From NCBI GenBank assembly GCA_965246885.1, contig OZ251992.1:1788906-1828906 (forward strand): a DNA stretch of 40,001 nucleotides, written 5' to 3'. Shown one piece after another: positions 1 through 40,001 of the stretch; the stretch's first letter is position 1, and each line of letters begins with the position of its first letter. Source of the DNA: Abditibacterium sp. Lineage in GTDB: Bacteria > Armatimonadota > Abditibacteriia > Abditibacteriales > Abditibacteriaceae. The notes below the pieces were generated by a model. That model had not been told where the DNA came from, ran no database searches, and worked only from the letters and a program-made list of their open reading frames with translations. The translations under genes and the position numbers were made by a program.

Positions 1-1001
1 CCGTCGGGGTCGACATTGCCTGTCGGATGAAATTATCAATCTATGAATGTTCGCCGATTATCCTTGGTCAGCAGAAGGGGAAGTTTGAGAACGCTTTGCG
101 CGACCAAACGAAGTTTGGGGCGGGCAAGGCGTGGCACGGGGCGGAACGGCGCGAGCATCCGGTGTTGGACGATCCCGATTGGAACGCTTTCGGTTTGCTT
201 CGCAAATTGCGCTACAAGGCCGAGGAGCAGTTGGGGACTTCGGGGAGCGGCAACCACTTTGTCGAGTGGGGCGAACTGGAGTTGAAAGAAGCGAGCGCGG
301 AGTTGGGGTTGGACGCGGGCAAATACCTCGCGCTCCTCTCGCACTCCGGGTCGCGCGGCGTCGGGTTCCAGATCGCCAAGGTGTACTCGAACCACGCCAA
401 CTCTTTGCATCCCCAACTGGCGGACAAGGTGCGCCACCTCGCGTGGCTGGATATGGACTCCGAAGCAGGGCAGGAATACTGGATCGGAATGGAGTTGGCC
501 GGTCGTTTCGCCGAAGCCAACCACGCCGTTATCCACCGCGAAGTCGCTAAAGCGGCGGGCCTCAAGGAGATTGCATCCGTCGAAAACCACCACAACTTCG
601 CGTGGCGCGAAACGCTATCTGATGGCGGGGAAGAGGTCATCGTTCATCGCAAAGGCGCGACTCCGGCGGGCGCGGGCGTGTTGGGCGTCATCCCCGGTTC
701 GATGGCCGACGCGGGCTACGTCGTGCGCGGCAAAGGTCTGGCGTCGAGCCTGCAATCCGCTTCGCACGGCGCGGGCCGCAAGTTGGGACGCAAAGCCGCC
801 ATTGGCTCCATCACCAAATCGCAGCGCGACCGGTATGTATCCGAGCGCGGCGTCAAAGTCTTGGGCGGCGGCTTGGACGAAGCGCCGCAAGCCTACAAGG
901 ACATCGAAGAAGTCATCGCCGCCCAGCGCGACTTAGTGGATGTGTTGGCCAAGTTCTCGCCCAAGATTGTGATGATGGCGGACGAAGCGGGGGATGTTTG
1001 A
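1..1001 (+). CDS. rtcB: RNA ligase RtcB, 5' end runs off the window
   Basis: The frame is open from base 3 (VGVDIACRM, resembling the RtcB DIGCGM region). Motifs GSGNHFVE, HSGSRGVG, ENHHNFAW, HRKGATPA and SASHGAGR follow. Confidence 0.9.
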   Translation, partial: VGVDIACRMKLSIYECSPIILGQQKGKFENALRDQTKFGAGKAWHGAERREHPVLDDPDWNAFGLLRKLRYKAEEQLGTSGSGNHFVEWGELELKEASAELGLDAGKYLALLSHSGSRGVGFQIAKVYSNHANSLHPQLADKVRHLAWLDMDSEAGQEYWIGMELAGRFAEANHAVIHREVAKAAGLKEIASVENHHNFAWRETLSDGGEEVIVHRKGATPAGAGVLGVIPGSMADAGYVVRGKGLASSLQSASHGAGRKLGRKAAIGSITKSQRDRYVSERGVKVLGGGLDEAPQAYKDIEEVIAAQRDLVDVLAKFSPKIVMMADEAGDV

Positions 1002-1045
1002 GCAAAACGCAGAAGACCAACCGGGGCCTTCTGCGTTTTGCTTTT
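1002..1045 (+). terminator. Intrinsic terminator after rtcB
   Basis: Perfect 14-bp stem GCAAAACGCAGAAG (1002-1015) / CTTCTGCGTTTTGC (1028-1041) followed by TTTT, directly after the rtcB TGA at 999-1001. Confidence 0.7.
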
Positions 1046-1058
1046 CGAGGAGAACATA

Positions 1059-1508
1059 ATGGAAGAAGAACTCAAGATAATCCCGACGACATACAAAGCC
1101 AAACTGCCGCGCGCGTTATCTTACTCTTGCGGCGCGAAAACGCTTTCCGTAGCATGGCAGGGCGTGCCACAGTTCGACTCTTTCGATCTTCAGTTTCGTT
1201 GCGACGTGCCATTAGAACTTCGGGGTTTTAGTGGACATCGGGACATCCTCTCCGTTTATCTCAGCAAGTGGCACTTCACCCAATCTTCGCGCTTTTGGGA
1301 GGAAAGAGAGGACGGAAAGCTCATGTGGAACATTAACGTCCGTGCTTGTCGGTGTGAAGACGCTCATGAAGTGCGCCAGTGGTTGCGCGACAAAGGTTTG
1401 GGGATGGCGCGTTCGTGGCTTGAACACGATGCTCATCTCAAACGGCAGAGTTCTTGGCTCGCCACATTTGATGAAGATTCGCGCGAGTTCGCCGTTCGGC
1501 ATGGCTAA
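1059..1508 (+). CDS. Hypothetical protein, 149 aa, orphan
   Basis: ATG at 1059 is preceded by AGGAG 7 nt upstream, so I prefer it to the TTG at 1038 in the ORF track. I recognise no motif. It starts immediately after the rtcB terminator T-tract. Confidence 0.55.
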   Translation: MEEELKIIPTTYKAKLPRALSYSCGAKTLSVAWQGVPQFDSFDLQFRCDVPLELRGFSGHRDILSVYLSKWHFTQSSRFWEEREDGKLMWNINVRACRCEDAHEVRQWLRDKGLGMARSWLEHDAHLKRQSSWLATFDEDSREFAVRHG

Positions 1509-1511
1509 CGC

Positions 1512-2150
1512 CTACTTCTTCTCGTTGCGCATCTTGTAAATGGTGCGGACGAGGGTTTCAGCGTCGGGGGCGGCTTCGAGGGCGAGGGCGTCGTGGACTA
1601 ACTTCTCGGCTTCGGCGGGTTTGTAGCCCATCAAGCGCAGCAGTTGGATGGCGTCGCCCGCAACATCGTTGTGCATGGCTAAACCGGCGGCTTTGGCTTG
1701 GGCGTCCAAGCCGGAGTCGTTCATCAGAGCGAACTTTTGCAGCTTGCCTTGCAGGGTGGCGACCAAGTCGCGCGCTTTTTGCTTGCCCACGCCGGGGAGA
1801 CTTTGCAAGAGCGAGTAGTTGGCGCCTTCAATGGCGGCGGCGAGCGTCGAAACGGGACGGGCGAAGGTCTGCAAGCCGCTTTTTGGCCCCATGCGCGGCA
1901 CGAGGAGGAGCTTCTCAAAGAACTCGCGCTGGATGGAGTTTTGGAAGCCGAGCAAAATGGGGGTAGCGCGGTTCTGCTCGGTTTGAAGGTAGTAGATGGT
2001 GTCGAGGGAGATTTTCTCGCCGAGGGGAGTGGCTTCGAGCGCTTTTTCAACGATGAGGGGAACGGCGATTTCGTAGGTCAGGCCGCCGGTTTCGACAAGG
2101 AGGGCGCCGTCAACGTGACCGGCGAACGTGCCGGAGATTTTGGAGATCAT
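1512..2150 (-). CDS. ruvA: Holliday junction branch-migration protein RuvA
   Basis: N-terminus MISKISGTFAGHVDGALLVETGGLTYEI, HhH region LQSLPGVGKQKA and C-terminal domain III, about 212 aa, all typical of RuvA. Confidence 0.9.
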   Translation of the reverse strand: MISKISGTFAGHVDGALLVETGGLTYEIAVPLIVEKALEATPLGEKISLDTIYYLQTEQNRATPILLGFQNSIQREFFEKLLLVPRMGPKSGLQTFARPVSTLAAAIEGANYSLLQSLPGVGKQKARDLVATLQGKLQKFALMNDSGLDAQAKAAGLAMHNDVAGDAIQLLRLMGYKPAEAEKLVHDALALEAAPDAETLVRTIYKMRNEKK

Positions 2151-2162
2151 GTAACTGTTAGT

Positions 2163-2864
2163 TTAAGTGGCCGCTTTGCGTGCCAGAAACGCCGTTGCGA
2201 TGCCGAAAGTGTGCTGGAAGGAGCGCACATCGGCGAAGTTTTCTTCTTGTAAGAGGCGCGCGAACTCGCGGCGGCTATAGAAGCCGCCGACGGATTGGGG
2301 CAGGTAGTTGTAGGCGCTTGCGTGGTGGGAGATGACGCGGCCAACAGGGGCGAGTAGGGTGTTGAACATCCCGAAAAAGCGGGCCAAGGCGGGCGAAGTC
2401 GGGCGCATGAACTCCAACACGAGCAGTCGCCCGCCCGGTCGCAGGACGCGGTTGATCTCTTGGATGCCGCGCCGCGTGTCCTCGAAGTTGCGCACGCCAA
2501 AGGCGACCGAGACGGCATCAAACTCCCCATCGGCGAAGGGGAGCTCGAGCGCGTCGGCTTCTATATAAGGATGCAAATCGTCTTTGGCACGCGCGATGTC
2601 GAGCATGCGCGGCGAAAAGTCGGCGCCGGTGATGGCAGCGTCGGGCGCTTGACGGGCGAGTTCGCGCGTCAGTTCGCCGGAGCCGCAACATAAATCCAGA
2701 ACGCGCTCACCGCGCCGCACGCACAGCCGCTTGGCCGCGCGGCGGCGCCAGATGGCGTCCTGATTTCCCGACAAAAGGCCGTTAAGCAGGTCATAAGTCG
2801 GCGCAATGTCGTCGAACATGGCGCGAACGGCGGCGCTCGATTTGTCGGGTTGGGGCAAGTTCAT
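2163..2864 (-). CDS. ubiE: Demethylmenaquinone/ubiquinone C-methyltransferase, UbiE/MenG family
   Basis: FDDIAPTYDLLN, SAM motif VLDLCCGSGELT, then VAFGVRNF and GGRLLVLEF. These match the UbiE/MenG class I methyltransferase pattern. Confidence 0.85.
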   Translation of the reverse strand: MNLPQPDKSSAAVRAMFDDIAPTYDLLNGLLSGNQDAIWRRRAAKRLCVRRGERVLDLCCGSGELTRELARQAPDAAITGADFSPRMLDIARAKDDLHPYIEADALELPFADGEFDAVSVAFGVRNFEDTRRGIQEINRVLRPGGRLLVLEFMRPTSPALARFFGMFNTLLAPVGRVISHHASAYNYLPQSVGGFYSRREFARLLQEENFADVRSFQHTFGIATAFLARKAAT

Positions 2865-2930
2865 CGTGCGGATGAAGACGCCCGCCCGAAAGCAAGGGAA
2901 ACGGGTTTTAGCGAAACACAGATGCCGGGG

Positions 2931-3866
2931 TTAGAAGTCCCCGCCACCCGAATCGAAGCCGCCACCGTCATCGAAGCTGCTGCCGGAATCGAAGGCGCTA
3001 CCTGAATCGAAGCCGCCGCCCGCATCAGCCGGATCGCCGTACGGGTCGGCGGAGGAATCGAGGCCGAGGCTGCCTTGGCCGGGGTCGTAACCGGCGTTGG
3101 TGTCATAGCCGGTGTTTTGGAAGCCGGAGTTGGCAGCGTCGCTGGGGTCGCCGTAAGGGTCGGCAGAAGCGTCCAACCCGCCACTGCCGGGCGCGAAATA
3201 ATCTATCGGGTTGTAGTCGGAAACGCCGCCGGGAACGCTTGCGGCTTCGGGCGAACTTTGGAAGCCGCGCTCGTTGTCGTGGTGCGAGAAAAAGGAGTTG
3301 GCGATGGAACTACCGATGAACGAACCGGCCATGCTGGAAAGCAAGCCGCCCGCGAGCATGCCGCCCATGCCCCCCATCATGCCACCGCCACCCATCATGC
3401 CGCCACCCATCGGCTGGGCGTAGCCCGCTTGCTGAGGTTGGCCGTAGCCCATCGGCTGTTGCCCGCCGTAGCCGGGTTGAGCCGGGGCGCCGAAAGTCCG
3501 CTCTATAAAGCCGGGTTGCCGAATTTCGGCGCGGGTCGTGGCTTGGGCGAGCGAGCGCGGATCGAGGGTGATGCGCCCCGCTTCGGCAAGCGGCACGTTC
3601 TGCGTGAGTTGTTGCAACACCATCTGGCGTTGCTCCGGCGTCAAGCGAGCGAAGGCTTCTTCATGCGCGCGCTCAAGGTCTTCGGGCGGCGCGGTTTGCA
3701 GCATATACCGATAGCGCGCGATGGCCTGCTCGTCGGCGTTTTGCGGGCGGTTTGGGTTGCCATACACGCCTGGTTGTGCATTGAAGCCGTAAGCGGCGCC
3801 CGGAGGGGGCGCGGGTTGTGGTTGCGGCTCATCGTGGTGGCCAAAGAGTTTGTCGAGGAATCCCAT
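2931..3866 (-). CDS. Hypothetical low-complexity Gly/Met/Asp-rich protein
   Basis: ATG at 3866 (MGFLDKLFG) with AAGGAGGG upstream. The upstream extension in the ORF track lacks an RBS. It has an internal repeat GLDxSADPYGDPxDA and GGMMGG tracts. Confidence 0.6.
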   Translation of the reverse strand: MGFLDKLFGHHDEPQPQPAPPPGAAYGFNAQPGVYGNPNRPQNADEQAIARYRYMLQTAPPEDLERAHEEAFARLTPEQRQMVLQQLTQNVPLAEAGRITLDPRSLAQATTRAEIRQPGFIERTFGAPAQPGYGGQQPMGYGQPQQAGYAQPMGGGMMGGGGMMGGMGGMLAGGLLSSMAGSFIGSSIANSFFSHHDNERGFQSSPEAASVPGGVSDYNPIDYFAPGSGGLDASADPYGDPSDAANSGFQNTGYDTNAGYDPGQGSLGLDSSADPYGDPADAGGGFDSGSAFDSGSSFDDGGGFDSGGGDF

Positions 3867-3950
3867 AACGGCCCTCCTTGTTGCGTTTTGCGAACCAAAA
3901 CGGGCAGGGGATGTAAAGGAGTTTGGAGAGGCTTGCTTCTGCTGTTGCCC

Positions 3951-4004
3951 GACCACTAAAGTGGCGGCTTGGCCAGAGGCCCCCAAGCCGCCACTTTAGT
4001 GGTC
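3951..4004. repeat. Perfect 22-bp inverted repeat (hairpin) between the CAP-domain gene and the Gly-rich gene
   Basis: GACCACTAAAGTGGCGGCTTGG (3951-3972), a 10-nt loop, then CCAAGCCGCCACTTTAGTGGTC (3983-4004). No U-tract follows on the minus strand. Confidence 0.8.
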
Positions 4005-4025
4005 GGTCTTTACGTCGCCCAGCCC

Positions 4026-4568
4026 CTAAAAAGGGGCAGAAAACATCTGCGTTATCCACAAGTCCCCCGTCGCGTCGGTGGTGAAGCCGATGCCGATACG
4101 GGTCACGTCGCGGTTGAGCAAGTTCGCGCGGTGATGGGGTGACTTCATCAGGGCGGCGTGCGCGTCGAGGACATCCTTCGCGGTCAAAAAGGAGCGGCTG
4201 CCCCACACGCGGTAGATGTTTTCGGCGACGATGTGGGGAGTAACGCCCATGCCCGCGACGTAGCGGTCGAGCGGATCGCGGAGTGCGGGCGTGGGCGATT
4301 CGTGCGCGAAATACTTCAAGTCGCGCATCTCGGCGGAGTGCGCGCGGGCGACTTCGGCCAACCGCGCGTCGCTTTTCAAGCGAGAAAGCCCCTGCTTCTC
4401 GCGCTCATCGTTGATGGTCTGGAGCATGGACGCTTCCAACTTCGACAAACGCGCATCGCTCGCCGCCAACCGCGCGGCCACCGGCTCGGCGTGCGCGCGC
4501 CCCGCAACGCCTACTCCCAACGCGGCGCCCAGCGCCACCCCCACCATCAACCGAGAACGACGAAACAT
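4026..4568 (-). CDS. Secreted CAP/SCP (YkwD-like) domain protein
   Basis: Signal-like N-terminus MFRRSRLMVGVALGAALGVGVAG from the ATG at 4568. CAP-domain pattern NDEREKQGL...AHSAEM...YFAHESP...HHRANLL. Confidence 0.8.
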   Translation of the reverse strand: MFRRSRLMVGVALGAALGVGVAGRAHAEPVAARLAASDARLSKLEASMLQTINDEREKQGLSRLKSDARLAEVARAHSAEMRDLKYFAHESPTPALRDPLDRYVAGMGVTPHIVAENIYRVWGSRSFLTAKDVLDAHAALMKSPHHRANLLNRDVTRIGIGFTTDATGDLWITQMFSAPF

Positions 4569-4646
4569 AACGTGCCCATTTAGACCCACGCAGGGGCGAG
4601 GGGTTGCTTTGGAACTGGCGAACCCACAGCCGTTCTTAAGGCTCAC

Positions 4647-5078
4647 TCAATCAAAGCCGAACACGATTCGCACGCGGTCATCGCCGCACCGTTTGGCGAG
4701 GTGGGCGACCGTTTCCAGCAGAAATTGCACGGGAACGCTTAGATTGTCGTGCGAAAGATTAGCGTGTTCCAATGCCGCGACCAGTTCATCGGCGAGTAGC
4801 CAACTGATGCCGCATGCACCATCCAATTCTCGCTTGACCAGCCAATTACAATCGGTCGGAAAAGAGCGCAACGGGAACAGAGGCTTGATGCCGTTTTCTG
4901 TGTTGCGGATACCTGCCAACGCGGAGAAGAACTCGTAGTCCTTGTAACCGCTGATTGCGTCACCGCGCAAGTCCCACACGGAAACATTATCGTCGAAGGG
5001 TTGAAGATGCCGCTCGGCAGGATAATCCTCAGCGCGCGTAAAGTCGTATTCGATAAAGACGTGGATGTCTGTTCCCAT
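4647..5078 (-). CDS. Hypothetical protein, 143 aa, orphan
   Basis: ATG at 5078 (MGTDIHVFIEYD) with GGAGGA 4 nt upstream, directly after a terminator T-tract. No recognised domain. Confidence 0.6.
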   Translation of the reverse strand: MGTDIHVFIEYDFTRAEDYPAERHLQPFDDNVSVWDLRGDAISGYKDYEFFSALAGIRNTENGIKPLFPLRSFPTDCNWLVKRELDGACGISWLLADELVAALEHANLSHDNLSVPVQFLLETVAHLAKRCGDDRVRIVFGFD

Positions 5079-5085
5079 TGTTCCT

Positions 5086-5172
5086 CCAAACAAAAACAGC
5101 CGCCAGTCTGACCAACTGGCGGCTGTTCATCTAAAGCGCGATTACGCTTCGGTGGTTTCGGTCGTTTCGCCG
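5086..5172 (-). repeat. Duplicated copy of the rplO 3' end plus its intrinsic terminator (copy A)
   Basis: 5086-5104 and 5133-5162 are identical to 5975-5993 and 6021-6050. It encodes ...ETTETTEA-stop like the rplO tail. The terminator stem is CAGCCGCCAGT/ACTGGCGGCTG followed by TTTTTGTTTGG on the minus strand. Confidence 0.85.
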
Positions 5173-5192
5173 ACTTCTAACATCGGCGCGGG

Positions 5193-5660
5193 TTAGCGGA
5201 TGAAGAGTGCGCGGCAGAATCCGGCTTCTTGCATTGGCTTGATTTCGGTGCGGTCTTTGGAAACGAACTCTGCGTTCAAGCGCCGCGAAAGGGCCATTCC
5301 GAAGGCGTCGCCGAGCGCCAAACGGGGGACTTGTTTGGGTTTGTCCGGGTCGCGTGGCATGGCTCGCCGCTCTGCGATGAGAAGCGCGACATCTTGCCAA
5401 AACGTGGTGTCCAAGTCGCTCCGCTCTTGCACTCGGCAAACTGTCCGCAACTGAGCCAGCGCGTTTTGGGCGTCGCGCAGATTGGCCGCAATCGAGGGCG
5501 GCCCGAAATCATAAAAGACCTCGGCCAAGTTCACGGAATGGGCGAAGCAAGCCGCGTCAGGCGCCTTGAACAAACCCGCGACCATCGGGCCTTCGGGTTC
5601 GCCGTTTAGATAAGCCAACATCGCGCTTGAATCGAAGACCAGCACGCGCGGGTTGGGCAT
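5193..5660 (-). CDS. vapC: PIN-domain ribonuclease toxin, VapC-like
   Basis: VLVFDSSAMLAYL has the N-terminal PIN aspartate. Later acidic positions are LAEV, LGDAF and SKDRTE. About 155 aa. The start ATG overlaps the upstream stop (TGATG). Confidence 0.8.
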   Translation of the reverse strand: MPNPRVLVFDSSAMLAYLNGEPEGPMVAGLFKAPDAACFAHSVNLAEVFYDFGPPSIAANLRDAQNALAQLRTVCRVQERSDLDTTFWQDVALLIAERRAMPRDPDKPKQVPRLALGDAFGMALSRRLNAEFVSKDRTEIKPMQEAGFCRALFIR

Positions 5661-5941
5661 CAAGAGTTTGGCTCCCGTTGTCGCCGCTCCAGCGCCGCGA
5701 GGTAGTCCGCTTCGCCTTCGGCATGACGCTCGGCCAGAAATTCGTCCACGCTGCGCCCGCGTCCGGCGAACATTCCCAGCCCCGCGTCCACCGCCGCCAC
5801 CCGCGCGGCTTCGGCGTCATCGGGCGCGGCGAACGGCTCCAACACCGACAGCGCCCACGCTTCGAGCGGCACGCCCTGCTCCCGCGCCGCGCGTTCGATG
5901 CCCGCAAAAACGCGCGGCGGGATGTCCAAAGTTAAAGTCAT
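5660..5941 (-). CDS. Putative antitoxin, VapB-like, 93 aa
   Basis: Small ORF from the ATG at 5941 (MTLTLDIPPRVFAGIERAAREQG), immediately upstream of and overlapping the PIN gene. Assignment rests on position and size only. Confidence 0.6.
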   Translation of the reverse strand: MTLTLDIPPRVFAGIERAAREQGVPLEAWALSVLEPFAAPDDAEAARVAAVDAGLGMFAGRGRSVDEFLAERHAEGEADYLAALERRQREPNS

Positions 5942-5974
5942 GGCTGATTCTGCCTTCAAGTTTCCCTTAACGCG

Positions 5975-6015
5975 CCAAACAAAAACAGCCGCCGATTGAA
6001 GAATGGGCGGCTGTT
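5975..6015 (-). terminator. Intrinsic terminator after rplO (copy B of the duplicated segment 5975-6067)
   Basis: On the minus strand, AACAGCCGCC, a loop, then GGCGGCTGTT followed by TTTTTGTTTGG, starting 15 nt after the rplO TAA. Confidence 0.75.
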
Positions 6016-6029
6016 TGTTCAAAGCGCGA

Positions 6030-6566
6030 TTACGCTTCGGTGGTTTCGGTTTCCGTCGTCTCGGCGGCTACTTTGGGTTTGCGGCCCGAATAGTTCACTT
6101 TGACGATGAGTTCCATTGTGCCGCCGATGGCTTCGATGGCGGCGGCGGCGGACTCGGTGAAGTGGTTGGCGCGGATGGTGAGCGGTTTGGTCAGTTCGCC
6201 CACGCCCAACACGCGCAGACCGTCGAAGCGGCCTTTGACGAGGCCCGATGAACGCAGCAAGGCGGCGTCCACGACCGTGCCTGCGGGCAGGCGGTCGAGT
6301 TGCGACAGGTTGACGATGCCGTATTCCTTGCGCGTCGGGCCGATGGGCATGGCGCCTTTGCCTTTGCCGCGCAGTTTCGGGAGGCGACGAAAAAGCGGGG
6401 TTTGGCCGCCTTCAAAGCCCGGTTTGACCGAGTTGCGCGCGTGCTGACCTTTCTGGCCGCGCGTCGAGGTCTTGCCGTGACCCGAACCGATGCCGCGCCC
6501 GACGCGCTTCTTCTTTTTGCGCGCGCCCTTGGCGGGACGGAGGTTGGTGAGTGTTAAAAGTTCCAT
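6030..6566 (-). CDS. rplO: 50S ribosomal protein L15
   Basis: MELLTLTNLRPAKGARKKKKRVGRGIGSGHGKTSTRG from the ATG at 6566. The upstream part of the ORF track entry covers a palindrome. There is a Thr/Glu-rich C-terminal extension. Confidence 0.93.
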   Translation of the reverse strand: MELLTLTNLRPAKGARKKKKRVGRGIGSGHGKTSTRGQKGQHARNSVKPGFEGGQTPLFRRLPKLRGKGKGAMPIGPTRKEYGIVNLSQLDRLPAGTVVDAALLRSSGLVKGRFDGLRVLGVGELTKPLTIRANHFTESAAAAIEAIGGTMELIVKVNYSGRKPKVAAETTETETTEA

Positions 6567-6596
6567 GATAAGTTGCGTCCGATGAATAATGGCTTG

Positions 6597-6669
6597 CCGA
6601 TTGGAAGAGGGCGGTAGCCCCGCTCCTGCCCACTTGGTCGAAGCGGGGCTACCGCCCTCTTCCAATCGG
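6597..6669. repeat. 28-bp-stem perfect palindromic element in the rpmD-rplO spacer
   Basis: CCGATTGGAAGAGGGCGGTAGCCCCGCT (6597-6624), a 17-nt loop, then its exact reverse complement (6642-6669). The same unit recurs at 16289-16355. Confidence 0.9.
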
Positions 6670-6682
6670 GGTTGGCCAACGG

Positions 6683-6883
6683 CTACGCTTCTTCGACCGT
6701 GACGAGGTGTTTGATTTTGAACACCATGCCGCGCACGCTATCGTTGGCGGGGAGGACGTTGACCGCGCCCATTTTGCGGAGACCGAGGGCCACGGCCGTT
6801 TGCTGCTGGTCTTTGGGATTGCCGATCAAACTTTTGGTCAGAGTCACCTTGATATTCGATGACGAGTGGTTGTCTGGATTCAT
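6683..6883 (-). CDS. rpmD: 50S ribosomal protein L30
   Basis: IKVTLTKSLIGNPKDQQQTAVALGLRKMG...VRGMVFKIKHLVTVEE from the ATG at 6883. Confidence 0.88.
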   Translation of the reverse strand: MNPDNHSSSNIKVTLTKSLIGNPKDQQQTAVALGLRKMGAVNVLPANDSVRGMVFKIKHLVTVEEA

Positions 6884-7412
6884 AGAGGCTTGCGTCCTTG
6901 AGTTGGCGGGGAATCGCCAGTTGTTCGATTGAAATACCGCGCCGCGCGGCCACGTCGGTGGCGCGCTGCATTTGTCGGAGGCCGTCGAGGACGGCATACA
7001 CGTTGTTGATAGCGTTGTCGCTACCCATCGCTTTGGTCAGGATGTCGGTGATGCCCGCCGCTTCGAGAACGGCGCGCGCGGCGGGGCCAGCGATAACGCC
7101 CGTTCCCGGCGAGGCCGGTTTGAGCATGACGCGGGCGCTGCCGTTGCGACCGATGACCATGTGCGGCACGGTCGAGCCGACCATCGAGACTTCGATGAGG
7201 TTCTTGGCCGCGCTTTGCGAGCCTTTGCGAATCGAGTCGGGAACGCTCGCCGATTTGCCCATGCCGACGCCGACGTGTCCGTTGGCGTCGCCCACGACGA
7301 TCAGCGACGAGAAACGGCGCTTGCGGCCACCTTTGACGGTTTTGGAAACCGGCTTGAGTTGGACGACTTTTTCAACCCGTAATTGTTCGGAATCTACTTG
7401 AACTCGTGCCAT
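6738..7412 (-). CDS. rpsE: 30S ribosomal protein S5, with the frame continuing 146 nt into rpmD
   Basis: KVVQLKPVSKTVKGGRKRRFSSLIVVGD...GTGVIAGPAARAVLEAAGI is canonical S5. There is no in-frame stop until 6738. Confidence 0.85.
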   Translation of the reverse strand: MARVQVDSEQLRVEKVVQLKPVSKTVKGGRKRRFSSLIVVGDANGHVGVGMGKSASVPDSIRKGSQSAAKNLIEVSMVGSTVPHMVIGRNGSARVMLKPASPGTGVIAGPAARAVLEAAGITDILTKAMGSDNAINNVYAVLDGLRQMQRATDVAARRGISIEQLAIPRQLKDASLYESRQPLVIEYQGDSDQKFDRQSQRPAANGRGPRSPQNGRGQRPPRQR

Positions 7413-7415
7413 AAT

Positions 7416-7784
7416 TTAAAATACCAAGCCGCCCTCGCGCGCAGCCTCGGCCAATTCCTTGACCACGCCGTGATAGCCCACGCCGTTGCGGTCGAAAACG
7501 ACCATCTCGATGCCCGCCGCCTTTGCGCGCTCGGCAACCGAAGCGCCCACAACGCGGGCGGCGGAACAAGAGCCTTTGCCGCCTTCGATGCCCGCCGCGA
7601 TGTCCTTTTGAACAGTCGAGACCGCGACGAGGGTTTTGCCGTTCACGTCGTCAATGACCTGAACATGGATGTGCTTGAGCGTTTTGTTCACGCACAAACG
7701 CGGGCGATTGGGAGTGCCCGTGACTTTCTGCCGCAAGCGCAAATGACGGCGCTGGCGCAGTTGAACTGAAGTTTTCTTTGCCAT
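7416..7784 (-). CDS. rplR: 50S ribosomal protein L18
   Basis: [35 protein letters not shown]...[18 protein letters not shown]. Confidence 0.93.
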
Positions 7785-7858
7785 GATTGATGTGCCCCGA
7801 TTACCGACCGGGGCGGATTAGTATGAGAGGTAAATGCGTGGTTGGGTTACGAACTGAC

Positions 7859-8341
7859 TCATGTGGATTCGACTTCGCCGTCTGCGGTCATTTCGTAGTC
7901 TTTAGACCAGTAGAAAACCCAGTCGCCACGCTTGCTTCTCTCTTGCCAATCTTTAAAATAGGATTGGGCTTCTTCTAAGGCTTCGTCGTCTTGACACCAA
8001 CTAAAGTCGTCAATATCCAACGGCATTGCCTGTGCGCCCACATGGTTGTCGAAGAATGGTTGAACTTTGATAGGTTGCCAAACAAGGCCTATCTCGCTTC
8101 GCCATTCTTCGATTTGCCTATCCAACATCTGCACGAACTGCTCGTCGTAAACATTGAAAGGGCCAACATCCTTTACGCGAGGAGCAGGGTGGTTCCAAAC
8201 TCTCTCCTCACGACTGAGTAAAACGCCTTCAGACGAGAAGAAATAAGCCACAAGATGAGGGCAGAGTAAGCCAATGATAACCTGTCGGCTATCGCTGGTT
8301 ACGCCGCAACGAAAATCCTCATATCCCTTGAGTGTGAACAT
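7859..8341 (-). CDS. Hypothetical protein, 160 aa, inserted between rplF and rplR
   Basis: Clean ATG-started ORF on the operon strand. It is low GC (29 of 60 at 7861-7920, against 38 of 60 at 8401-8460) and Trp/acidic-rich. I recognise no domain. Confidence 0.6.
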   Translation of the reverse strand: MFTLKGYEDFRCGVTSDSRQVIIGLLCPHLVAYFFSSEGVLLSREERVWNHPAPRVKDVGPFNVYDEQFVQMLDRQIEEWRSEIGLVWQPIKVQPFFDNHVGAQAMPLDIDDFSWCQDDEALEEAQSYFKDWQERSKRGDWVFYWSKDYEMTADGEVEST

Positions 8342-8361
8342 CGTGGTGTAACCACCCGACT

Positions 8362-8940
8362 CTACTTCTTCTTCTTATCCGCCTGTTTACCGGCTTTGCG
8401 GATGACTCGCTCGCCTTGGTAGCGCAGACCTTTGCCTTTGTAGGGTTCGACGGGGCGGCGGCCTTTGACATCCGCCGCGAAGTCGCCGAGGATTTGTTTC
8501 GAGTGGCTCGAAAGCACAATCGTCGCGGCCAGTAGGCCGTTTTCTTGGGTGGGCGTCGAAGCCGTCGCGGTGGCGGCGATGCCGTCGGGCATCGGGATGT
8601 CAACGGGGTGCGAGTAGCCGAGCGCCATTTTGAGCGTCTTGCCCGCGACTTCGGCGCGATAGCCGACGCCGCGCAGTTCGAGCGTTTTGGTGAAGCCTTC
8701 GCTCACACCTTTCACCGCGTTGAACAGCAGGGCGCGCGTCAAGCCGTGCATGGCGCGGTCTTGTTTGGTTTCGGAAGGGCGCACAACGGACATGGTGCCG
8801 CCCTCTTGGTTGACCTCGAAGTTCGCCGGAACGGGCGCCGTGACGGTGCCTTTCGGCCCCTTGACGGTCGCCACACCGTCGGCGACCGAAATCGAAACGC
8901 CGGACGGAACGGGGATAATTGCTTTGCCAATACGTGACAT
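8362..8940 (-). CDS. rplF: 50S ribosomal protein L6
   Basis: MSRIGKAIIPVPSGVSISV...VKGPKGTV...GVGYRA is the L6 pattern. Confidence 0.93.
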   Translation of the reverse strand: MSRIGKAIIPVPSGVSISVADGVATVKGPKGTVTAPVPANFEVNQEGGTMSVVRPSETKQDRAMHGLTRALLFNAVKGVSEGFTKTLELRGVGYRAEVAGKTLKMALGYSHPVDIPMPDGIAATATASTPTQENGLLAATIVLSSHSKQILGDFAADVKGRRPVEPYKGKGLRYQGERVIRKAGKQADKKKK

Positions 8941-8949
8941 GGTAAGTCT

Positions 8950-9342
8950 TCAATACACCTTGGCGAGCAGCTCGCCGCCGACTCCGGCTTTGCGCGCGGC
9001 TGCGCCGGTCAGCACGCCGCGCGGCGTGGAGAGAATCGTGATGCCGAGGCCGCCCAGAACGCGGGGGATGTCGGTTTTGCCGACATACATACGGCGGCCC
9101 GGTTTCGACACGCGCTCGATGTGTTGAATAACACGCTCGCGGTCATTGTAGCGCAGCACAACGGTAATGGTGCCCTGCTTGTTGTCTTCGACGGTGCTGT
9201 AGTCGGCGATATAGCCTTCTTGTTTCAGCACGCGCGCGATCTCGACTTTGATCTTGGAAGAAGGAACGGTGACGTCCACTTTCTTCGCTTGATTCGCGTT
9301 GCGGATACACGTCAGGAAGTCCGCGATGGGATCAGTTTGCAT
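8950..9342 (-). CDS. rpsH: 30S ribosomal protein S8
   Basis: MQTDPIADFLTCIRNANQAKK from the ATG at 9342, ending GGELLAKVY. Confidence 0.93.
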   Translation of the reverse strand: MQTDPIADFLTCIRNANQAKKVDVTVPSSKIKVEIARVLKQEGYIADYSTVEDNKQGTITVVLRYNDRERVIQHIERVSKPGRRMYVGKTDIPRVLGGLGITILSTPRGVLTGAAARKAGVGGELLAKVY

Positions 9343-9413
9343 AATGTTTCTACTTGATATCCCCACTCGTAGAAGTGGTTACCATCCGGCGCAGGGCGTT
9401 GCCCCACGCTTGC

Positions 9414-9608
9414 CTACCAAGAGCTTTTGGTCACTCCCGGAATTAACCCGCGATGCGCCATGCCGCGAAAGCAGATGCGGCAGATGCCGAAGGCGCGCAT
9501 GAAACCGCGCGGGCGACCGCATAGCCCGCAACGGTTCATGTGGCGGGCGGTTAAGTCTTTGGTTGCGTTTTGTCGCAGCGTTTTGGCGACTTTTGATTTT
9601 TTAGCCAT
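9414..9608 (-). CDS. rpsN: 30S ribosomal protein S14, short zinc-binding type Z
   Basis: 64 aa, with CGLCGRPRG...CRICFR (CxxC...CxxC) and the C-terminal GVTKSSW. Confidence 0.92.
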
Positions 9609-9744
9609 TGTCTTGTTCGTCGTTCTTGCGACGGCTTTTTGGGACGCTTGTGGCGGTGCTTTGTATCCACTTCATTATCGCCGCCGAGATGAACACCACG
9701 ACGACGAGCAGTAGAAAGGTCAAGCCCCAGCCGAAAAGTCCCAT
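9601..9744 (-). CDS. Unannotated 47-aa single-TM micro-protein between rplE and rpsN
   Basis: My own translation is [55 protein letters not shown] lies 8 nt upstream of the ATG at 9744. Its stop (9601-9603) overlaps the rpsN start region (ATGGCTAA). It falls below the apparent minimum ORF length of the ORF track (no entry is shorter than 60 aa). Confidence 0.5.
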
Positions 9745-9756
9745 AGTGTGTCCACC

Positions 9757-10335
9757 TTACGCGGCTGTTTGCCCTTCGGCGGAAGCGTCGCCGCGTTTGC
9801 GGAACGGGAGGCCGAGTTCGCGCAGCAAAACGCGGGCTTCCTCGTCGGTTTTGGCGCTTGTGACGAAGGTCACGTCCATACCGCGCGTTTTGGTGATCTT
9901 GTCCACGTTGATTTCGGGGAAGATGACCTGCTCTTTGACGCCGAAGGTGTAGTTGCCGCGCCCGTCGAAGGAGCGGTCGGGGATGCCCTGAAAGTCGCGG
10001 ATGCGCGGCAGGGCGGCGTGGATGAGACGATATAAGAAGTCCCACATCCGCTCGCCGCGCAGCGTCACGACGCAACCAATCGGCTGCCCTTCGCGCAACT
10101 TGAAGCCCGCGATGGACTTCTTCGCCTTGCGAATGGCGGGCTTTTGCCCGGTGATGGTCGCCAGTTCTGCGGCGGCGGCGTCCATCAGTTTCGAGTCGTC
10201 TTTGGCGTCGCCCACGCCCATGTTGACGACGATCTTTTCGAGTTTGGGCAACTGCATCACGTTGGCATAGCCAAACTGCTTTTGCAGCGCCTCTTTGACC
10301 TGCTGGTCATAACGGTCTTTTAAAATAGGTGTCAT
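9757..10335 (-). CDS. rplE: 50S ribosomal protein L5
   Basis: [13 protein letters not shown]...[16 protein letters not shown] from the ATG at 10335. Confidence 0.93.
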
Positions 10336-10374
10336 CGAATGATGCCGAACGGTTTCCAAGCGTTCGGATGGTTA

Positions 10375-10773
10375 TTACTTCAAGCCGAAGCCCGGAAAGG
10401 GAACAACGCCAACGAAACTCAGCAGTCCAGAAGAATTTTCATCTACGAAAGCTGAATCGTATTTGAAGTTGTAAAAGACGACCGCAGTGGTCGCTTTAGT
10501 CCAACCCTTAGCAGTCGCTTCTACGATTGCGGCCTCAACGAATGTTTGCGAGCGTGAAAAACCAGCAAGCAAATCTTTAATGGGTTTCGGCCCGTCTTTG
10601 ACACTCGCTTCTGGGCCATCAGGCGGGTATATCTCGAAGTTAAAGTCGTCCCTAAACGTCTTGTTCAGACTCAGATATTCATCCAACTCTTTCTCCGAAG
10701 CGAAGTTACCCAGCCAGAAGGAGATGAATCCGCCAATCCTGAATTGTTCGTGTGTGGCTGTTGGTCTTGGCAT
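10375..10773 (-). CDS. Hypothetical protein, 132 aa, possibly Imm22-like immunity family, inserted between rplX and rplE
   Basis: FISFWLGNFASEKELDEYL...DFNFEI...LLAGFS...VVFYNFKYD matches my recollection of Imm22-family proteins (SxWxGNF...eeLxxYl...llYNFeYd). AAGGCGG precedes the ATG. GC is low (25 of 60 at 10441-10500). Confidence 0.6.
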   Translation of the reverse strand: MPRPTATHEQFRIGGFISFWLGNFASEKELDEYLSLNKTFRDDFNFEIYPPDGPEASVKDGPKPIKDLLAGFSRSQTFVEAAIVEATAKGWTKATTAVVFYNFKYDSAFVDENSSGLLSFVGVVPFPGFGLK

Positions 10774-10788
10774 TTTCCGCCTTAATAC

Positions 10789-11151
10789 TCACCCAATCGT
10801 TTCGCCGCTTTTCACGCTGACGCGGGAAACTTTGCCGTCTTCGCCTTTGACCCGTTTGACGCGGGTGGGTTTGCCGCTTTTCGGGTCGAGGAGCATGACG
10901 TTCGAGGCGTCAATGGGCATCGGTTTCTCGGTGATGCCTTCGTCGGTGTTGCCTTGCTGCTTGCGCTTGTCGGGCGTGTTTTTCATCACGTTGACGCCTT
11001 CGACGACGACTTTGCCCTTTTTCGGCAGGACTTCGAGGACGGTCTTGGGCGTTTTGCGGTCGCGGTTCTTGCCCGCAATGACGACGACTTGGTCGCCTTT
11101 GCGGATGGACAGCTTGACCGGTTCGTGTTGGGCTTTGGTGCGTTGCGCCAT
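10789..11151 (-). CDS. rplX: 50S ribosomal protein L24
   Basis: KLSIRKGDQVVVIAGKNRDRK (KOW motif), with a long C-terminal region. The start overlaps the rplN stop (TAATG). Confidence 0.92.
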   Translation of the reverse strand: MAQRTKAQHEPVKLSIRKGDQVVVIAGKNRDRKTPKTVLEVLPKKGKVVVEGVNVMKNTPDKRKQQGNTDEGITEKPMPIDASNVMLLDPKSGKPTRVKRVKGEDGKVSRVSVKSGETIG

Positions 11152-11519
11152 TAGAGAACCTCCGGGGCGAGCGACACGATTTTCATAAAGCCTTTGTCGC
11201 GCAGTTCGCGCGCGACGGGGCCGAAGATGCGCGTGCCGCGCGGGTTGCCGTCGTTGTTGATAATCACGGCGGCGTTGTCGTCAAAAGCGATGTGCGAGCC
11301 ATCGGCGCGGCGAACGCCCGTCACGGTGCGAACGATTACGGCCTTCACGACATCGTGGGTTTTGACCGGCGCGCCGGGAATCGCTTCCTTGACCGCGCAA
11401 ATAATGCGGTCGCCGACGTTGCCGAATTTGGCGTTCGAGCCTTTCATCACTCGAATGCACAGCAGTTCGCGCGCGCCGGAGTTATCGGCGCAACGTAAGC
11501 GGGTTTCTGTCTGGATCAT
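11151..11519 (-). CDS. rplN: 50S ribosomal protein L14
   Basis: [24 protein letters not shown]...[11 protein letters not shown]. Confidence 0.95.
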
Positions 11520-11537
11520 GGTGTTCCTTGGCGGCGC

Positions 11538-11810
11538 TTATTTGGCGCGTTCGACGATCTCCAGAAGTCGCCAGTTTTTGTCTTTGGAAAGGGGGCGCGT
11601 TTCCATGATGCGGACGCGGTCGCCTTCCTTGCACTCGTTGTTTTCGTCGTGCGTTTTGAACCGCTTGGTGACGCGCTGGACGCGGCCATAAAGCGGGTGA
11701 CGCGACAAGCGTTCGACCGCGACGACGCAGGTCTTGTCCATTTTGTCGGACACAACCAAGCCTTCGCGGACTTTGCGCGCTGTTCTTTCGATGGGTGTTT
11801 GTTCTGCCAT
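11538..11810 (-). CDS. rpsQ: 30S ribosomal protein S17
   Basis: [42 protein letters not shown] from the ATG at 11810. Confidence 0.92.
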
Positions 11811-11871
11811 TGTGGGTTTCCTGTAGGGAATGATGTCCCCCGCTCCCTTATAGAAGGAAGCGGGTTTTTCT

Positions 11872-12123
11872 TCAGGCCGCCTGCGCTTCGCGGGCGGAAA
11901 GTTCGGTTCGCACGCGCGCAATCAGTTTGCGGACGTGCCGGATACGCATGGGGTTGGGTAGCTGCTGGAGCATCGCTTGGGTGCGGAGGTCGAATAATTC
12001 GCGCTCGCAATCCTTCAAGATGCCGTGCAGTTCCGCTTCCTCGGCGCCTTTGACTCGCTCTCGGACTTCGTAGAGCTTGACTTTGGCGTCGGCGTTGGAA
12101 ATATATCGGTTCAAATCGGCCAT
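11872..12123 (-). CDS. rpmC: 50S ribosomal protein L29
   Basis: [44 protein letters not shown]. Confidence 0.9.
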
Positions 12124-12126
12124 TGT

Positions 12127-12630
12127 TTACAACTCCTCAACGAGGACATCCTCGCTAATGCCGCCCTCGTCCGTCACGGCGCCGTCAGTCGGTTTATCGG
12201 CGACGGCTTGCGAGATGACTTCGGCTTCGCGCTGGATGAACTTGGTTGCCATCGGCAACTTCATTCGCGCGCGGCGCATTGCTTCTTCGGCGACATCGGC
12301 GGGGATGCCGGACATCTCGAACAAGATGCGCCCCGGCTTCACGACCGCGACCCAGAACTCGACGGAGCCTTTGCCGGAACCCATGCGGGTTTCGGCGGGC
12401 TTTTGCGTCACCGGTTTATCCGGGAAGACGCGAATCCACAATTGGCCGCCACGCTTGACGTGACCGCGAATCGCGCGACGCGCCGATTCGATTTGGCGGG
12501 AAGTAATCCAGCCCGCCTCGACCGCTTGGATGGCGAAGTCGCCAAACGCGATGTAGTTCCCGCGCGTCGCCACGCCGGAGCGCCGCCCTCGGTGCTGACG
12601 GCGAAATTTCACATTCTTAGGCATCAACAT
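12127..12630 (-). CDS. rplP: 50S ribosomal protein L16
   Basis: [23 protein letters not shown]...GFGDFAIQA-like core, plus an acidic C-terminal extension. Confidence 0.93.
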
Positions 12631-12633
12631 AAG

Positions 12634-13563
12634 TTATCTTCCGCCTCCTTGGTAGCCGCCACCGCCGCCTTGACCGCCGCGATAGCCACCGCCACCTTGA
12701 CCGCCGCCGCGATAACCGCCGCCACCTTGCCCGCCGCCCTGACCGCCGCGATAACCGCCGCCGCCACCCGGCCCGCCGCGCCCGCGATCCCCGCCGCCAC
12801 CGCGTCCCCGGTCTCCGCCGCCGTAGCCGCCCCGGTCGTCGCGTCCACCGCGATCATCGCGGCGTCCGCGCGGCGCGGTCAGCGTCGGCGCTTCCATGCC
12901 GTCAAGGATTTCGCCGCGATACACCCAGCACTTGATGCCGATGTTGCCGTAGGTCGTGGCAGCTTCGGCGGTGCCGTAGTCAATGTCGGCGCGCAGCGTG
13001 TGACGGGGGACTTTGCCCTCGTTCACGATTTCGCGCCGCGCGATCTCGGCTCCGCCCAAACGTCCCGCCGCTTCGATGCGGCACCCAAGCGCGCCATCTT
13101 TGATAACGCGCTGGAGCGTCATACGCAGGGCGCGACGATAAGCGATACGCCGCTCGATTTGCTGCGCCACGCTTTCGGCGACGAGCGTCGCGTCGAAGTT
13201 CGGGTTGCGAATCTCTTCAACGGTGACGCGCACGTCTTTGCCGGTGAACTTGCTGAGCGCCTTTTGGAGCCGCTCGATGTCCGCGCCACGCTGCCCGATG
13301 ATGACGCCGGGCTTGGCCGTGTGCAATTTGACGGTGCAACGGTTGGCTTGACGCTCGATCTCGATGCGCGAGAGAGCCGGGTCGTTGGTGCGCTCGCGCG
13401 AACCGGGACGGACGGGCTTCGACTTCACGAAACGCCGGATAAAGCGACGAATTTTCTCGTCTTCAAGTAAGAACTCTTTGTATTGGTCTTTGGAATACCA
13501 ACGGCTCTGCCAAGGTTTGATGATGCCAAGGCGCAGGCCATAAGGGTGAATTTTCTGTCCCAT
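12634..13563 (-). CDS. rpsC: 30S ribosomal protein S3 with an ~80-aa RGG/GYRGG low-complexity tail
   Basis: MGQKIHPYGLRLGIIKPWQSRWY... is the canonical S3 core to about aa 230. After that come DRGG and GGYRGGQGGG repeats. Confidence 0.93.
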   Translation of the reverse strand: MGQKIHPYGLRLGIIKPWQSRWYSKDQYKEFLLEDEKIRRFIRRFVKSKPVRPGSRERTNDPALSRIEIERQANRCTVKLHTAKPGVIIGQRGADIERLQKALSKFTGKDVRVTVEEIRNPNFDATLVAESVAQQIERRIAYRRALRMTLQRVIKDGALGCRIEAAGRLGGAEIARREIVNEGKVPRHTLRADIDYGTAEAATTYGNIGIKCWVYRGEILDGMEAPTLTAPRGRRDDRGGRDDRGGYGGGDRGRGGGGDRGRGGPGGGGGYRGGQGGGQGGGGYRGGGQGGGGYRGGQGGGGGYQGGGR

Positions 13564-13567
13564 GATA

Positions 13568-13641
13568 GGAAGGCGGAAAGCGGAAGCCGGAAAGCGGAAA
13601 GGGGCAACCCCAATTTCCGACTTCCGGTTTCCAACTTCCGC
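13568..13641. repeat. Heptamer-built long imperfect hairpin filling the rplV-rpsC spacer
   Basis: The left arm is tandem 7-mers GGAAGGC GGAAAGC GGAAGCC GGAAAGC GGAAAGG. After a CAA loop, the right arm is AATTTCC GACTTCC GGTTTCC AACTTCC. In the minus-strand RNA the arms pair with a few mismatches and G-U pairs. Confidence 0.8.
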
Positions 13642-13643
13642 GT

Positions 13644-13976
13644 TTAGACGGCCTCCTCGACAACGACGGTGATGTGGCTCATGCGCTTTTTCAATTGATC
13701 AGCGCGGCCCCGCGAACGGGGAAGGTAGCGCTTGAGCGTTTTGCCCTTATCAATCATAATGGTCCGCACGACCAAGCGGTCTTCGTCGGCGCCCTCGTTG
13801 TTGACGGCATTGGCGGCGGCGCTTTTGATGACCTTGGCCAAAATGGGCGACGCGATATGCGGGTCGAGCGCCAACATGTTTTGCGCGGTCACGACGGGTT
13901 TGCCCATCACTAATTTGGCGACGCGGCGCACTTTGAGCGGCGTCATGCGAAGGTCGCGTAGAATTGCTTTTGCCAT
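13644..13976 (-). CDS. rplV: 50S ribosomal protein L22
   Basis: [28 protein letters not shown] from the ATG at 13976, which overlaps the rpsS stop. Confidence 0.93.
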   Translation of the reverse strand: MAKAILRDLRMTPLKVRRVAKLVMGKPVVTAQNMLALDPHIASPILAKVIKSAAANAVNNEGADEDRLVVRTIMIDKGKTLKRYLPRSRGRADQLKKRMSHITVVVEEAV

Positions 13977-14254
13977 TACTTTCTCACCTTTTCGGTCGCG
14001 CCGCCATGCCGTTTGAACGTGCGTGTCGGGACGAATTCGCCCAGTTTGTGCCCGACCATGTTCTCTTGAACAAAGACCGGGACGTGTTTGCGCCCATCGT
14101 GAATGGCGATGGTATGGCCGAGCATTTCGGGGAAGATGGTCGAACGACGGCTCCACGATTTGATAATGGCCTTTTTGCCGCTCTCGTTCATCGCCTCGAT
14201 TTTCTTCATCAGCGACAGATCGACAAACGGCCCTTTTTTCAGTGAACGGGACAT
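13976..14254 (-). CDS. rpsS: 30S ribosomal protein S19
   Basis: [19 protein letters not shown]...[11 protein letters not shown]...VGHKLGEF. Confidence 0.95.
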
Positions 14255-14257
14255 GGG

Positions 14258-15094
14258 TTACTTCTTCCTCTTTGAAATAATCATCTTGGAACTCGGCTTC
14301 TTCTTGGTGCGGGTCTTGAAGCCGATGGCTTTGACGCCGGTGGCCGAGACGGGGCCGGACTTGCGACGGCCAACACTCGCGCGGCCTTCGCCGCCGCCGT
14401 GCGGGTGGTCGTTGGGGTTCATCGCTTTACCACGAACGTGCGGCGTGATGCCGCGATGCCGATTGCGGCCCGCATTGCCCCACACGATGTTCTCCCACTC
14501 CGCGTTGCCGACGGCGCCGATGGTGGCGCGGCAACCGAGTTGAACCAAACGGGTCTCGCGCGACGGCAGCAAAATGAGCGCGAACTTGCCCTCTTTCGCT
14601 TGGAGCGTGATGGCCGTGCCCGCGCTGCGGCCCAACTGGGCGCCGCGTCCGGGTTGCAGTTCGACGTTGTGAATTGTGGTGCCGACCGGAATGTTTTGCA
14701 GGGGAAGCGCATTGCCAACGCGGATTTCTGCGGTGGCGCCGTCCATGATTTTGGCGCCGACTTTGAGGCCCGCCGGAGCGATGATGTAGCGCTTGGTGCC
14801 GTCTTCGTTCTGGATGAGCGCGATGTTGGCCGAGCGGTTCGGATCGTATTCGAGGTGCGTGACTTCGCCCGCAACGCCGTCCATACGGCGCTTGAAGTCC
14901 ACGATGCGATAGAGTCGTTTGTGACCGCCGCCTTTGTTGCGGGCGGTCATGCGGCCTTGATTGTTGCGGCCAGCCGTCTTTTTGAGCGGCTCGGTGAGCG
15001 ATTTTTCCGGTCGCTTCTCGGACAGTTCGGGATTGACGACCTTTGTCATCGAACGCCGCGCCGGAGAAGTCGGATTGTAATTCTTAATTGCCAT
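14258..15094 (-). CDS. rplB: 50S ribosomal protein L2
   Basis: [14 protein letters not shown]...GRNNQGRMT...HKRLYR...[14 protein letters not shown]. Confidence 0.95.
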
Positions 15095-15148
15095 GATCGA
15101 AAGGTTTGATACCGCCCGGTTGGACGGTATGAGGACATCTCCTTACGC

Positions 15149-15454
15149 TTAAGCGCCCTCGAAAATTTCCTTTAAGCGGGTCGCGGGCGCGCCTTCGGCG
15201 AGCGTCACGATCGCTTTCTTGTAGTCGGCGGTCTTGCCCTTGCGGGCGCGTCCGACCTGCTTGGTCTTACCTTTCACGGTGAGCGTGTGAATCGAGCGAA
15301 TCTTGGTGTCGAAGGCTTCTTCGATGGCCCGTTGGATTTCGGGCTTGTTCGCGCTCGGTTTGCACCGGAAGGTGTATTGGCCCACCATCGAGAGCTTCAC
15401 CGATTTTTCGGTGATGATGGGGCGGTCGAGGATTTCGTATAACGGCTTGCTCAT
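15149..15454 (-). CDS. rplW: 50S ribosomal protein L23
   Basis: MSKPLYEILDRPIITEKS...YTFRCKPSANKPEIQRAIE from the ATG at 15454. There is a 4-nt overlap with rplD. Confidence 0.92.
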   Translation of the reverse strand: MSKPLYEILDRPIITEKSVKLSMVGQYTFRCKPSANKPEIQRAIEEAFDTKIRSIHTLTVKGKTKQVGRARKGKTADYKKAIVTLAEGAPATRLKEIFEGA

Positions 15455-16119
15455 GCGGTCACCTCTTGGGAGGATTCGGGTTCGGCGCCTTTGCCTTCGA
15501 TGCGCAGCGTCATTTCGGCCCACGCACCGCGCGTGCAAAGCAGGTAGTCGGTGCCCAAAACGTCCACCATCGAAGTCATGCCGACATATTGCGCCTTGAC
15601 TTTGGGCAGATTGCGCGCGCTGAGCGCCACGTTCTCTTCGCCGTGCGAGGACAAAACGAGCACTTTGAACTCGGAAAGTCCCAGCGCCGCGAGCAACGCG
15701 ACCATCTCTTTGGTTTTGGGCGCCTCGAAAGAAAGGGCGTCCAATAGGTAGATGCGGTCGTTTTGCAAACGCGAGTTGAGGACGGTGCGAAACGCGGCCT
15801 GACGCATTTTGCGCGGCGTGTTTTGTGAGTAGTCGCGCGGGCGCGGGCCGTGAACGACGCCGCCACCGCGCATGTGCGGAACGCGCTTGTCGCCTTGACG
15901 CGAGCGGCCCGTTCCTTTCTGGCGCCGGATTTTGACGCCCGAACCTTTCACTTCGTCGCGCCGCTTGGCCTTGGCCGTGCCTTGTCGTTTGCCCGCCAAC
16001 TCCGCGACCATCACTTGGTGAACCAAGGTCTGTTTCGCGTTAGCGGATTCGAGTTTGGCGGGAGCGGCGAGCGTCCCAGTGGACGCCCCGCTCCGGTCGA
16101 AAATTTTGATTTCTGCCAT
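15451..16119 (-). CDS. rplD: 50S ribosomal protein L4
   Basis: MAEIKIFDRSG...RRQKGTGRSRQGDKRVPHMRGGGVVHGPRPRDY from the ATG at 16119. Confidence 0.93.
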   Translation of the reverse strand: MAEIKIFDRSGASTGTLAAPAKLESANAKQTLVHQVMVAELAGKRQGTAKAKRRDEVKGSGVKIRRQKGTGRSRQGDKRVPHMRGGGVVHGPRPRDYSQNTPRKMRQAAFRTVLNSRLQNDRIYLLDALSFEAPKTKEMVALLAALGLSEFKVLVLSSHGEENVALSARNLPKVKAQYVGMTSMVDVLGTDYLLCTRGAWAEMTLRIEGKGAEPESSQEVTA

Positions 16120-16186
16120 GTTCGTTCGCGCGCCTCTTCGCCGACGGGCGCGGATTAGTTGTTTGTGGGCTTCGTCGTCAAGCCAT

Positions 16187-16278
16187 CGGAGAAGCCGGGA
16201 TTCGAACCCGGGATGAACGGTGGAGCCATCCATAACTCATTAGCAGTGAGCCGCCTTCGACCACTCGGCCACTTCTCC
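16187..16278 (-). tRNA. tRNA-Ser (anticodon GCU), type II with a long variable arm
   Basis: The reverse complement folds by hand. Acceptor GGAGAAG/CTTCTCC. Anticodon stem GCTCA/TGAGT with loop CTGCTAA. T-arm CCGGG-TTCGAAT-CCCGG. No encoded CCA. Confidence 0.9.
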
Positions 16279-16288
16279 AAACTGCCCC

Positions 16289-16355
16289 GAGCGGGGCTAC
16301 CGCCCCCTTCCAATCACGGAATGGAGCCGATTGGAAGTGGGCGGTAGCCCCGCTC
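16289..16355. repeat. Second palindromic element built from the same 27-nt unit, with arms in swapped order
   Basis: GAGCGGGGCTACCGCCCCCTTCCAATC (16289-16315), a 13-nt loop, then GATTGGAAGTGGGCGGTAGCCCCGCTC (16329-16355). There is one mismatch. Confidence 0.9.
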
Positions 16356-16501
16356 TACTCCTTCGTCGGTAGGTCGGAGGCCTTGATTGTCCAAGGCTTC
16401 GTCCGATGCGGATTCGGCGCGAATATCATCCAAGCGGCGAATCCCAAAACAAACACGAGAATCGCAACCTGCACCCATTCACCGAAAGTCCAGTGCCTCA
16501 T
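16355..16501 (-). CDS. Unannotated 48-aa single-TM micro-protein coupled to the transaldolase gene
   Basis: My own translation is MRHWTFGEWVQVAILVFVLGFAAWMIFAPNPHRTKPWTIKASDLPTKE. The ATG overlaps the tal TGA (TGATG). In the ORF track it is only the tail of the out-of-frame 16355..17188 ORF. Confidence 0.45.
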   Translation of the reverse strand: MRHWTFGEWVQVAILVFVLGFAAWMIFAPNPHRTKPWTIKASDLPTKE

Positions 16502-17160
16502 CAGTAAGTCCGATTCTCCGCCGGGATTTTGTTCCAGTCGGTGTCGAACAGCTTGAGGCCGATGTCCGTGAGCGGGTTGTTGACCAGCTTTTTGAACAGC
16601 GTAAAGGGCATCGTCGCCACGTCGCTTCCGGCGATGGCAGCTTGTTGGATGTGCAAAGCCGAGCGCGTCGAAGCGGTCAGGATCTGCGTGGCGAACTCGT
16701 AGTTGTCGTAGATCGCGCGAATATCGCGGATCGTGTCCATGCCTTCGCCGCCGATGTCGTCTATGCGGCCCACGAACGGCGAAATGTAAGTCGCGCCGAC
16801 TTTGGCCGCGAGAAGTGCCTGCACCGGCGAGAAGCACAGCGTCACGTTGGTTTTGATGCCCTCTTCGGTGAAGACCTTGACGGCCTTCAAGCCCTCTTGA
16901 GTGAGCGGCACTTTCACGACGACGTTGGGCGCCAAGTCCGCCAAAAAACGGCCCTGACGCAGCATCTCGTCCTTGTGTTCTGCCGTGACTTCCGCCGAAA
17001 CGGGGCCGGAAACGACGCCACAAATCTCCTTCACCAATTCGATGAAGTTGCGATTCGATTTGGCAACGTGCGACGGGTTCGTCGTGATGCCATCGAGTAG
17101 GCCCGTTTCTTGCGCTTCGCGGATTTCGCTGATGTCCGCCGTGTCGAGAAAAAATTTCAT
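16501..17160 (-). CDS. tal: Transaldolase / fructose-6-phosphate aldolase family, short form, 219 aa
   Basis: MKFFLDTADISEIREAQETGLLDGITTNPS...KVPLTQEGLKAVK...TNVTLCFS...YISPFVGRIDD. Confidence 0.9.
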   Translation of the reverse strand: MKFFLDTADISEIREAQETGLLDGITTNPSHVAKSNRNFIELVKEICGVVSGPVSAEVTAEHKDEMLRQGRFLADLAPNVVVKVPLTQEGLKAVKVFTEEGIKTNVTLCFSPVQALLAAKVGATYISPFVGRIDDIGGEGMDTIRDIRAIYDNYEFATQILTASTRSALHIQQAAIAGSDVATMPFTLFKKLVNNPLTDIGLKLFDTDWNKIPAENRTY

Positions 17161-17193
17161 GGTGTCTCCGTTCGTGTCGTCCGCTCAAGCCCT

Positions 17194-17877
17194 TTACGCC
17201 TTAAAAATTTTCAGCAACCCACCGGGTGCGCCGGGGACGGCGCCTTTGACGACGAGCAGGTTGCGCTCGGCGTCCACTTCCACGACCGACAGGCCGAGTT
17301 GCGTGACCGTCGCGTCGCCCATGTGACCGGGGCGGCGGGCGCCGGGAAAGGTGCGGGCCGGGTCGGTCGCGCCGTTCGAGGCGGGTTTGCGGTGGATTTT
17401 GGCGCCGTGCGAGCCGCCTTGTCCGCGAAAGTTGTGGCGCTTCATGGCGCCCGCAAAGCCGCGTCCCTTGCTTTTGCCCTGCACTTTGATGTCGTCGCCA
17501 GCCGTGAAAATGTCGGCAACCGTCAAGGACGCGCCGGGAGCGGGTTCTTCGCCGTCGCCTTCCAAGCGGAACTCGCCCAGAAAGCGCGTCGGCGTCGCGC
17601 CGCCATTGCGGGCAAAGTGGCCCGCGACGGGTTTCGACGCTTCGCCTTTACCTCTGTGCCCCGCATCGCCGCGCTTGATTTTGGTCTCTTTGCGCGCCGC
17701 CTTCTTTTCGACGTAGCCCAGTTGCACGGCGTCGTAGCCGTCCTTTTCCTCGGTCTTGCGCTGCACAACAGCGCACGGCCCGCACTCGATAATCGTCACG
17801 GGGACGACGTTGCCTTCAGGCGTAAACACTTGCGTCATGCCGACTTTGCGGCCCAATAATCCATTAACAGTTGCCAT
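17194..17877 (-). CDS. rplC: 50S ribosomal protein L3
   Basis: GLLGRKVGMTQVF...VPVTIIECGPCAVVQ...FRGQGGSHG. Confidence 0.95.
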   Translation of the reverse strand: MATVNGLLGRKVGMTQVFTPEGNVVPVTIIECGPCAVVQRKTEEKDGYDAVQLGYVEKKAARKETKIKRGDAGHRGKGEASKPVAGHFARNGGATPTRFLGEFRLEGDGEEPAPGASLTVADIFTAGDDIKVQGKSKGRGFAGAMKRHNFRGQGGSHGAKIHRKPASNGATDPARTFPGARRPGHMGDATVTQLGLSVVEVDAERNLLVVKGAVPGAPGGLLKIFKA

Positions 17878-17930
17878 TTGATTCTCCAGAGGTCAGCCCG
17901 CGAGTGCGGGGTAGACGTTCGATGCCGTCG

Positions 17931-18233
17931 TTACAGCTTGATTTGAATATCCACGCCGCTCGGCAGGTTCAGGTTCGTGAGTTCCGTGATGGTGCGCGGG
18001 TCGGGGTCAATGATGTCAATCAAGCGTTTGTGCGTCCTCATCTCGAAGTGTTCCATTGATTCCTTGTCAACGAACGGCGAGCGGATAACGCAGTAGATGC
18101 TTTTGTCGGTCGGAAGCGGAACTGGCCCGCTTAAGCGCGAGCCAGTGCGCCGCGCCGTAGTTACGATTTGCTGCGCCGTCTGGTCGAGCAATTTATGATC
18201 GAAGGCGCGCAGCTTGATGCGAATTTTTTCCAT
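17931..18233 (-). CDS. rpsJ: 30S ribosomal protein S10
   Basis: [18 protein letters not shown]...GPVPLPT...[24 protein letters not shown]. Confidence 0.95.
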
Positions 18234-18271
18234 GTGTGATGTTCAACCTTGCGCCGACGTGCGCGCAAATT

Positions 18272-18541
18272 TCAACTCGTCTCCTCTGTCATTTCGAAAG
18301 GAGCTATGCGACTTGAGGAATCCACCTGCGCCCCGTCATTAGTTCCATTGGCGCTCGACTGTCCGCCCTTGTTGTAACGGGCCATCAGTCGCCGCTTGCG
18401 CTTTTCATCCAATTCCGCCCGCAGTTCATCGGCACGAGGGCTGTCCTCTCCACCGAGAATGACCTCACCGGTCTCCTCATCTTCATAAAGGATGGGCCGC
18501 GATAAATCTGGGATGACTCGCATAACTTCGCTCGCTGACAA
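18272..18541 (-). CDS. Possible small acidic protein (83-89 aa), or an S10-operon leader region
   Basis: Open frame from TTG 18541 (GAGGAA just upstream) or ATG 18523. It lies between the tuf terminator and rpsJ. No recognised domain, and coding status is uncertain. Confidence 0.35.
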   Translation of the reverse strand: MSASEVMRVIPDLSRPILYEDEETGEVILGGEDSPRADELRAELDEKRKRRLMARYNKGGQSSANGTNDGAQVDSSSRIAPFEMTEETS

Positions 18542-18598
18542 GATTCCTCTGCTCGCTTAAGCTCGCCTCGGAATGACAGGGATGGTGGTAAAGACGCG

Positions 18599-18643
18599 AA
18601 AAGGCCGGTGCGCCCCGCATTGAATCGCGGCCACCGGCCTTTT
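18599..18643 (-). terminator. Intrinsic terminator after tuf
   Basis: On the minus strand, AAAAGGCCGGTG, a 21-nt loop, then CACCGGCCTTTT, starting 10 nt after the tuf stop. Confidence 0.65.
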
Positions 18644-18652
18644 GCTCTGCCT

Positions 18653-19843
<1,191 letters not shown>

Positions 19844-19940
19844 CTCAGTTTTGATTTCCTTGGGCAGCCCAAAAGCCGCCGAATTTGTGTCTCGCCGTGT
19901 TTCCCGCGCGCCGTGCGAAGAGGAAATGGCCCCGTCTGGG

Positions 19941-19991
19941 AACAATAAAAAACCCTTCGCCTCCCCTGAAACAGACGAGCGTGCGAAGGGT
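19941..19991 (-). terminator. Terminator-like hairpin with U-tract, ~100 nt upstream of the tuf ATG
   Basis: On the minus strand, ACCCTTCGC, a 22-nt loop, then GCGAAGGGT followed by TTTTTATTGTT. Confidence 0.5.
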
Positions 19992-20069
19992 AAAATACCT
20001 TTCTAACACGCCGACAGTATCCGCGAAGGACTTACCGACGAGAGGGCATCTGCGAGACGCCAACGGAAA

Positions 20070-20098
20070 ATTATACGGGTTTCCGCCGCGCGCAACAA
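20070..20098 (-). promoter_or_regulatory. Sigma-70-like promoter candidate
   Basis: On the minus strand, TTGTTG (20098-20093), a 17-nt spacer, then a perfect TATAAT (20075-20070). This is pattern matching only. Confidence 0.3.
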
Positions 20099-20108
20099 GG
20101 GCAAGGTT

Positions 20109-20879
20109 TCATTTGGCCCCATCAGCTTCAAAAGTGACGCGCGGAAAGGTAGGCTTCAGCAAGCGAATGTGGTTTGTCGAGTTCGGCTGAATTTGCTCCA
20201 TCAAGGCGAAAAGCCAACGCCGCCGCGTTTCGTCGTCTTGGTTTGGTCGCATAAGAACGGGCCATCGGCGTGGCCATTCGGGTGTGGGCTTTAGCGAACT
20301 CCAAGGACGATCCAAAAGCACCACAAAAAACTGCGCTTCTTCCCCCTCTTTACGCGGCCACGAAAGTTCAGCATAAGCGCACTGCCCCTGTCTTTCCCAA
20401 ACGAGAAGCATTTCACGCTTATCGTCTGCGCCTGCCGAAATTCCATAACCCGTAGGGGCACCCATATCGAACAGCACCTGCTTGAGGGGCTTTGACAGGA
20501 CATTTGCTTCCTCGGAAATATGCCTCAGTTGGTAGAGGCTAAAATCTGCCCCAGCTTGGATTCGGATGAGCTTTCTTTGCGAGAAGAAAAATAGGCCATA
20601 CGAAAAAGGCGCGCCATCCAAATCTAAAGCGAGCAAAGCCTCGCTTCGTTTGGCAGCACGGTCTAATTTTTGTTTGGCGGTCAAAAGGCTCCTGTTGTTG
20701 CCATTGTTGTAACCGCCATCAAAAACCCCTGCTTTAGGATGCGCCTTCAAAAACTCCTCCCATCCCTGCCCCAACTTCACCCCGTTAAACGAAAGCGACG
20801 GCGCCGCTTCACTATGCGCGACGCGCGCGAAGCCACAACCAAGAATGAGAGAAAGAAGGAAAGCGGCGCGGTGCAACAT
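20109..20879 (-). CDS. Hypothetical secreted protein, 256 aa
   Basis: Signal-like MLHRAAFLLSLILGCGFARVAHS. GC looks lower than neighbours. No recognised domain. Confidence 0.6.
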   Translation of the reverse strand: MLHRAAFLLSLILGCGFARVAHSEAAPSLSFNGVKLGQGWEEFLKAHPKAGVFDGGYNNGNNRSLLTAKQKLDRAAKRSEALLALDLDGAPFSYGLFFFSQRKLIRIQAGADFSLYQLRHISEEANVLSKPLKQVLFDMGAPTGYGISAGADDKREMLLVWERQGQCAYAELSWPRKEGEEAQFFVVLLDRPWSSLKPTPEWPRRWPVLMRPNQDDETRRRWLFALMEQIQPNSTNHIRLLKPTFPRVTFEADGAK

Positions 20880-20906
20880 AGGTGGTCTTATTTTAGGCGG
20901 TGCCGC

Positions 20907-22178
20907 TCACATCTCGCCTACCGCATAAACCTCTATGGCCGAGTCACCTTGCGGACGGCGCGCAATGGTATCGGGGCCGGGGCCGGAATTGGGGATAAGC
21001 GGGTACGCCACGCGCTCTTGGCGCACCAAAGCGAATCGGCTCCCATCGGGCGAGAAGCAACCGACGCCATCCGCTTCGGCTTGGAGGGTCGTTGGCCAAG
21101 GGAAGGGGTCGTCCGAATAGTAGATGCGCGCGGCGATGGTGCCACTGCCGCGCGTATAAAAGACGGCTTCCTTGCCCAGCGTCACGACCGTGTGGCCATC
21201 GGGCGAAAAAAGCGTTGTCCAGCCGCTATCTACCTGCGACGTGTACGGCCAGCGATAGATGTAGTAGGGCCACTCGTAGCGGTAGGTGTCCCAGTAATAA
21301 TAAGGCACATGATAGGGCGCGATTGCGGCTTTGGTTTCGCCCGTCTCGAAAGTAACGAGGTGCATCTCGCCCTTGACGACCGATAGCGCCGTCCCATCGG
21401 GCGACTGCGCGACCGAAAAGCCGCTAATGGCGCCCAAGTCCACCGGAGTCGTGCGGCTGCCATCCGCCAGCTTGTAGTCGCTCCAGAAACACTGCGAGCC
21501 GGAGGGGTTGCCAACGACGCAGCGCACCGATGCCCCGCGACTCCGGAGCGAGGTGATGGGAAGCAAGCCGTTGGGTTTCTCCCACACGACCTTGCCATCG
21601 AGAGCGCCGCGCTCCTGCACGAAGTGGGTGGAGCCGCGCTTAGCCGCGCACACCACGCCCTCACCTCCAACGACCGCGATGTTGTAAACATCCGGCGCCG
21701 TCCACAGACGCACTGGCGACCCCTCAAAAGCAACGCCGCCCGGCCAACCCCACACCATCAGCCCCCGCGCCCCGCAGAAGAACAGTTGCTTGCCGTCGTC
21801 GGAAAAAGCGAGAACGTGGCGCAGTGGCGGGCGGTCTTCAAAGAGCTTGCCCGCTTCTTTGGCGCCGTCCCAAACGACGGTGCGCCCGCCCGTTGCATTG
21901 AAAAGCGCCACAGAAGTTGGAGTCGCCGCCGCCAAAAAGTCGCCGTTCGGCGAAAAGCACAGCGCCGACACCCGCCCGCTCATCGCCACCGCCACAACGC
22001 GCGACAAGTCGCCCTCCACGTGGGTTTCAAAACGCTGAGCGCGCGTAACAGTCGCGCCCGGCGACTCCCGAAACTGCGCCGATGCAGGTATGCACAAGCT
22101 CAGGGGTAAAAGAAGAAGCAGAAAAAAGCGTTTCACAATACGGGGCGCAAGTATCCCGCACCTTCGACGAATCTGCAC
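20907..22178 (-). CDS. Secreted beta-propeller-like repeat protein (WD40/TolB-like)
   Basis: Hydrophobic signal FFLLLLLPLSLCIPASA. Recurrent FSP(D/N)G-type blades: CFSPNGDFLAAA, AFSDDGKQLFF, QSPDGTALSVV, LFSPDGHTVVTL, CFSPDGSRFALV. The start is uncertain (GTG 22178 or GTG 22136). Confidence 0.6.
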   Translation of the reverse strand: MQIRRRCGILAPRIVKRFFLLLLLPLSLCIPASAQFRESPGATVTRAQRFETHVEGDLSRVVAVAMSGRVSALCFSPNGDFLAAATPTSVALFNATGGRTVVWDGAKEAGKLFEDRPPLRHVLAFSDDGKQLFFCGARGLMVWGWPGGVAFEGSPVRLWTAPDVYNIAVVGGEGVVCAAKRGSTHFVQERGALDGKVVWEKPNGLLPITSLRSRGASVRCVVGNPSGSQCFWSDYKLADGSRTTPVDLGAISGFSVAQSPDGTALSVVKGEMHLVTFETGETKAAIAPYHVPYYYWDTYRYEWPYYIYRWPYTSQVDSGWTTLFSPDGHTVVTLGKEAVFYTRGSGTIAARIYYSDDPFPWPTTLQAEADGVGCFSPDGSRFALVRQERVAYPLIPNSGPGPDTIARRPQGDSAIEVYAVGEM

Positions 22179-22258
22179 CGCCTACTTAAGCGCCCTTCCT
22201 TGTTAACTGTATGAGTTTAAACAACTCATACTGTGTATCACGCGGGTCTGGTATGGCT

Positions 22259-22603
22259 TTATCTCCTCAACTCGCGCCGCCATTTAACTAACTCCTGCGC
22301 GCCCTGCGGCGTTCGGGGCTTCCAACCGCCCGCGTCACAGCCGCAGCCTTGATAACGGATTCCGGCGTTCACTAAAATTTGCGCCGCCGCCCATGCCTTT
22401 AAGTCGCCTTGTTTAGGCACTTGGAAGTCCATGCCAATGTCGAACATCCGCGCCCCACATTGGGGACACGCAGCCATCCGTTTGCCGTGTTCCTCTTTTC
22501 GGGGTTTTTGTGCCATCTCGCTTTCGATGGGCAACCGGAAGCTCTTGCGACACGAGAAGCACGCGAAGCGCGGTTTGTATACATGGGAAGCGTAGCGGCA
22601 CAT
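22259..22603 (-). CDS. Small zinc-ribbon protein (CxxC...CxxC), start uncertain
   Basis: YKPRFACFSCRKSF...CPQCGARMFDIGMDFQVPKQGDLKAW...GCGCDAGGWKPRT. The ATG at 22603 lacks an RBS. See the finding about the ATGA-coupled ATG at 22689 in another frame. Confidence 0.5.
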   Translation of the reverse strand: MCRYASHVYKPRFACFSCRKSFRLPIESEMAQKPRKEEHGKRMAACPQCGARMFDIGMDFQVPKQGDLKAWAAAQILVNAGIRYQGCGCDAGGWKPRTPQGAQELVKWRRELRR

Positions 22604-22685
22604 GAGCAAGAGTAACGCGCGAAGCAGAGCGTAGGTTCGGCTTCCTCCAAAGCGTCGAAAATTTCTTCGGCTAAGGGTGCGATGT

Positions 22686-23333
22686 TCATGGGAAGTGCTT
22701 AAACTCAGTCGTCCCTCGCGTAGCGAGGGCAGGGGATGACCAGATGCGCCACAGTATCCAGCCGCCCCACGCGAGGGCGGCGAGGAGAAGAAGCGCGGCT
22801 TCCCCCCGGCACATCCAAGCGAGGGTAATGTCAAAACGCAACAGGCCCAGATGCTCCAACAGGTAATGCCAGTCGTGAATGGGTTCGCTGCCGTCGAGCG
22901 CGGCGCCGAGAGATGTTAGCTCCAAGTGTTGCGCGCGGGCGTCGGCGATGTAGTTCGCCAGATTGAACGCGCTCGATGCCAGCCAATAGCCGCCCACGCA
23001 CAGCGCGAAGTAGTCGCGTTGCCGCACCCACATCCACAGCGCGATGAGCGGCGCGGCGAGTTGCGCGATGCTGCCGCCCGCTATCCCCAAAAACTCGCCC
23101 AACGGCCCAAACACCACATGCCCCAACTCATGCACGCCGAACGTGAGCAGAGCGAAGATGTCGGTTGCTTCGGTTGACAGCAAGTGGTGCACGCCCGACC
23201 ACACCAAAAACGCCCACAACGGCGCGCGCCACACGAGCGAGGCTTTGGGTTGCGCCGCGCACCACGCGAGGGCATCCCGCTTTAGCTCGCGGGGCCATGC
23301 GCGGAGGCTGAGAGGTGGAAGGCTTTCGTTCAT
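22686..23333 (-). CDS. Polytopic membrane protein with an HExxH motif, a putative intramembrane metalloprotease-like protein
   Basis: ATG at 23333 with AGGAG 7 nt upstream. GVHELGHVVF sits in a hydrophobic segment. Several predicted TM helices. Confidence 0.55.
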   Translation of the reverse strand: MNESLPPLSLRAWPRELKRDALAWCAAQPKASLVWRAPLWAFLVWSGVHHLLSTEATDIFALLTFGVHELGHVVFGPLGEFLGIAGGSIAQLAAPLIALWMWVRQRDYFALCVGGYWLASSAFNLANYIADARAQHLELTSLGAALDGSEPIHDWHYLLEHLGLLRFDITLAWMCRGEAALLLLAALAWGGWILWRIWSSPALATRGTTEFKHFP

Positions 23334-23394
23334 CGGGAAACTCCTGTTGTCCAATAACTTTGGCGCTTATCTTGCCAAAGTCTCGCGCTTTTGT

Positions 23395-24486
23395 ATGCAA
23401 TCCAACCAGATGCGCCGGGGCCTCGTTCCCGGCCTCGCTGCCCTTGCCCTTGTCGGAAGTGTCGCCCATGCGCAGGTCATCATGCCCGCGCACCTCACCG
23501 GAAAGCCCGACCCGCAGATGAAAGCGGTCTTGACTTCGCTCAAAGAGTTAGGTGCCAAGCCGCTTCACACCCTCAACTACAAGCAGGCCCGCCTTCAAGC
23601 GGGGCCGCCCGACGCCGTGAAGCGCACCTTGCAAAAGCAGGGCAAGCCGACGACGCCCGAAGTCGTGGACAGCGTGCGCGACGTGCGCATCAGCACGAGC
23701 CAAGGTCCGGTGACTGTCCGTTTGTATCGTCCGATGGGTTCGGGTAAAGCCAAACTGCCCGTTATCGTCTACTTTCACGGCGGCGGTTTCGTGATTGCGT
23801 CGGTGGCCGCTTACGACTCCTCGTGCCGCGCCTTGGCCAATGCGACGGGCGCCCTCGTTGCTGCCGTTGCTTACGACCTCGCGCCGGAACGCCGCTTGCC
23901 CGTCGCGCACGAGGAGTGCTACTCCGTCACGCAAGCGATGATTAATGGCGGCGCCGAGCAATACGGCGGCGATTCCAAGAAGGTCGCCGTCGCGGGCGAG
24001 TCGGCGGGTGGACAACTGGCCATTGACATGTCGTTCATGGCGCAAATGCGCGGCGGCAAAAAGCCGGTTTATGAGTTGCTCGTGTATCCGTTCATCAACG
24101 GCAAGACGATTTATCCCTCGCACCGCCAATTTAAGAAGCAAGCGCCGCTTTCGACGCCCGACATCCCTTGGTTTTTGGGCTATGCGCTTCCCAACAAAGC
24201 CCTTGCCAAGTCGCCGCTCGCGCAACCGCTTTACGCTCCGACGGCGCTCCTCAAAGGCTTGCCGCCGACGACCATCGTGGCGGCGGAACTCGACCCGCTC
24301 ATGAGCGAGGGTGTCTTATTTACCAAGAAACTCCAAGCGGCGGGTGTGCCGGTTCGTTACAAGCTGTATCCCGGCGTCACGCACGAGTTTTTCGGTATGG
24401 GCGCGGTGGTGGACAAAGCCAAAGACGCCGTTGCCTTTGGCGCGCAGGGGCTAAAAATGGGTTTTACGATGAAAATCAAGCCGTGA
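23395..24486 (+). CDS. Secreted alpha/beta-hydrolase, hormone-sensitive-lipase-like esterase family
   Basis: Signal-like N-terminus. The HGGG oxyanion motif is in VIVYFHGGGFV and the nucleophile elbow in GESAGGQLA. Start is ATG 23395 or 23410. Confidence 0.85.
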   Translation: MQSNQMRRGLVPGLAALALVGSVAHAQVIMPAHLTGKPDPQMKAVLTSLKELGAKPLHTLNYKQARLQAGPPDAVKRTLQKQGKPTTPEVVDSVRDVRISTSQGPVTVRLYRPMGSGKAKLPVIVYFHGGGFVIASVAAYDSSCRALANATGALVAAVAYDLAPERRLPVAHEECYSVTQAMINGGAEQYGGDSKKVAVAGESAGGQLAIDMSFMAQMRGGKKPVYELLVYPFINGKTIYPSHRQFKKQAPLSTPDIPWFLGYALPNKALAKSPLAQPLYAPTALLKGLPPTTIVAAELDPLMSEGVLFTKKLQAAGVPVRYKLYPGVTHEFFGMGAVVDKAKDAVAFGAQGLKMGFTMKIKP

Positions 24487-24672
24487 CAGACGCTGGTGAC
24501 TGAATGACACACGCCTGCCAGCGGGTGAGAGAGGCCGGTGACTGAGTGGCAGAGGCGTGGCGACCGTTGACAGACATGCGCCGGCCAGTGGCAGACCCCT
24601 GTCACCCGTTCCCCCATACCTGTCAACGGTCGCCACGCCTCTGCCACTCAGTCACCGGCCTCTCTCACTCGC
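24484..24672. repeat. 21-bp phased tandem repeat array 1 (9 units) containing a perfect 49-bp inverted repeat
   Basis: Units start TGACAGAC / TGACACAC / TGAGAGAG / TGGCAGAG / TGACAGAC / TGGCAGAC at exact 21-bp steps from 24484. Bases 24525-24573 are the exact reverse complement of 24620-24668. Confidence 0.9.
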
Positions 24673-24674
24673 TG

Positions 24675-27600
24675 CTACCAGCATGGATTTTGGTGGAGCA
24701 GGGCGGTGAACTCATCGGGCGGCAAGGGGCGCGCAAAATAGAAGCCTTGAGCGGCATCACAGCCAAGCGCGCGCAGGGCATCGAGTTGTTCCTTGGATTC
24801 CACGCCCTCGGCAACGACGTGCATTTGCAACCCGCGCGCAAGGCTGAGGATGGTGCCGACGATTTGGCTGTTGCGCGCGTCGCCGCCCATTTGCGCCACG
24901 AACGAGCGGTCTATCTTCAACACATCGAGCGGGAAGCGGTGCAAGTAACTCAGGCTGGAATAGCCGGTGCCGAAGTCGTCCATTGCCAACTCGATGCCCA
25001 TTTTGCGTAGACCGCGCAGCATCTGGCTCGCCGATTCCGCGTTGCCCATGATGACCGATTCGGTGATTTCCAACTTCAATCGCGTCGCCGCGAAACCGGT
25101 GCGCACGAGGATGTCGGCGACCCGTTCCAGCAAATCGCCTTGGGAGAACTGTTGGCTGGACAGGTTGACCGCGATGGTTAAATCCTCGCCCCATGCGGCG
25201 CCTTGGCGACACGCTTCTTCCAAGACCCACCAGCCGATGGGAACGATGAGTCCGGTTTCCTCGGCGAGGGGGATGAACTCGGCGGGCGACACCAAGCCGC
25301 GCGTTGGGTGTTGCCAGCGCACGAGAGCTTCAGCGGCGCTTACCCGCCCGGTGTCGAGGCTGACGATGGGTTGGAAGAAAACGCGCAGTTCGCAGCGTTC
25401 AAGCGCCCGCCAGAGGTCGGATTCGAGTTCCAAGAGGCGCACGGCGCTTTGGTGCATGGAAGCGTCGAAGATCGCGTGGCGCGCGCGCCCCAAGCCTTTG
25501 GCGCGGTACATCGCAGTATCGGCGTTGCGCAAGAGTTCGGGGGCCGAAGTCGGGCCGCCTTGGGAGGGTGCCACACCCATAGAGACGGTCACAAACACCT
25601 CGCGCCCTTCCAAGAGAAAAGGCCGCTCCAATTCGCGCCCAATGCGGCTGGCGACGGCTTCGATGACTGCTTCGTCCGCCAACTCTTCCAATAGGACGGC
25701 AAACTCGTCACCGCCCAAGCGCGCAACGGTATCTCCCGGTCGCAAACAGGACGCGAACCGCTCGCCCGCCTCGACCAGCAAGCGGTCGCCTGCGAGATGG
25801 CCGAGGGAATCGTTGATGTTTTTGAAGCGGTCGAGGTCAAGGAACAAGACGGCGAAGGAGTGCTCTTGGCGGGCGATGGCGCGCTCCAAACGGTCAAGGA
25901 ACAGCGCGCGGTTGGGTAGTCCGGTCAAGGCGTCGTAGAACGCCGACTGCGCCAGTTGCGCTTCAAAATTCTTGCGCGCGCAGATGTCGGTTTGGCTGCC
26001 GGAGATGCGCGTCGCTTCGCCGCTTTGGTCGCGCACGGCCAAGCCGCGCCCTAACATCCACATCCATTGGCCGTCGCGGTGCTTGAGGCGGTATTCGCAC
26101 TCGAAGTGCGCGCTATGACCGCGCAGGTGCGCGTCCAGCTTGGCGTGCAGTTCGGCGTGATCGTCGGGATGGACGCGCTGGAGCCACTCGTTGGGGTGGT
26201 CGGTGGCGGGTGCGCGGCAACCGATCATGTCGAGCCAGCGCGGGGATAAATAAATGGTGCCGGTGCGCAGGTTCCAGTCCCAGAGGCCATCGTTGGCGCC
26301 GCGCGCGGCCAAGGCGTAGCGCTCCTCGGAGTCGCGCAGGGCGCGCTCCGCCCAGATTTGCTCGGTGACATCTTGCGTTGAACCCAAGTAACGAATGGGC
26401 GCACCGTCGGCATCGAGTTCGACTTGGGCGTAGGCTTGCAGGTATCGCTCTTGCCCGTCGACGCGTCGGATGCGAAATAGCATCGAGTCGCTGCCCGTGT
26501 GGAGCGCTCGTTCTGTGGAAGAAACGACCAAGTCGCGGTCGTCGGGATGGATATGGTCGCGGATGGTTTCGATTTGCGGCGTGAAGGAGTGCGGCTCGTA
26601 GCCGAACAGGGTGAAGGTGGTGGTTGACCACTCGACGCTTCCGGTTTTGATGTTCCAATCGAACGAACCCACGCGCGCCAACTTTTGCGCTTCGTCGAAA
26701 GCGCGCCGTGAGCGGGCGACTTCGGCTTGGGAAGAGCGCATGGCGGTTTCGTCCACAACCAAGCCATCCCATACCGTCGCGCCGTCGTCGCGGCGCCAGG
26801 GAATGGACGCGCCGCGCACCCATTTCCAGTTTCCGTCCGTGTCGAGCAAACGCCCGCTCCAATCCCACGCTGACAGGTGATGGGCCGACTCTTCGATGGA
26901 CGTGTGAAGGCCGAGCAAGTCGTCGGGGTGGATGCGCTCCAAATGAGGCGCCAAATTGCCCGCTCTCCAGTCGAACTCTTCGCCCCAAATTTCGCGGGCG
27001 CGGGCCGAAATGAAGTCGAAGCGCATCGCGCCATTGGCTTCGCGCACAAAGCGATAGACCACCCCCGGCACATTCGCCACGATGCTCGCGTAGCGCCGCT
27101 CCGACTCACGCCACTGCTCGCGCACTTGCTCGGTTTCGCTTTGGTCGATGCCCACGCCCAACGCGCCGCCTTCGGGAAGAGGCGCGTAGCGCACCGCCAT
27201 AAAGCGCCCACCGAACCACCCCGAACCCTCGCACTCCTCCCCACCCAAAGCACGTCGCGCCAACTGTTCGATGGCTTCCACGCCCCGCGTCGTGTCGAAG
27301 ATGGATTGGCCTTCGATGTCAAAAGGCTTGATGCCCATCGATCGTAGCGCCGCCCCGCGCGCGAGGGTGATGACGCCGTGCGGGTCGAGTTGCCATAGCA
27401 CGAGCGGGGAATTGTCCACCGCCGCGTGCATCCGTCGCTCCGATTCCAGCGCGCGCCGCGCGATGAGAACCCGCTCGGACACATCCAGCACCGTGCCCAC
27501 CAGCCGAACCGGAACCCCCGACGCGTCGCGCTCCAACTCGGCCCGCGACTCGACCCACTTTTGGCTTCCATCGGGCATAAACAGGCGATGCTCCAAGCTC

Positions 27601-28481
27601 ACGCTCGCGGGGCCGTCGGGCGCCGACAACGAGGCGATTAACTCCATCGCGCGCGCCCAATCTTCTGGCACGAACTGCTTTTGCCACTCCCCCAAGTTGG
27701 TCGGCACTTCGTCCGGGGCAAAACCGACGATACGGTAGAACTCCTCGCAGGCATAGCCAGGCGCATCGCGGAAGTCTTCGATTCCGTCGAGCGTCACCCA
27801 CCACCACCCCAAGTGCGTCAAACGCTGCGCTTCTTCGAGATCGTGGCGCGCGCTTTCCAAGGCGCGGGCGTTGTCTTGGGCACGGGCATTGCGTAGCGCG
27901 CCGCGCAAGCAGTGCTCCAAAAGTGGCGCGGACAACTCCTCTTCCAACAAGCAGTCGCTCGCCCCCGCTTCCAAGAGACGCCGCTTGGCGGCCCGTTTCC
28001 CCGTCTCGTTGGCGCAGCGAAGCACGACGACAATGGGCAATGAACTCTTGGCTCGAAAGGCCGCCAACGTCCGAAGACTCTCCGCTTCCCCGGCTTTCCA
28101 AATCAGACAGAGTTCTTCCTCGGCGCTTTCGTGCGACTGGGCCAATGCTCCCAATGCGATGGCGGTTAACTGCGCGGGAACGGGAGGACGCAAAGGCACG
28201 CCCGCGAGGTCGCGCACTCTTTCGACCTTCCACACGCGGGCTTCGGGGGACAGGCGCTCGCTTTCAAGCAACAACGAGCGGGGGCACGAGGATTCGGAGT
28301 CACTTCCGGCCTCGCTCCACAGCCAAACGCGGCACACGAGCGACGCTTCACGGGCTGTTTCGAGAAAAGAAAACGAAACCTCCGCACGCGGGGCAAGGGG
28401 CAAGGCAGCGGGACTCATGGAAGGAGGAGCGCGCAGGAACAAGCAGAGTATGCGCGTTTCGCTTTTGAAGCGATTGCACAA
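24675..28481 (-). CDS. Multidomain c-di-GMP signalling protein: receiver-like N-terminus, several PAS domains, GGDEF and EAL
   Basis: The GGDEF domain includes RLGGDEFAVLL. The EAL domain includes FFQPIV...EALVRWQHP...EITE. Multiple PAS-like blocks are present. Start is TTG 28481 (AGAGG upstream) or ATG 28418. Confidence 0.9.
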   Translation of the reverse strand: MCNRFKSETRILCLFLRAPPSMSPAALPLAPRAEVSFSFLETAREASLVCRVWLWSEAGSDSESSCPRSLLLESERLSPEARVWKVERVRDLAGVPLRPPVPAQLTAIALGALAQSHESAEEELCLIWKAGEAESLRTLAAFRAKSSLPIVVVLRCANETGKRAAKRRLLEAGASDCLLEEELSAPLLEHCLRGALRNARAQDNARALESARHDLEEAQRLTHLGWWWVTLDGIEDFRDAPGYACEEFYRIVGFAPDEVPTNLGEWQKQFVPEDWARAMELIASLSAPDGPASVSLEHRLFMPDGSQKWVESRAELERDASGVPVRLVGTVLDVSERVLIARRALESERRMHAAVDNSPLVLWQLDPHGVITLARGAALRSMGIKPFDIEGQSIFDTTRGVEAIEQLARRALGGEECEGSGWFGGRFMAVRYAPLPEGGALGVGIDQSETEQVREQWRESERRYASIVANVPGVVYRFVREANGAMRFDFISARAREIWGEEFDWRAGNLAPHLERIHPDDLLGLHTSIEESAHHLSAWDWSGRLLDTDGNWKWVRGASIPWRRDDGATVWDGLVVDETAMRSSQAEVARSRRAFDEAQKLARVGSFDWNIKTGSVEWSTTTFTLFGYEPHSFTPQIETIRDHIHPDDRDLVVSSTERALHTGSDSMLFRIRRVDGQERYLQAYAQVELDADGAPIRYLGSTQDVTEQIWAERALRDSEERYALAARGANDGLWDWNLRTGTIYLSPRWLDMIGCRAPATDHPNEWLQRVHPDDHAELHAKLDAHLRGHSAHFECEYRLKHRDGQWMWMLGRGLAVRDQSGEATRISGSQTDICARKNFEAQLAQSAFYDALTGLPNRALFLDRLERAIARQEHSFAVLFLDLDRFKNINDSLGHLAGDRLLVEAGERFASCLRPGDTVARLGGDEFAVLLEELADEAVIEAVASRIGRELERPFLLEGREVFVTVSMGVAPSQGGPTSAPELLRNADTAMYRAKGLGRARHAIFDASMHQSAVRLLELESDLWRALERCELRVFFQPIVSLDTGRVSAAEALVRWQHPTRGLVSPAEFIPLAEETGLIVPIGWWVLEEACRQGAAWGEDLTIAVNLSSQQFSQGDLLERVADILVRTGFAATRLKLEITESVIMGNAESASQMLRGLRKMGIELAMDDFGTGYSSLSYLHRFPLDVLKIDRSFVAQMGGDARNSQIVGTILSLARGLQMHVVAEGVESKEQLDALRALGCDAAQGFYFARPLPPDEFTALLHQNPCW

Positions 28482-28500
28482 TTTCGGCCTCTAAACGACG

Positions 28501-28527
28501 AAAGCCGCGCCCGAAGGCGCGGCTTTT
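28501..28527 (-). terminator. Hairpin terminator after fabI
   Basis: AAAGCCGCGCC, loop CGAA, then GGCGCGGCTTT. T/A runs on both sides make it potentially bidirectional. Confidence 0.55.
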
Positions 28528-28541
28528 CCCTTAAAATTCTG

Positions 28542-29318
28542 TTACATCCCCAGAATCTGGTATCCGCCGTCCACATACAGCACTTGTCCGGTCATGTGCT
28601 GGCTGGCGTCGGACGCCAGAAACAGGCCCGTCCCGCCCAGAGCGCTCGCTTCGGCGGGCCAAGGGATGGGGGCTTTGGACTGCACGTGCGACACCATCGT
28701 TTTGAAGCCCGCTATTCCTGCGCCCGCGAGGGTTTTGGTTGGCCCCGCCGAGATGCAGTTGACGCGGATGCGCTTTGGCCCCAGTTCGTGCGCGAGGTAG
28801 CGCGCGGTCGCTTCGAGTCCGGCCTTGGCCACGCCCATGACGTTGTAGTTGGGCACGACCTTCTCGCTGCCCAAATACGTCATGGCGACGATGGAGCCGC
28901 CATCGGTCATAAGCGGCAGGGCGTACTGCGCCATCGCAATGAGGGAGTAGGTCGAAACGTCGAGGGCGACGCGAAACGCTTCGCGGGTGGTTTGCGAGAA
29001 CGGCTCGGAAAGGGCTTCCTTGGGCGCGAAAGCGACGGCATGAAGCACCAAGTCCACGCGGTCGGTTTTAGTGCGCACGTACTCGAAGAACGATTCGAGT
29101 TCCTCGTCCTTGGAAACATCGCACGGCGCGAGGGCCACTTCGCCGCCAAAGGTCGCGGCTAACTCTTCGACGTTTTCTTTGAGGCGCTCGCCTTGATAGT
29201 TGAAGATCAGGGTCGCGCCCGCCTCATGCCACGCTTGCGCAATGGCCCACGCGATGGAGCGTTTGTTCGCCACACCAAAAACAAGGCCCACTTTTCCGGC
29301 CAACGGTTTGTCATTCAT
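28542..29318 (-). CDS. fabI: Enoyl-ACP reductase (NADH) FabI
   Basis: GKVGLVFGVANKRSIAW..., the Y-x6-K pattern YNVMGVAKA, and the C-terminal LYVDGGY. Confidence 0.92.
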   Translation of the reverse strand: MNDKPLAGKVGLVFGVANKRSIAWAIAQAWHEAGATLIFNYQGERLKENVEELAATFGGEVALAPCDVSKDEELESFFEYVRTKTDRVDLVLHAVAFAPKEALSEPFSQTTREAFRVALDVSTYSLIAMAQYALPLMTDGGSIVAMTYLGSEKVVPNYNVMGVAKAGLEATARYLAHELGPKRIRVNCISAGPTKTLAGAGIAGFKTMVSHVQSKAPIPWPAEASALGGTGLFLASDASQHMTGQVLYVDGGYQILGM

Positions 29319-29366
29319 CAGGGTTTATTTTAGAACAAGGGCGCTGGGGCGCCCTCAGAGGGTGCT

Positions 29367-30770
29367 TTAGTAGCGGGTGCGCAGCGCGTTGCGGCGTTGC
29401 TCGTTGAAAAAGTCGGGGTCGCCGAAGATATACATGCGCACCACGCGGTTGTTGCGGATGGTGAACACAGCGTTGTAGGACTGGTCGTAGCGCAGGTCGT
29501 AGGTGCGGTAGGCGCCGTTGTCGGGCGAAGTGGTGGCGCCGCCCGCCGCTCCGCCCACTGCCGCGCCAACGGCGGCTCCGGCGCGCGCGGCGGAGCCCGG
29601 ATTGGCACCCCCGGCAGTGGCGCCCGCCGCGATATTAGCACCCACAGCAGCCCCAACAGCCGCGCCCGTTGCGGCGCCTCCTCCGCCCCCACCGCCGGGA
29701 GTGCCGGTGACGGAGTTCGCCGACGCGACATCGGCGCCAAGGGGCACAATGTCGTCGGGGTAGCCGTAACGGTTCATCACTTTGCGGAAGTCGTCGCCGA
29801 GCTTGACGGTGTGGATGGGGTCTTCCTGCTGAGTGCGCGCGATGGGCGAAGTGATGCCCGCCACAATCACCGCTTCGCAAAAGCCGAACTTATCTACCAC
29901 AAAGCCCATCGCATAGGTTTCGCGCTTGTACAGCCACTCGACTTGGTTGGGCGACAGTTGGACAGTGACAGCCAAAGCCCAGTCGGGCAAGCCCCCGTTG
30001 GGCGTTGAGCCGGGAAAAAGCACCGCCGCTTCGGGGGGCTTTTGCGGCAACGTGAGGTTAGTGGAAGTGATGGTAGTGGTCGTCGCACCCGCATCCGCCC
30101 CGCCACCGGGTGCTCCACCGCCGGGCGCTCCGCCGCCGCCTGCCGGGGCAGCGCCACCCGCTCCGGCGCCGCCGCCAGTTGCGGCGCTCACGACTGGCAC
30201 CACGACGGCGGTGGGGTTGCCATGAATGGCGAACAGGCCGTAGCGGTCAATGCGGTTGAAGCGGTCTTTGTCCACTGCTTTGGTGCCCAAGCCGATGCCG
30301 CACAGTTGGAACTCCAACGGGTAGCGCACCCACGAGGGCACAACGGTGCGCGCTCCGCCACGCCTGCCGCCGCGCCCCGTCGAAGGCACCGCCGCCGGGG
30401 GCAACGGGCGCGGGAACCCTTGCGCCAAATACACTGGCGCTTTGCGCTTGGCACCCGCCTTGGGAAAGCGCGGCGCTTCAAATGTGGGAGCCGTAAACAG
30501 GTTCTTCATCGGGCGCTTGATGGCCTCGCCCTGCCAGAACGGTCGAAAGCCCGGCAACGGCTCCTCCTGATACTCGCGCTGCAAGCGCATGATTGTGTCA
30601 TAGGACACGTAGCGCGGCAGCTTTGACTGGTCGAGGGGCGCGGGACACGCGGCGGCGCGAACCGCTTTGTGCGCCGTTTTGCGACCGTGCTTGTGGGCGC
30701 GCGGCGCGGCCAGCACAAGCGGGCACAAGGAAAGCGCGACCAAGGGTGCGATGCGAGAAGTGGATTTCAT
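29367..30770 (-). CDS. Hypothetical secreted protein with long Gly/Ala linkers
   Basis: ATG at 30770 (MKSTSRIAPLVALSLCPLVLAAP is signal-like). Poly-G/A tracts separate folded-looking segments. No recognised domain. Confidence 0.6.
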   Translation of the reverse strand: MKSTSRIAPLVALSLCPLVLAAPRAHKHGRKTAHKAVRAAACPAPLDQSKLPRYVSYDTIMRLQREYQEEPLPGFRPFWQGEAIKRPMKNLFTAPTFEAPRFPKAGAKRKAPVYLAQGFPRPLPPAAVPSTGRGGRRGGARTVVPSWVRYPLEFQLCGIGLGTKAVDKDRFNRIDRYGLFAIHGNPTAVVVPVVSAATGGGAGAGGAAPAGGGGAPGGGAPGGGADAGATTTTITSTNLTLPQKPPEAAVLFPGSTPNGGLPDWALAVTVQLSPNQVEWLYKRETYAMGFVVDKFGFCEAVIVAGITSPIARTQQEDPIHTVKLGDDFRKVMNRYGYPDDIVPLGADVASANSVTGTPGGGGGGGAATGAAVGAAVGANIAAGATAGGANPGSAARAGAAVGAAVGGAAGGATTSPDNGAYRTYDLRYDQSYNAVFTIRNNRVVRMYIFGDPDFFNEQRRNALRTRY

Positions 30771-30896
30771 GGATTCGTGTTCAAGCGGTCTGCTGTTCGT
30801 CCGGTCTGCGCCCAAAGCGCAAAATGTGGCGCGGAAGGCGCCAGTTTAATCCGCTCCCACATTCCGGGGCGCGCGCCGCTCTTTCGGGGGCCTTCC

Positions 30897-33530
30897 TCAG
30901 CCCTCGCCTTGCACCGCGAGGGCACCTGAGGGGTAGAACGGCGAGTTGGACAGCCGCACGCCGCGCTGCGCGCCCACCAGTTTCCACGCGCCGCTTGTAT
31001 GGTCGCCGCCCAAGTGGAACTTCGTGCCCGGCGCGTCGCACCAAAACGTCAGTTTGTCACCCTCCACCAGCAACTCCCACGCCCCGCCGCGCGCCCATAA
31101 CTCAAGCAAACGCCGCGCGCCCAGCCGGATTTGCAAGGGCGTTTCCGCACTTTGCGCCGCGCTTTTAACCGGGGTGAGGCCGAAGTCATCCAAGCGGAAC
31201 TGCGGAGGCGTGTGCCCGACAAAGCGCGGGTCGAGGCCCGCCACTTCGTCCGTGTTGCGGGTATCGCTCGCCATTTTGACGAGGAAACGGCGGCTTTGCG
31301 CGAGGGGTTGCCCATCGAGCGACAGGGCCACCAGCGCGCCATCTGTCCCGCCCTCCACTTGCAAGCCGTCCGCAAAACCGTGCGCGCCGCGCAGATCGCC
31401 CGCCAGCAGTTGCGCGCGCGGCGTTTCAAGGGAGAAGCGCCCCGTTGCGGCGTCGCGCCGCACTTCCCGCGTGTCCGAGCGAAACACCCCCCGCGCCGCT
31501 TCGCGCGGGTCGAAGGCGATCTTCCCGCTCAGCTTGAGCGCATCCAGCGCCGCGCCCAGCACTTCGTCGCGCCTAAGCTCCGTCCACGCGAGGCGCTTGG
31601 CTCCGGCATCCCACACGCCGTGCGAAAGCGTTTGCGATTCGTTCTCCCCTTCGGGCACCATGCCCCGCGCACGCAACACCCCCGAATCCAGCGCCATCGC
31701 GCGCAAGCGGTCACGGCCCCCGACGGCATCGAACAATACTCCGCCATACGCGAAATACACCCCGCTCGTCGCGCGCGGTATCAGGCCCAAATCCCGCCAA
31801 AACGCGGGCGACCACGCCCCGTTCCCGGCGCCGTCCAAACGCAGGTCGCGGCCATAGAGGAGGCTGGGCGCGCCGGAATAATGCCCCGTCGCGCTGCGAC
31901 CCGTTGGCAGGATGAGGTCGGCTCCGGGCGGCGCGACGAACTCCTCGCCCTCGAAGGCGATGTTCTCGACCCGCGCCGTCCACCCCAAGTTGTAAAGCGG
32001 GTTATACGGCTTCTCGTAGGTGAACAGATCGGTTTGGGAGTAGGGCACCACGACGCGGTTGCGCAGCGTCTGGGCCAAGCCGCCGCGAAAAATCTGCCCG
32101 CCGACTGCCGCCATGCCCCAGCGCGCCGGGTCGCTTCGCACGTTGAAATACCCCACGCGCGCCGTCGGCTCCGTCTCGTAGCCAAAGAGTATCAGCGCGT
32201 CCATGTCCTGCATCGCCGCGAAAGTGGCGGCTTCCAAAACGCCCGCCGCGCGGTGCGGATTGGGCCAGCAGTAGTTCCACTCGCGCACCACGAACGGCTT
32301 ACCCGCCACGCGCGCCAGCCCCAGCGTCGCCGCCATAGACTGCTCGCCCACGTCGGACACCGGATTTTTGCCATGATAAAACGACGGCAATTTCCACTGC
32401 TGCGCCCCAGTCGCCCAATACGGATGATCGTAGTAGAAGTTGCACCCAATAAAGTCGAGTTCCTGCGCTTGGCTTTGCAAATCCGGCAGATCATCGTAGC
32501 GCCCCGTCGCACAAAGCGGGATTTTAATCTTCAGTTCGTCGCGCAAAAACGTCCGCATTTGGGCGAAATACGCGCGGTGCAAGTCGTACGCGAAGCGCGC
32601 CCCATCGAACTTGCGAGCGCCCGACGCGAACGGCAAGTCGGCGCTTTTGAGTTGCTCCGGCGTCCACGTCATCGCGGGCAGTTCGACGCTGCCATTTTCG
32701 AGCGACTCGTTCGGCCCCAGCGACGACACGCCGTCTTTTGTCCAAGCCGCGCGCAACTTCTCGTTCGTGCCGTAGCGCGCACGGAGCCACCCGTTCCATT
32801 TGGCCTTGAACTCGCCCGCGTATGGCGGGGGCATCGAGCGCCACAAAGCGCGCCGCATGAACAGCCCGTTTTCGTCGTAGATTTCCAGCATCACGACGGT
32901 CGGATCGTCCGCGTAGCACAGGCCCGTATAAGCGTTGCGGTGCGCCCGCATCAGGGCGCGAGCGTACTCCTTCTGGAGCGCGATGAGTTTGGGATCGAAG
33001 ACGGCGTAGGGCTTGGCGCTCCGTCCGATGGCGTCGGCGCTGCGCACGCCGTCACCCGCTTTGAACTGGCGGTAGTCGAGCAGGTCGAGATAGATGTAAA
33101 TCCCGTTCTTGCGGGCCTCGCTAATCCAGAAATCGAGCTTGCGCAGACGCTTGGCGTCGAAGTGGCGCGAGTCGGGGCGGGATTGGTCAATGATGCCGCC
33201 GCGCTCATCGAAGTGATGGAGGCGCACCAAATTAAATCCTGCCGCGCGGAAGTTACGGAGCATCGCCACGATGTGGGCATCGGATTCTTGGAGCGTGGTA
33301 TTGGCGACGTTGATGCCCCAAAAGCGCGCGCGTGTCCCGTCGCCCCACGCGAAATGCGCGCCGTCCACTCGCAAGAACCCCTTGGCTCCGGCGGGCGCGG
33401 GCACGGAATCGGACAAGTCGGCGAGACTGGCGCGCGGGAAGGGGGTGGCGTTGGGGTCGAGAACCGGAAAGTCCGCCCGTGCACGAAGACCGCAGCAAAG
33501 CACGCACAAAAGCAGGAAGAAGCGACGCAT
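30897..33530 (-). CDS. Secreted TIM-barrel glycoside-hydrolase-like protein (GH5/GH42-like), 877 aa
   Basis: Signal MRRFFLLLCVLCCGLRA. RFWGINV...GFNLVRLHHFD...NGIYIYLDL...MLEIYDENG resembles clan GH-A catalytic cores. The family is not resolved. Confidence 0.6.
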   Translation of the reverse strand: MRRFFLLLCVLCCGLRARADFPVLDPNATPFPRASLADLSDSVPAPAGAKGFLRVDGAHFAWGDGTRARFWGINVANTTLQESDAHIVAMLRNFRAAGFNLVRLHHFDERGGIIDQSRPDSRHFDAKRLRKLDFWISEARKNGIYIYLDLLDYRQFKAGDGVRSADAIGRSAKPYAVFDPKLIALQKEYARALMRAHRNAYTGLCYADDPTVVMLEIYDENGLFMRRALWRSMPPPYAGEFKAKWNGWLRARYGTNEKLRAAWTKDGVSSLGPNESLENGSVELPAMTWTPEQLKSADLPFASGARKFDGARFAYDLHRAYFAQMRTFLRDELKIKIPLCATGRYDDLPDLQSQAQELDFIGCNFYYDHPYWATGAQQWKLPSFYHGKNPVSDVGEQSMAATLGLARVAGKPFVVREWNYCWPNPHRAAGVLEAATFAAMQDMDALILFGYETEPTARVGYFNVRSDPARWGMAAVGGQIFRGGLAQTLRNRVVVPYSQTDLFTYEKPYNPLYNLGWTARVENIAFEGEEFVAPPGADLILPTGRSATGHYSGAPSLLYGRDLRLDGAGNGAWSPAFWRDLGLIPRATSGVYFAYGGVLFDAVGGRDRLRAMALDSGVLRARGMVPEGENESQTLSHGVWDAGAKRLAWTELRRDEVLGAALDALKLSGKIAFDPREAARGVFRSDTREVRRDAATGRFSLETPRAQLLAGDLRGAHGFADGLQVEGGTDGALVALSLDGQPLAQSRRFLVKMASDTRNTDEVAGLDPRFVGHTPPQFRLDDFGLTPVKSAAQSAETPLQIRLGARRLLELWARGGAWELLVEGDKLTFWCDAPGTKFHLGGDHTSGAWKLVGAQRGVRLSNSPFYPSGALAVQGEG

Positions 33531-34001
33531 CTAATCCTCCGGCACGACGGCCTCGTCTATGACGGACTCGCTCGCGGCGAAAAAGCCGATGCCGCGCGCC
33601 GCCAGCGCCGACGCAACCAACGCCAACAAGAGCAGATACCCCACGCGCAAGGTTTCCTGCCCAAACACGACAAGGGTGGCTTGGAGCACCTTGGCGACGT
33701 TGTTCGGGGCGTCCAAGACGCCCGTTCCCGGCGAGTCCTGAATCCGGTTGACCTGCATGTTGAGAAATCCGGGTTGCGAGAACTCTTTAAGCGCCGCCAG
33801 CGCCTGCCAGAAGACATAGAAGAGCAGGGCGACGCCGAGCGCGAAAATGGACAGCCCGACCCAGCGCGCGATGCGCCGCCAGCGCGAACCGGTGCGGCGG
33901 GCGAGGGCGCGTTCGCCTGCATAGGGGGAAGGGGAGTCCGCTTCGATGGCCCCAGAAGAGGGGGGCACGTCGCGTGCGGCGGCGACAAGTTTTTCGGACA
34001 T
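33531..34001 (-). CDS. Hypothetical membrane protein, co-oriented and abutting the glycosidase-like gene
   Basis: Two hydrophobic helices (WVGLSIFALGVALLFYVFW and VGYLLLLALVASALAA). The stop abuts the downstream ATG. Start is ATG 34001 or GTG 34049. Confidence 0.55.
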   Translation of the reverse strand: MSEKLVAAARDVPPSSGAIEADSPSPYAGERALARRTGSRWRRIARWVGLSIFALGVALLFYVFWQALAALKEFSQPGFLNMQVNRIQDSPGTGVLDAPNNVAKVLQATLVVFGQETLRVGYLLLLALVASALAARGIGFFAASESVIDEAVVPED

Positions 34002-34032
34002 ATTGGTTGGGAGCAAGCCGTCAAAGTTTAGC

Positions 34033-34158
34033 GGAGCGCCGTCCGTCACTCCGCGCCGGACGTCCCTCCCTTGCTGACAGACGTCTGTCGTCCATCCCCA
34101 GACGTCTGTCGGCCACTCCCAGACGTCCGTTTGTCCGTGACAGACGTCTCTCTTCGCG
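34033..34158. repeat. 21-bp phased tandem repeat array 2 (6 units) with palindromic CAGACGTCTG cores
   Basis: The units are ggagcgccgtccgtcactccg, cgccggacgtccctcccttgc, tgacagacgtctgtcgtccat, ccccagacgtctgtcggccac, tcccagacgtccgtttgtccg and tgacagacgtctctcttcgcg. Confidence 0.9.
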
Positions 34159-34209
34159 CTTTTTCATCAAGTCGAATGAAACGGCGCTAAACTTCGGGGA
34201 TAACAGATT

Positions 34210-36087
34210 ATGGCACAACGAATCCGGCAGCTGCCGCCCGATGTAGCGAACAAAATCGCGGCGGGCGAAGTGGTGGAGCGGCCCGCCAATGCCGTCAAGG
34301 AACTCATCGAGAACGCCCTCGACGCGGGCGCGCGCCGCATTTCCATTGACATTGAGGAGGGCGGCAAAAAGCTCATCCGCGTGCGCGACGACGGAAGCGG
34401 CATGAGCGCGCAAGATGCGGTTTTGTGCTTGCAACGCCACGCGACCAGCAAAATTCAAGAGGCCGACGACTTATGGCGCATCTCCACGCTTGGCTTCCGG
34501 GGCGAAGCGATGCCCAGTTTGGCGGCGGTGTCGCGCATGGAAATCACCACGCGCGAAGAAGGCGCCGAGTCGGGCACGCGTTTGGTCGTGGAAGCGGGCG
34601 AGGTCTTGGGCGTCGAAGAGATCGGCTGCGCTCCGGGAACCGAAATCACCGTGCGCGGCCTGTTCTTCAACACGCCCGCGCGCTTTAAATTCCTCAAATC
34701 GGATAGCGCCGAAGCCGCGCGCATTTCCGAGATGGTCGGGCACCTCGCGCTCGCGTATCCGCATGTCGCGTTCGTGCTCAAGCACAATGGCAACGAGAGC
34801 TTGCGCGTCGAAGCCGGAGGCGATGCCTTCAACGCCCTTGTGTCAGTGTGGGGCCGCGACACGGCGCGCGCCATGATGCCCATTTCGACGAGCGAGGAGT
34901 TCCCCAACATGAAAGTCACCGGCTTCGCGGGCCGCCCGCAGTTCACGCGCGCCAATCGCAAGGGGCAGTTAGTATTCGTCAACGGGCGCGCCGTGACCAG
35001 CCGCGCTCTCCAGCACGCGTTTGGTGCCGCCTACGAAGGGCTAATTCACGGGCGCGACCGCTATCCGGTCGGGCTTATCTTTTTGCACGTCGCGCCGGGA
35101 AGCGTGGATGTCAACGTGCACCCCGCCAAGTCGGAGGTGCGCTTTGCCCGCGAGGGAGAAGCGCACCACGCGCTGCGCGTCGCTATCCGCGATACCCTTG
35201 TCGGGGCGCAATTAGCGCCCAATTGGAACCTCGAAGGCGAGCGCGACGGCGGCTTGTACGCGCCCTTTGGCGGCCCCAAGTTCGAGCCAAGCGGAACAGA
35301 AGCCGCGCGCTTTGCCCCGGCGCCAACGCCCAACTACGCCCGCTTCTTGCCGCGCGCCGACGAGGAATTGTCGCGCCCGCTTACGCCCGCGCCGACGGAA
35401 GACGCGCACGAACGTTTCCGTCAGCACCTCAGCGACATCCGCGAAGGCAAGACCGGCTTTGACCGCGACCTGTTCCCCGACGAGGCGCCGCCGCGCTTGC
35501 AATTGCGCCCGCTCGCGCAGATTTCCCAGAACGCTTATATCCTTTGCGAGGGCGAGGACGGCTTATACATTGTCAACCAGCACCGCGCGCACGAGCGCAT
35601 CTTGGCCGACCGCGCCATCGCCAAGGCCGAACGCGAGCGCGTCGAGTCGCAGCGCCTGATGATCCCCTTCTCGGTCGAGTGCGGCCCGCGCGCCCTCGCT
35701 TCTGTCGAGGAGCACGGCGCGCTTCTGAGTGAGCTTGGTTTCGAGGTCGAGAGTTTCGGCGGCAACGCCCTGTTAGTGCGCGCTGTGCCGATGCTGGTCG
35801 CGCAAACGGACTACGAGCGCGCGTTCTCCGACTTGCTGGACGAACTGGTATCTGGCCACGCTGGTCGCAACTTGGAGGAGCGCCGCCGCGCGCTACTGAC
35901 CATGCTGAGTTGCAAGAACGCCATCAAAGCGGGCGACGCGCTCAATCAAGGGCAAATGCAGGGCTTAGTGGACGACTTGGTGGAACTGCCGAATCCGAGC
36001 ATCTGCCCGCACGGGCAACCGATACTGATTAAGATTTCGACCTACGAATTGCACAAGAAGTTCGAGCGCGAGTATGCGATGCGCTAA
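34210..36087 (+). CDS. mutL: DNA mismatch repair protein MutL
   Basis: IRQLPPDVANKIAAGEVVERPANAVKELIENALDAG...VRDDGSGM is the GHKL ATPase N-terminus. The C-terminal dimerisation region is present. Confidence 0.95.
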   Translation: MAQRIRQLPPDVANKIAAGEVVERPANAVKELIENALDAGARRISIDIEEGGKKLIRVRDDGSGMSAQDAVLCLQRHATSKIQEADDLWRISTLGFRGEAMPSLAAVSRMEITTREEGAESGTRLVVEAGEVLGVEEIGCAPGTEITVRGLFFNTPARFKFLKSDSAEAARISEMVGHLALAYPHVAFVLKHNGNESLRVEAGGDAFNALVSVWGRDTARAMMPISTSEEFPNMKVTGFAGRPQFTRANRKGQLVFVNGRAVTSRALQHAFGAAYEGLIHGRDRYPVGLIFLHVAPGSVDVNVHPAKSEVRFAREGEAHHALRVAIRDTLVGAQLAPNWNLEGERDGGLYAPFGGPKFEPSGTEAARFAPAPTPNYARFLPRADEELSRPLTPAPTEDAHERFRQHLSDIREGKTGFDRDLFPDEAPPRLQLRPLAQISQNAYILCEGEDGLYIVNQHRAHERILADRAIAKAERERVESQRLMIPFSVECGPRALASVEEHGALLSELGFEVESFGGNALLVRAVPMLVAQTDYERAFSDLLDELVSGHAGRNLEERRRALLTMLSCKNAIKAGDALNQGQMQGLVDDLVELPNPSICPHGQPILIKISTYELHKKFEREYAMR

Positions 36088-36117
36088 GCATCAATGCGCT
36101 AAACCAAGGAGACCCTT

Positions 36118-36693
36118 ATGGCCGCTAACCCGATTTCCGTTGTCCGCCGCGACTGGACTTATGAGGACTTGGATTCCTTCGCCGACGATGTGCGCCGCGA
36201 ACTGGACGGCAACACCTTTTTTGAGATGCCTTCACCCACGCTTCTACACCAGACCCTGATTCTGCGCTTGGCGCTTTTCCTGTCGCAGATGGCGCGGCAG
36301 CACGGCGGCAAAGCGTTCCTGTCGCCCGTTGACCTCGTGCTGTCGCCGCGCGTGGTGTTCATTCCCGACGTGTGCTTCTACGGGCGCGAGAAGATGGCGA
36401 GCGGCGATGTGGAGCGCGATCCCAAGCGGTTGCGCGTGGCGCCCGATTTAATCGTCGAAATCATCTCGCCCTCGACGGCCAGCCGCGATCGCGTCTTGAA
36501 GTTCCGCCGCTACGCCGAGTTTGGCGTCGGGAACTACTGGCTGGTTGACCCGCAGGAGCGCACCCTCCAAGCCTTCCAACTGCAAAGCGGCGCCTATGCT
36601 GAAGAAGCGGTTCTGACAAACGCCGACGCGTTCGCGCCCGCTCTCTTCCCCGGCGCGACATGGGCACTAAGCGAACTTTTTGGCTCGGAATGA
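36118..36693 (+). CDS. Uma2-family (DUF820) restriction-endonuclease-fold protein
   Basis: FEMPSPTLLHQ...PDVCFY...PDLIVEIISPST...KFRRYAEFGVGNYWLVDP is the typical Uma2 pattern. GGAG RBS upstream. Confidence 0.85.
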   Translation: MAANPISVVRRDWTYEDLDSFADDVRRELDGNTFFEMPSPTLLHQTLILRLALFLSQMARQHGGKAFLSPVDLVLSPRVVFIPDVCFYGREKMASGDVERDPKRLRVAPDLIVEIISPSTASRDRVLKFRRYAEFGVGNYWLVDPQERTLQAFQLQSGAYAEEAVLTNADAFAPALFPGATWALSELFGSE

Positions 36694-36747
36694 GGGCGAG
36701 GAGGCAAGACGCGCGAAGCGGCGCACGAATCGCTAACCTGTAACGCG

Positions 36748-37335
36748 ATGGCACAGCACCCCGACGGTCAGAACCTGCAACAACCCCAAGCGCACGCGAC
36801 GCCGCACCGCGACGATGCTTCGGAGTCCACCAATGAGCATCGCGCCCAAGCGCCCGAATCGGTGCGGGCGACGGTGATTGTCGTGTCGGACACGCGCACT
36901 CTCGACACCGACCGGGGCGGGTTGCTCATCGAAGAGCTACTCGAAAGCGCGGGGCATGAGGTCATGCTACGCCAAATCGTGCGCGACGAGTTGGAAGCGA
37001 TCAAAACGGCGGCGTGCGATGCCATCGGCACCGATGCCGAAGCCGTCATCCTCACCGGTGGCAGTGGCGTCACGGCCCGTGACGTGACGCCCGAAGCGAT
37101 TCACCCGCTCCTCACCAAAGAATTGCCCGGCTTTGGTGAGGTCTTCCGCGTTCTCAGCTACGCCGAAATCGGCGCCGCGACCATGCTCTCGCGCGCCTTT
37201 GCGGGAGTGGCAGGCCGCACGCTTGTGTTCGTGCTTCCCGGCTCGACCAACGCCGTGCGCTTGGCGATGGAAAAACTCATCCTCCCTGAAATCGGCCACC
37301 TCGTGCGCGAACTGCGCCCGGAACGCCGCCGTTAA
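36748..37335 (+). CDS. moaB: Molybdenum cofactor biosynthesis protein B (MoaB/Mog family)
   Basis: VIVVSDTRT...ILTGGSGVTARDVTPEA...LPGFGEVFR...GSTNAV, with a ~35-aa polar N-terminal extension. Confidence 0.8.
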   Translation: MAQHPDGQNLQQPQAHATPHRDDASESTNEHRAQAPESVRATVIVVSDTRTLDTDRGGLLIEELLESAGHEVMLRQIVRDELEAIKTAACDAIGTDAEAVILTGGSGVTARDVTPEAIHPLLTKELPGFGEVFRVLSYAEIGAATMLSRAFAGVAGRTLVFVLPGSTNAVRLAMEKLILPEIGHLVRELRPERRR

Positions 37336-37382
37336 GGGTTGCACGCCCCCGCCAAAGTGGTTAGAATTTCTTCTGCCTTTAC

Positions 37383-37456
37383 GGGCGCATAGCTCAGTTG
37401 GTTAGAGCGCAACACTGATAATGTTGAGGTCCGTGGTTCGAATCCACGTGCGCCCA
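37383..37456 (+). tRNA. tRNA-Ile (anticodon GAU)
   Basis: Hand-folded cloverleaf. Acceptor GGGCGCA/TGCGCCC. D-arm GCTC...GAGC. Anticodon stem CAACA/TGTTG with loop CTGATAA. T-arm CGTGG-TTCGAAT-CCACG. Confidence 0.92.
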
Positions 37457-37462
37457 GTGGGA

Positions 37463-37510
37463 AAGGGGCCGGAAGCGTCTCAGTAATTACTGAGACGCTC
37501 CCGGCCCTTT
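37463..37510 (+). terminator. Long hairpin terminator after tRNA-Ile
   Basis: A ~22-bp stem (GGGGCCGGAAGCGTCTCAGTA / TACTGAGACGCTCCCGGCCCT) with one mismatch plus a terminal G-T pair, followed by TTTCTTGTT. Confidence 0.65.
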
Positions 37511-37568
37511 CTTGTTCCACCCGTCTGCCCCCGCCGTCCCAAGGCGCAGATGAGGCGACACAAACCGC

Positions 37569-37598
37569 AACGGCCCGCTTCCGAAGAAGCGGGCCGTT
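37569..37598 (-). terminator. Hairpin terminator after the DUF1559 gene
   Basis: On the minus strand, AACGGCCCGCTTC, loop TTCG, then GAAGCGGGCCGTT followed by GCGGTTTGTG, 16 nt after the stop. Confidence 0.55.
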
Positions 37599-37614
37599 GT
37601 CGTTTGGGCGAGGA

Positions 37615-38607
37615 TTAGTCGCAGTTGGCGTGCGGGCCGTTGTAGTCGGTGGCCCACAAGCAGACGTCGCCGACGACTTGGACGTAGGGCATGGCCTTGA
37701 CGTGGCCATCCACGAACTGGCAGTTGATGAAGCCCATGTGGCGGCTGGTCAGAGCATCCTGCTCGGCCTGACCGAAGGTGGTGGGCCAAGCGTTGCTGTT
37801 GCCCGAAAAGCCAGCGTAGTTGCCCTTGCCGTTGCCAATGTTGCGCCAGTAGTGGACGTATTGGGCACCGTATCCGTTGGCCAAGCCCAAGTCATCGCAA
37901 TCTTTGGAGCTGGTGCAAGCCACGTTGCCGCCACCGATGTTCTTGAGCAAGCCGGACTCGTTGGCCAAGTCGGGGCCGACGCCGTAGTAGGTGGAGTCGG
38001 TGATCATGATGGTCTTGGCCGGGCGGGTAACGGACGCATCGCTCACCGGAGGAGTGGCAACGCCAGCCAACTTCTGCGGGCTGAGCCATGTGTCGTTGTG
38101 GCCGTAGGAGTTCTCGCCGCCGTAGCTGAGGCCTTCACAACCGGAGGCTTTGAAGGCACCCGTTGTGGAGTCTTTGGTCGCGCCGCCATCGCCGCACTTG
38201 GTGCCGGCGGGGTCATAGCCGACCCACGAGTTGGGGTTGGACGGGCAGGCGAAGACTTGGGTGCTCTTGATGTAGGGCTGGAGTAAGGAGATCCAGAAGA
38301 CGCGTTGCGTGGCGCCGCCCGTGATGGTGCCAGCAGGAGCGGTGGCCACGAACGGGTTGTTGGTCACCGAGGAGGAGTCGCCGCCGGTGCGGTGGGGGTA
38401 GAGTTTCTCGTCGTAGTCCTGAACATACTGAGCCGACGCGAGGCCCATCTGTTTCATGTTGGACATACAGGAGGCTTTGCGGGCGTTCTCACGAGCGCGG
38501 GCGAAAGCGGGGAACAGGATTGCCGCGAGGATCGCAATGATAGCGATAACAACGAGCAACTCGATGAGCGTGAAAGCCGAACGGTTCTTAGAAGCGGTTG
38601 TAAACAT
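37615..38607 (-). CDS. Prepilin-type N-terminal cleavage/methylation domain protein, DUF1559 (H-X9-DG) family
   Basis: [48 protein letters not shown] is the classic N-terminus. The C-terminal [13 protein letters not shown] fits H-X9-DG. Confidence 0.9.
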
Positions 38608-38771
38608 GGTTGGTGGATTTCTCCGGGGAGATTGTCCTCAACCGAGTTTAAGAGAATATGAGGAGGAGGTGAGACTTTCCACAGAAAGGACGATTGGCCC
38701 CGTTTTTCATGCACAGTCAGAGGGAAGGCAAGGGGGGGAGGCCCCGACTTACCGACCCGACTTTCCGGCTC

Positions 38772-38897
38772 CTATTTTCCATTCCCACGTGCCTGCCGTC
38801 CATTCCCGCGCCTGTGTCACCCACTCCCGCATGTGTGTGACTCATTCCTACATGCTTGTCATTCATTGGCAGGGGCGCGTCAATGGACGACAGACGC
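38772..38897. repeat. 21-bp phased tandem repeat array 3 (6 units), upstream of the DUF1559 gene
   Basis: The units are ctattttccattcccacgtgc, ctgccgtccattcccgcgcct, gtgtcacccactcccgcatgt, gtgtgactcattcctacatgc, ttgtcattcattggcaggggc and gcgtcaatggacgacagacgc. Confidence 0.85.
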
Positions 38898-38964
38898 GGG
38901 CGACGCGCCCGCCGCCCTCTGTTATCGGGCGCCCGCCGTCGCTTCGCACAGGGCGGGCCACATT

Positions 38965-40001
38965 TTAAAAGTTGACAACGGCGGAGCGGCCATCGGCGAA
39001 GGAAACGAGGGCTTGGTTTTGTCCGTGCAGCGAAGCGTGCGCGCCCACTGCGGCAGAAACGGCTCCCAATGGAGCAAACAGTTGGCCATCCACGACTTGC
39101 GCGGCGGTCATCATCTGGGCCGTGCGGCCATTGATGGTGGCGCGCGAAGCGTTCGCGCGGAAGATGCCACTGGTGCGTCCGCTCGCGTCGGTGCGCACGG
39201 CGACGCCGTCGCCGCGCGCGCTCCATTGCACCCCGGCCATGCGCGCCATTTCGATGACGGGCACGAGCACAACCGGGCCGCGCGCGCCTTGCACGACGCG
39301 CCCATTGAAGGGGGCGTCACCGGCGGGTACGACGGGTGAAGTGACGCGGGATTGTCCGAACGCGGGCGGATACTCGCTGTTTCCGCCCGCCAAAGTTAAA
39401 AAAGGCCCACCGTTGTTTTGGGCGACGCCCACGAGGTTTTCGCGGTTGATTTCGGCAGAAACGGCCTTTTGGCGGGCCGGAGAGGTGGGGTGATCGCTCA
39501 GGTATTTGCCCAACCCTTCCGGCCCATCACCCAAGCGGCCCAACATGGAAACGGCGGCGCGTGGGTCGAAACCCAAGCGGGCGATGGCGCGCGTGCCATA
39601 GTCGTCGGCCTGCGACTCCTCTTTGCGCGAGAAACCCTTTTGCCACAAGACGGCGCCGGTGTTCACCAAGCCGCCGACCAAGTCGCCCGCTTGTCCGCCG
39701 CGACTGCTGAGGATGCCGCCCAAGATGGCGGCGCCGATGCCGATGGTTTGCGATTTCTGCGCGGCTTTAACGACGTGGCGCAGTTCGACGTGCCCGGTTT
39801 CGTGGCCCAAAACGTAAGCTAACTCGGCGTCGTTTTGGGCGGTGGCCATCAGTTTCGTGGTGACAAACACCGGCCCGCCGGGGCCAGCGAACGCGTTGAG
39901 GACTTTGTCGTTTTGCAGAACTGTATAGGAGAAGGGGATGTTGCGGCGGGTGGCTTGGCGGGCGAGCATGGCGCCGATGCGCGAAACGCGGATTTGGCGC
40001 G
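38965..40001 (-). CDS. M48-family zinc metallopeptidase with a C-terminal copper-amine-oxidase-N-like domain, 5' end off the window
   Basis: LNAFAGPGGPVFVTTKLM...AYVLGHETGHVELRH is the HExxH site. The frame stays open upstream of the listed ATG to the window edge (RQIRVSRIGAMLARQ). Confidence 0.85.
   Translation of the reverse strand, partial: RQIRVSRIGAMLARQATRRNIPFSYTVLQNDKVLNAFAGPGGPVFVTTKLMATAQNDAELAYVLGHETGHVELRHVVKAAQKSQTIGIGAAILGGILSSRGGQAGDLVGGLVNTGAVLWQKGFSRKEESQADDYGTRAIARLGFDPRAAVSMLGRLGDGPEGLGKYLSDHPTSPARQKAVSAEINRENLVGVAQNNGGPFLTLAGGNSEYPPAFGQSRVTSPVVPAGDAPFNGRVVQGARGPVVLVPVIEMARMAGVQWSARGDGVAVRTDASGRTSGIFRANASRATINGRTAQMMTAAQVVDGQLFAPLGAVSAAVGAHASLHGQNQALVSFADGRSAVVNF

Follow-up and report, generated by a model that had tools for sequence, protein, structure and literature searches.

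A loose tuf–S10–spc ribosomal protein cluster in Abditibacteriota, its spacers probably filled in layers by passenger genes and repeats

The ribosomal protein (r-protein) cluster in the Abditibacterium window analysed here, a stretch of 40,001 nucleotides, carries non-ribosomal genes and hairpin repeats between its core genes, and the reading we consider probable is that of a loose Abditibacteriota tuf–S10–spc cluster whose spacers have been filled in layers by passengers and repeats. Pressure to keep a compact operon would have been lost in this lineage, leaving the r-protein spacers open to insertion. Four layers may be distinguished: an old, fixed passenger whose codon usage is native (tal, in the rplC–rplD slot); clade-level passengers (tm47, translationally overlapped with rpsN, and a tRNA-Ser); recent horizontally acquired genes of foreign composition (orf132 and orf160); and non-coding mobile hairpin repeats (two REPIN-like palindromes, a heptamer hairpin and a MITE-like element with ‘orf89’).

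Open r-protein spacers are a lineage-wide phenomenon, seen in the Abditibacteriota window and its relatives. Across 19 related loci (the window and 18 relatives, the latter cited below by L numbers) with 156 inter-gene slots, the median gap is 86 nt; 42 of the 156 slots (27%) measure at least 150 nt and 16 of the 156 at least 300 nt, and AT-rich spacers of 250–980 nt occur in the relatives. In contrast, 51 outgroup loci comprising 891 slots have a median gap of 3 nt, with seven of the 891 (0.8%) at 150 nt or more and none (0/891) at 300 nt or more, which bears out the statement of a preliminary description that this cluster is nearly contiguous in most bacteria.

The gene order established from open reading frames, Pfam and tblastn is that given in the preliminary description from tuf to rplO, and all of the inserts that it bracketed are present. 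All features lie on the minus strand, except that no strand is assigned to the two palindromes. The cluster begins with tuf (EF-Tu, 18653–19843; an ORF with tblastn identity of 89% to L001 and 97–100% to L086), followed by an intrinsic terminator (18590–18643) composed of a hairpin and U-tract, with a fold of −36 kcal/mol (z −5.4) and 100% identity in L086. Then come rpsJ (S10, 17931–18233) and rplC (L3, 17194–17877); a contiguous block of rplD, rplW, rplB, rpsS and rplV (13644–16119) with gaps of −4 to 54 nt; rpsC, which has an RGG/GGY tail, with rplP, rpmC, rpsQ, rplN and rplX (10789–13563); rplE (L5, 9757–10335); and rpsN (Zn-type S14), rpsH and rplF (8362–9608). Of these, rpsJ, rplC, rplE and the rpsN–rplF group were assigned from ORFs and tblastn. 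The remaining genes are rplR, rpsE and rpmD (6683–7784) and the final r-protein gene, rplO (L15, 6030–6566). The rpsE product is 224 aa with a C-terminal extension, and the out-of-frame rpsE/rpmD overlap of 146 nt is kept in all related loci covering the junction. A second terminator (5975–6016; hairpin and U-tract, fold −31.7 kcal/mol, z −5.8) stands directly after rplO, and secY and the genes normally after it are absent downstream. An obvious Shine-Dalgarno sequence is missing from many genes here, r-protein genes included, and for this reason the ‘RBS-like’ sequences previously offered in support of the inserted ORFs carry little weight.

Two inserts of foreign composition occupy the rplX–rplE and rplF–rplR slots. 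The first, orf132 (10375–10773), is an orphan Imm22 immunity-family gene (PF14112; 39.5 bits against a Pfam cut-off of 27) found only in the window and L086 (88.5% protein identity), with homologues elsewhere in accessory contexts. The second, orf160 (7859–8341), encodes a 160-aa protein of an uncharacterised family with 648 clusters at the 50% identity level and 13 close homologues; in other phyla the family is found in unrelated contexts. No Pfam, PDB sequence or PDB fold match was found for orf160. It is missing in 12 of the 12 relatives covering its slot, and since the closest relatives, L086 and L087/L088, do not cover that slot, only more distant relatives set a bound on its age. Over the whole gene, GC is 0.48 for both orf132 and orf160 versus 0.53–0.65 for r-protein genes, and GC3 is 0.52 versus 0.66–0.79; for all cargo ORFs, GC3 is 0.39–0.57. 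Low codon adaptation, as opposed to foreign origin, could explain part of the low cargo GC3, yet 18 other native genes in the window have a GC3 of 0.75 ± 0.06. On composition and distribution, orf132 and orf160 are recent, compositionally foreign inserts.

In the related loci the rplX–rplE slot has received five unrelated cargoes, all on the same strand. The window and L086 have the Imm22 gene there, L090 has a 123-aa TM protein and L095 an intact 296-aa SDR enzyme (Pfam 2e-52); a secreted protein of 125/129 aa is shared by L097 and L001, and L097 also has a 99-aa TM protein. In L089, L091 and L098 the slot is empty. Cargo of at least 70 aa is co-oriented with the operon in every case but two likely spurious antisense ORFs in L001. 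How might such cargo move? No flanking target-site duplications or direct repeats were found at the window inserts, and homologous recombination through the highly conserved r-protein genes on either side may account for at least part of the passengers’ spread. Two observations bear on recombination. The segment containing rplX and orf132 is 82–93% identical to L086 versus 97–100% for its flanks, and dS against L086 is 0.74 for orf132 and 0.36 for rplX, compared with 0.09–0.27 for neighbouring genes. The rplX of L086 is an outlier to all relatives, and part of its divergence could be sequencing error because the contig has 3x coverage and contains at least one frameshift (in tuf). Separately, L097 carries a PIN_3 toxin-antitoxin module flanked by a direct duplication of 187 bp that spans the 3′ end of rplO and the terminator.

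The orf132 and orf160 boundaries abut conserved leader hairpins, lying just upstream of them. The rplE leader hairpin (10345–10367; CCGAACG-CUUGGAAAC-CGUUCGG) is located ~10 nt upstream of the rplE start with orf132 immediately 5′; 94.6% of cells are paired, two pairs are double-changed and 0/500 shuffles reach the covariation score, and there is no Rfam match. The rplR leader hairpin (7795–7813; CCCCG-GUCGGUAAU-CGGGG) is likewise ~10 nt upstream of its gene with orf160 5′, and shows 95% of cells paired, three double-changed pairs, 0/500 shuffles reaching the score and a fold z of −3.2. We hypothesize that passengers are tolerated in untranslated spacers just upstream of these hairpins because the hairpins would keep intact the context in which the following r-protein gene (rplE, rplR) starts.

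Other passengers are older. The fsa/talC-type transaldolase gene tal (16501–17160; Pfam TAL_FSA 1.5e-56; TIGR00875 291.7 bits, above the cut-off) occurs at rplC/rplD in L001, L086 and L098 (83, 96 and 90% identity, respectively), and none was found in the 51 outgroup loci; with a GC3 of 0.78, it is an old, lineage-fixed non-ribosomal gene of native codon usage. The gene tm47 (9601–9744; GC3 0.69), annotated in the source genome, encodes a 47-aa single-TM protein and overlaps the rpsN start by 8 nt. Orthologues occupy the same position in L086, where the gene is cut by the contig end, and in L089, L090 and L091, where the overlap with the rpsN start is also seen (57–82% identity across the four). 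A tRNA-Ser (GCT) gene (16186–16279; ARAGORN and Rfam), in the S10 part of the cluster, is present at the locus in L086 and absent in L001, L098 and L095. Both tm47 and the tRNA-Ser are conserved in closer relatives only. The coding status of tm48 (16355–16501), a 48-aa hydrophobic TM ORF sharing 1 nt of its start with the tal stop, is uncertain; it lacks homologues and occurs in the window alone, and the L086 slot holds an unrelated 140-aa ORF and tandem repeats.

The remaining inserts are repeat elements. A MITE-like element of ~295 bp (18285–18579), bounded by imperfect terminal inverted repeats of ~41 nt (CTGTCATTCCGAGG...GAGGAATC), is missing from L086 as an indel of ~310 bp, and its repeat occurs as short hairpins in L086 (rplE–tm47 gap) and L095 (rpsQ–rplN gap). 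Almost wholly within it lies the 89-aa ‘orf89’ (18272–18541), which has no Pfam match and no homologue but itself among 5.8 billion proteins, and is probably not a gene. Two REPIN-like palindromes of one family lie at 16289–16355 (27-nt arms; fold −57 kcal/mol) and, in the rpmD/rplO gap, at 6597–6669 (28-nt perfect arms; fold −75.1 kcal/mol, z −12), and an element related to the former sits in the tuf–rpsJ gap of L001. Between rplV and rpsC there is a hairpin of heptamer GGAAnnn units without a U-tract (13564–13643; fold −41.9 kcal/mol, z −5.2), and the L086 slot holds a different perfect hairpin with 45-nt arms. These hairpin repeats are multi-copy and genome-wide rather than cluster-specific. 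To speak of six inserted ORFs over-counts the genes: two of the ORFs, ‘orf89’ and tm48, lack homologues, and among the other inserts the palindromes and the hairpin are non-coding repeats. Later acquisition had also been proposed for the inserts as a group from three GC counts (29/60, 25/60 and 38/60) that are exact on recount; because the inserts differ in age and kind, this is supported for orf160, orf132 and the inverted-repeat-bounded element with ‘orf89’, and, by the criterion set in the preliminary description itself, refuted for tal and tm47.

A further question is whether the inserts share the operon mRNA, as was originally suggested for the inserted ORFs on the grounds that no promoter or terminator of their own could be found. 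A U-tract terminator separates tuf from ‘orf89’ and another separates rplO from vapB, so that neither vapBC nor ‘orf89’ is clearly inside the operon transcript. The vapB-like gene (5660–5941) follows the rplO terminator and overlaps by 4 nt the PIN-domain vapC-like gene (5193–5663), which has its own terminator (5094–5128); the PIN score of 18.5 bits is below the cut-off, which the L088 orthologue (52% identity) passes at 24.8 bits. vapBC does not belong to the operon but lies next to it, past its terminator. For tal, tm48, orf132, tm47 and orf160, carriage on the operon mRNA is plausible from geometry alone, the gaps beside inserts measuring −8 to 39 nt on the upstream side and 12 to 75 nt on the downstream side. 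With no room around them for a promoter or terminator, such promoter-less, co-oriented passengers would depend for their transcription on read-through from the r-protein promoter. Sigma-70-like sites were not above chance (3 found versus 3.6 expected), a count that could miss real promoters since the consensus of this phylum may differ, and no hairpin inside the cluster has a U-tract, the true terminators flanking it. The very stable internal hairpins (−42 to −75 kcal/mol) might nevertheless terminate or process transcripts even without U-tracts.

An alternative hypothesis, which we regard as unlikely, is that the cluster is split into small r-protein units (for example, ...rplX / rplE...rplF / rplR...rplO) and that the inserts are ordinary intergenic islands, each driven by promoters of its own. 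The long hairpins would then terminate or process transcripts, and the leader hairpins would mark the 5′ UTRs of independent units. Covarying hairpins do stand directly upstream of rplE and rplR, the two largest-cargo slots, very stable hairpins are found inside the cluster, the AT-rich spacers of the relatives could hold promoters and the phylum may have a promoter consensus of its own. However, orf132 starts 15 nt past the rplX stop and orf160 20 nt past the rplF stop, and tm47/rpsN and tm48/tal overlap, such that promoters would need to lie inside r-protein coding sequence. Moreover, U-tracts are missing in the internal hairpins and present in the flanking terminators, and strict co-orientation of the larger cargo, the two doubtful L001 ORFs excepted, would be unexpected for independent islands.

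Could the inserts instead be mostly non-functional clutter, the repeats and dead or spurious ORFs of a slow-growing lineage under weak selection, with no meaningful riding on the operon? Consistent with this are the repeat-bounded, homologue-less ‘orf89’, the window-unique tm48, the genome-wide distribution of the hairpin repeats and the many short, hydrophobic, low-GC gap ORFs of relatives, which are the chance expectation from T-rich spacers. We find it quite improbable in view of the above-threshold Imm22 match of orf132 and its dN/dS of 0.065 over 130 codons (window versus L086), the conserved orf160 family with its confident predicted fold (AlphaFold pLDDT 88.9), the intact, equivalog-level and lineage-conserved tal, the tm47 reading frame and C-terminal motif kept in five lineages and the intact SDR enzyme of L095. 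That low-GC foreign fragments were mis-joined into the cluster during assembly or binning is hardly credible: GC does drop abruptly at the inserts, but orf132, tm47, tal and the tRNA-Ser recur in place in independent assemblies from other samples (L086, L089–L091, L098 and L001), boundaries fall exactly between a stop codon and a conserved hairpin with neighbouring frames intact, and the source contig is 3.48 Mb.

How does the loosened, layered cluster compare with known systems? The canonical S10–spc(–alpha) cluster of the E. coli and B. subtilis type, the ‘ribosomal superoperon’ (PMC2588523), has the same order of all 21 r-protein genes from rpsJ to rplO, on one strand with tuf upstream. It is compact, whereas the cluster in the window holds tal, a tRNA, small membrane ORFs, an Imm22 gene, orf160 and hairpin repeats, lacks rpsL, rpsG and fusA before tuf and secY, adk, map, infA, rpmJ and the alpha operon after rplO, and differs by the long rpsE/rpmD overlap. 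Published insertions in the conserved translational array, as far as the accessible part of that account extends, likewise involve few non-ribosomal genes in an otherwise conserved array; they lie between operons (tusDCB, bfd-bfr, ilv-leu) or in the rpoBC operon (nrdHEF), with horizontal transfer, duplication and transposable elements discussed as routes. Relative to that portion, the insertions here are inside the S10 and spc operons, in many slots, variable among close relatives and with one slot reused by five unrelated cargoes. Integron cassette arrays share promoter-less, co-oriented, foreign-composition single-gene cargo behind a strong promoter, with content that varies between relatives, but the window has no integrase and no shared attC-like site after cargo genes, and its cargo sits among essential genes instead of forming an array. 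MITEs and REP/REPIN elements, such as the Correia elements of Neisseria, occur inside operons and are co-transcribed. The repeats described here resemble them as multi-copy, hairpin-forming inverted repeats of 70–300 bp in transcription-unit spacers whose families span related genomes, but no cognate transposase (RAYT or IS) was seen in the 40 kb window and no target-site duplication was identified. Finally, orphan and poly-immunity genes, including the Imm22 family, are described for polymorphic toxin systems (Zhang et al. 2012, PMC3482391; RehhI, bioRxiv 10.64898/2026.09.22.753552); orf132 resembles these in matching PF14112 above the gathering score with no toxin gene, and differs in lying between two essential r-protein genes rather than in a toxin/immunity island. 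The loose cluster of this lineage would thus represent an unusual openness to insertion in one of the most conserved gene arrays in biology.

The S10–spc cluster is the textbook case of a gene order kept unchanged because selection favours co-expression and translational coupling of its genes. The window retains the canonical order on one strand (rpsJ-rplC-rplD-rplW-rplB-rpsS-rplV-rpsC-rplP-rpmC-rpsQ-rplN-rplX-rplE-rpsN-rpsH-rplF-rplR-rpsE-rpmD-rplO), and a listing of ORFs, scans for tRNAs and Rfam families, and profile searches agree exactly with the minus-strand order given in a preliminary description of the locus. The compactness of such clusters is lost, with ORF-holding gaps of 381-577 nt. 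Along the minus strand, tuf (18653-19843) is followed by a hairpin and U-tract terminator and then by an 89-aa ORF, ‘orf89’ (18272-18541), that precedes rpsJ and rplC. Next come tal (16501-17160; Pfam TAL_FSA, 1.5e-56), a 48-aa hydrophobic ORF (tm48) with its ATG overlapping the stop codon of tal, a palindrome (16289-16355) and a tRNA-Ser(GCT) gene (16186-16279), which precedes rplD, rplW, rplB, rpsS and rplV. An 80-nt hairpin-forming spacer of GGAAnnn heptamers (13564-13643) separates rplV from the block rpsC, rplP, rpmC, rpsQ, rplN and rplX, and the 132-aa orf132 (10375-10773) lies between rplX and rplE. A 47-aa TM ORF, tm47 (9601-9744), follows rplE and overlaps rpsN by 8 nt; the 160-aa orf160 (7859-8341) follows rpsN, rpsH and rplF and precedes rplR; a second palindrome (6597-6669) lies between rpmD and rplO; and a pair comprising a vapB-like and a putative PIN-domain gene (5193-5941) lies downstream of rplO. 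Neither after rplO nor among the window ORFs scanned was secY present, and the adk/map/infA/rpmJ/alpha-operon continuation was likewise missing; rplO is followed by a terminator, vapBC, an ORF designated orf148 and a CAP-domain gene.

How unusual is this arrangement? The S10–spc operon cluster has been singled out in the literature as the most striking of conserved gene arrays (PMC2588523), and the insertions dealt with in published analyses of it lie mostly between operons (PMC8046335). Our literature search found no paper on a porous r-protein cluster in Abditibacteriota. As an outgroup control, 51 loci of at least 15 kb were taken from the 79 non-lineage loci (Gemmatimonadota, Firmicutes and others) of an L24 scan of GTDB, which was dominated by Gemmatimonadota and Firmicutes and contained a single Abditibacteriota locus, that of a distant Abditibacterium sp. 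MAG (L001). In the 891 inter-gene slots of these outgroup loci, the median gap is 3 nt, seven gaps reach at least 150 nt and none reaches 300 nt; moreover, neither tal nor any other insert is present in any of the 51 loci. For this reason, the layout of the window is far outside the bacterial norm. Relatives were represented by L001, which is the best genome match (L24 70% identical, other r-proteins 62-92%), by the closest relative, a 16.7-kb ENA contig with ~93% DNA identity to the window (L086), and by 16 further loci (L087-L102), which were retrieved from metagenomes with the C-terminal extension peculiar to S5 of this lineage as the query. Window proteins were mapped onto these 18 relatives and each slot was measured; together with the window, the 19 loci provide 156 slots with a median gap of 86 nt, of which 42 (27%) are at least 150 nt and 16 at least 300 nt long. 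The loose architecture is thus a lineage-wide phenomenon.

The r-protein genes of the lineage have peculiarities of their own. The C-terminal extension of rpsE is ~55 aa long and 66% identical between the window and distant L001, and its coding part shares 146 nt (6738-6883) with rpmD in a different reading frame. An overlap of 86-149 nt with both frames kept is present in every related locus that spans the junction (L001, L087-L102), and a conserved overlap of such length between r-protein genes is unusual. The C-terminus of S3 (rpsC) is a Gly/Arg/Tyr-rich low-complexity tail of ~82 aa with RGG/GGY repeats and GC of at most 0.74 (12634-12882), and such tails are present in L001 and L086 too. 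Lineage-specific C-terminal extensions are also borne by rplP and rplO.

The preliminary description had read the inserts, at least six in number, as later acquisitions by the operon, and the three sampled GC counts it offered are exact. Both orf132 and orf160 have a GC of 0.48 and a GC3 of 0.52, and all cargo ORFs in slots fall within GC3 0.39-0.57; the r-protein genes range from 0.66 to 0.79, and 18 other native genes of the window average 0.75 (sd 0.06). On either side of the cluster, two low-GC3 ORFs without a Pfam family may be additional foreign genes: orf148 (4647-5093; GC3 0.61), directly after the vapC terminator, and orf256 (20109-20879; GC3 0.55), directly upstream of tuf. Later acquisition stands for orf132 and orf160, which combine foreign GC3 with a narrow distribution, and falls for tal and tm47, which are old or clade-level, so that the inserts do not form a uniform set of recent colonists. 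The tal gene encodes an fsa/talC transaldolase at equivalog level (TIGR00875, 291.7 bits against a cut-off of 245.95) and lies between rplC and rplD in L001 (83% identical), L086 (96%) and L098 (90%). Because it keeps the same position across relatives and its GC3 of 0.78 is native, tal is an old lineage feature rather than a recent colonist. Orthologues of tm47 occur in L086, L089, L090 and L091 (57-82% identical), keep the C-terminal motif and overlap the rpsN start wherever the locus covers the junction; tm47 is also called as a gene in the source genome, and by this conservation it looks like a real gene of the closer relatives. Among related loci the tRNA-Ser gene is limited to the window and L086, and tm48 to the window, the corresponding L086 slot holding an unrelated 140-aa signal-peptide ORF and tandem repeats.

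A further part of the extra DNA is repetitive. The two palindromes are of a single family (four arms found, with a chance expectation of 0), fold at -57 (16289-16355) and -75 kcal/mol (6597-6669), and share the attributes of REP/REPIN elements in being inverted doublets with long hairpins that are intergenic and multi-copy; a related element occupies the tuf–rpsJ gap of distant L001. At least three further hairpin families occur in L086, in six other slots of the same cluster, and long hairpins (arms 22-90 nt) were found in all other relatives examined but L090. The hairpin repeats of the cluster behave like REP/REPIN or MITE elements. A comparison of the cluster with the rest of the window gave no clear hairpin enrichment. 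The segment called ‘orf89’ lies within a ~295-bp element with ~41-nt imperfect terminal inverted repeats (CTGTCATTCCGAGG...GAGGAATC) of ~76% identity, and as in MITEs the element is small and lacks a transposase. It also resembles MITEs in having multiple copies and in presence/absence polymorphism between relatives: the ~310-bp segment is missing at the exact site in L086, and its inverted repeats recur as short hairpins in L086 (rplE–tm47) and L095 (rpsQ–rplN). Target-site duplications, sought as direct repeats of at least 8 nt, are absent at its junctions. No other homologue of ‘orf89’ was found among 5.8 billion proteins, and no Pfam match. From the repeat-bounded element and the absent homologues, ‘orf89’ is therefore read as a MITE-like insertion rather than a gene, and it arguably lies outside the S10 transcript, placed between the tuf terminator and a short conserved rpsJ leader. 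Elsewhere in the window, a long inverted repeat of a different hairpin family (24519-24674; 60-nt arms, 95% complementary, 36-nt loop) adjoins a PAS-GGDEF-EAL gene, and a solitary tRNA-Ile(GAT) gene with no rRNA gene nearby is followed by 2-3 strong hairpins (37383-37606; hairpins at 37463-37510 and 37561-37606).

Among the coding inserts, orf132 matches Pfam PF14112 (Imm22/DUF4284) with a score of 39.5 bits, above the cut-off of 27 (E 1.2e-9; 118/121 profile positions), and PF14112 is found in 12/12 of its homologues. Imm22 proteins confer immunity in polymorphic toxin systems and are tied to toxins of the ColD/E5-fold, Tox-REase-4, Ntox49 and Ntox14 types (PMC3482391); neutralisation of a DNase toxin has recently been demonstrated for the family (bioRxiv 10.64898/2026.09.22.753552). 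No toxin gene adjoining orf132 was found; its neighbours are rplX and rplE, and for this reason orf132 is assigned by its family profile as an orphan immunity gene. Homologues elsewhere reside in accessory contexts, one of them beside an nSTAND3/Mrr_cat gene, and none lies in an r-protein operon; among related loci orf132 is confined to the window and L086. Judged from its codon changes against L086 (dN/dS 0.065, 130 codons), the gene is under purifying selection. Turning to orf160, it is missing from 12/12 relatives covering the rplF–rplR slot, and in the nearest of these (L089-L091, ~90% r-protein identity) the gap is 72-129 nt. Its 13 close homologues come from other lineages (e.g. Obscuribacterales), all in unrelated contexts. 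A profile search yielded 648 clusters at 50% identity and the AlphaFold model is confident (pLDDT 88.9), with zero matches in Pfam, NCBIfam, PADLOC, PDB sequences or PDB folds and no viral relative found; orf160 is a genuine protein whose family is uncharacterised.

Inspection of the same slots across relatives reveals repeated use by different genes. Between rplX and rplE, five same-strand cargoes occur, none of them related to another. The window and L086 have Imm22 there, L090 has a 123-aa multi-TM protein, and L095 has a complete 296-aa short-chain dehydrogenase (5730-6620; adh_short 2e-52, GC3 0.45), the largest spc-operon cargo seen in the lineage. A secreted protein of 125/129 aa is common to L097 and L001 (45% mutual identity), and L097 has an extra 99-aa TM protein. 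In L089, L091 and L098 the slot is without cargo and spans 110-143 nt. Between rplF and rplR lies orf160 in the window, and L001 and L097 have TM ORFs of 73-78 aa at this place; the rplE–rpsN slot contains either tm47 or an 81-aa TM ORF (L095), and the rplW–rplB, rplC–tal and tal–rplD slots contain 74-140-aa ORFs in L001 or L086. Of the slot ORFs of at least 70 aa, all run in the direction of the operon apart from two in L001, which are antisense and probably spurious. In L086, tandem 14-17-nt units, e.g. AATTGCGTATTTGGCC-like, occupy stretches of the spacers between tal and rplD and between rplE and tm47 (8722-8869 and 16300-16440).

Alignment of occupied with empty slots shows that orf132 and orf160 both end just 5′ of short hairpins located ~10 nt before the next start. 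The hairpin before rplE (10345-10367) reads CCGAACG-CUUGGAAAC-CGUUCGG and that before rplR (7795-7813) reads CCCCG-GUCGGUAAU-CGGGG; both combine invariant loops (CUUGGAAAC and GUCGGUAAU) with compensatory stem changes. Across 8 lineages, 94.6% of cells are paired in the rplE hairpin and 2 pairs changed on both sides; for the rplR hairpin the values are 95% and 3 pairs over 12 lineages, and in each case 0/500 shuffles reach the covariation score. The leader hairpins have no Rfam match at gathering or E-value thresholds, and the only Rfam hits in the window are tRNA, plus spurious miRNA-precursor matches on the long hairpins. On this comparative evidence the two hairpins are candidates for new leader or autoregulatory elements of r-protein genes, and the putative operator before rplE could be of S8 type. 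Such leaders or operators would free initiation at rplE and rplR from the upstream gene, and an insertion into the spacer 5′ of them would then do little harm. A hairpin with a U-tract follows tuf, rplO (5975-6016) and vapC, and none of the long hairpins inside the cluster has a U-tract. Promoter-like sites occur at chance level (3 found, 3.6 expected), and orf132 and orf160 start 15 nt past the rplX stop and 20 nt past the rplF stop, respectively. Both are predicted to be expressed, probably by read-through.

The vapBC pair had been counted among the operon inserts. Because the hairpin and U-tract at 5975-6016 intervene, vapBC is a neighbour past the operon terminator, and that placement is withdrawn. 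The putative PIN domain of the vapC-like protein scores 18.5 bits, below the cut-off of 23.6, and the protein has no PDB sequence match; its 52%-identical L088 orthologue scores 24.8 bits. Upstream, in the manner of an antitoxin gene, lies a vapB-like 93-aa ORF, which matches no Pfam family and shares 4 nt with vapC. In L088 and L099 the region downstream of rplO contains diverged vapBC homologues (52-72% identical). A PIN gene of L097 was considered as the same module and rejected; it is unrelated to the window vapC, and the two are therefore independent insertions.

By what route could the cargo have arrived? Direct repeats or target-site duplications of at least 8 nt were found around no window insert, no integrase or transposase was found among the scanned window ORFs, and orf132 and orf160 have no palindromic site in common downstream. 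Membership in the integron cassette arrays was rejected because neither an intI integrase, among the scanned window ORFs, nor attC sites were found. Two observations bear on homologous recombination. The segment carrying rplX and orf132 (10375-11151, against L086 14704-15487) has 82-93% DNA identity with one patch down to 55%, and the flanking rplN and rplE have 97-100% identity and dS of 0.09-0.14. In the comparison of the window with L086, dS reaches 0.74 in orf132 and 0.36 in rplX and amounts to 0.09-0.27 in neighbouring genes, and the L24 of L086 is an outlier to every relative (79-83% identical), that of the window being nearest L091 (89%). This divergence may mark a recombination tract, or may partly be sequencing error in L086, which has 3x coverage and a frameshifted tuf. 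In L097, a PIN_3 toxin-antitoxin module (4.9e-20) lies between the copies of a 187-bp direct duplication, 93% identical (6294-6480 and 7262-7446), comprising the rplO 3′ end plus terminator, which looks like the footprint of single-crossover (Campbell-type) integration of a circle with rplO homology. We infer that the tract and the duplication point to homologous recombination via conserved r-protein genes.

Taken together, recent, foreign passengers exist in the cluster, namely orf132 and orf160, and ‘orf89’ and the palindromes are mobile non-coding elements. The components are all of known kinds; what appears to be new is a porous S10–spc operon whose slots are reused by unrelated cargo. We put forward, as a speculative and rather unlikely hypothesis, that the S10–spc spacers of Abditibacteriota are both an expression platform and an exchange hotspot, at which promoter-less accessory genes are captured, expressed at r-protein levels and moved between species by homologous recombination. 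The rplX–rplE and rplF–rplR junctions, just upstream of the conserved leader hairpins, would be foremost, the captured cargo would be immunity proteins, small envelope proteins and enzymes, and near-identical r-protein flanks would serve as universal homology arms. If true, such a platform would act as an integrase-less integron inside the cell’s most conserved operon. Marker-gene and synteny tools that presume a contiguous r-protein block would mis-handle such genomes, and the leader hairpins would add, as candidates, two new leader RNAs of r-protein genes from a phylum that has hardly been studied. Accessory genes, including an orphan immunity gene that evolves under purifying selection, are predicted to be able to occupy an essential and probably very highly expressed transcript. 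With about a quarter of slots expanded and one slot refilled by unrelated foreign genes, the lineage offers a natural experiment on the constraints of r-protein operons, for which growth rate, coupling and autoregulatory leaders are candidates.

Follow-up and report, generated by a model that had tools for sequence, protein, structure and literature searches.

The window analyzed here is a stretch of 40,001 nucleotides from Abditibacterium sp. (C1:1788906-1828906), taken from a genome of 3.55 Mb with 62.5% G+C that comprises two contigs, C1 and a 72-kb contig. mutL (34210-36087, plus strand, 625 aa) carries the Pfam families MutL_C, DNA_mis_repair, and HATPase_c_3 and has orthologues in all 12 congeners. 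Divergent from it lies the gene of a small predicted membrane protein without a Pfam family (33531-34003, minus strand). We prefer the ATG at 34003 as its start; its longest open reading frame begins at a GTG at 34049, i.e., within the first unit of the repeat array that separates the two genes. A homologue of the membrane-protein gene is the neighbor of mutL in two congeners (G005 and G006) and lies 2-4 kb off in two others (G010 and G012).

The array itself (34033-34158, no strand assigned) consists of six contiguous units with a period of 21 bp, each made of a 16-bp core block and a 5-nt spacer. The units are GGAGCGCCGTCCGTCActccg (34033-34053), which is degenerate (GCGCCGTC); CGCCGGACGTCCCTCCcttgc (34054-34074), with the one-mismatch core CGGACGTC from 34057; and then TGACAGACGTCTGTCGtccat (34075-34095), CCCCAGACGTCTGTCGgccac (34096-34116), TCCCAGACGTCCGTTTgtccg (34117-34137), and TGACAGACGTCTCTCTtcgcg (34138-34158), which hold an exact CAGACGTC from 34078, 34099, 34120, and 34141, respectively. 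By direct reading, four of the six units thus have an exact core, a fifth differs from it at one position, and the sixth is degenerate. The CAGACGTC octamer occurs seven times in the window against an expected 1.3, a count that none of 100 shuffles reached; TRF reports 34078-34127 as a repeat of period 21 with 89% matches, and the copies found in the array by a repeat search are spaced 21, 21, and 42 bp apart. The six contiguous phased units of the original prediction are confirmed by the direct reading, the TRF result, the repeat spacing, and the shuffles, and so is, by the repeat search, the perfect 14-bp palindrome GACAGACGTCTGTC (34076-34089, no strand), which forms the best unit core. This palindrome is, however, the exception among the units and not the rule. 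The block that had been noted after each core is indeed present, but we now read it as the spacer followed by the TCCCA-type left arm of the next unit. The predicted fold of 34024-34194 is strong (-75 kcal/mol, z = -7.2), and it consists mostly of core-core pairing plus the pairing of a flanking 10-bp inverted repeat that contains the TAAACT elements.

Putative promoters and sister arrays around mutL

The end of the array coincides exactly with the beginning of a conserved stretch of ~50 bp before the mutL ATG. We assign this stretch (TTTTTCATC...GAAACGGCGCTAAACT...ATG, 34159-34209, plus strand) as the mutL core promoter and leader; it is conserved in the four closest congeners, whose MutL proteins are 93-94% identical, and in one metagenome relative, and only TTTTTCAyC...GTGAAACGGCGCGTTAAACT...ATG is kept upstream of mutL in these genomes. 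A scan of the mutL promoter region for the sigma-70 consensus gave no match and no promoter call; it is therefore from conservation that we infer the assignment. Within this stretch lies the right arm, CGCTAAACTT (34185-34194, plus strand), of a perfect 10-bp inverted repeat; the arm holds the conserved TAAACT, which is -10-like and lies 16 nt upstream of the mutL ATG. The left arm, AAGTTTAGCG (34024-34033, minus strand), reads as CGCTAAACTT on the minus strand, lies 20 nt upstream of the ATG at 34003, and is probably the -10-like element of the divergent membrane-protein gene. Read in this way, the region would hold two divergent -10-like elements with the array between them. No array is present upstream of mutL in any of the 12 congeners or in the metagenome relative. 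Rfam matched only two tRNAs in the window.

There are two sister arrays in the window, and their kinship with the mutL array had been part of the original prediction. One of them (24484-24672, no strand, nine units) is clearly a member; it lies between convergent genes, begins at the upstream gene's stop codon, and contains a long inverted repeat that places it among the few true fold-backs (C1:1813389, z = 2.9). The other (38772-38897, no strand, six units of the TCCCGCryGTGTGTCA type, read by eye) matches in its phase and in its 16+5 layout, but its cores are degenerate, and it was detected neither by TRF nor by the weight-matrix screen described below.

A dispersed family of 21-bp phased arrays

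Contig C1 contains 266 copies of CAGACGTC. When all of them are aligned, their consensus is repeated +/-21 and +/-42 bp away, and in these neighboring units, which were not selected for their sequence, the core positions are 67-81% conserved versus 31-45% for the spacer. The consensus unit is TGACAGACGTCTGTCA followed by 5 nt. Only the 10-bp palindromic core CAGACGTCTG makes up the conserved part, and arms and spacers drift; the arms draw on a small vocabulary (TGACA, TCCCA, yGGCG, and CGCC), and the spacer is free. A position weight matrix (PWM) derived from the neighbor units gave 966 matches of at least 12 bits, compared with 29 on a reversed-sequence control. TRF on the whole genome returned 342 rows at period 21, 84 at 42, and 37 at 63, with 62 and 33 rows at the comparison periods of 18 and 24, respectively, and merging of the rows yielded 300 arrays that amount to 27.6 kb.

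We define a robust array as one with at least three units of at least 9 bits. There are 94 of these, including the mutL array (catalogued at C1:1822938), and together with about 100 other noncoding 21-bp arrays they bring the family to ~200 loci or ~0.8% of the genome, in a catalogue that is incomplete in that it missed the degenerate array at 38772. The sizes of the robust arrays peak at five to eight units with a median of 142 bp, and their distribution is not geometric. Other unit sequences also occur at the 21-bp period, e.g., GGAAGAATTAGGCGCGCCGA and CATGGGACGCGGGGAGGAAA; they grade into the CAGACGTC type, and at C1:1187028 sub-families are joined in register within one array.

Units are arranged head to tail at a strict 21-bp period, and in only ~10 of 90 arrays is one half inverted. 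Palindromy of the unit beyond its core was considered and rejected, as the outer arms are complementary at 3.04 of 7 positions versus 3.17 of 7 for random arm pairs; no complementarity of arms beyond random was seen across the spacer either, and the commonest type of unit has two different arms, e.g., TGACA...TGGGA. Permutation of unit order left only ~10 of 90 arrays with extra fold-back complementarity outside the cores. The A+T frequencies of the unit, inspected by eye, have no 10.5-bp harmonic of the kind found in the E. coli gyrase motif.

Of the 21 positions of a unit, 13.3 agree between adjacent units versus 10.9 between units from different arrays, and identical units make up 8% of adjacent pairs within arrays, with none between arrays in 20,000 draws. 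An all-against-all BLAST of the arrays found no near-identical pair, the best matches being 81-121 bp long at 82-88%. Units that are alike within arrays and the lack of near-identical arrays indicate that the arrays evolve in place, without recent movement as blocks. A search of the literature on Abditibacteriota repeats found no description of such repeats, and the family was not recognized among the elements in the literature searched, in agreement with the original prediction.

Placement relative to genes

Genes were called with a codon-usage ORF picker that takes the longest starts, which makes the intergenic and stop-codon figures given here approximate. On these calls, 40% of array bases fall inside ORFs versus 88% of the genome, i.e., an about eleven-fold enrichment outside ORFs. 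A genome scan had been proposed in which random placement would count against the prediction; the intergenic enrichment that we find is strong. Among the 94 robust arrays, 43 lie between tandem, 15 between divergent, and 13 between convergent genes, approximately in proportion to the space that each class offers; of the remainder, 18 are in the initial 30% of a called ORF and five are mid-ORF. The early-ORF arrays that we inspected, e.g., the one upstream of tgt, look like start-codon artefacts.

On the same approximate calls, 41 of the 94 robust arrays are within 30 nt of a stop codon versus 20.7+/-3.9 for random placement in gaps, and 14 overlap the stop codon. Most loci of the family directly follow a stop codon or lie between promoters. 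The adjacency to stop codons also suits a role at the RNA level, in the 3' UTR. No strand polarity was found; once the arrays are turned to the direction of the gene upstream, left-type and right-type arms occur equally often. The GC skew is too irregular for replichores to be defined. No common function is evident among the flanking genes of the other arrays inspected, and no recurrent neighboring gene was noticed in a nonsystematic look across arrays.

A few arrays are placed in frame within genes, and the one that we checked, in CheA, is certainly coding; it lies between the Hpt and dimerization domains and reads RETSAAPPPPSVAEPQTSVTEPQTSVAEPQTSAIAPPPS. In four congeners CheA is one open frame, and its linker at this position is unrelated. 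A unit of 21 bp corresponds to seven codons, and the translation of the CheA array, like that of arrays in other ORFs, consists of (Q/E)TS(A/V) heptads. The 72-kb contig has five TRF arrays of period 21, all of them inside ORF calls.

Relatives and distant genomes

A two-unit pattern with one mismatch allowed has 173 matches in this genome versus zero to two in each of 30 relatives, the 12 congeners included. In a 400-kb sample of the complete congener G012, six of 39 TRF rows are of period 21, about one-sixth of the density here. The present genome is half the size of those of its closest relatives. We compared the DNA at seven array sites with G010 and G012. At two of them (mutL and 24484), these congeners hold 2-4 kb of extra genes, a 640-aa gene in the case of 24484; two others are at synteny breaks; and the remaining three are small additions, two of which are clean (148 bp and 196 bp) and directly follow a stop codon. 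At the two clean sites, where the relatives are ~75% identical, neither a target-site duplication nor terminal inverted repeats were seen. The third addition is the degenerate array at 38772, where this genome is 240 bp longer than the corresponding gap in G010, although more DNA is present in G012. A proto-unit, GCGTCTGTCA, is found at an orthologous site in both G012 and G010.

An origin of the two window arrays as deletion scars is unsupported: at mutL the gene order is shared by G005 and G006, which are more distant, and only three congeners (G002, G010, and G012) have the extra gene of the 24484 site. Exact-protein look-ups for a strain-level comparison found nothing, the metagenome scan found one relative, which is without the array, and viral contigs gave no match.

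Among 185,579 species, each represented by one genome, the exact two-unit pattern occurs in only ten other stretches, three of which are full arrays with the same core and period. These are in a Dysgonamonadaceae MAG of the Bacteroidota (TTTTTTGCAGACGTCTGCGAA, 7.9 copies), a Phycisphaeraceae MAG of the Planctomycetota (GCGGCGCGCAGACGTCTGGGA, 7.3 copies), and an Armatimonadota MAG (5.4 copies by TRF, or ~6-7 units if a degenerate first unit is counted). In each of the three MAGs the core is found again at a second or third locus, next to different spacers; this speaks against chance and in favor of a core-reading factor that is conserved. The number of units is six to eight in four of the MAG arrays and 11 in a fifth; the further MAG arrays range from ~2 units, in Phycisphaeraceae and inside a longer dispersed repeat, up to 11.

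Regular spacing along the chromosome

The closest two of the 94 robust arrays are 6.8 kb apart. As a null we placed 94 points on the intergenic gaps of the genome, with gaps weighted either by count or by length, or with only those of at least 150 bp admitted; ~13 pairs closer than 6 kb are expected and none is observed (P<1/3000, as zero pairs was obtained in 0 of 3000 simulations). The same avoidance extends to arrays of other sequence: between the robust arrays and 101 noncoding 21-bp arrays with other units there are four cross pairs at 0.4-6 kb versus 28 expected, with an excess at 10-20 kb. For the 195 loci taken together, the nearest-neighbor distance is below 6 kb in 12 cases versus 52 expected and between 10 and 20 kb in 98 cases versus 50 expected, and the coefficient of variation of the spacing is 0.71 versus 0.95+/-0.07. 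As a control, 313 noncoding hairpin loci of the same genome follow the null, showing neither exclusion among themselves nor avoidance of the arrays.

The degenerate 38772 array is only 4.7 kb from the mutL array. Since the catalogue misses such degenerate arrays, the ~6-kb mutual exclusion may hold only for well-preserved ones. As to the cause of the spacing, functional spacing is the possibility toward which we lean, tentatively; an immunity-like rule of insertion seems rather unlikely, and a loss of nearby pairs more unlikely still, the rest of our expectation going to some other cause or to an effect of the incomplete catalogue.

Comparison with described repeat systems

REPs and BIMEs are species-specific extragenic palindromic units of high copy number that are regularly clustered (PMC2817692, PMC3333891). 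The present family is like them in its more than 100 copies, its species-specific and extragenic occurrence, and its clustering at regular internal spacing in mosaic arrays. It differs in that its units run head to tail at a strict 21 bp, whereas REP/BIME units alternate in orientation with variable linkers, and in that only the 10-bp core is conserved, with stems that show no covariation. We know of no described REP family whose members exclude each other along the chromosome. E. coli BIME-2 elements are strong, transcription-independent gyrase sites that are thought to aid genome organization, and gyrase leaves a footprint of 130 bp with helical periodicity (PMC6379681); in our arrays only the median length of 142 bp and the 21-bp phase are compatible with such a site.

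CGTC-tagged REPs, including the dRS3/NIME elements of Neisseria, have stems of 8 bp (8-9) that begin with A-T pairs and loops of 4-5 nt, lack a dedicated transposase, and on occasion form large clusters or lie within genes (Di Nocera et al. 2013, PMC3733652). Their CGTC is terminal and unpaired, it is followed by a stem-loop and a CCA tail, and the units form mostly head-to-head dimers (PMC3733652). In our units, by contrast, CGTC is central in the palindrome, there is no tail, the spacer is 1-5 nt, and the units are in tandem. The TCCCA-type unit ATTCCC-AGACGTCT-GGGAAT fits the dRS3 formula, ATTCCC-N8-GGGAAT; this resemblance concerns one arm variant only.

The RPEs of Rickettsia are single elements of 100-150 bp that are inserted in frame into protein-coding genes and translated, and the MIRUs of mycobacteria are dispersed intergenic tandem repeats at ~40 loci, 46-101 bp with a frame-keeping unit length and no palindromic core. 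Our family is like both in that its 21-bp units preserve the reading frame and a few arrays are in frame within genes, but RPEs are not phased arrays.

Palindromic or direct sites repeated at two helical turns, four to seven at a time, are also found in cooperative operator and iteron arrays on one face of the DNA: ARG boxes bound by ArgR are 18-bp palindromes at 21 bp center to center, R6K has seven 22-bp iterons, ParR of pSK41 has centromere repeats of 20 bp, and MetJ has its met-boxes. Such arrays number one or a few per replicon and lie beside the genes that they serve, whereas there are ~200 here without a partner gene. Iterons and centromere repeats were rejected on this ground, as the ~195 chromosomal loci are not one or few beside rep or par genes. 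The core AGACGTCT is identical to the consensus of the met-box in E. coli; the period of met-boxes is 8 bp, however, and a MetJ operator was rejected because the period here is 21 bp and the genome has no PF01340 match. CRISPR was rejected as well, the whole period being 21 bp with 5-nt spacers versus constant repeats of 24-40 bp that alternate with unique spacers of about equal length.

With respect to mobilizing enzymes, the genome has five Y1/RAYT-like (Y1_Tnp) genes, each flanked by its own long hairpin repeat, and no 21-bp units of at least 8 bits flank any of the five; a RAYT link of the 21-bp family was rejected because these genes carry other hairpins at their flanks. No rve-type transposase was found in the genome, and a Mu/Tn7-like origin was rejected for want of an rve domain. 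Nor do the arrays form a MITE class, with no near-identical copies, no gene bracketed by two arrays, no rve, and no target duplication at the two clean sites. The family's spread to ~200 loci has gone without a detectable transposase.

Discussion

We consider it probable that the mutL array is one copy of a lineage-specific, nonautonomous, dispersed family that is REP/BIME-like and acts as a docking platform for a protein, the partner being putative. The likeness has its limits, as the family lacks the features by which REPs and BIMEs are defined: its units do not flank a RAYT gene, they carry neither a GTAG nor a terminal CGTC tag, their stems are not maintained, and they do not alternate in orientation. 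A palindromic core with drifting arms, the strict two-turn phase, and the lack of polarity favor a protein platform at the DNA level over an RNA hairpin. The arrays would then offer a series of docking sites on the same face of the DNA to a dimeric or oligomeric sequence-specific protein, and the binder may be gyrase or another topoisomerase, as in E. coli BIME-2, or else a nucleoid-associated protein; by this analogy, gyrase or a nucleoid protein is a reasonable candidate. The original prediction had offered a dimeric regulator, a nucleoid-type protein, or intrinsically bent DNA; of these, a nucleoid-type protein on one face of the DNA fits the observations best. The ~6-kb exclusion and the modal spacing of 10-20 kb may stem from this platform role or from the way in which arrays are laid down, and the arrays themselves are likely to change in place by unit duplication and divergence rather than to move as whole blocks. 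At mutL, the array would sit between two divergent core promoters, with the conserved mutL-proximal 50 bp left untouched, and its effect on mutL would be incidental.

The strongest competing explanation, though in our judgment an unlikely one, is a REP-like element at the RNA level, i.e., hairpins in 3' UTRs that block 3' exonucleases, terminate transcription, or stall ribosomes, with the mutL copy as an inactive bystander. The many arrays that begin within 30 nt of a stop codon or overlap it speak for such a role, as does the strong computed fold of the mutL array, and Liang and Deutscher reportedly found that E. coli REPs no more than ~15 nt from the stop codon lower expression through ribosome stalling. 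Against it, no strand polarity is seen; arm complementarity is maintained neither within units nor across spacers, few true fold-backs exist, and for the 15 arrays between divergent genes transcription is not required. The 6-kb mutual exclusion is left unexplained as well. REPs do lie mostly downstream of ORFs (PMC3733652), in favor of this reading; closeness to stop codons, however, could be no more than a result of selection against the disruption of promoters.

Less likely again, we think, are neutral minisatellites, in which a seed motif is duplicated by slippage without any function and nearby arrays recombine and delete the DNA between them, thereby creating the spacing. The greater likeness of adjacent units and their 8% of identical pairs speak for this, as do the proto-unit at the orthologous site in G012 and G010 and the size of the genome, which is half that of its closest relatives. 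However, the core is kept at 70-80% while the spacers are near random, and the size distribution is peaked rather than geometric. Sub-families that are unrelated in sequence exclude each other as well, and deletion driven by homology should be weak between these; at the two window arrays a loss in this genome is unsupported by the gene order in G005 and G006 and by the extra 24484 gene of only three congeners.

A relic MITE, whose ends would be stacked transposase-binding sites comparable to those of Mu and Tn7 and whose exclusion zone would be fossil target immunity, is improbable. Mu and Tn7 exert target immunity over several kilobases, which the array exclusion resembles, the array size is narrow at five to eight units, and some arrays are clean insertions in collinear intergenic DNA. 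The genome, on the other hand, has no rve transposase and no gene between two arrays, the nearest pair being 6.8 kb apart; there are no near-identical arrays, neither of the two clean sites shows terminal inverted repeats or a target duplication, and the five Y1/RAYT genes are flanked by other hairpin repeats. Finally, a locus-specific operator, in which cooperative binding of a dimeric regulator to the six phased cores would control the divergent promoters of mutL and the membrane-protein gene, would suit an array of palindromic, helically phased cores that fills the space between these promoters, but it is highly improbable and largely refuted by the genome scan, as identical cores recur in ~94 arrays of a family dispersed over ~200 loci, in every intergenic class and inside some ORFs, the inspected flanking genes have no evident common function, and the 12 congeners and the metagenome relative have only the proximal promoter and no array.

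Returning to the docking-platform reading, we can extend it, as a speculative possibility, to a system wider than this genome. The arrays would be same-face platforms of ~140 bp for a widely conserved putative DNA-binding or topology protein that recognizes AGACGTCT. In this species they would have been amplified to a quasi-regular lattice whose members are no closer than 6 kb and most often 10-20 kb from each other, and the lattice would divide the chromosome into structural or supercoiling units; the low-copy arrays of ~5-11 units with this core and period in Bacteroidota, Planctomycetota, and Armatimonadota would be the ancestral form of one undescribed system.

If the family is only selfish DNA, it is one more REP-like family of a single lineage, with nothing unusual about the mutL locus. 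Several observations point beyond this: the strict two-turn phase is common to sequence-unrelated sub-families, even when these are joined in register; only the 10-bp palindromic core is kept, and distant phyla have it too, at the same period and in arrays of similar size; and the arrays exclude each other and prefer a spacing of 10-20 kb, unlike the ordinary hairpins of the same genome. The family also supplies in-frame heptad inserts to disordered protein linkers and in this way contributes a little to protein variation. When a dispersed repeat is regularly spaced, this points to a constraint at the scale of the chromosome, be it domain anchors, sites for gyrase or a nucleoid protein, or an immunity-like rule of insertion. 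Such constraints are rarely visible from sequence alone, and the spacing described here gives a handle on nucleoid organization in a little-studied phylum.

Arrays within genes and independent repeat systems

Arrays of the 21-bp family lie in frame within four long ORFs of the source genome (G000, main contig C1), at G000:C1:723295-723420 (cheA), 342560-342706, 499845-500012, and 581740-581828, where they read as (Q/E)TS(A/V)-type heptads within Pro/Ala/Thr-rich linkers; among these four ORFs, our orthologue comparison covers CheA only. Five Y1/RAYT-like transposase genes were also found (L007-L011; G000:C1 near 1930539, 10567, 1335203, 567387, and 1381523), and each of the five has its own long hairpin (REPIN-like) repeat on both sides, such as GGCGACTGAAGTCGCGGCAAC... 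or GGGGATATAAAATCCCCGGCATCCGG.... Because a separate hairpin repeat brackets each gene, G000 contains several independent RAYT/repeat systems in addition to the 21-bp family. Along the whole contig, cumulative GC skew, with its minimum near 0.48 Mb and its maximum near 3.44 Mb, does not resolve into two clear arms and is too irregular to place the origin and terminus.

Arrays in other phyla

In the Phycisphaeraceae MAG, the 21-bp array with the AGACGTCT core is nested in a longer dispersed repeat (L057:1777-2037, L052:1-80, and L081:150-200) whose copies have common flanks and differ in the number of units, i.e., seven, at least four, and two; this array is a VNTR inside a multi-copy element. 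The Dysgonamonadaceae MAG has two 9/27-bp tandem arrays of the TTAAGGACT type (L050:3394-3710) 0.7-1 kb from its 21-bp AGACGTCT array, and a further 21-bp array at L050:4748-4796. Tandem repeats crowd the intergenic region that holds the AGACGTCT array there.

Array sites in congeners

G000 has a genome of 3.55 Mb, compared with 4.8-8.0 Mb in the four congeners closest by MutL, and syntenic blocks are about 40% longer in two congeners, G010 and G012, than in G000. In the window's block, the two array sites hold most of this extra DNA. In G010 it includes a transposase gene (L063:2261-3439), which we take from its N-terminal motif to be ISAs1/H-repeat-like, beside a 640-aa gene; in G012 (L060:1867-4138) it includes a pair of paralogous genes, each encoding about 360 aa, with 'SPDGKTLAEARSNGQIFLWP' ends in common.

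The mutL array of G000 is flanked by a 10-bp perfect inverted repeat (window 34024-34033 and 34185-34194, AAGTTTAGCG and CGCTAAACTT), and each arm contains TAAACT. Through these arms, each divergent gene has a TAAACT element 16-25 nt upstream of its start codon, so the pair probably represents twin -10-like promoter elements. In G012, separate repeats of 21-bp period (GAGTTTTGAGAATGGGATGAG; GGTTTTCAATCATTTCAAGGC) are located directly upstream of the mutL promoter (L060:431-601), matching the position of the G000 array; the cores are unrelated, and only a CTnAnTCCCA-like stretch is in common. Arrays of the 21-bp type may be old at the mutL-upstream site, with quick turnover.
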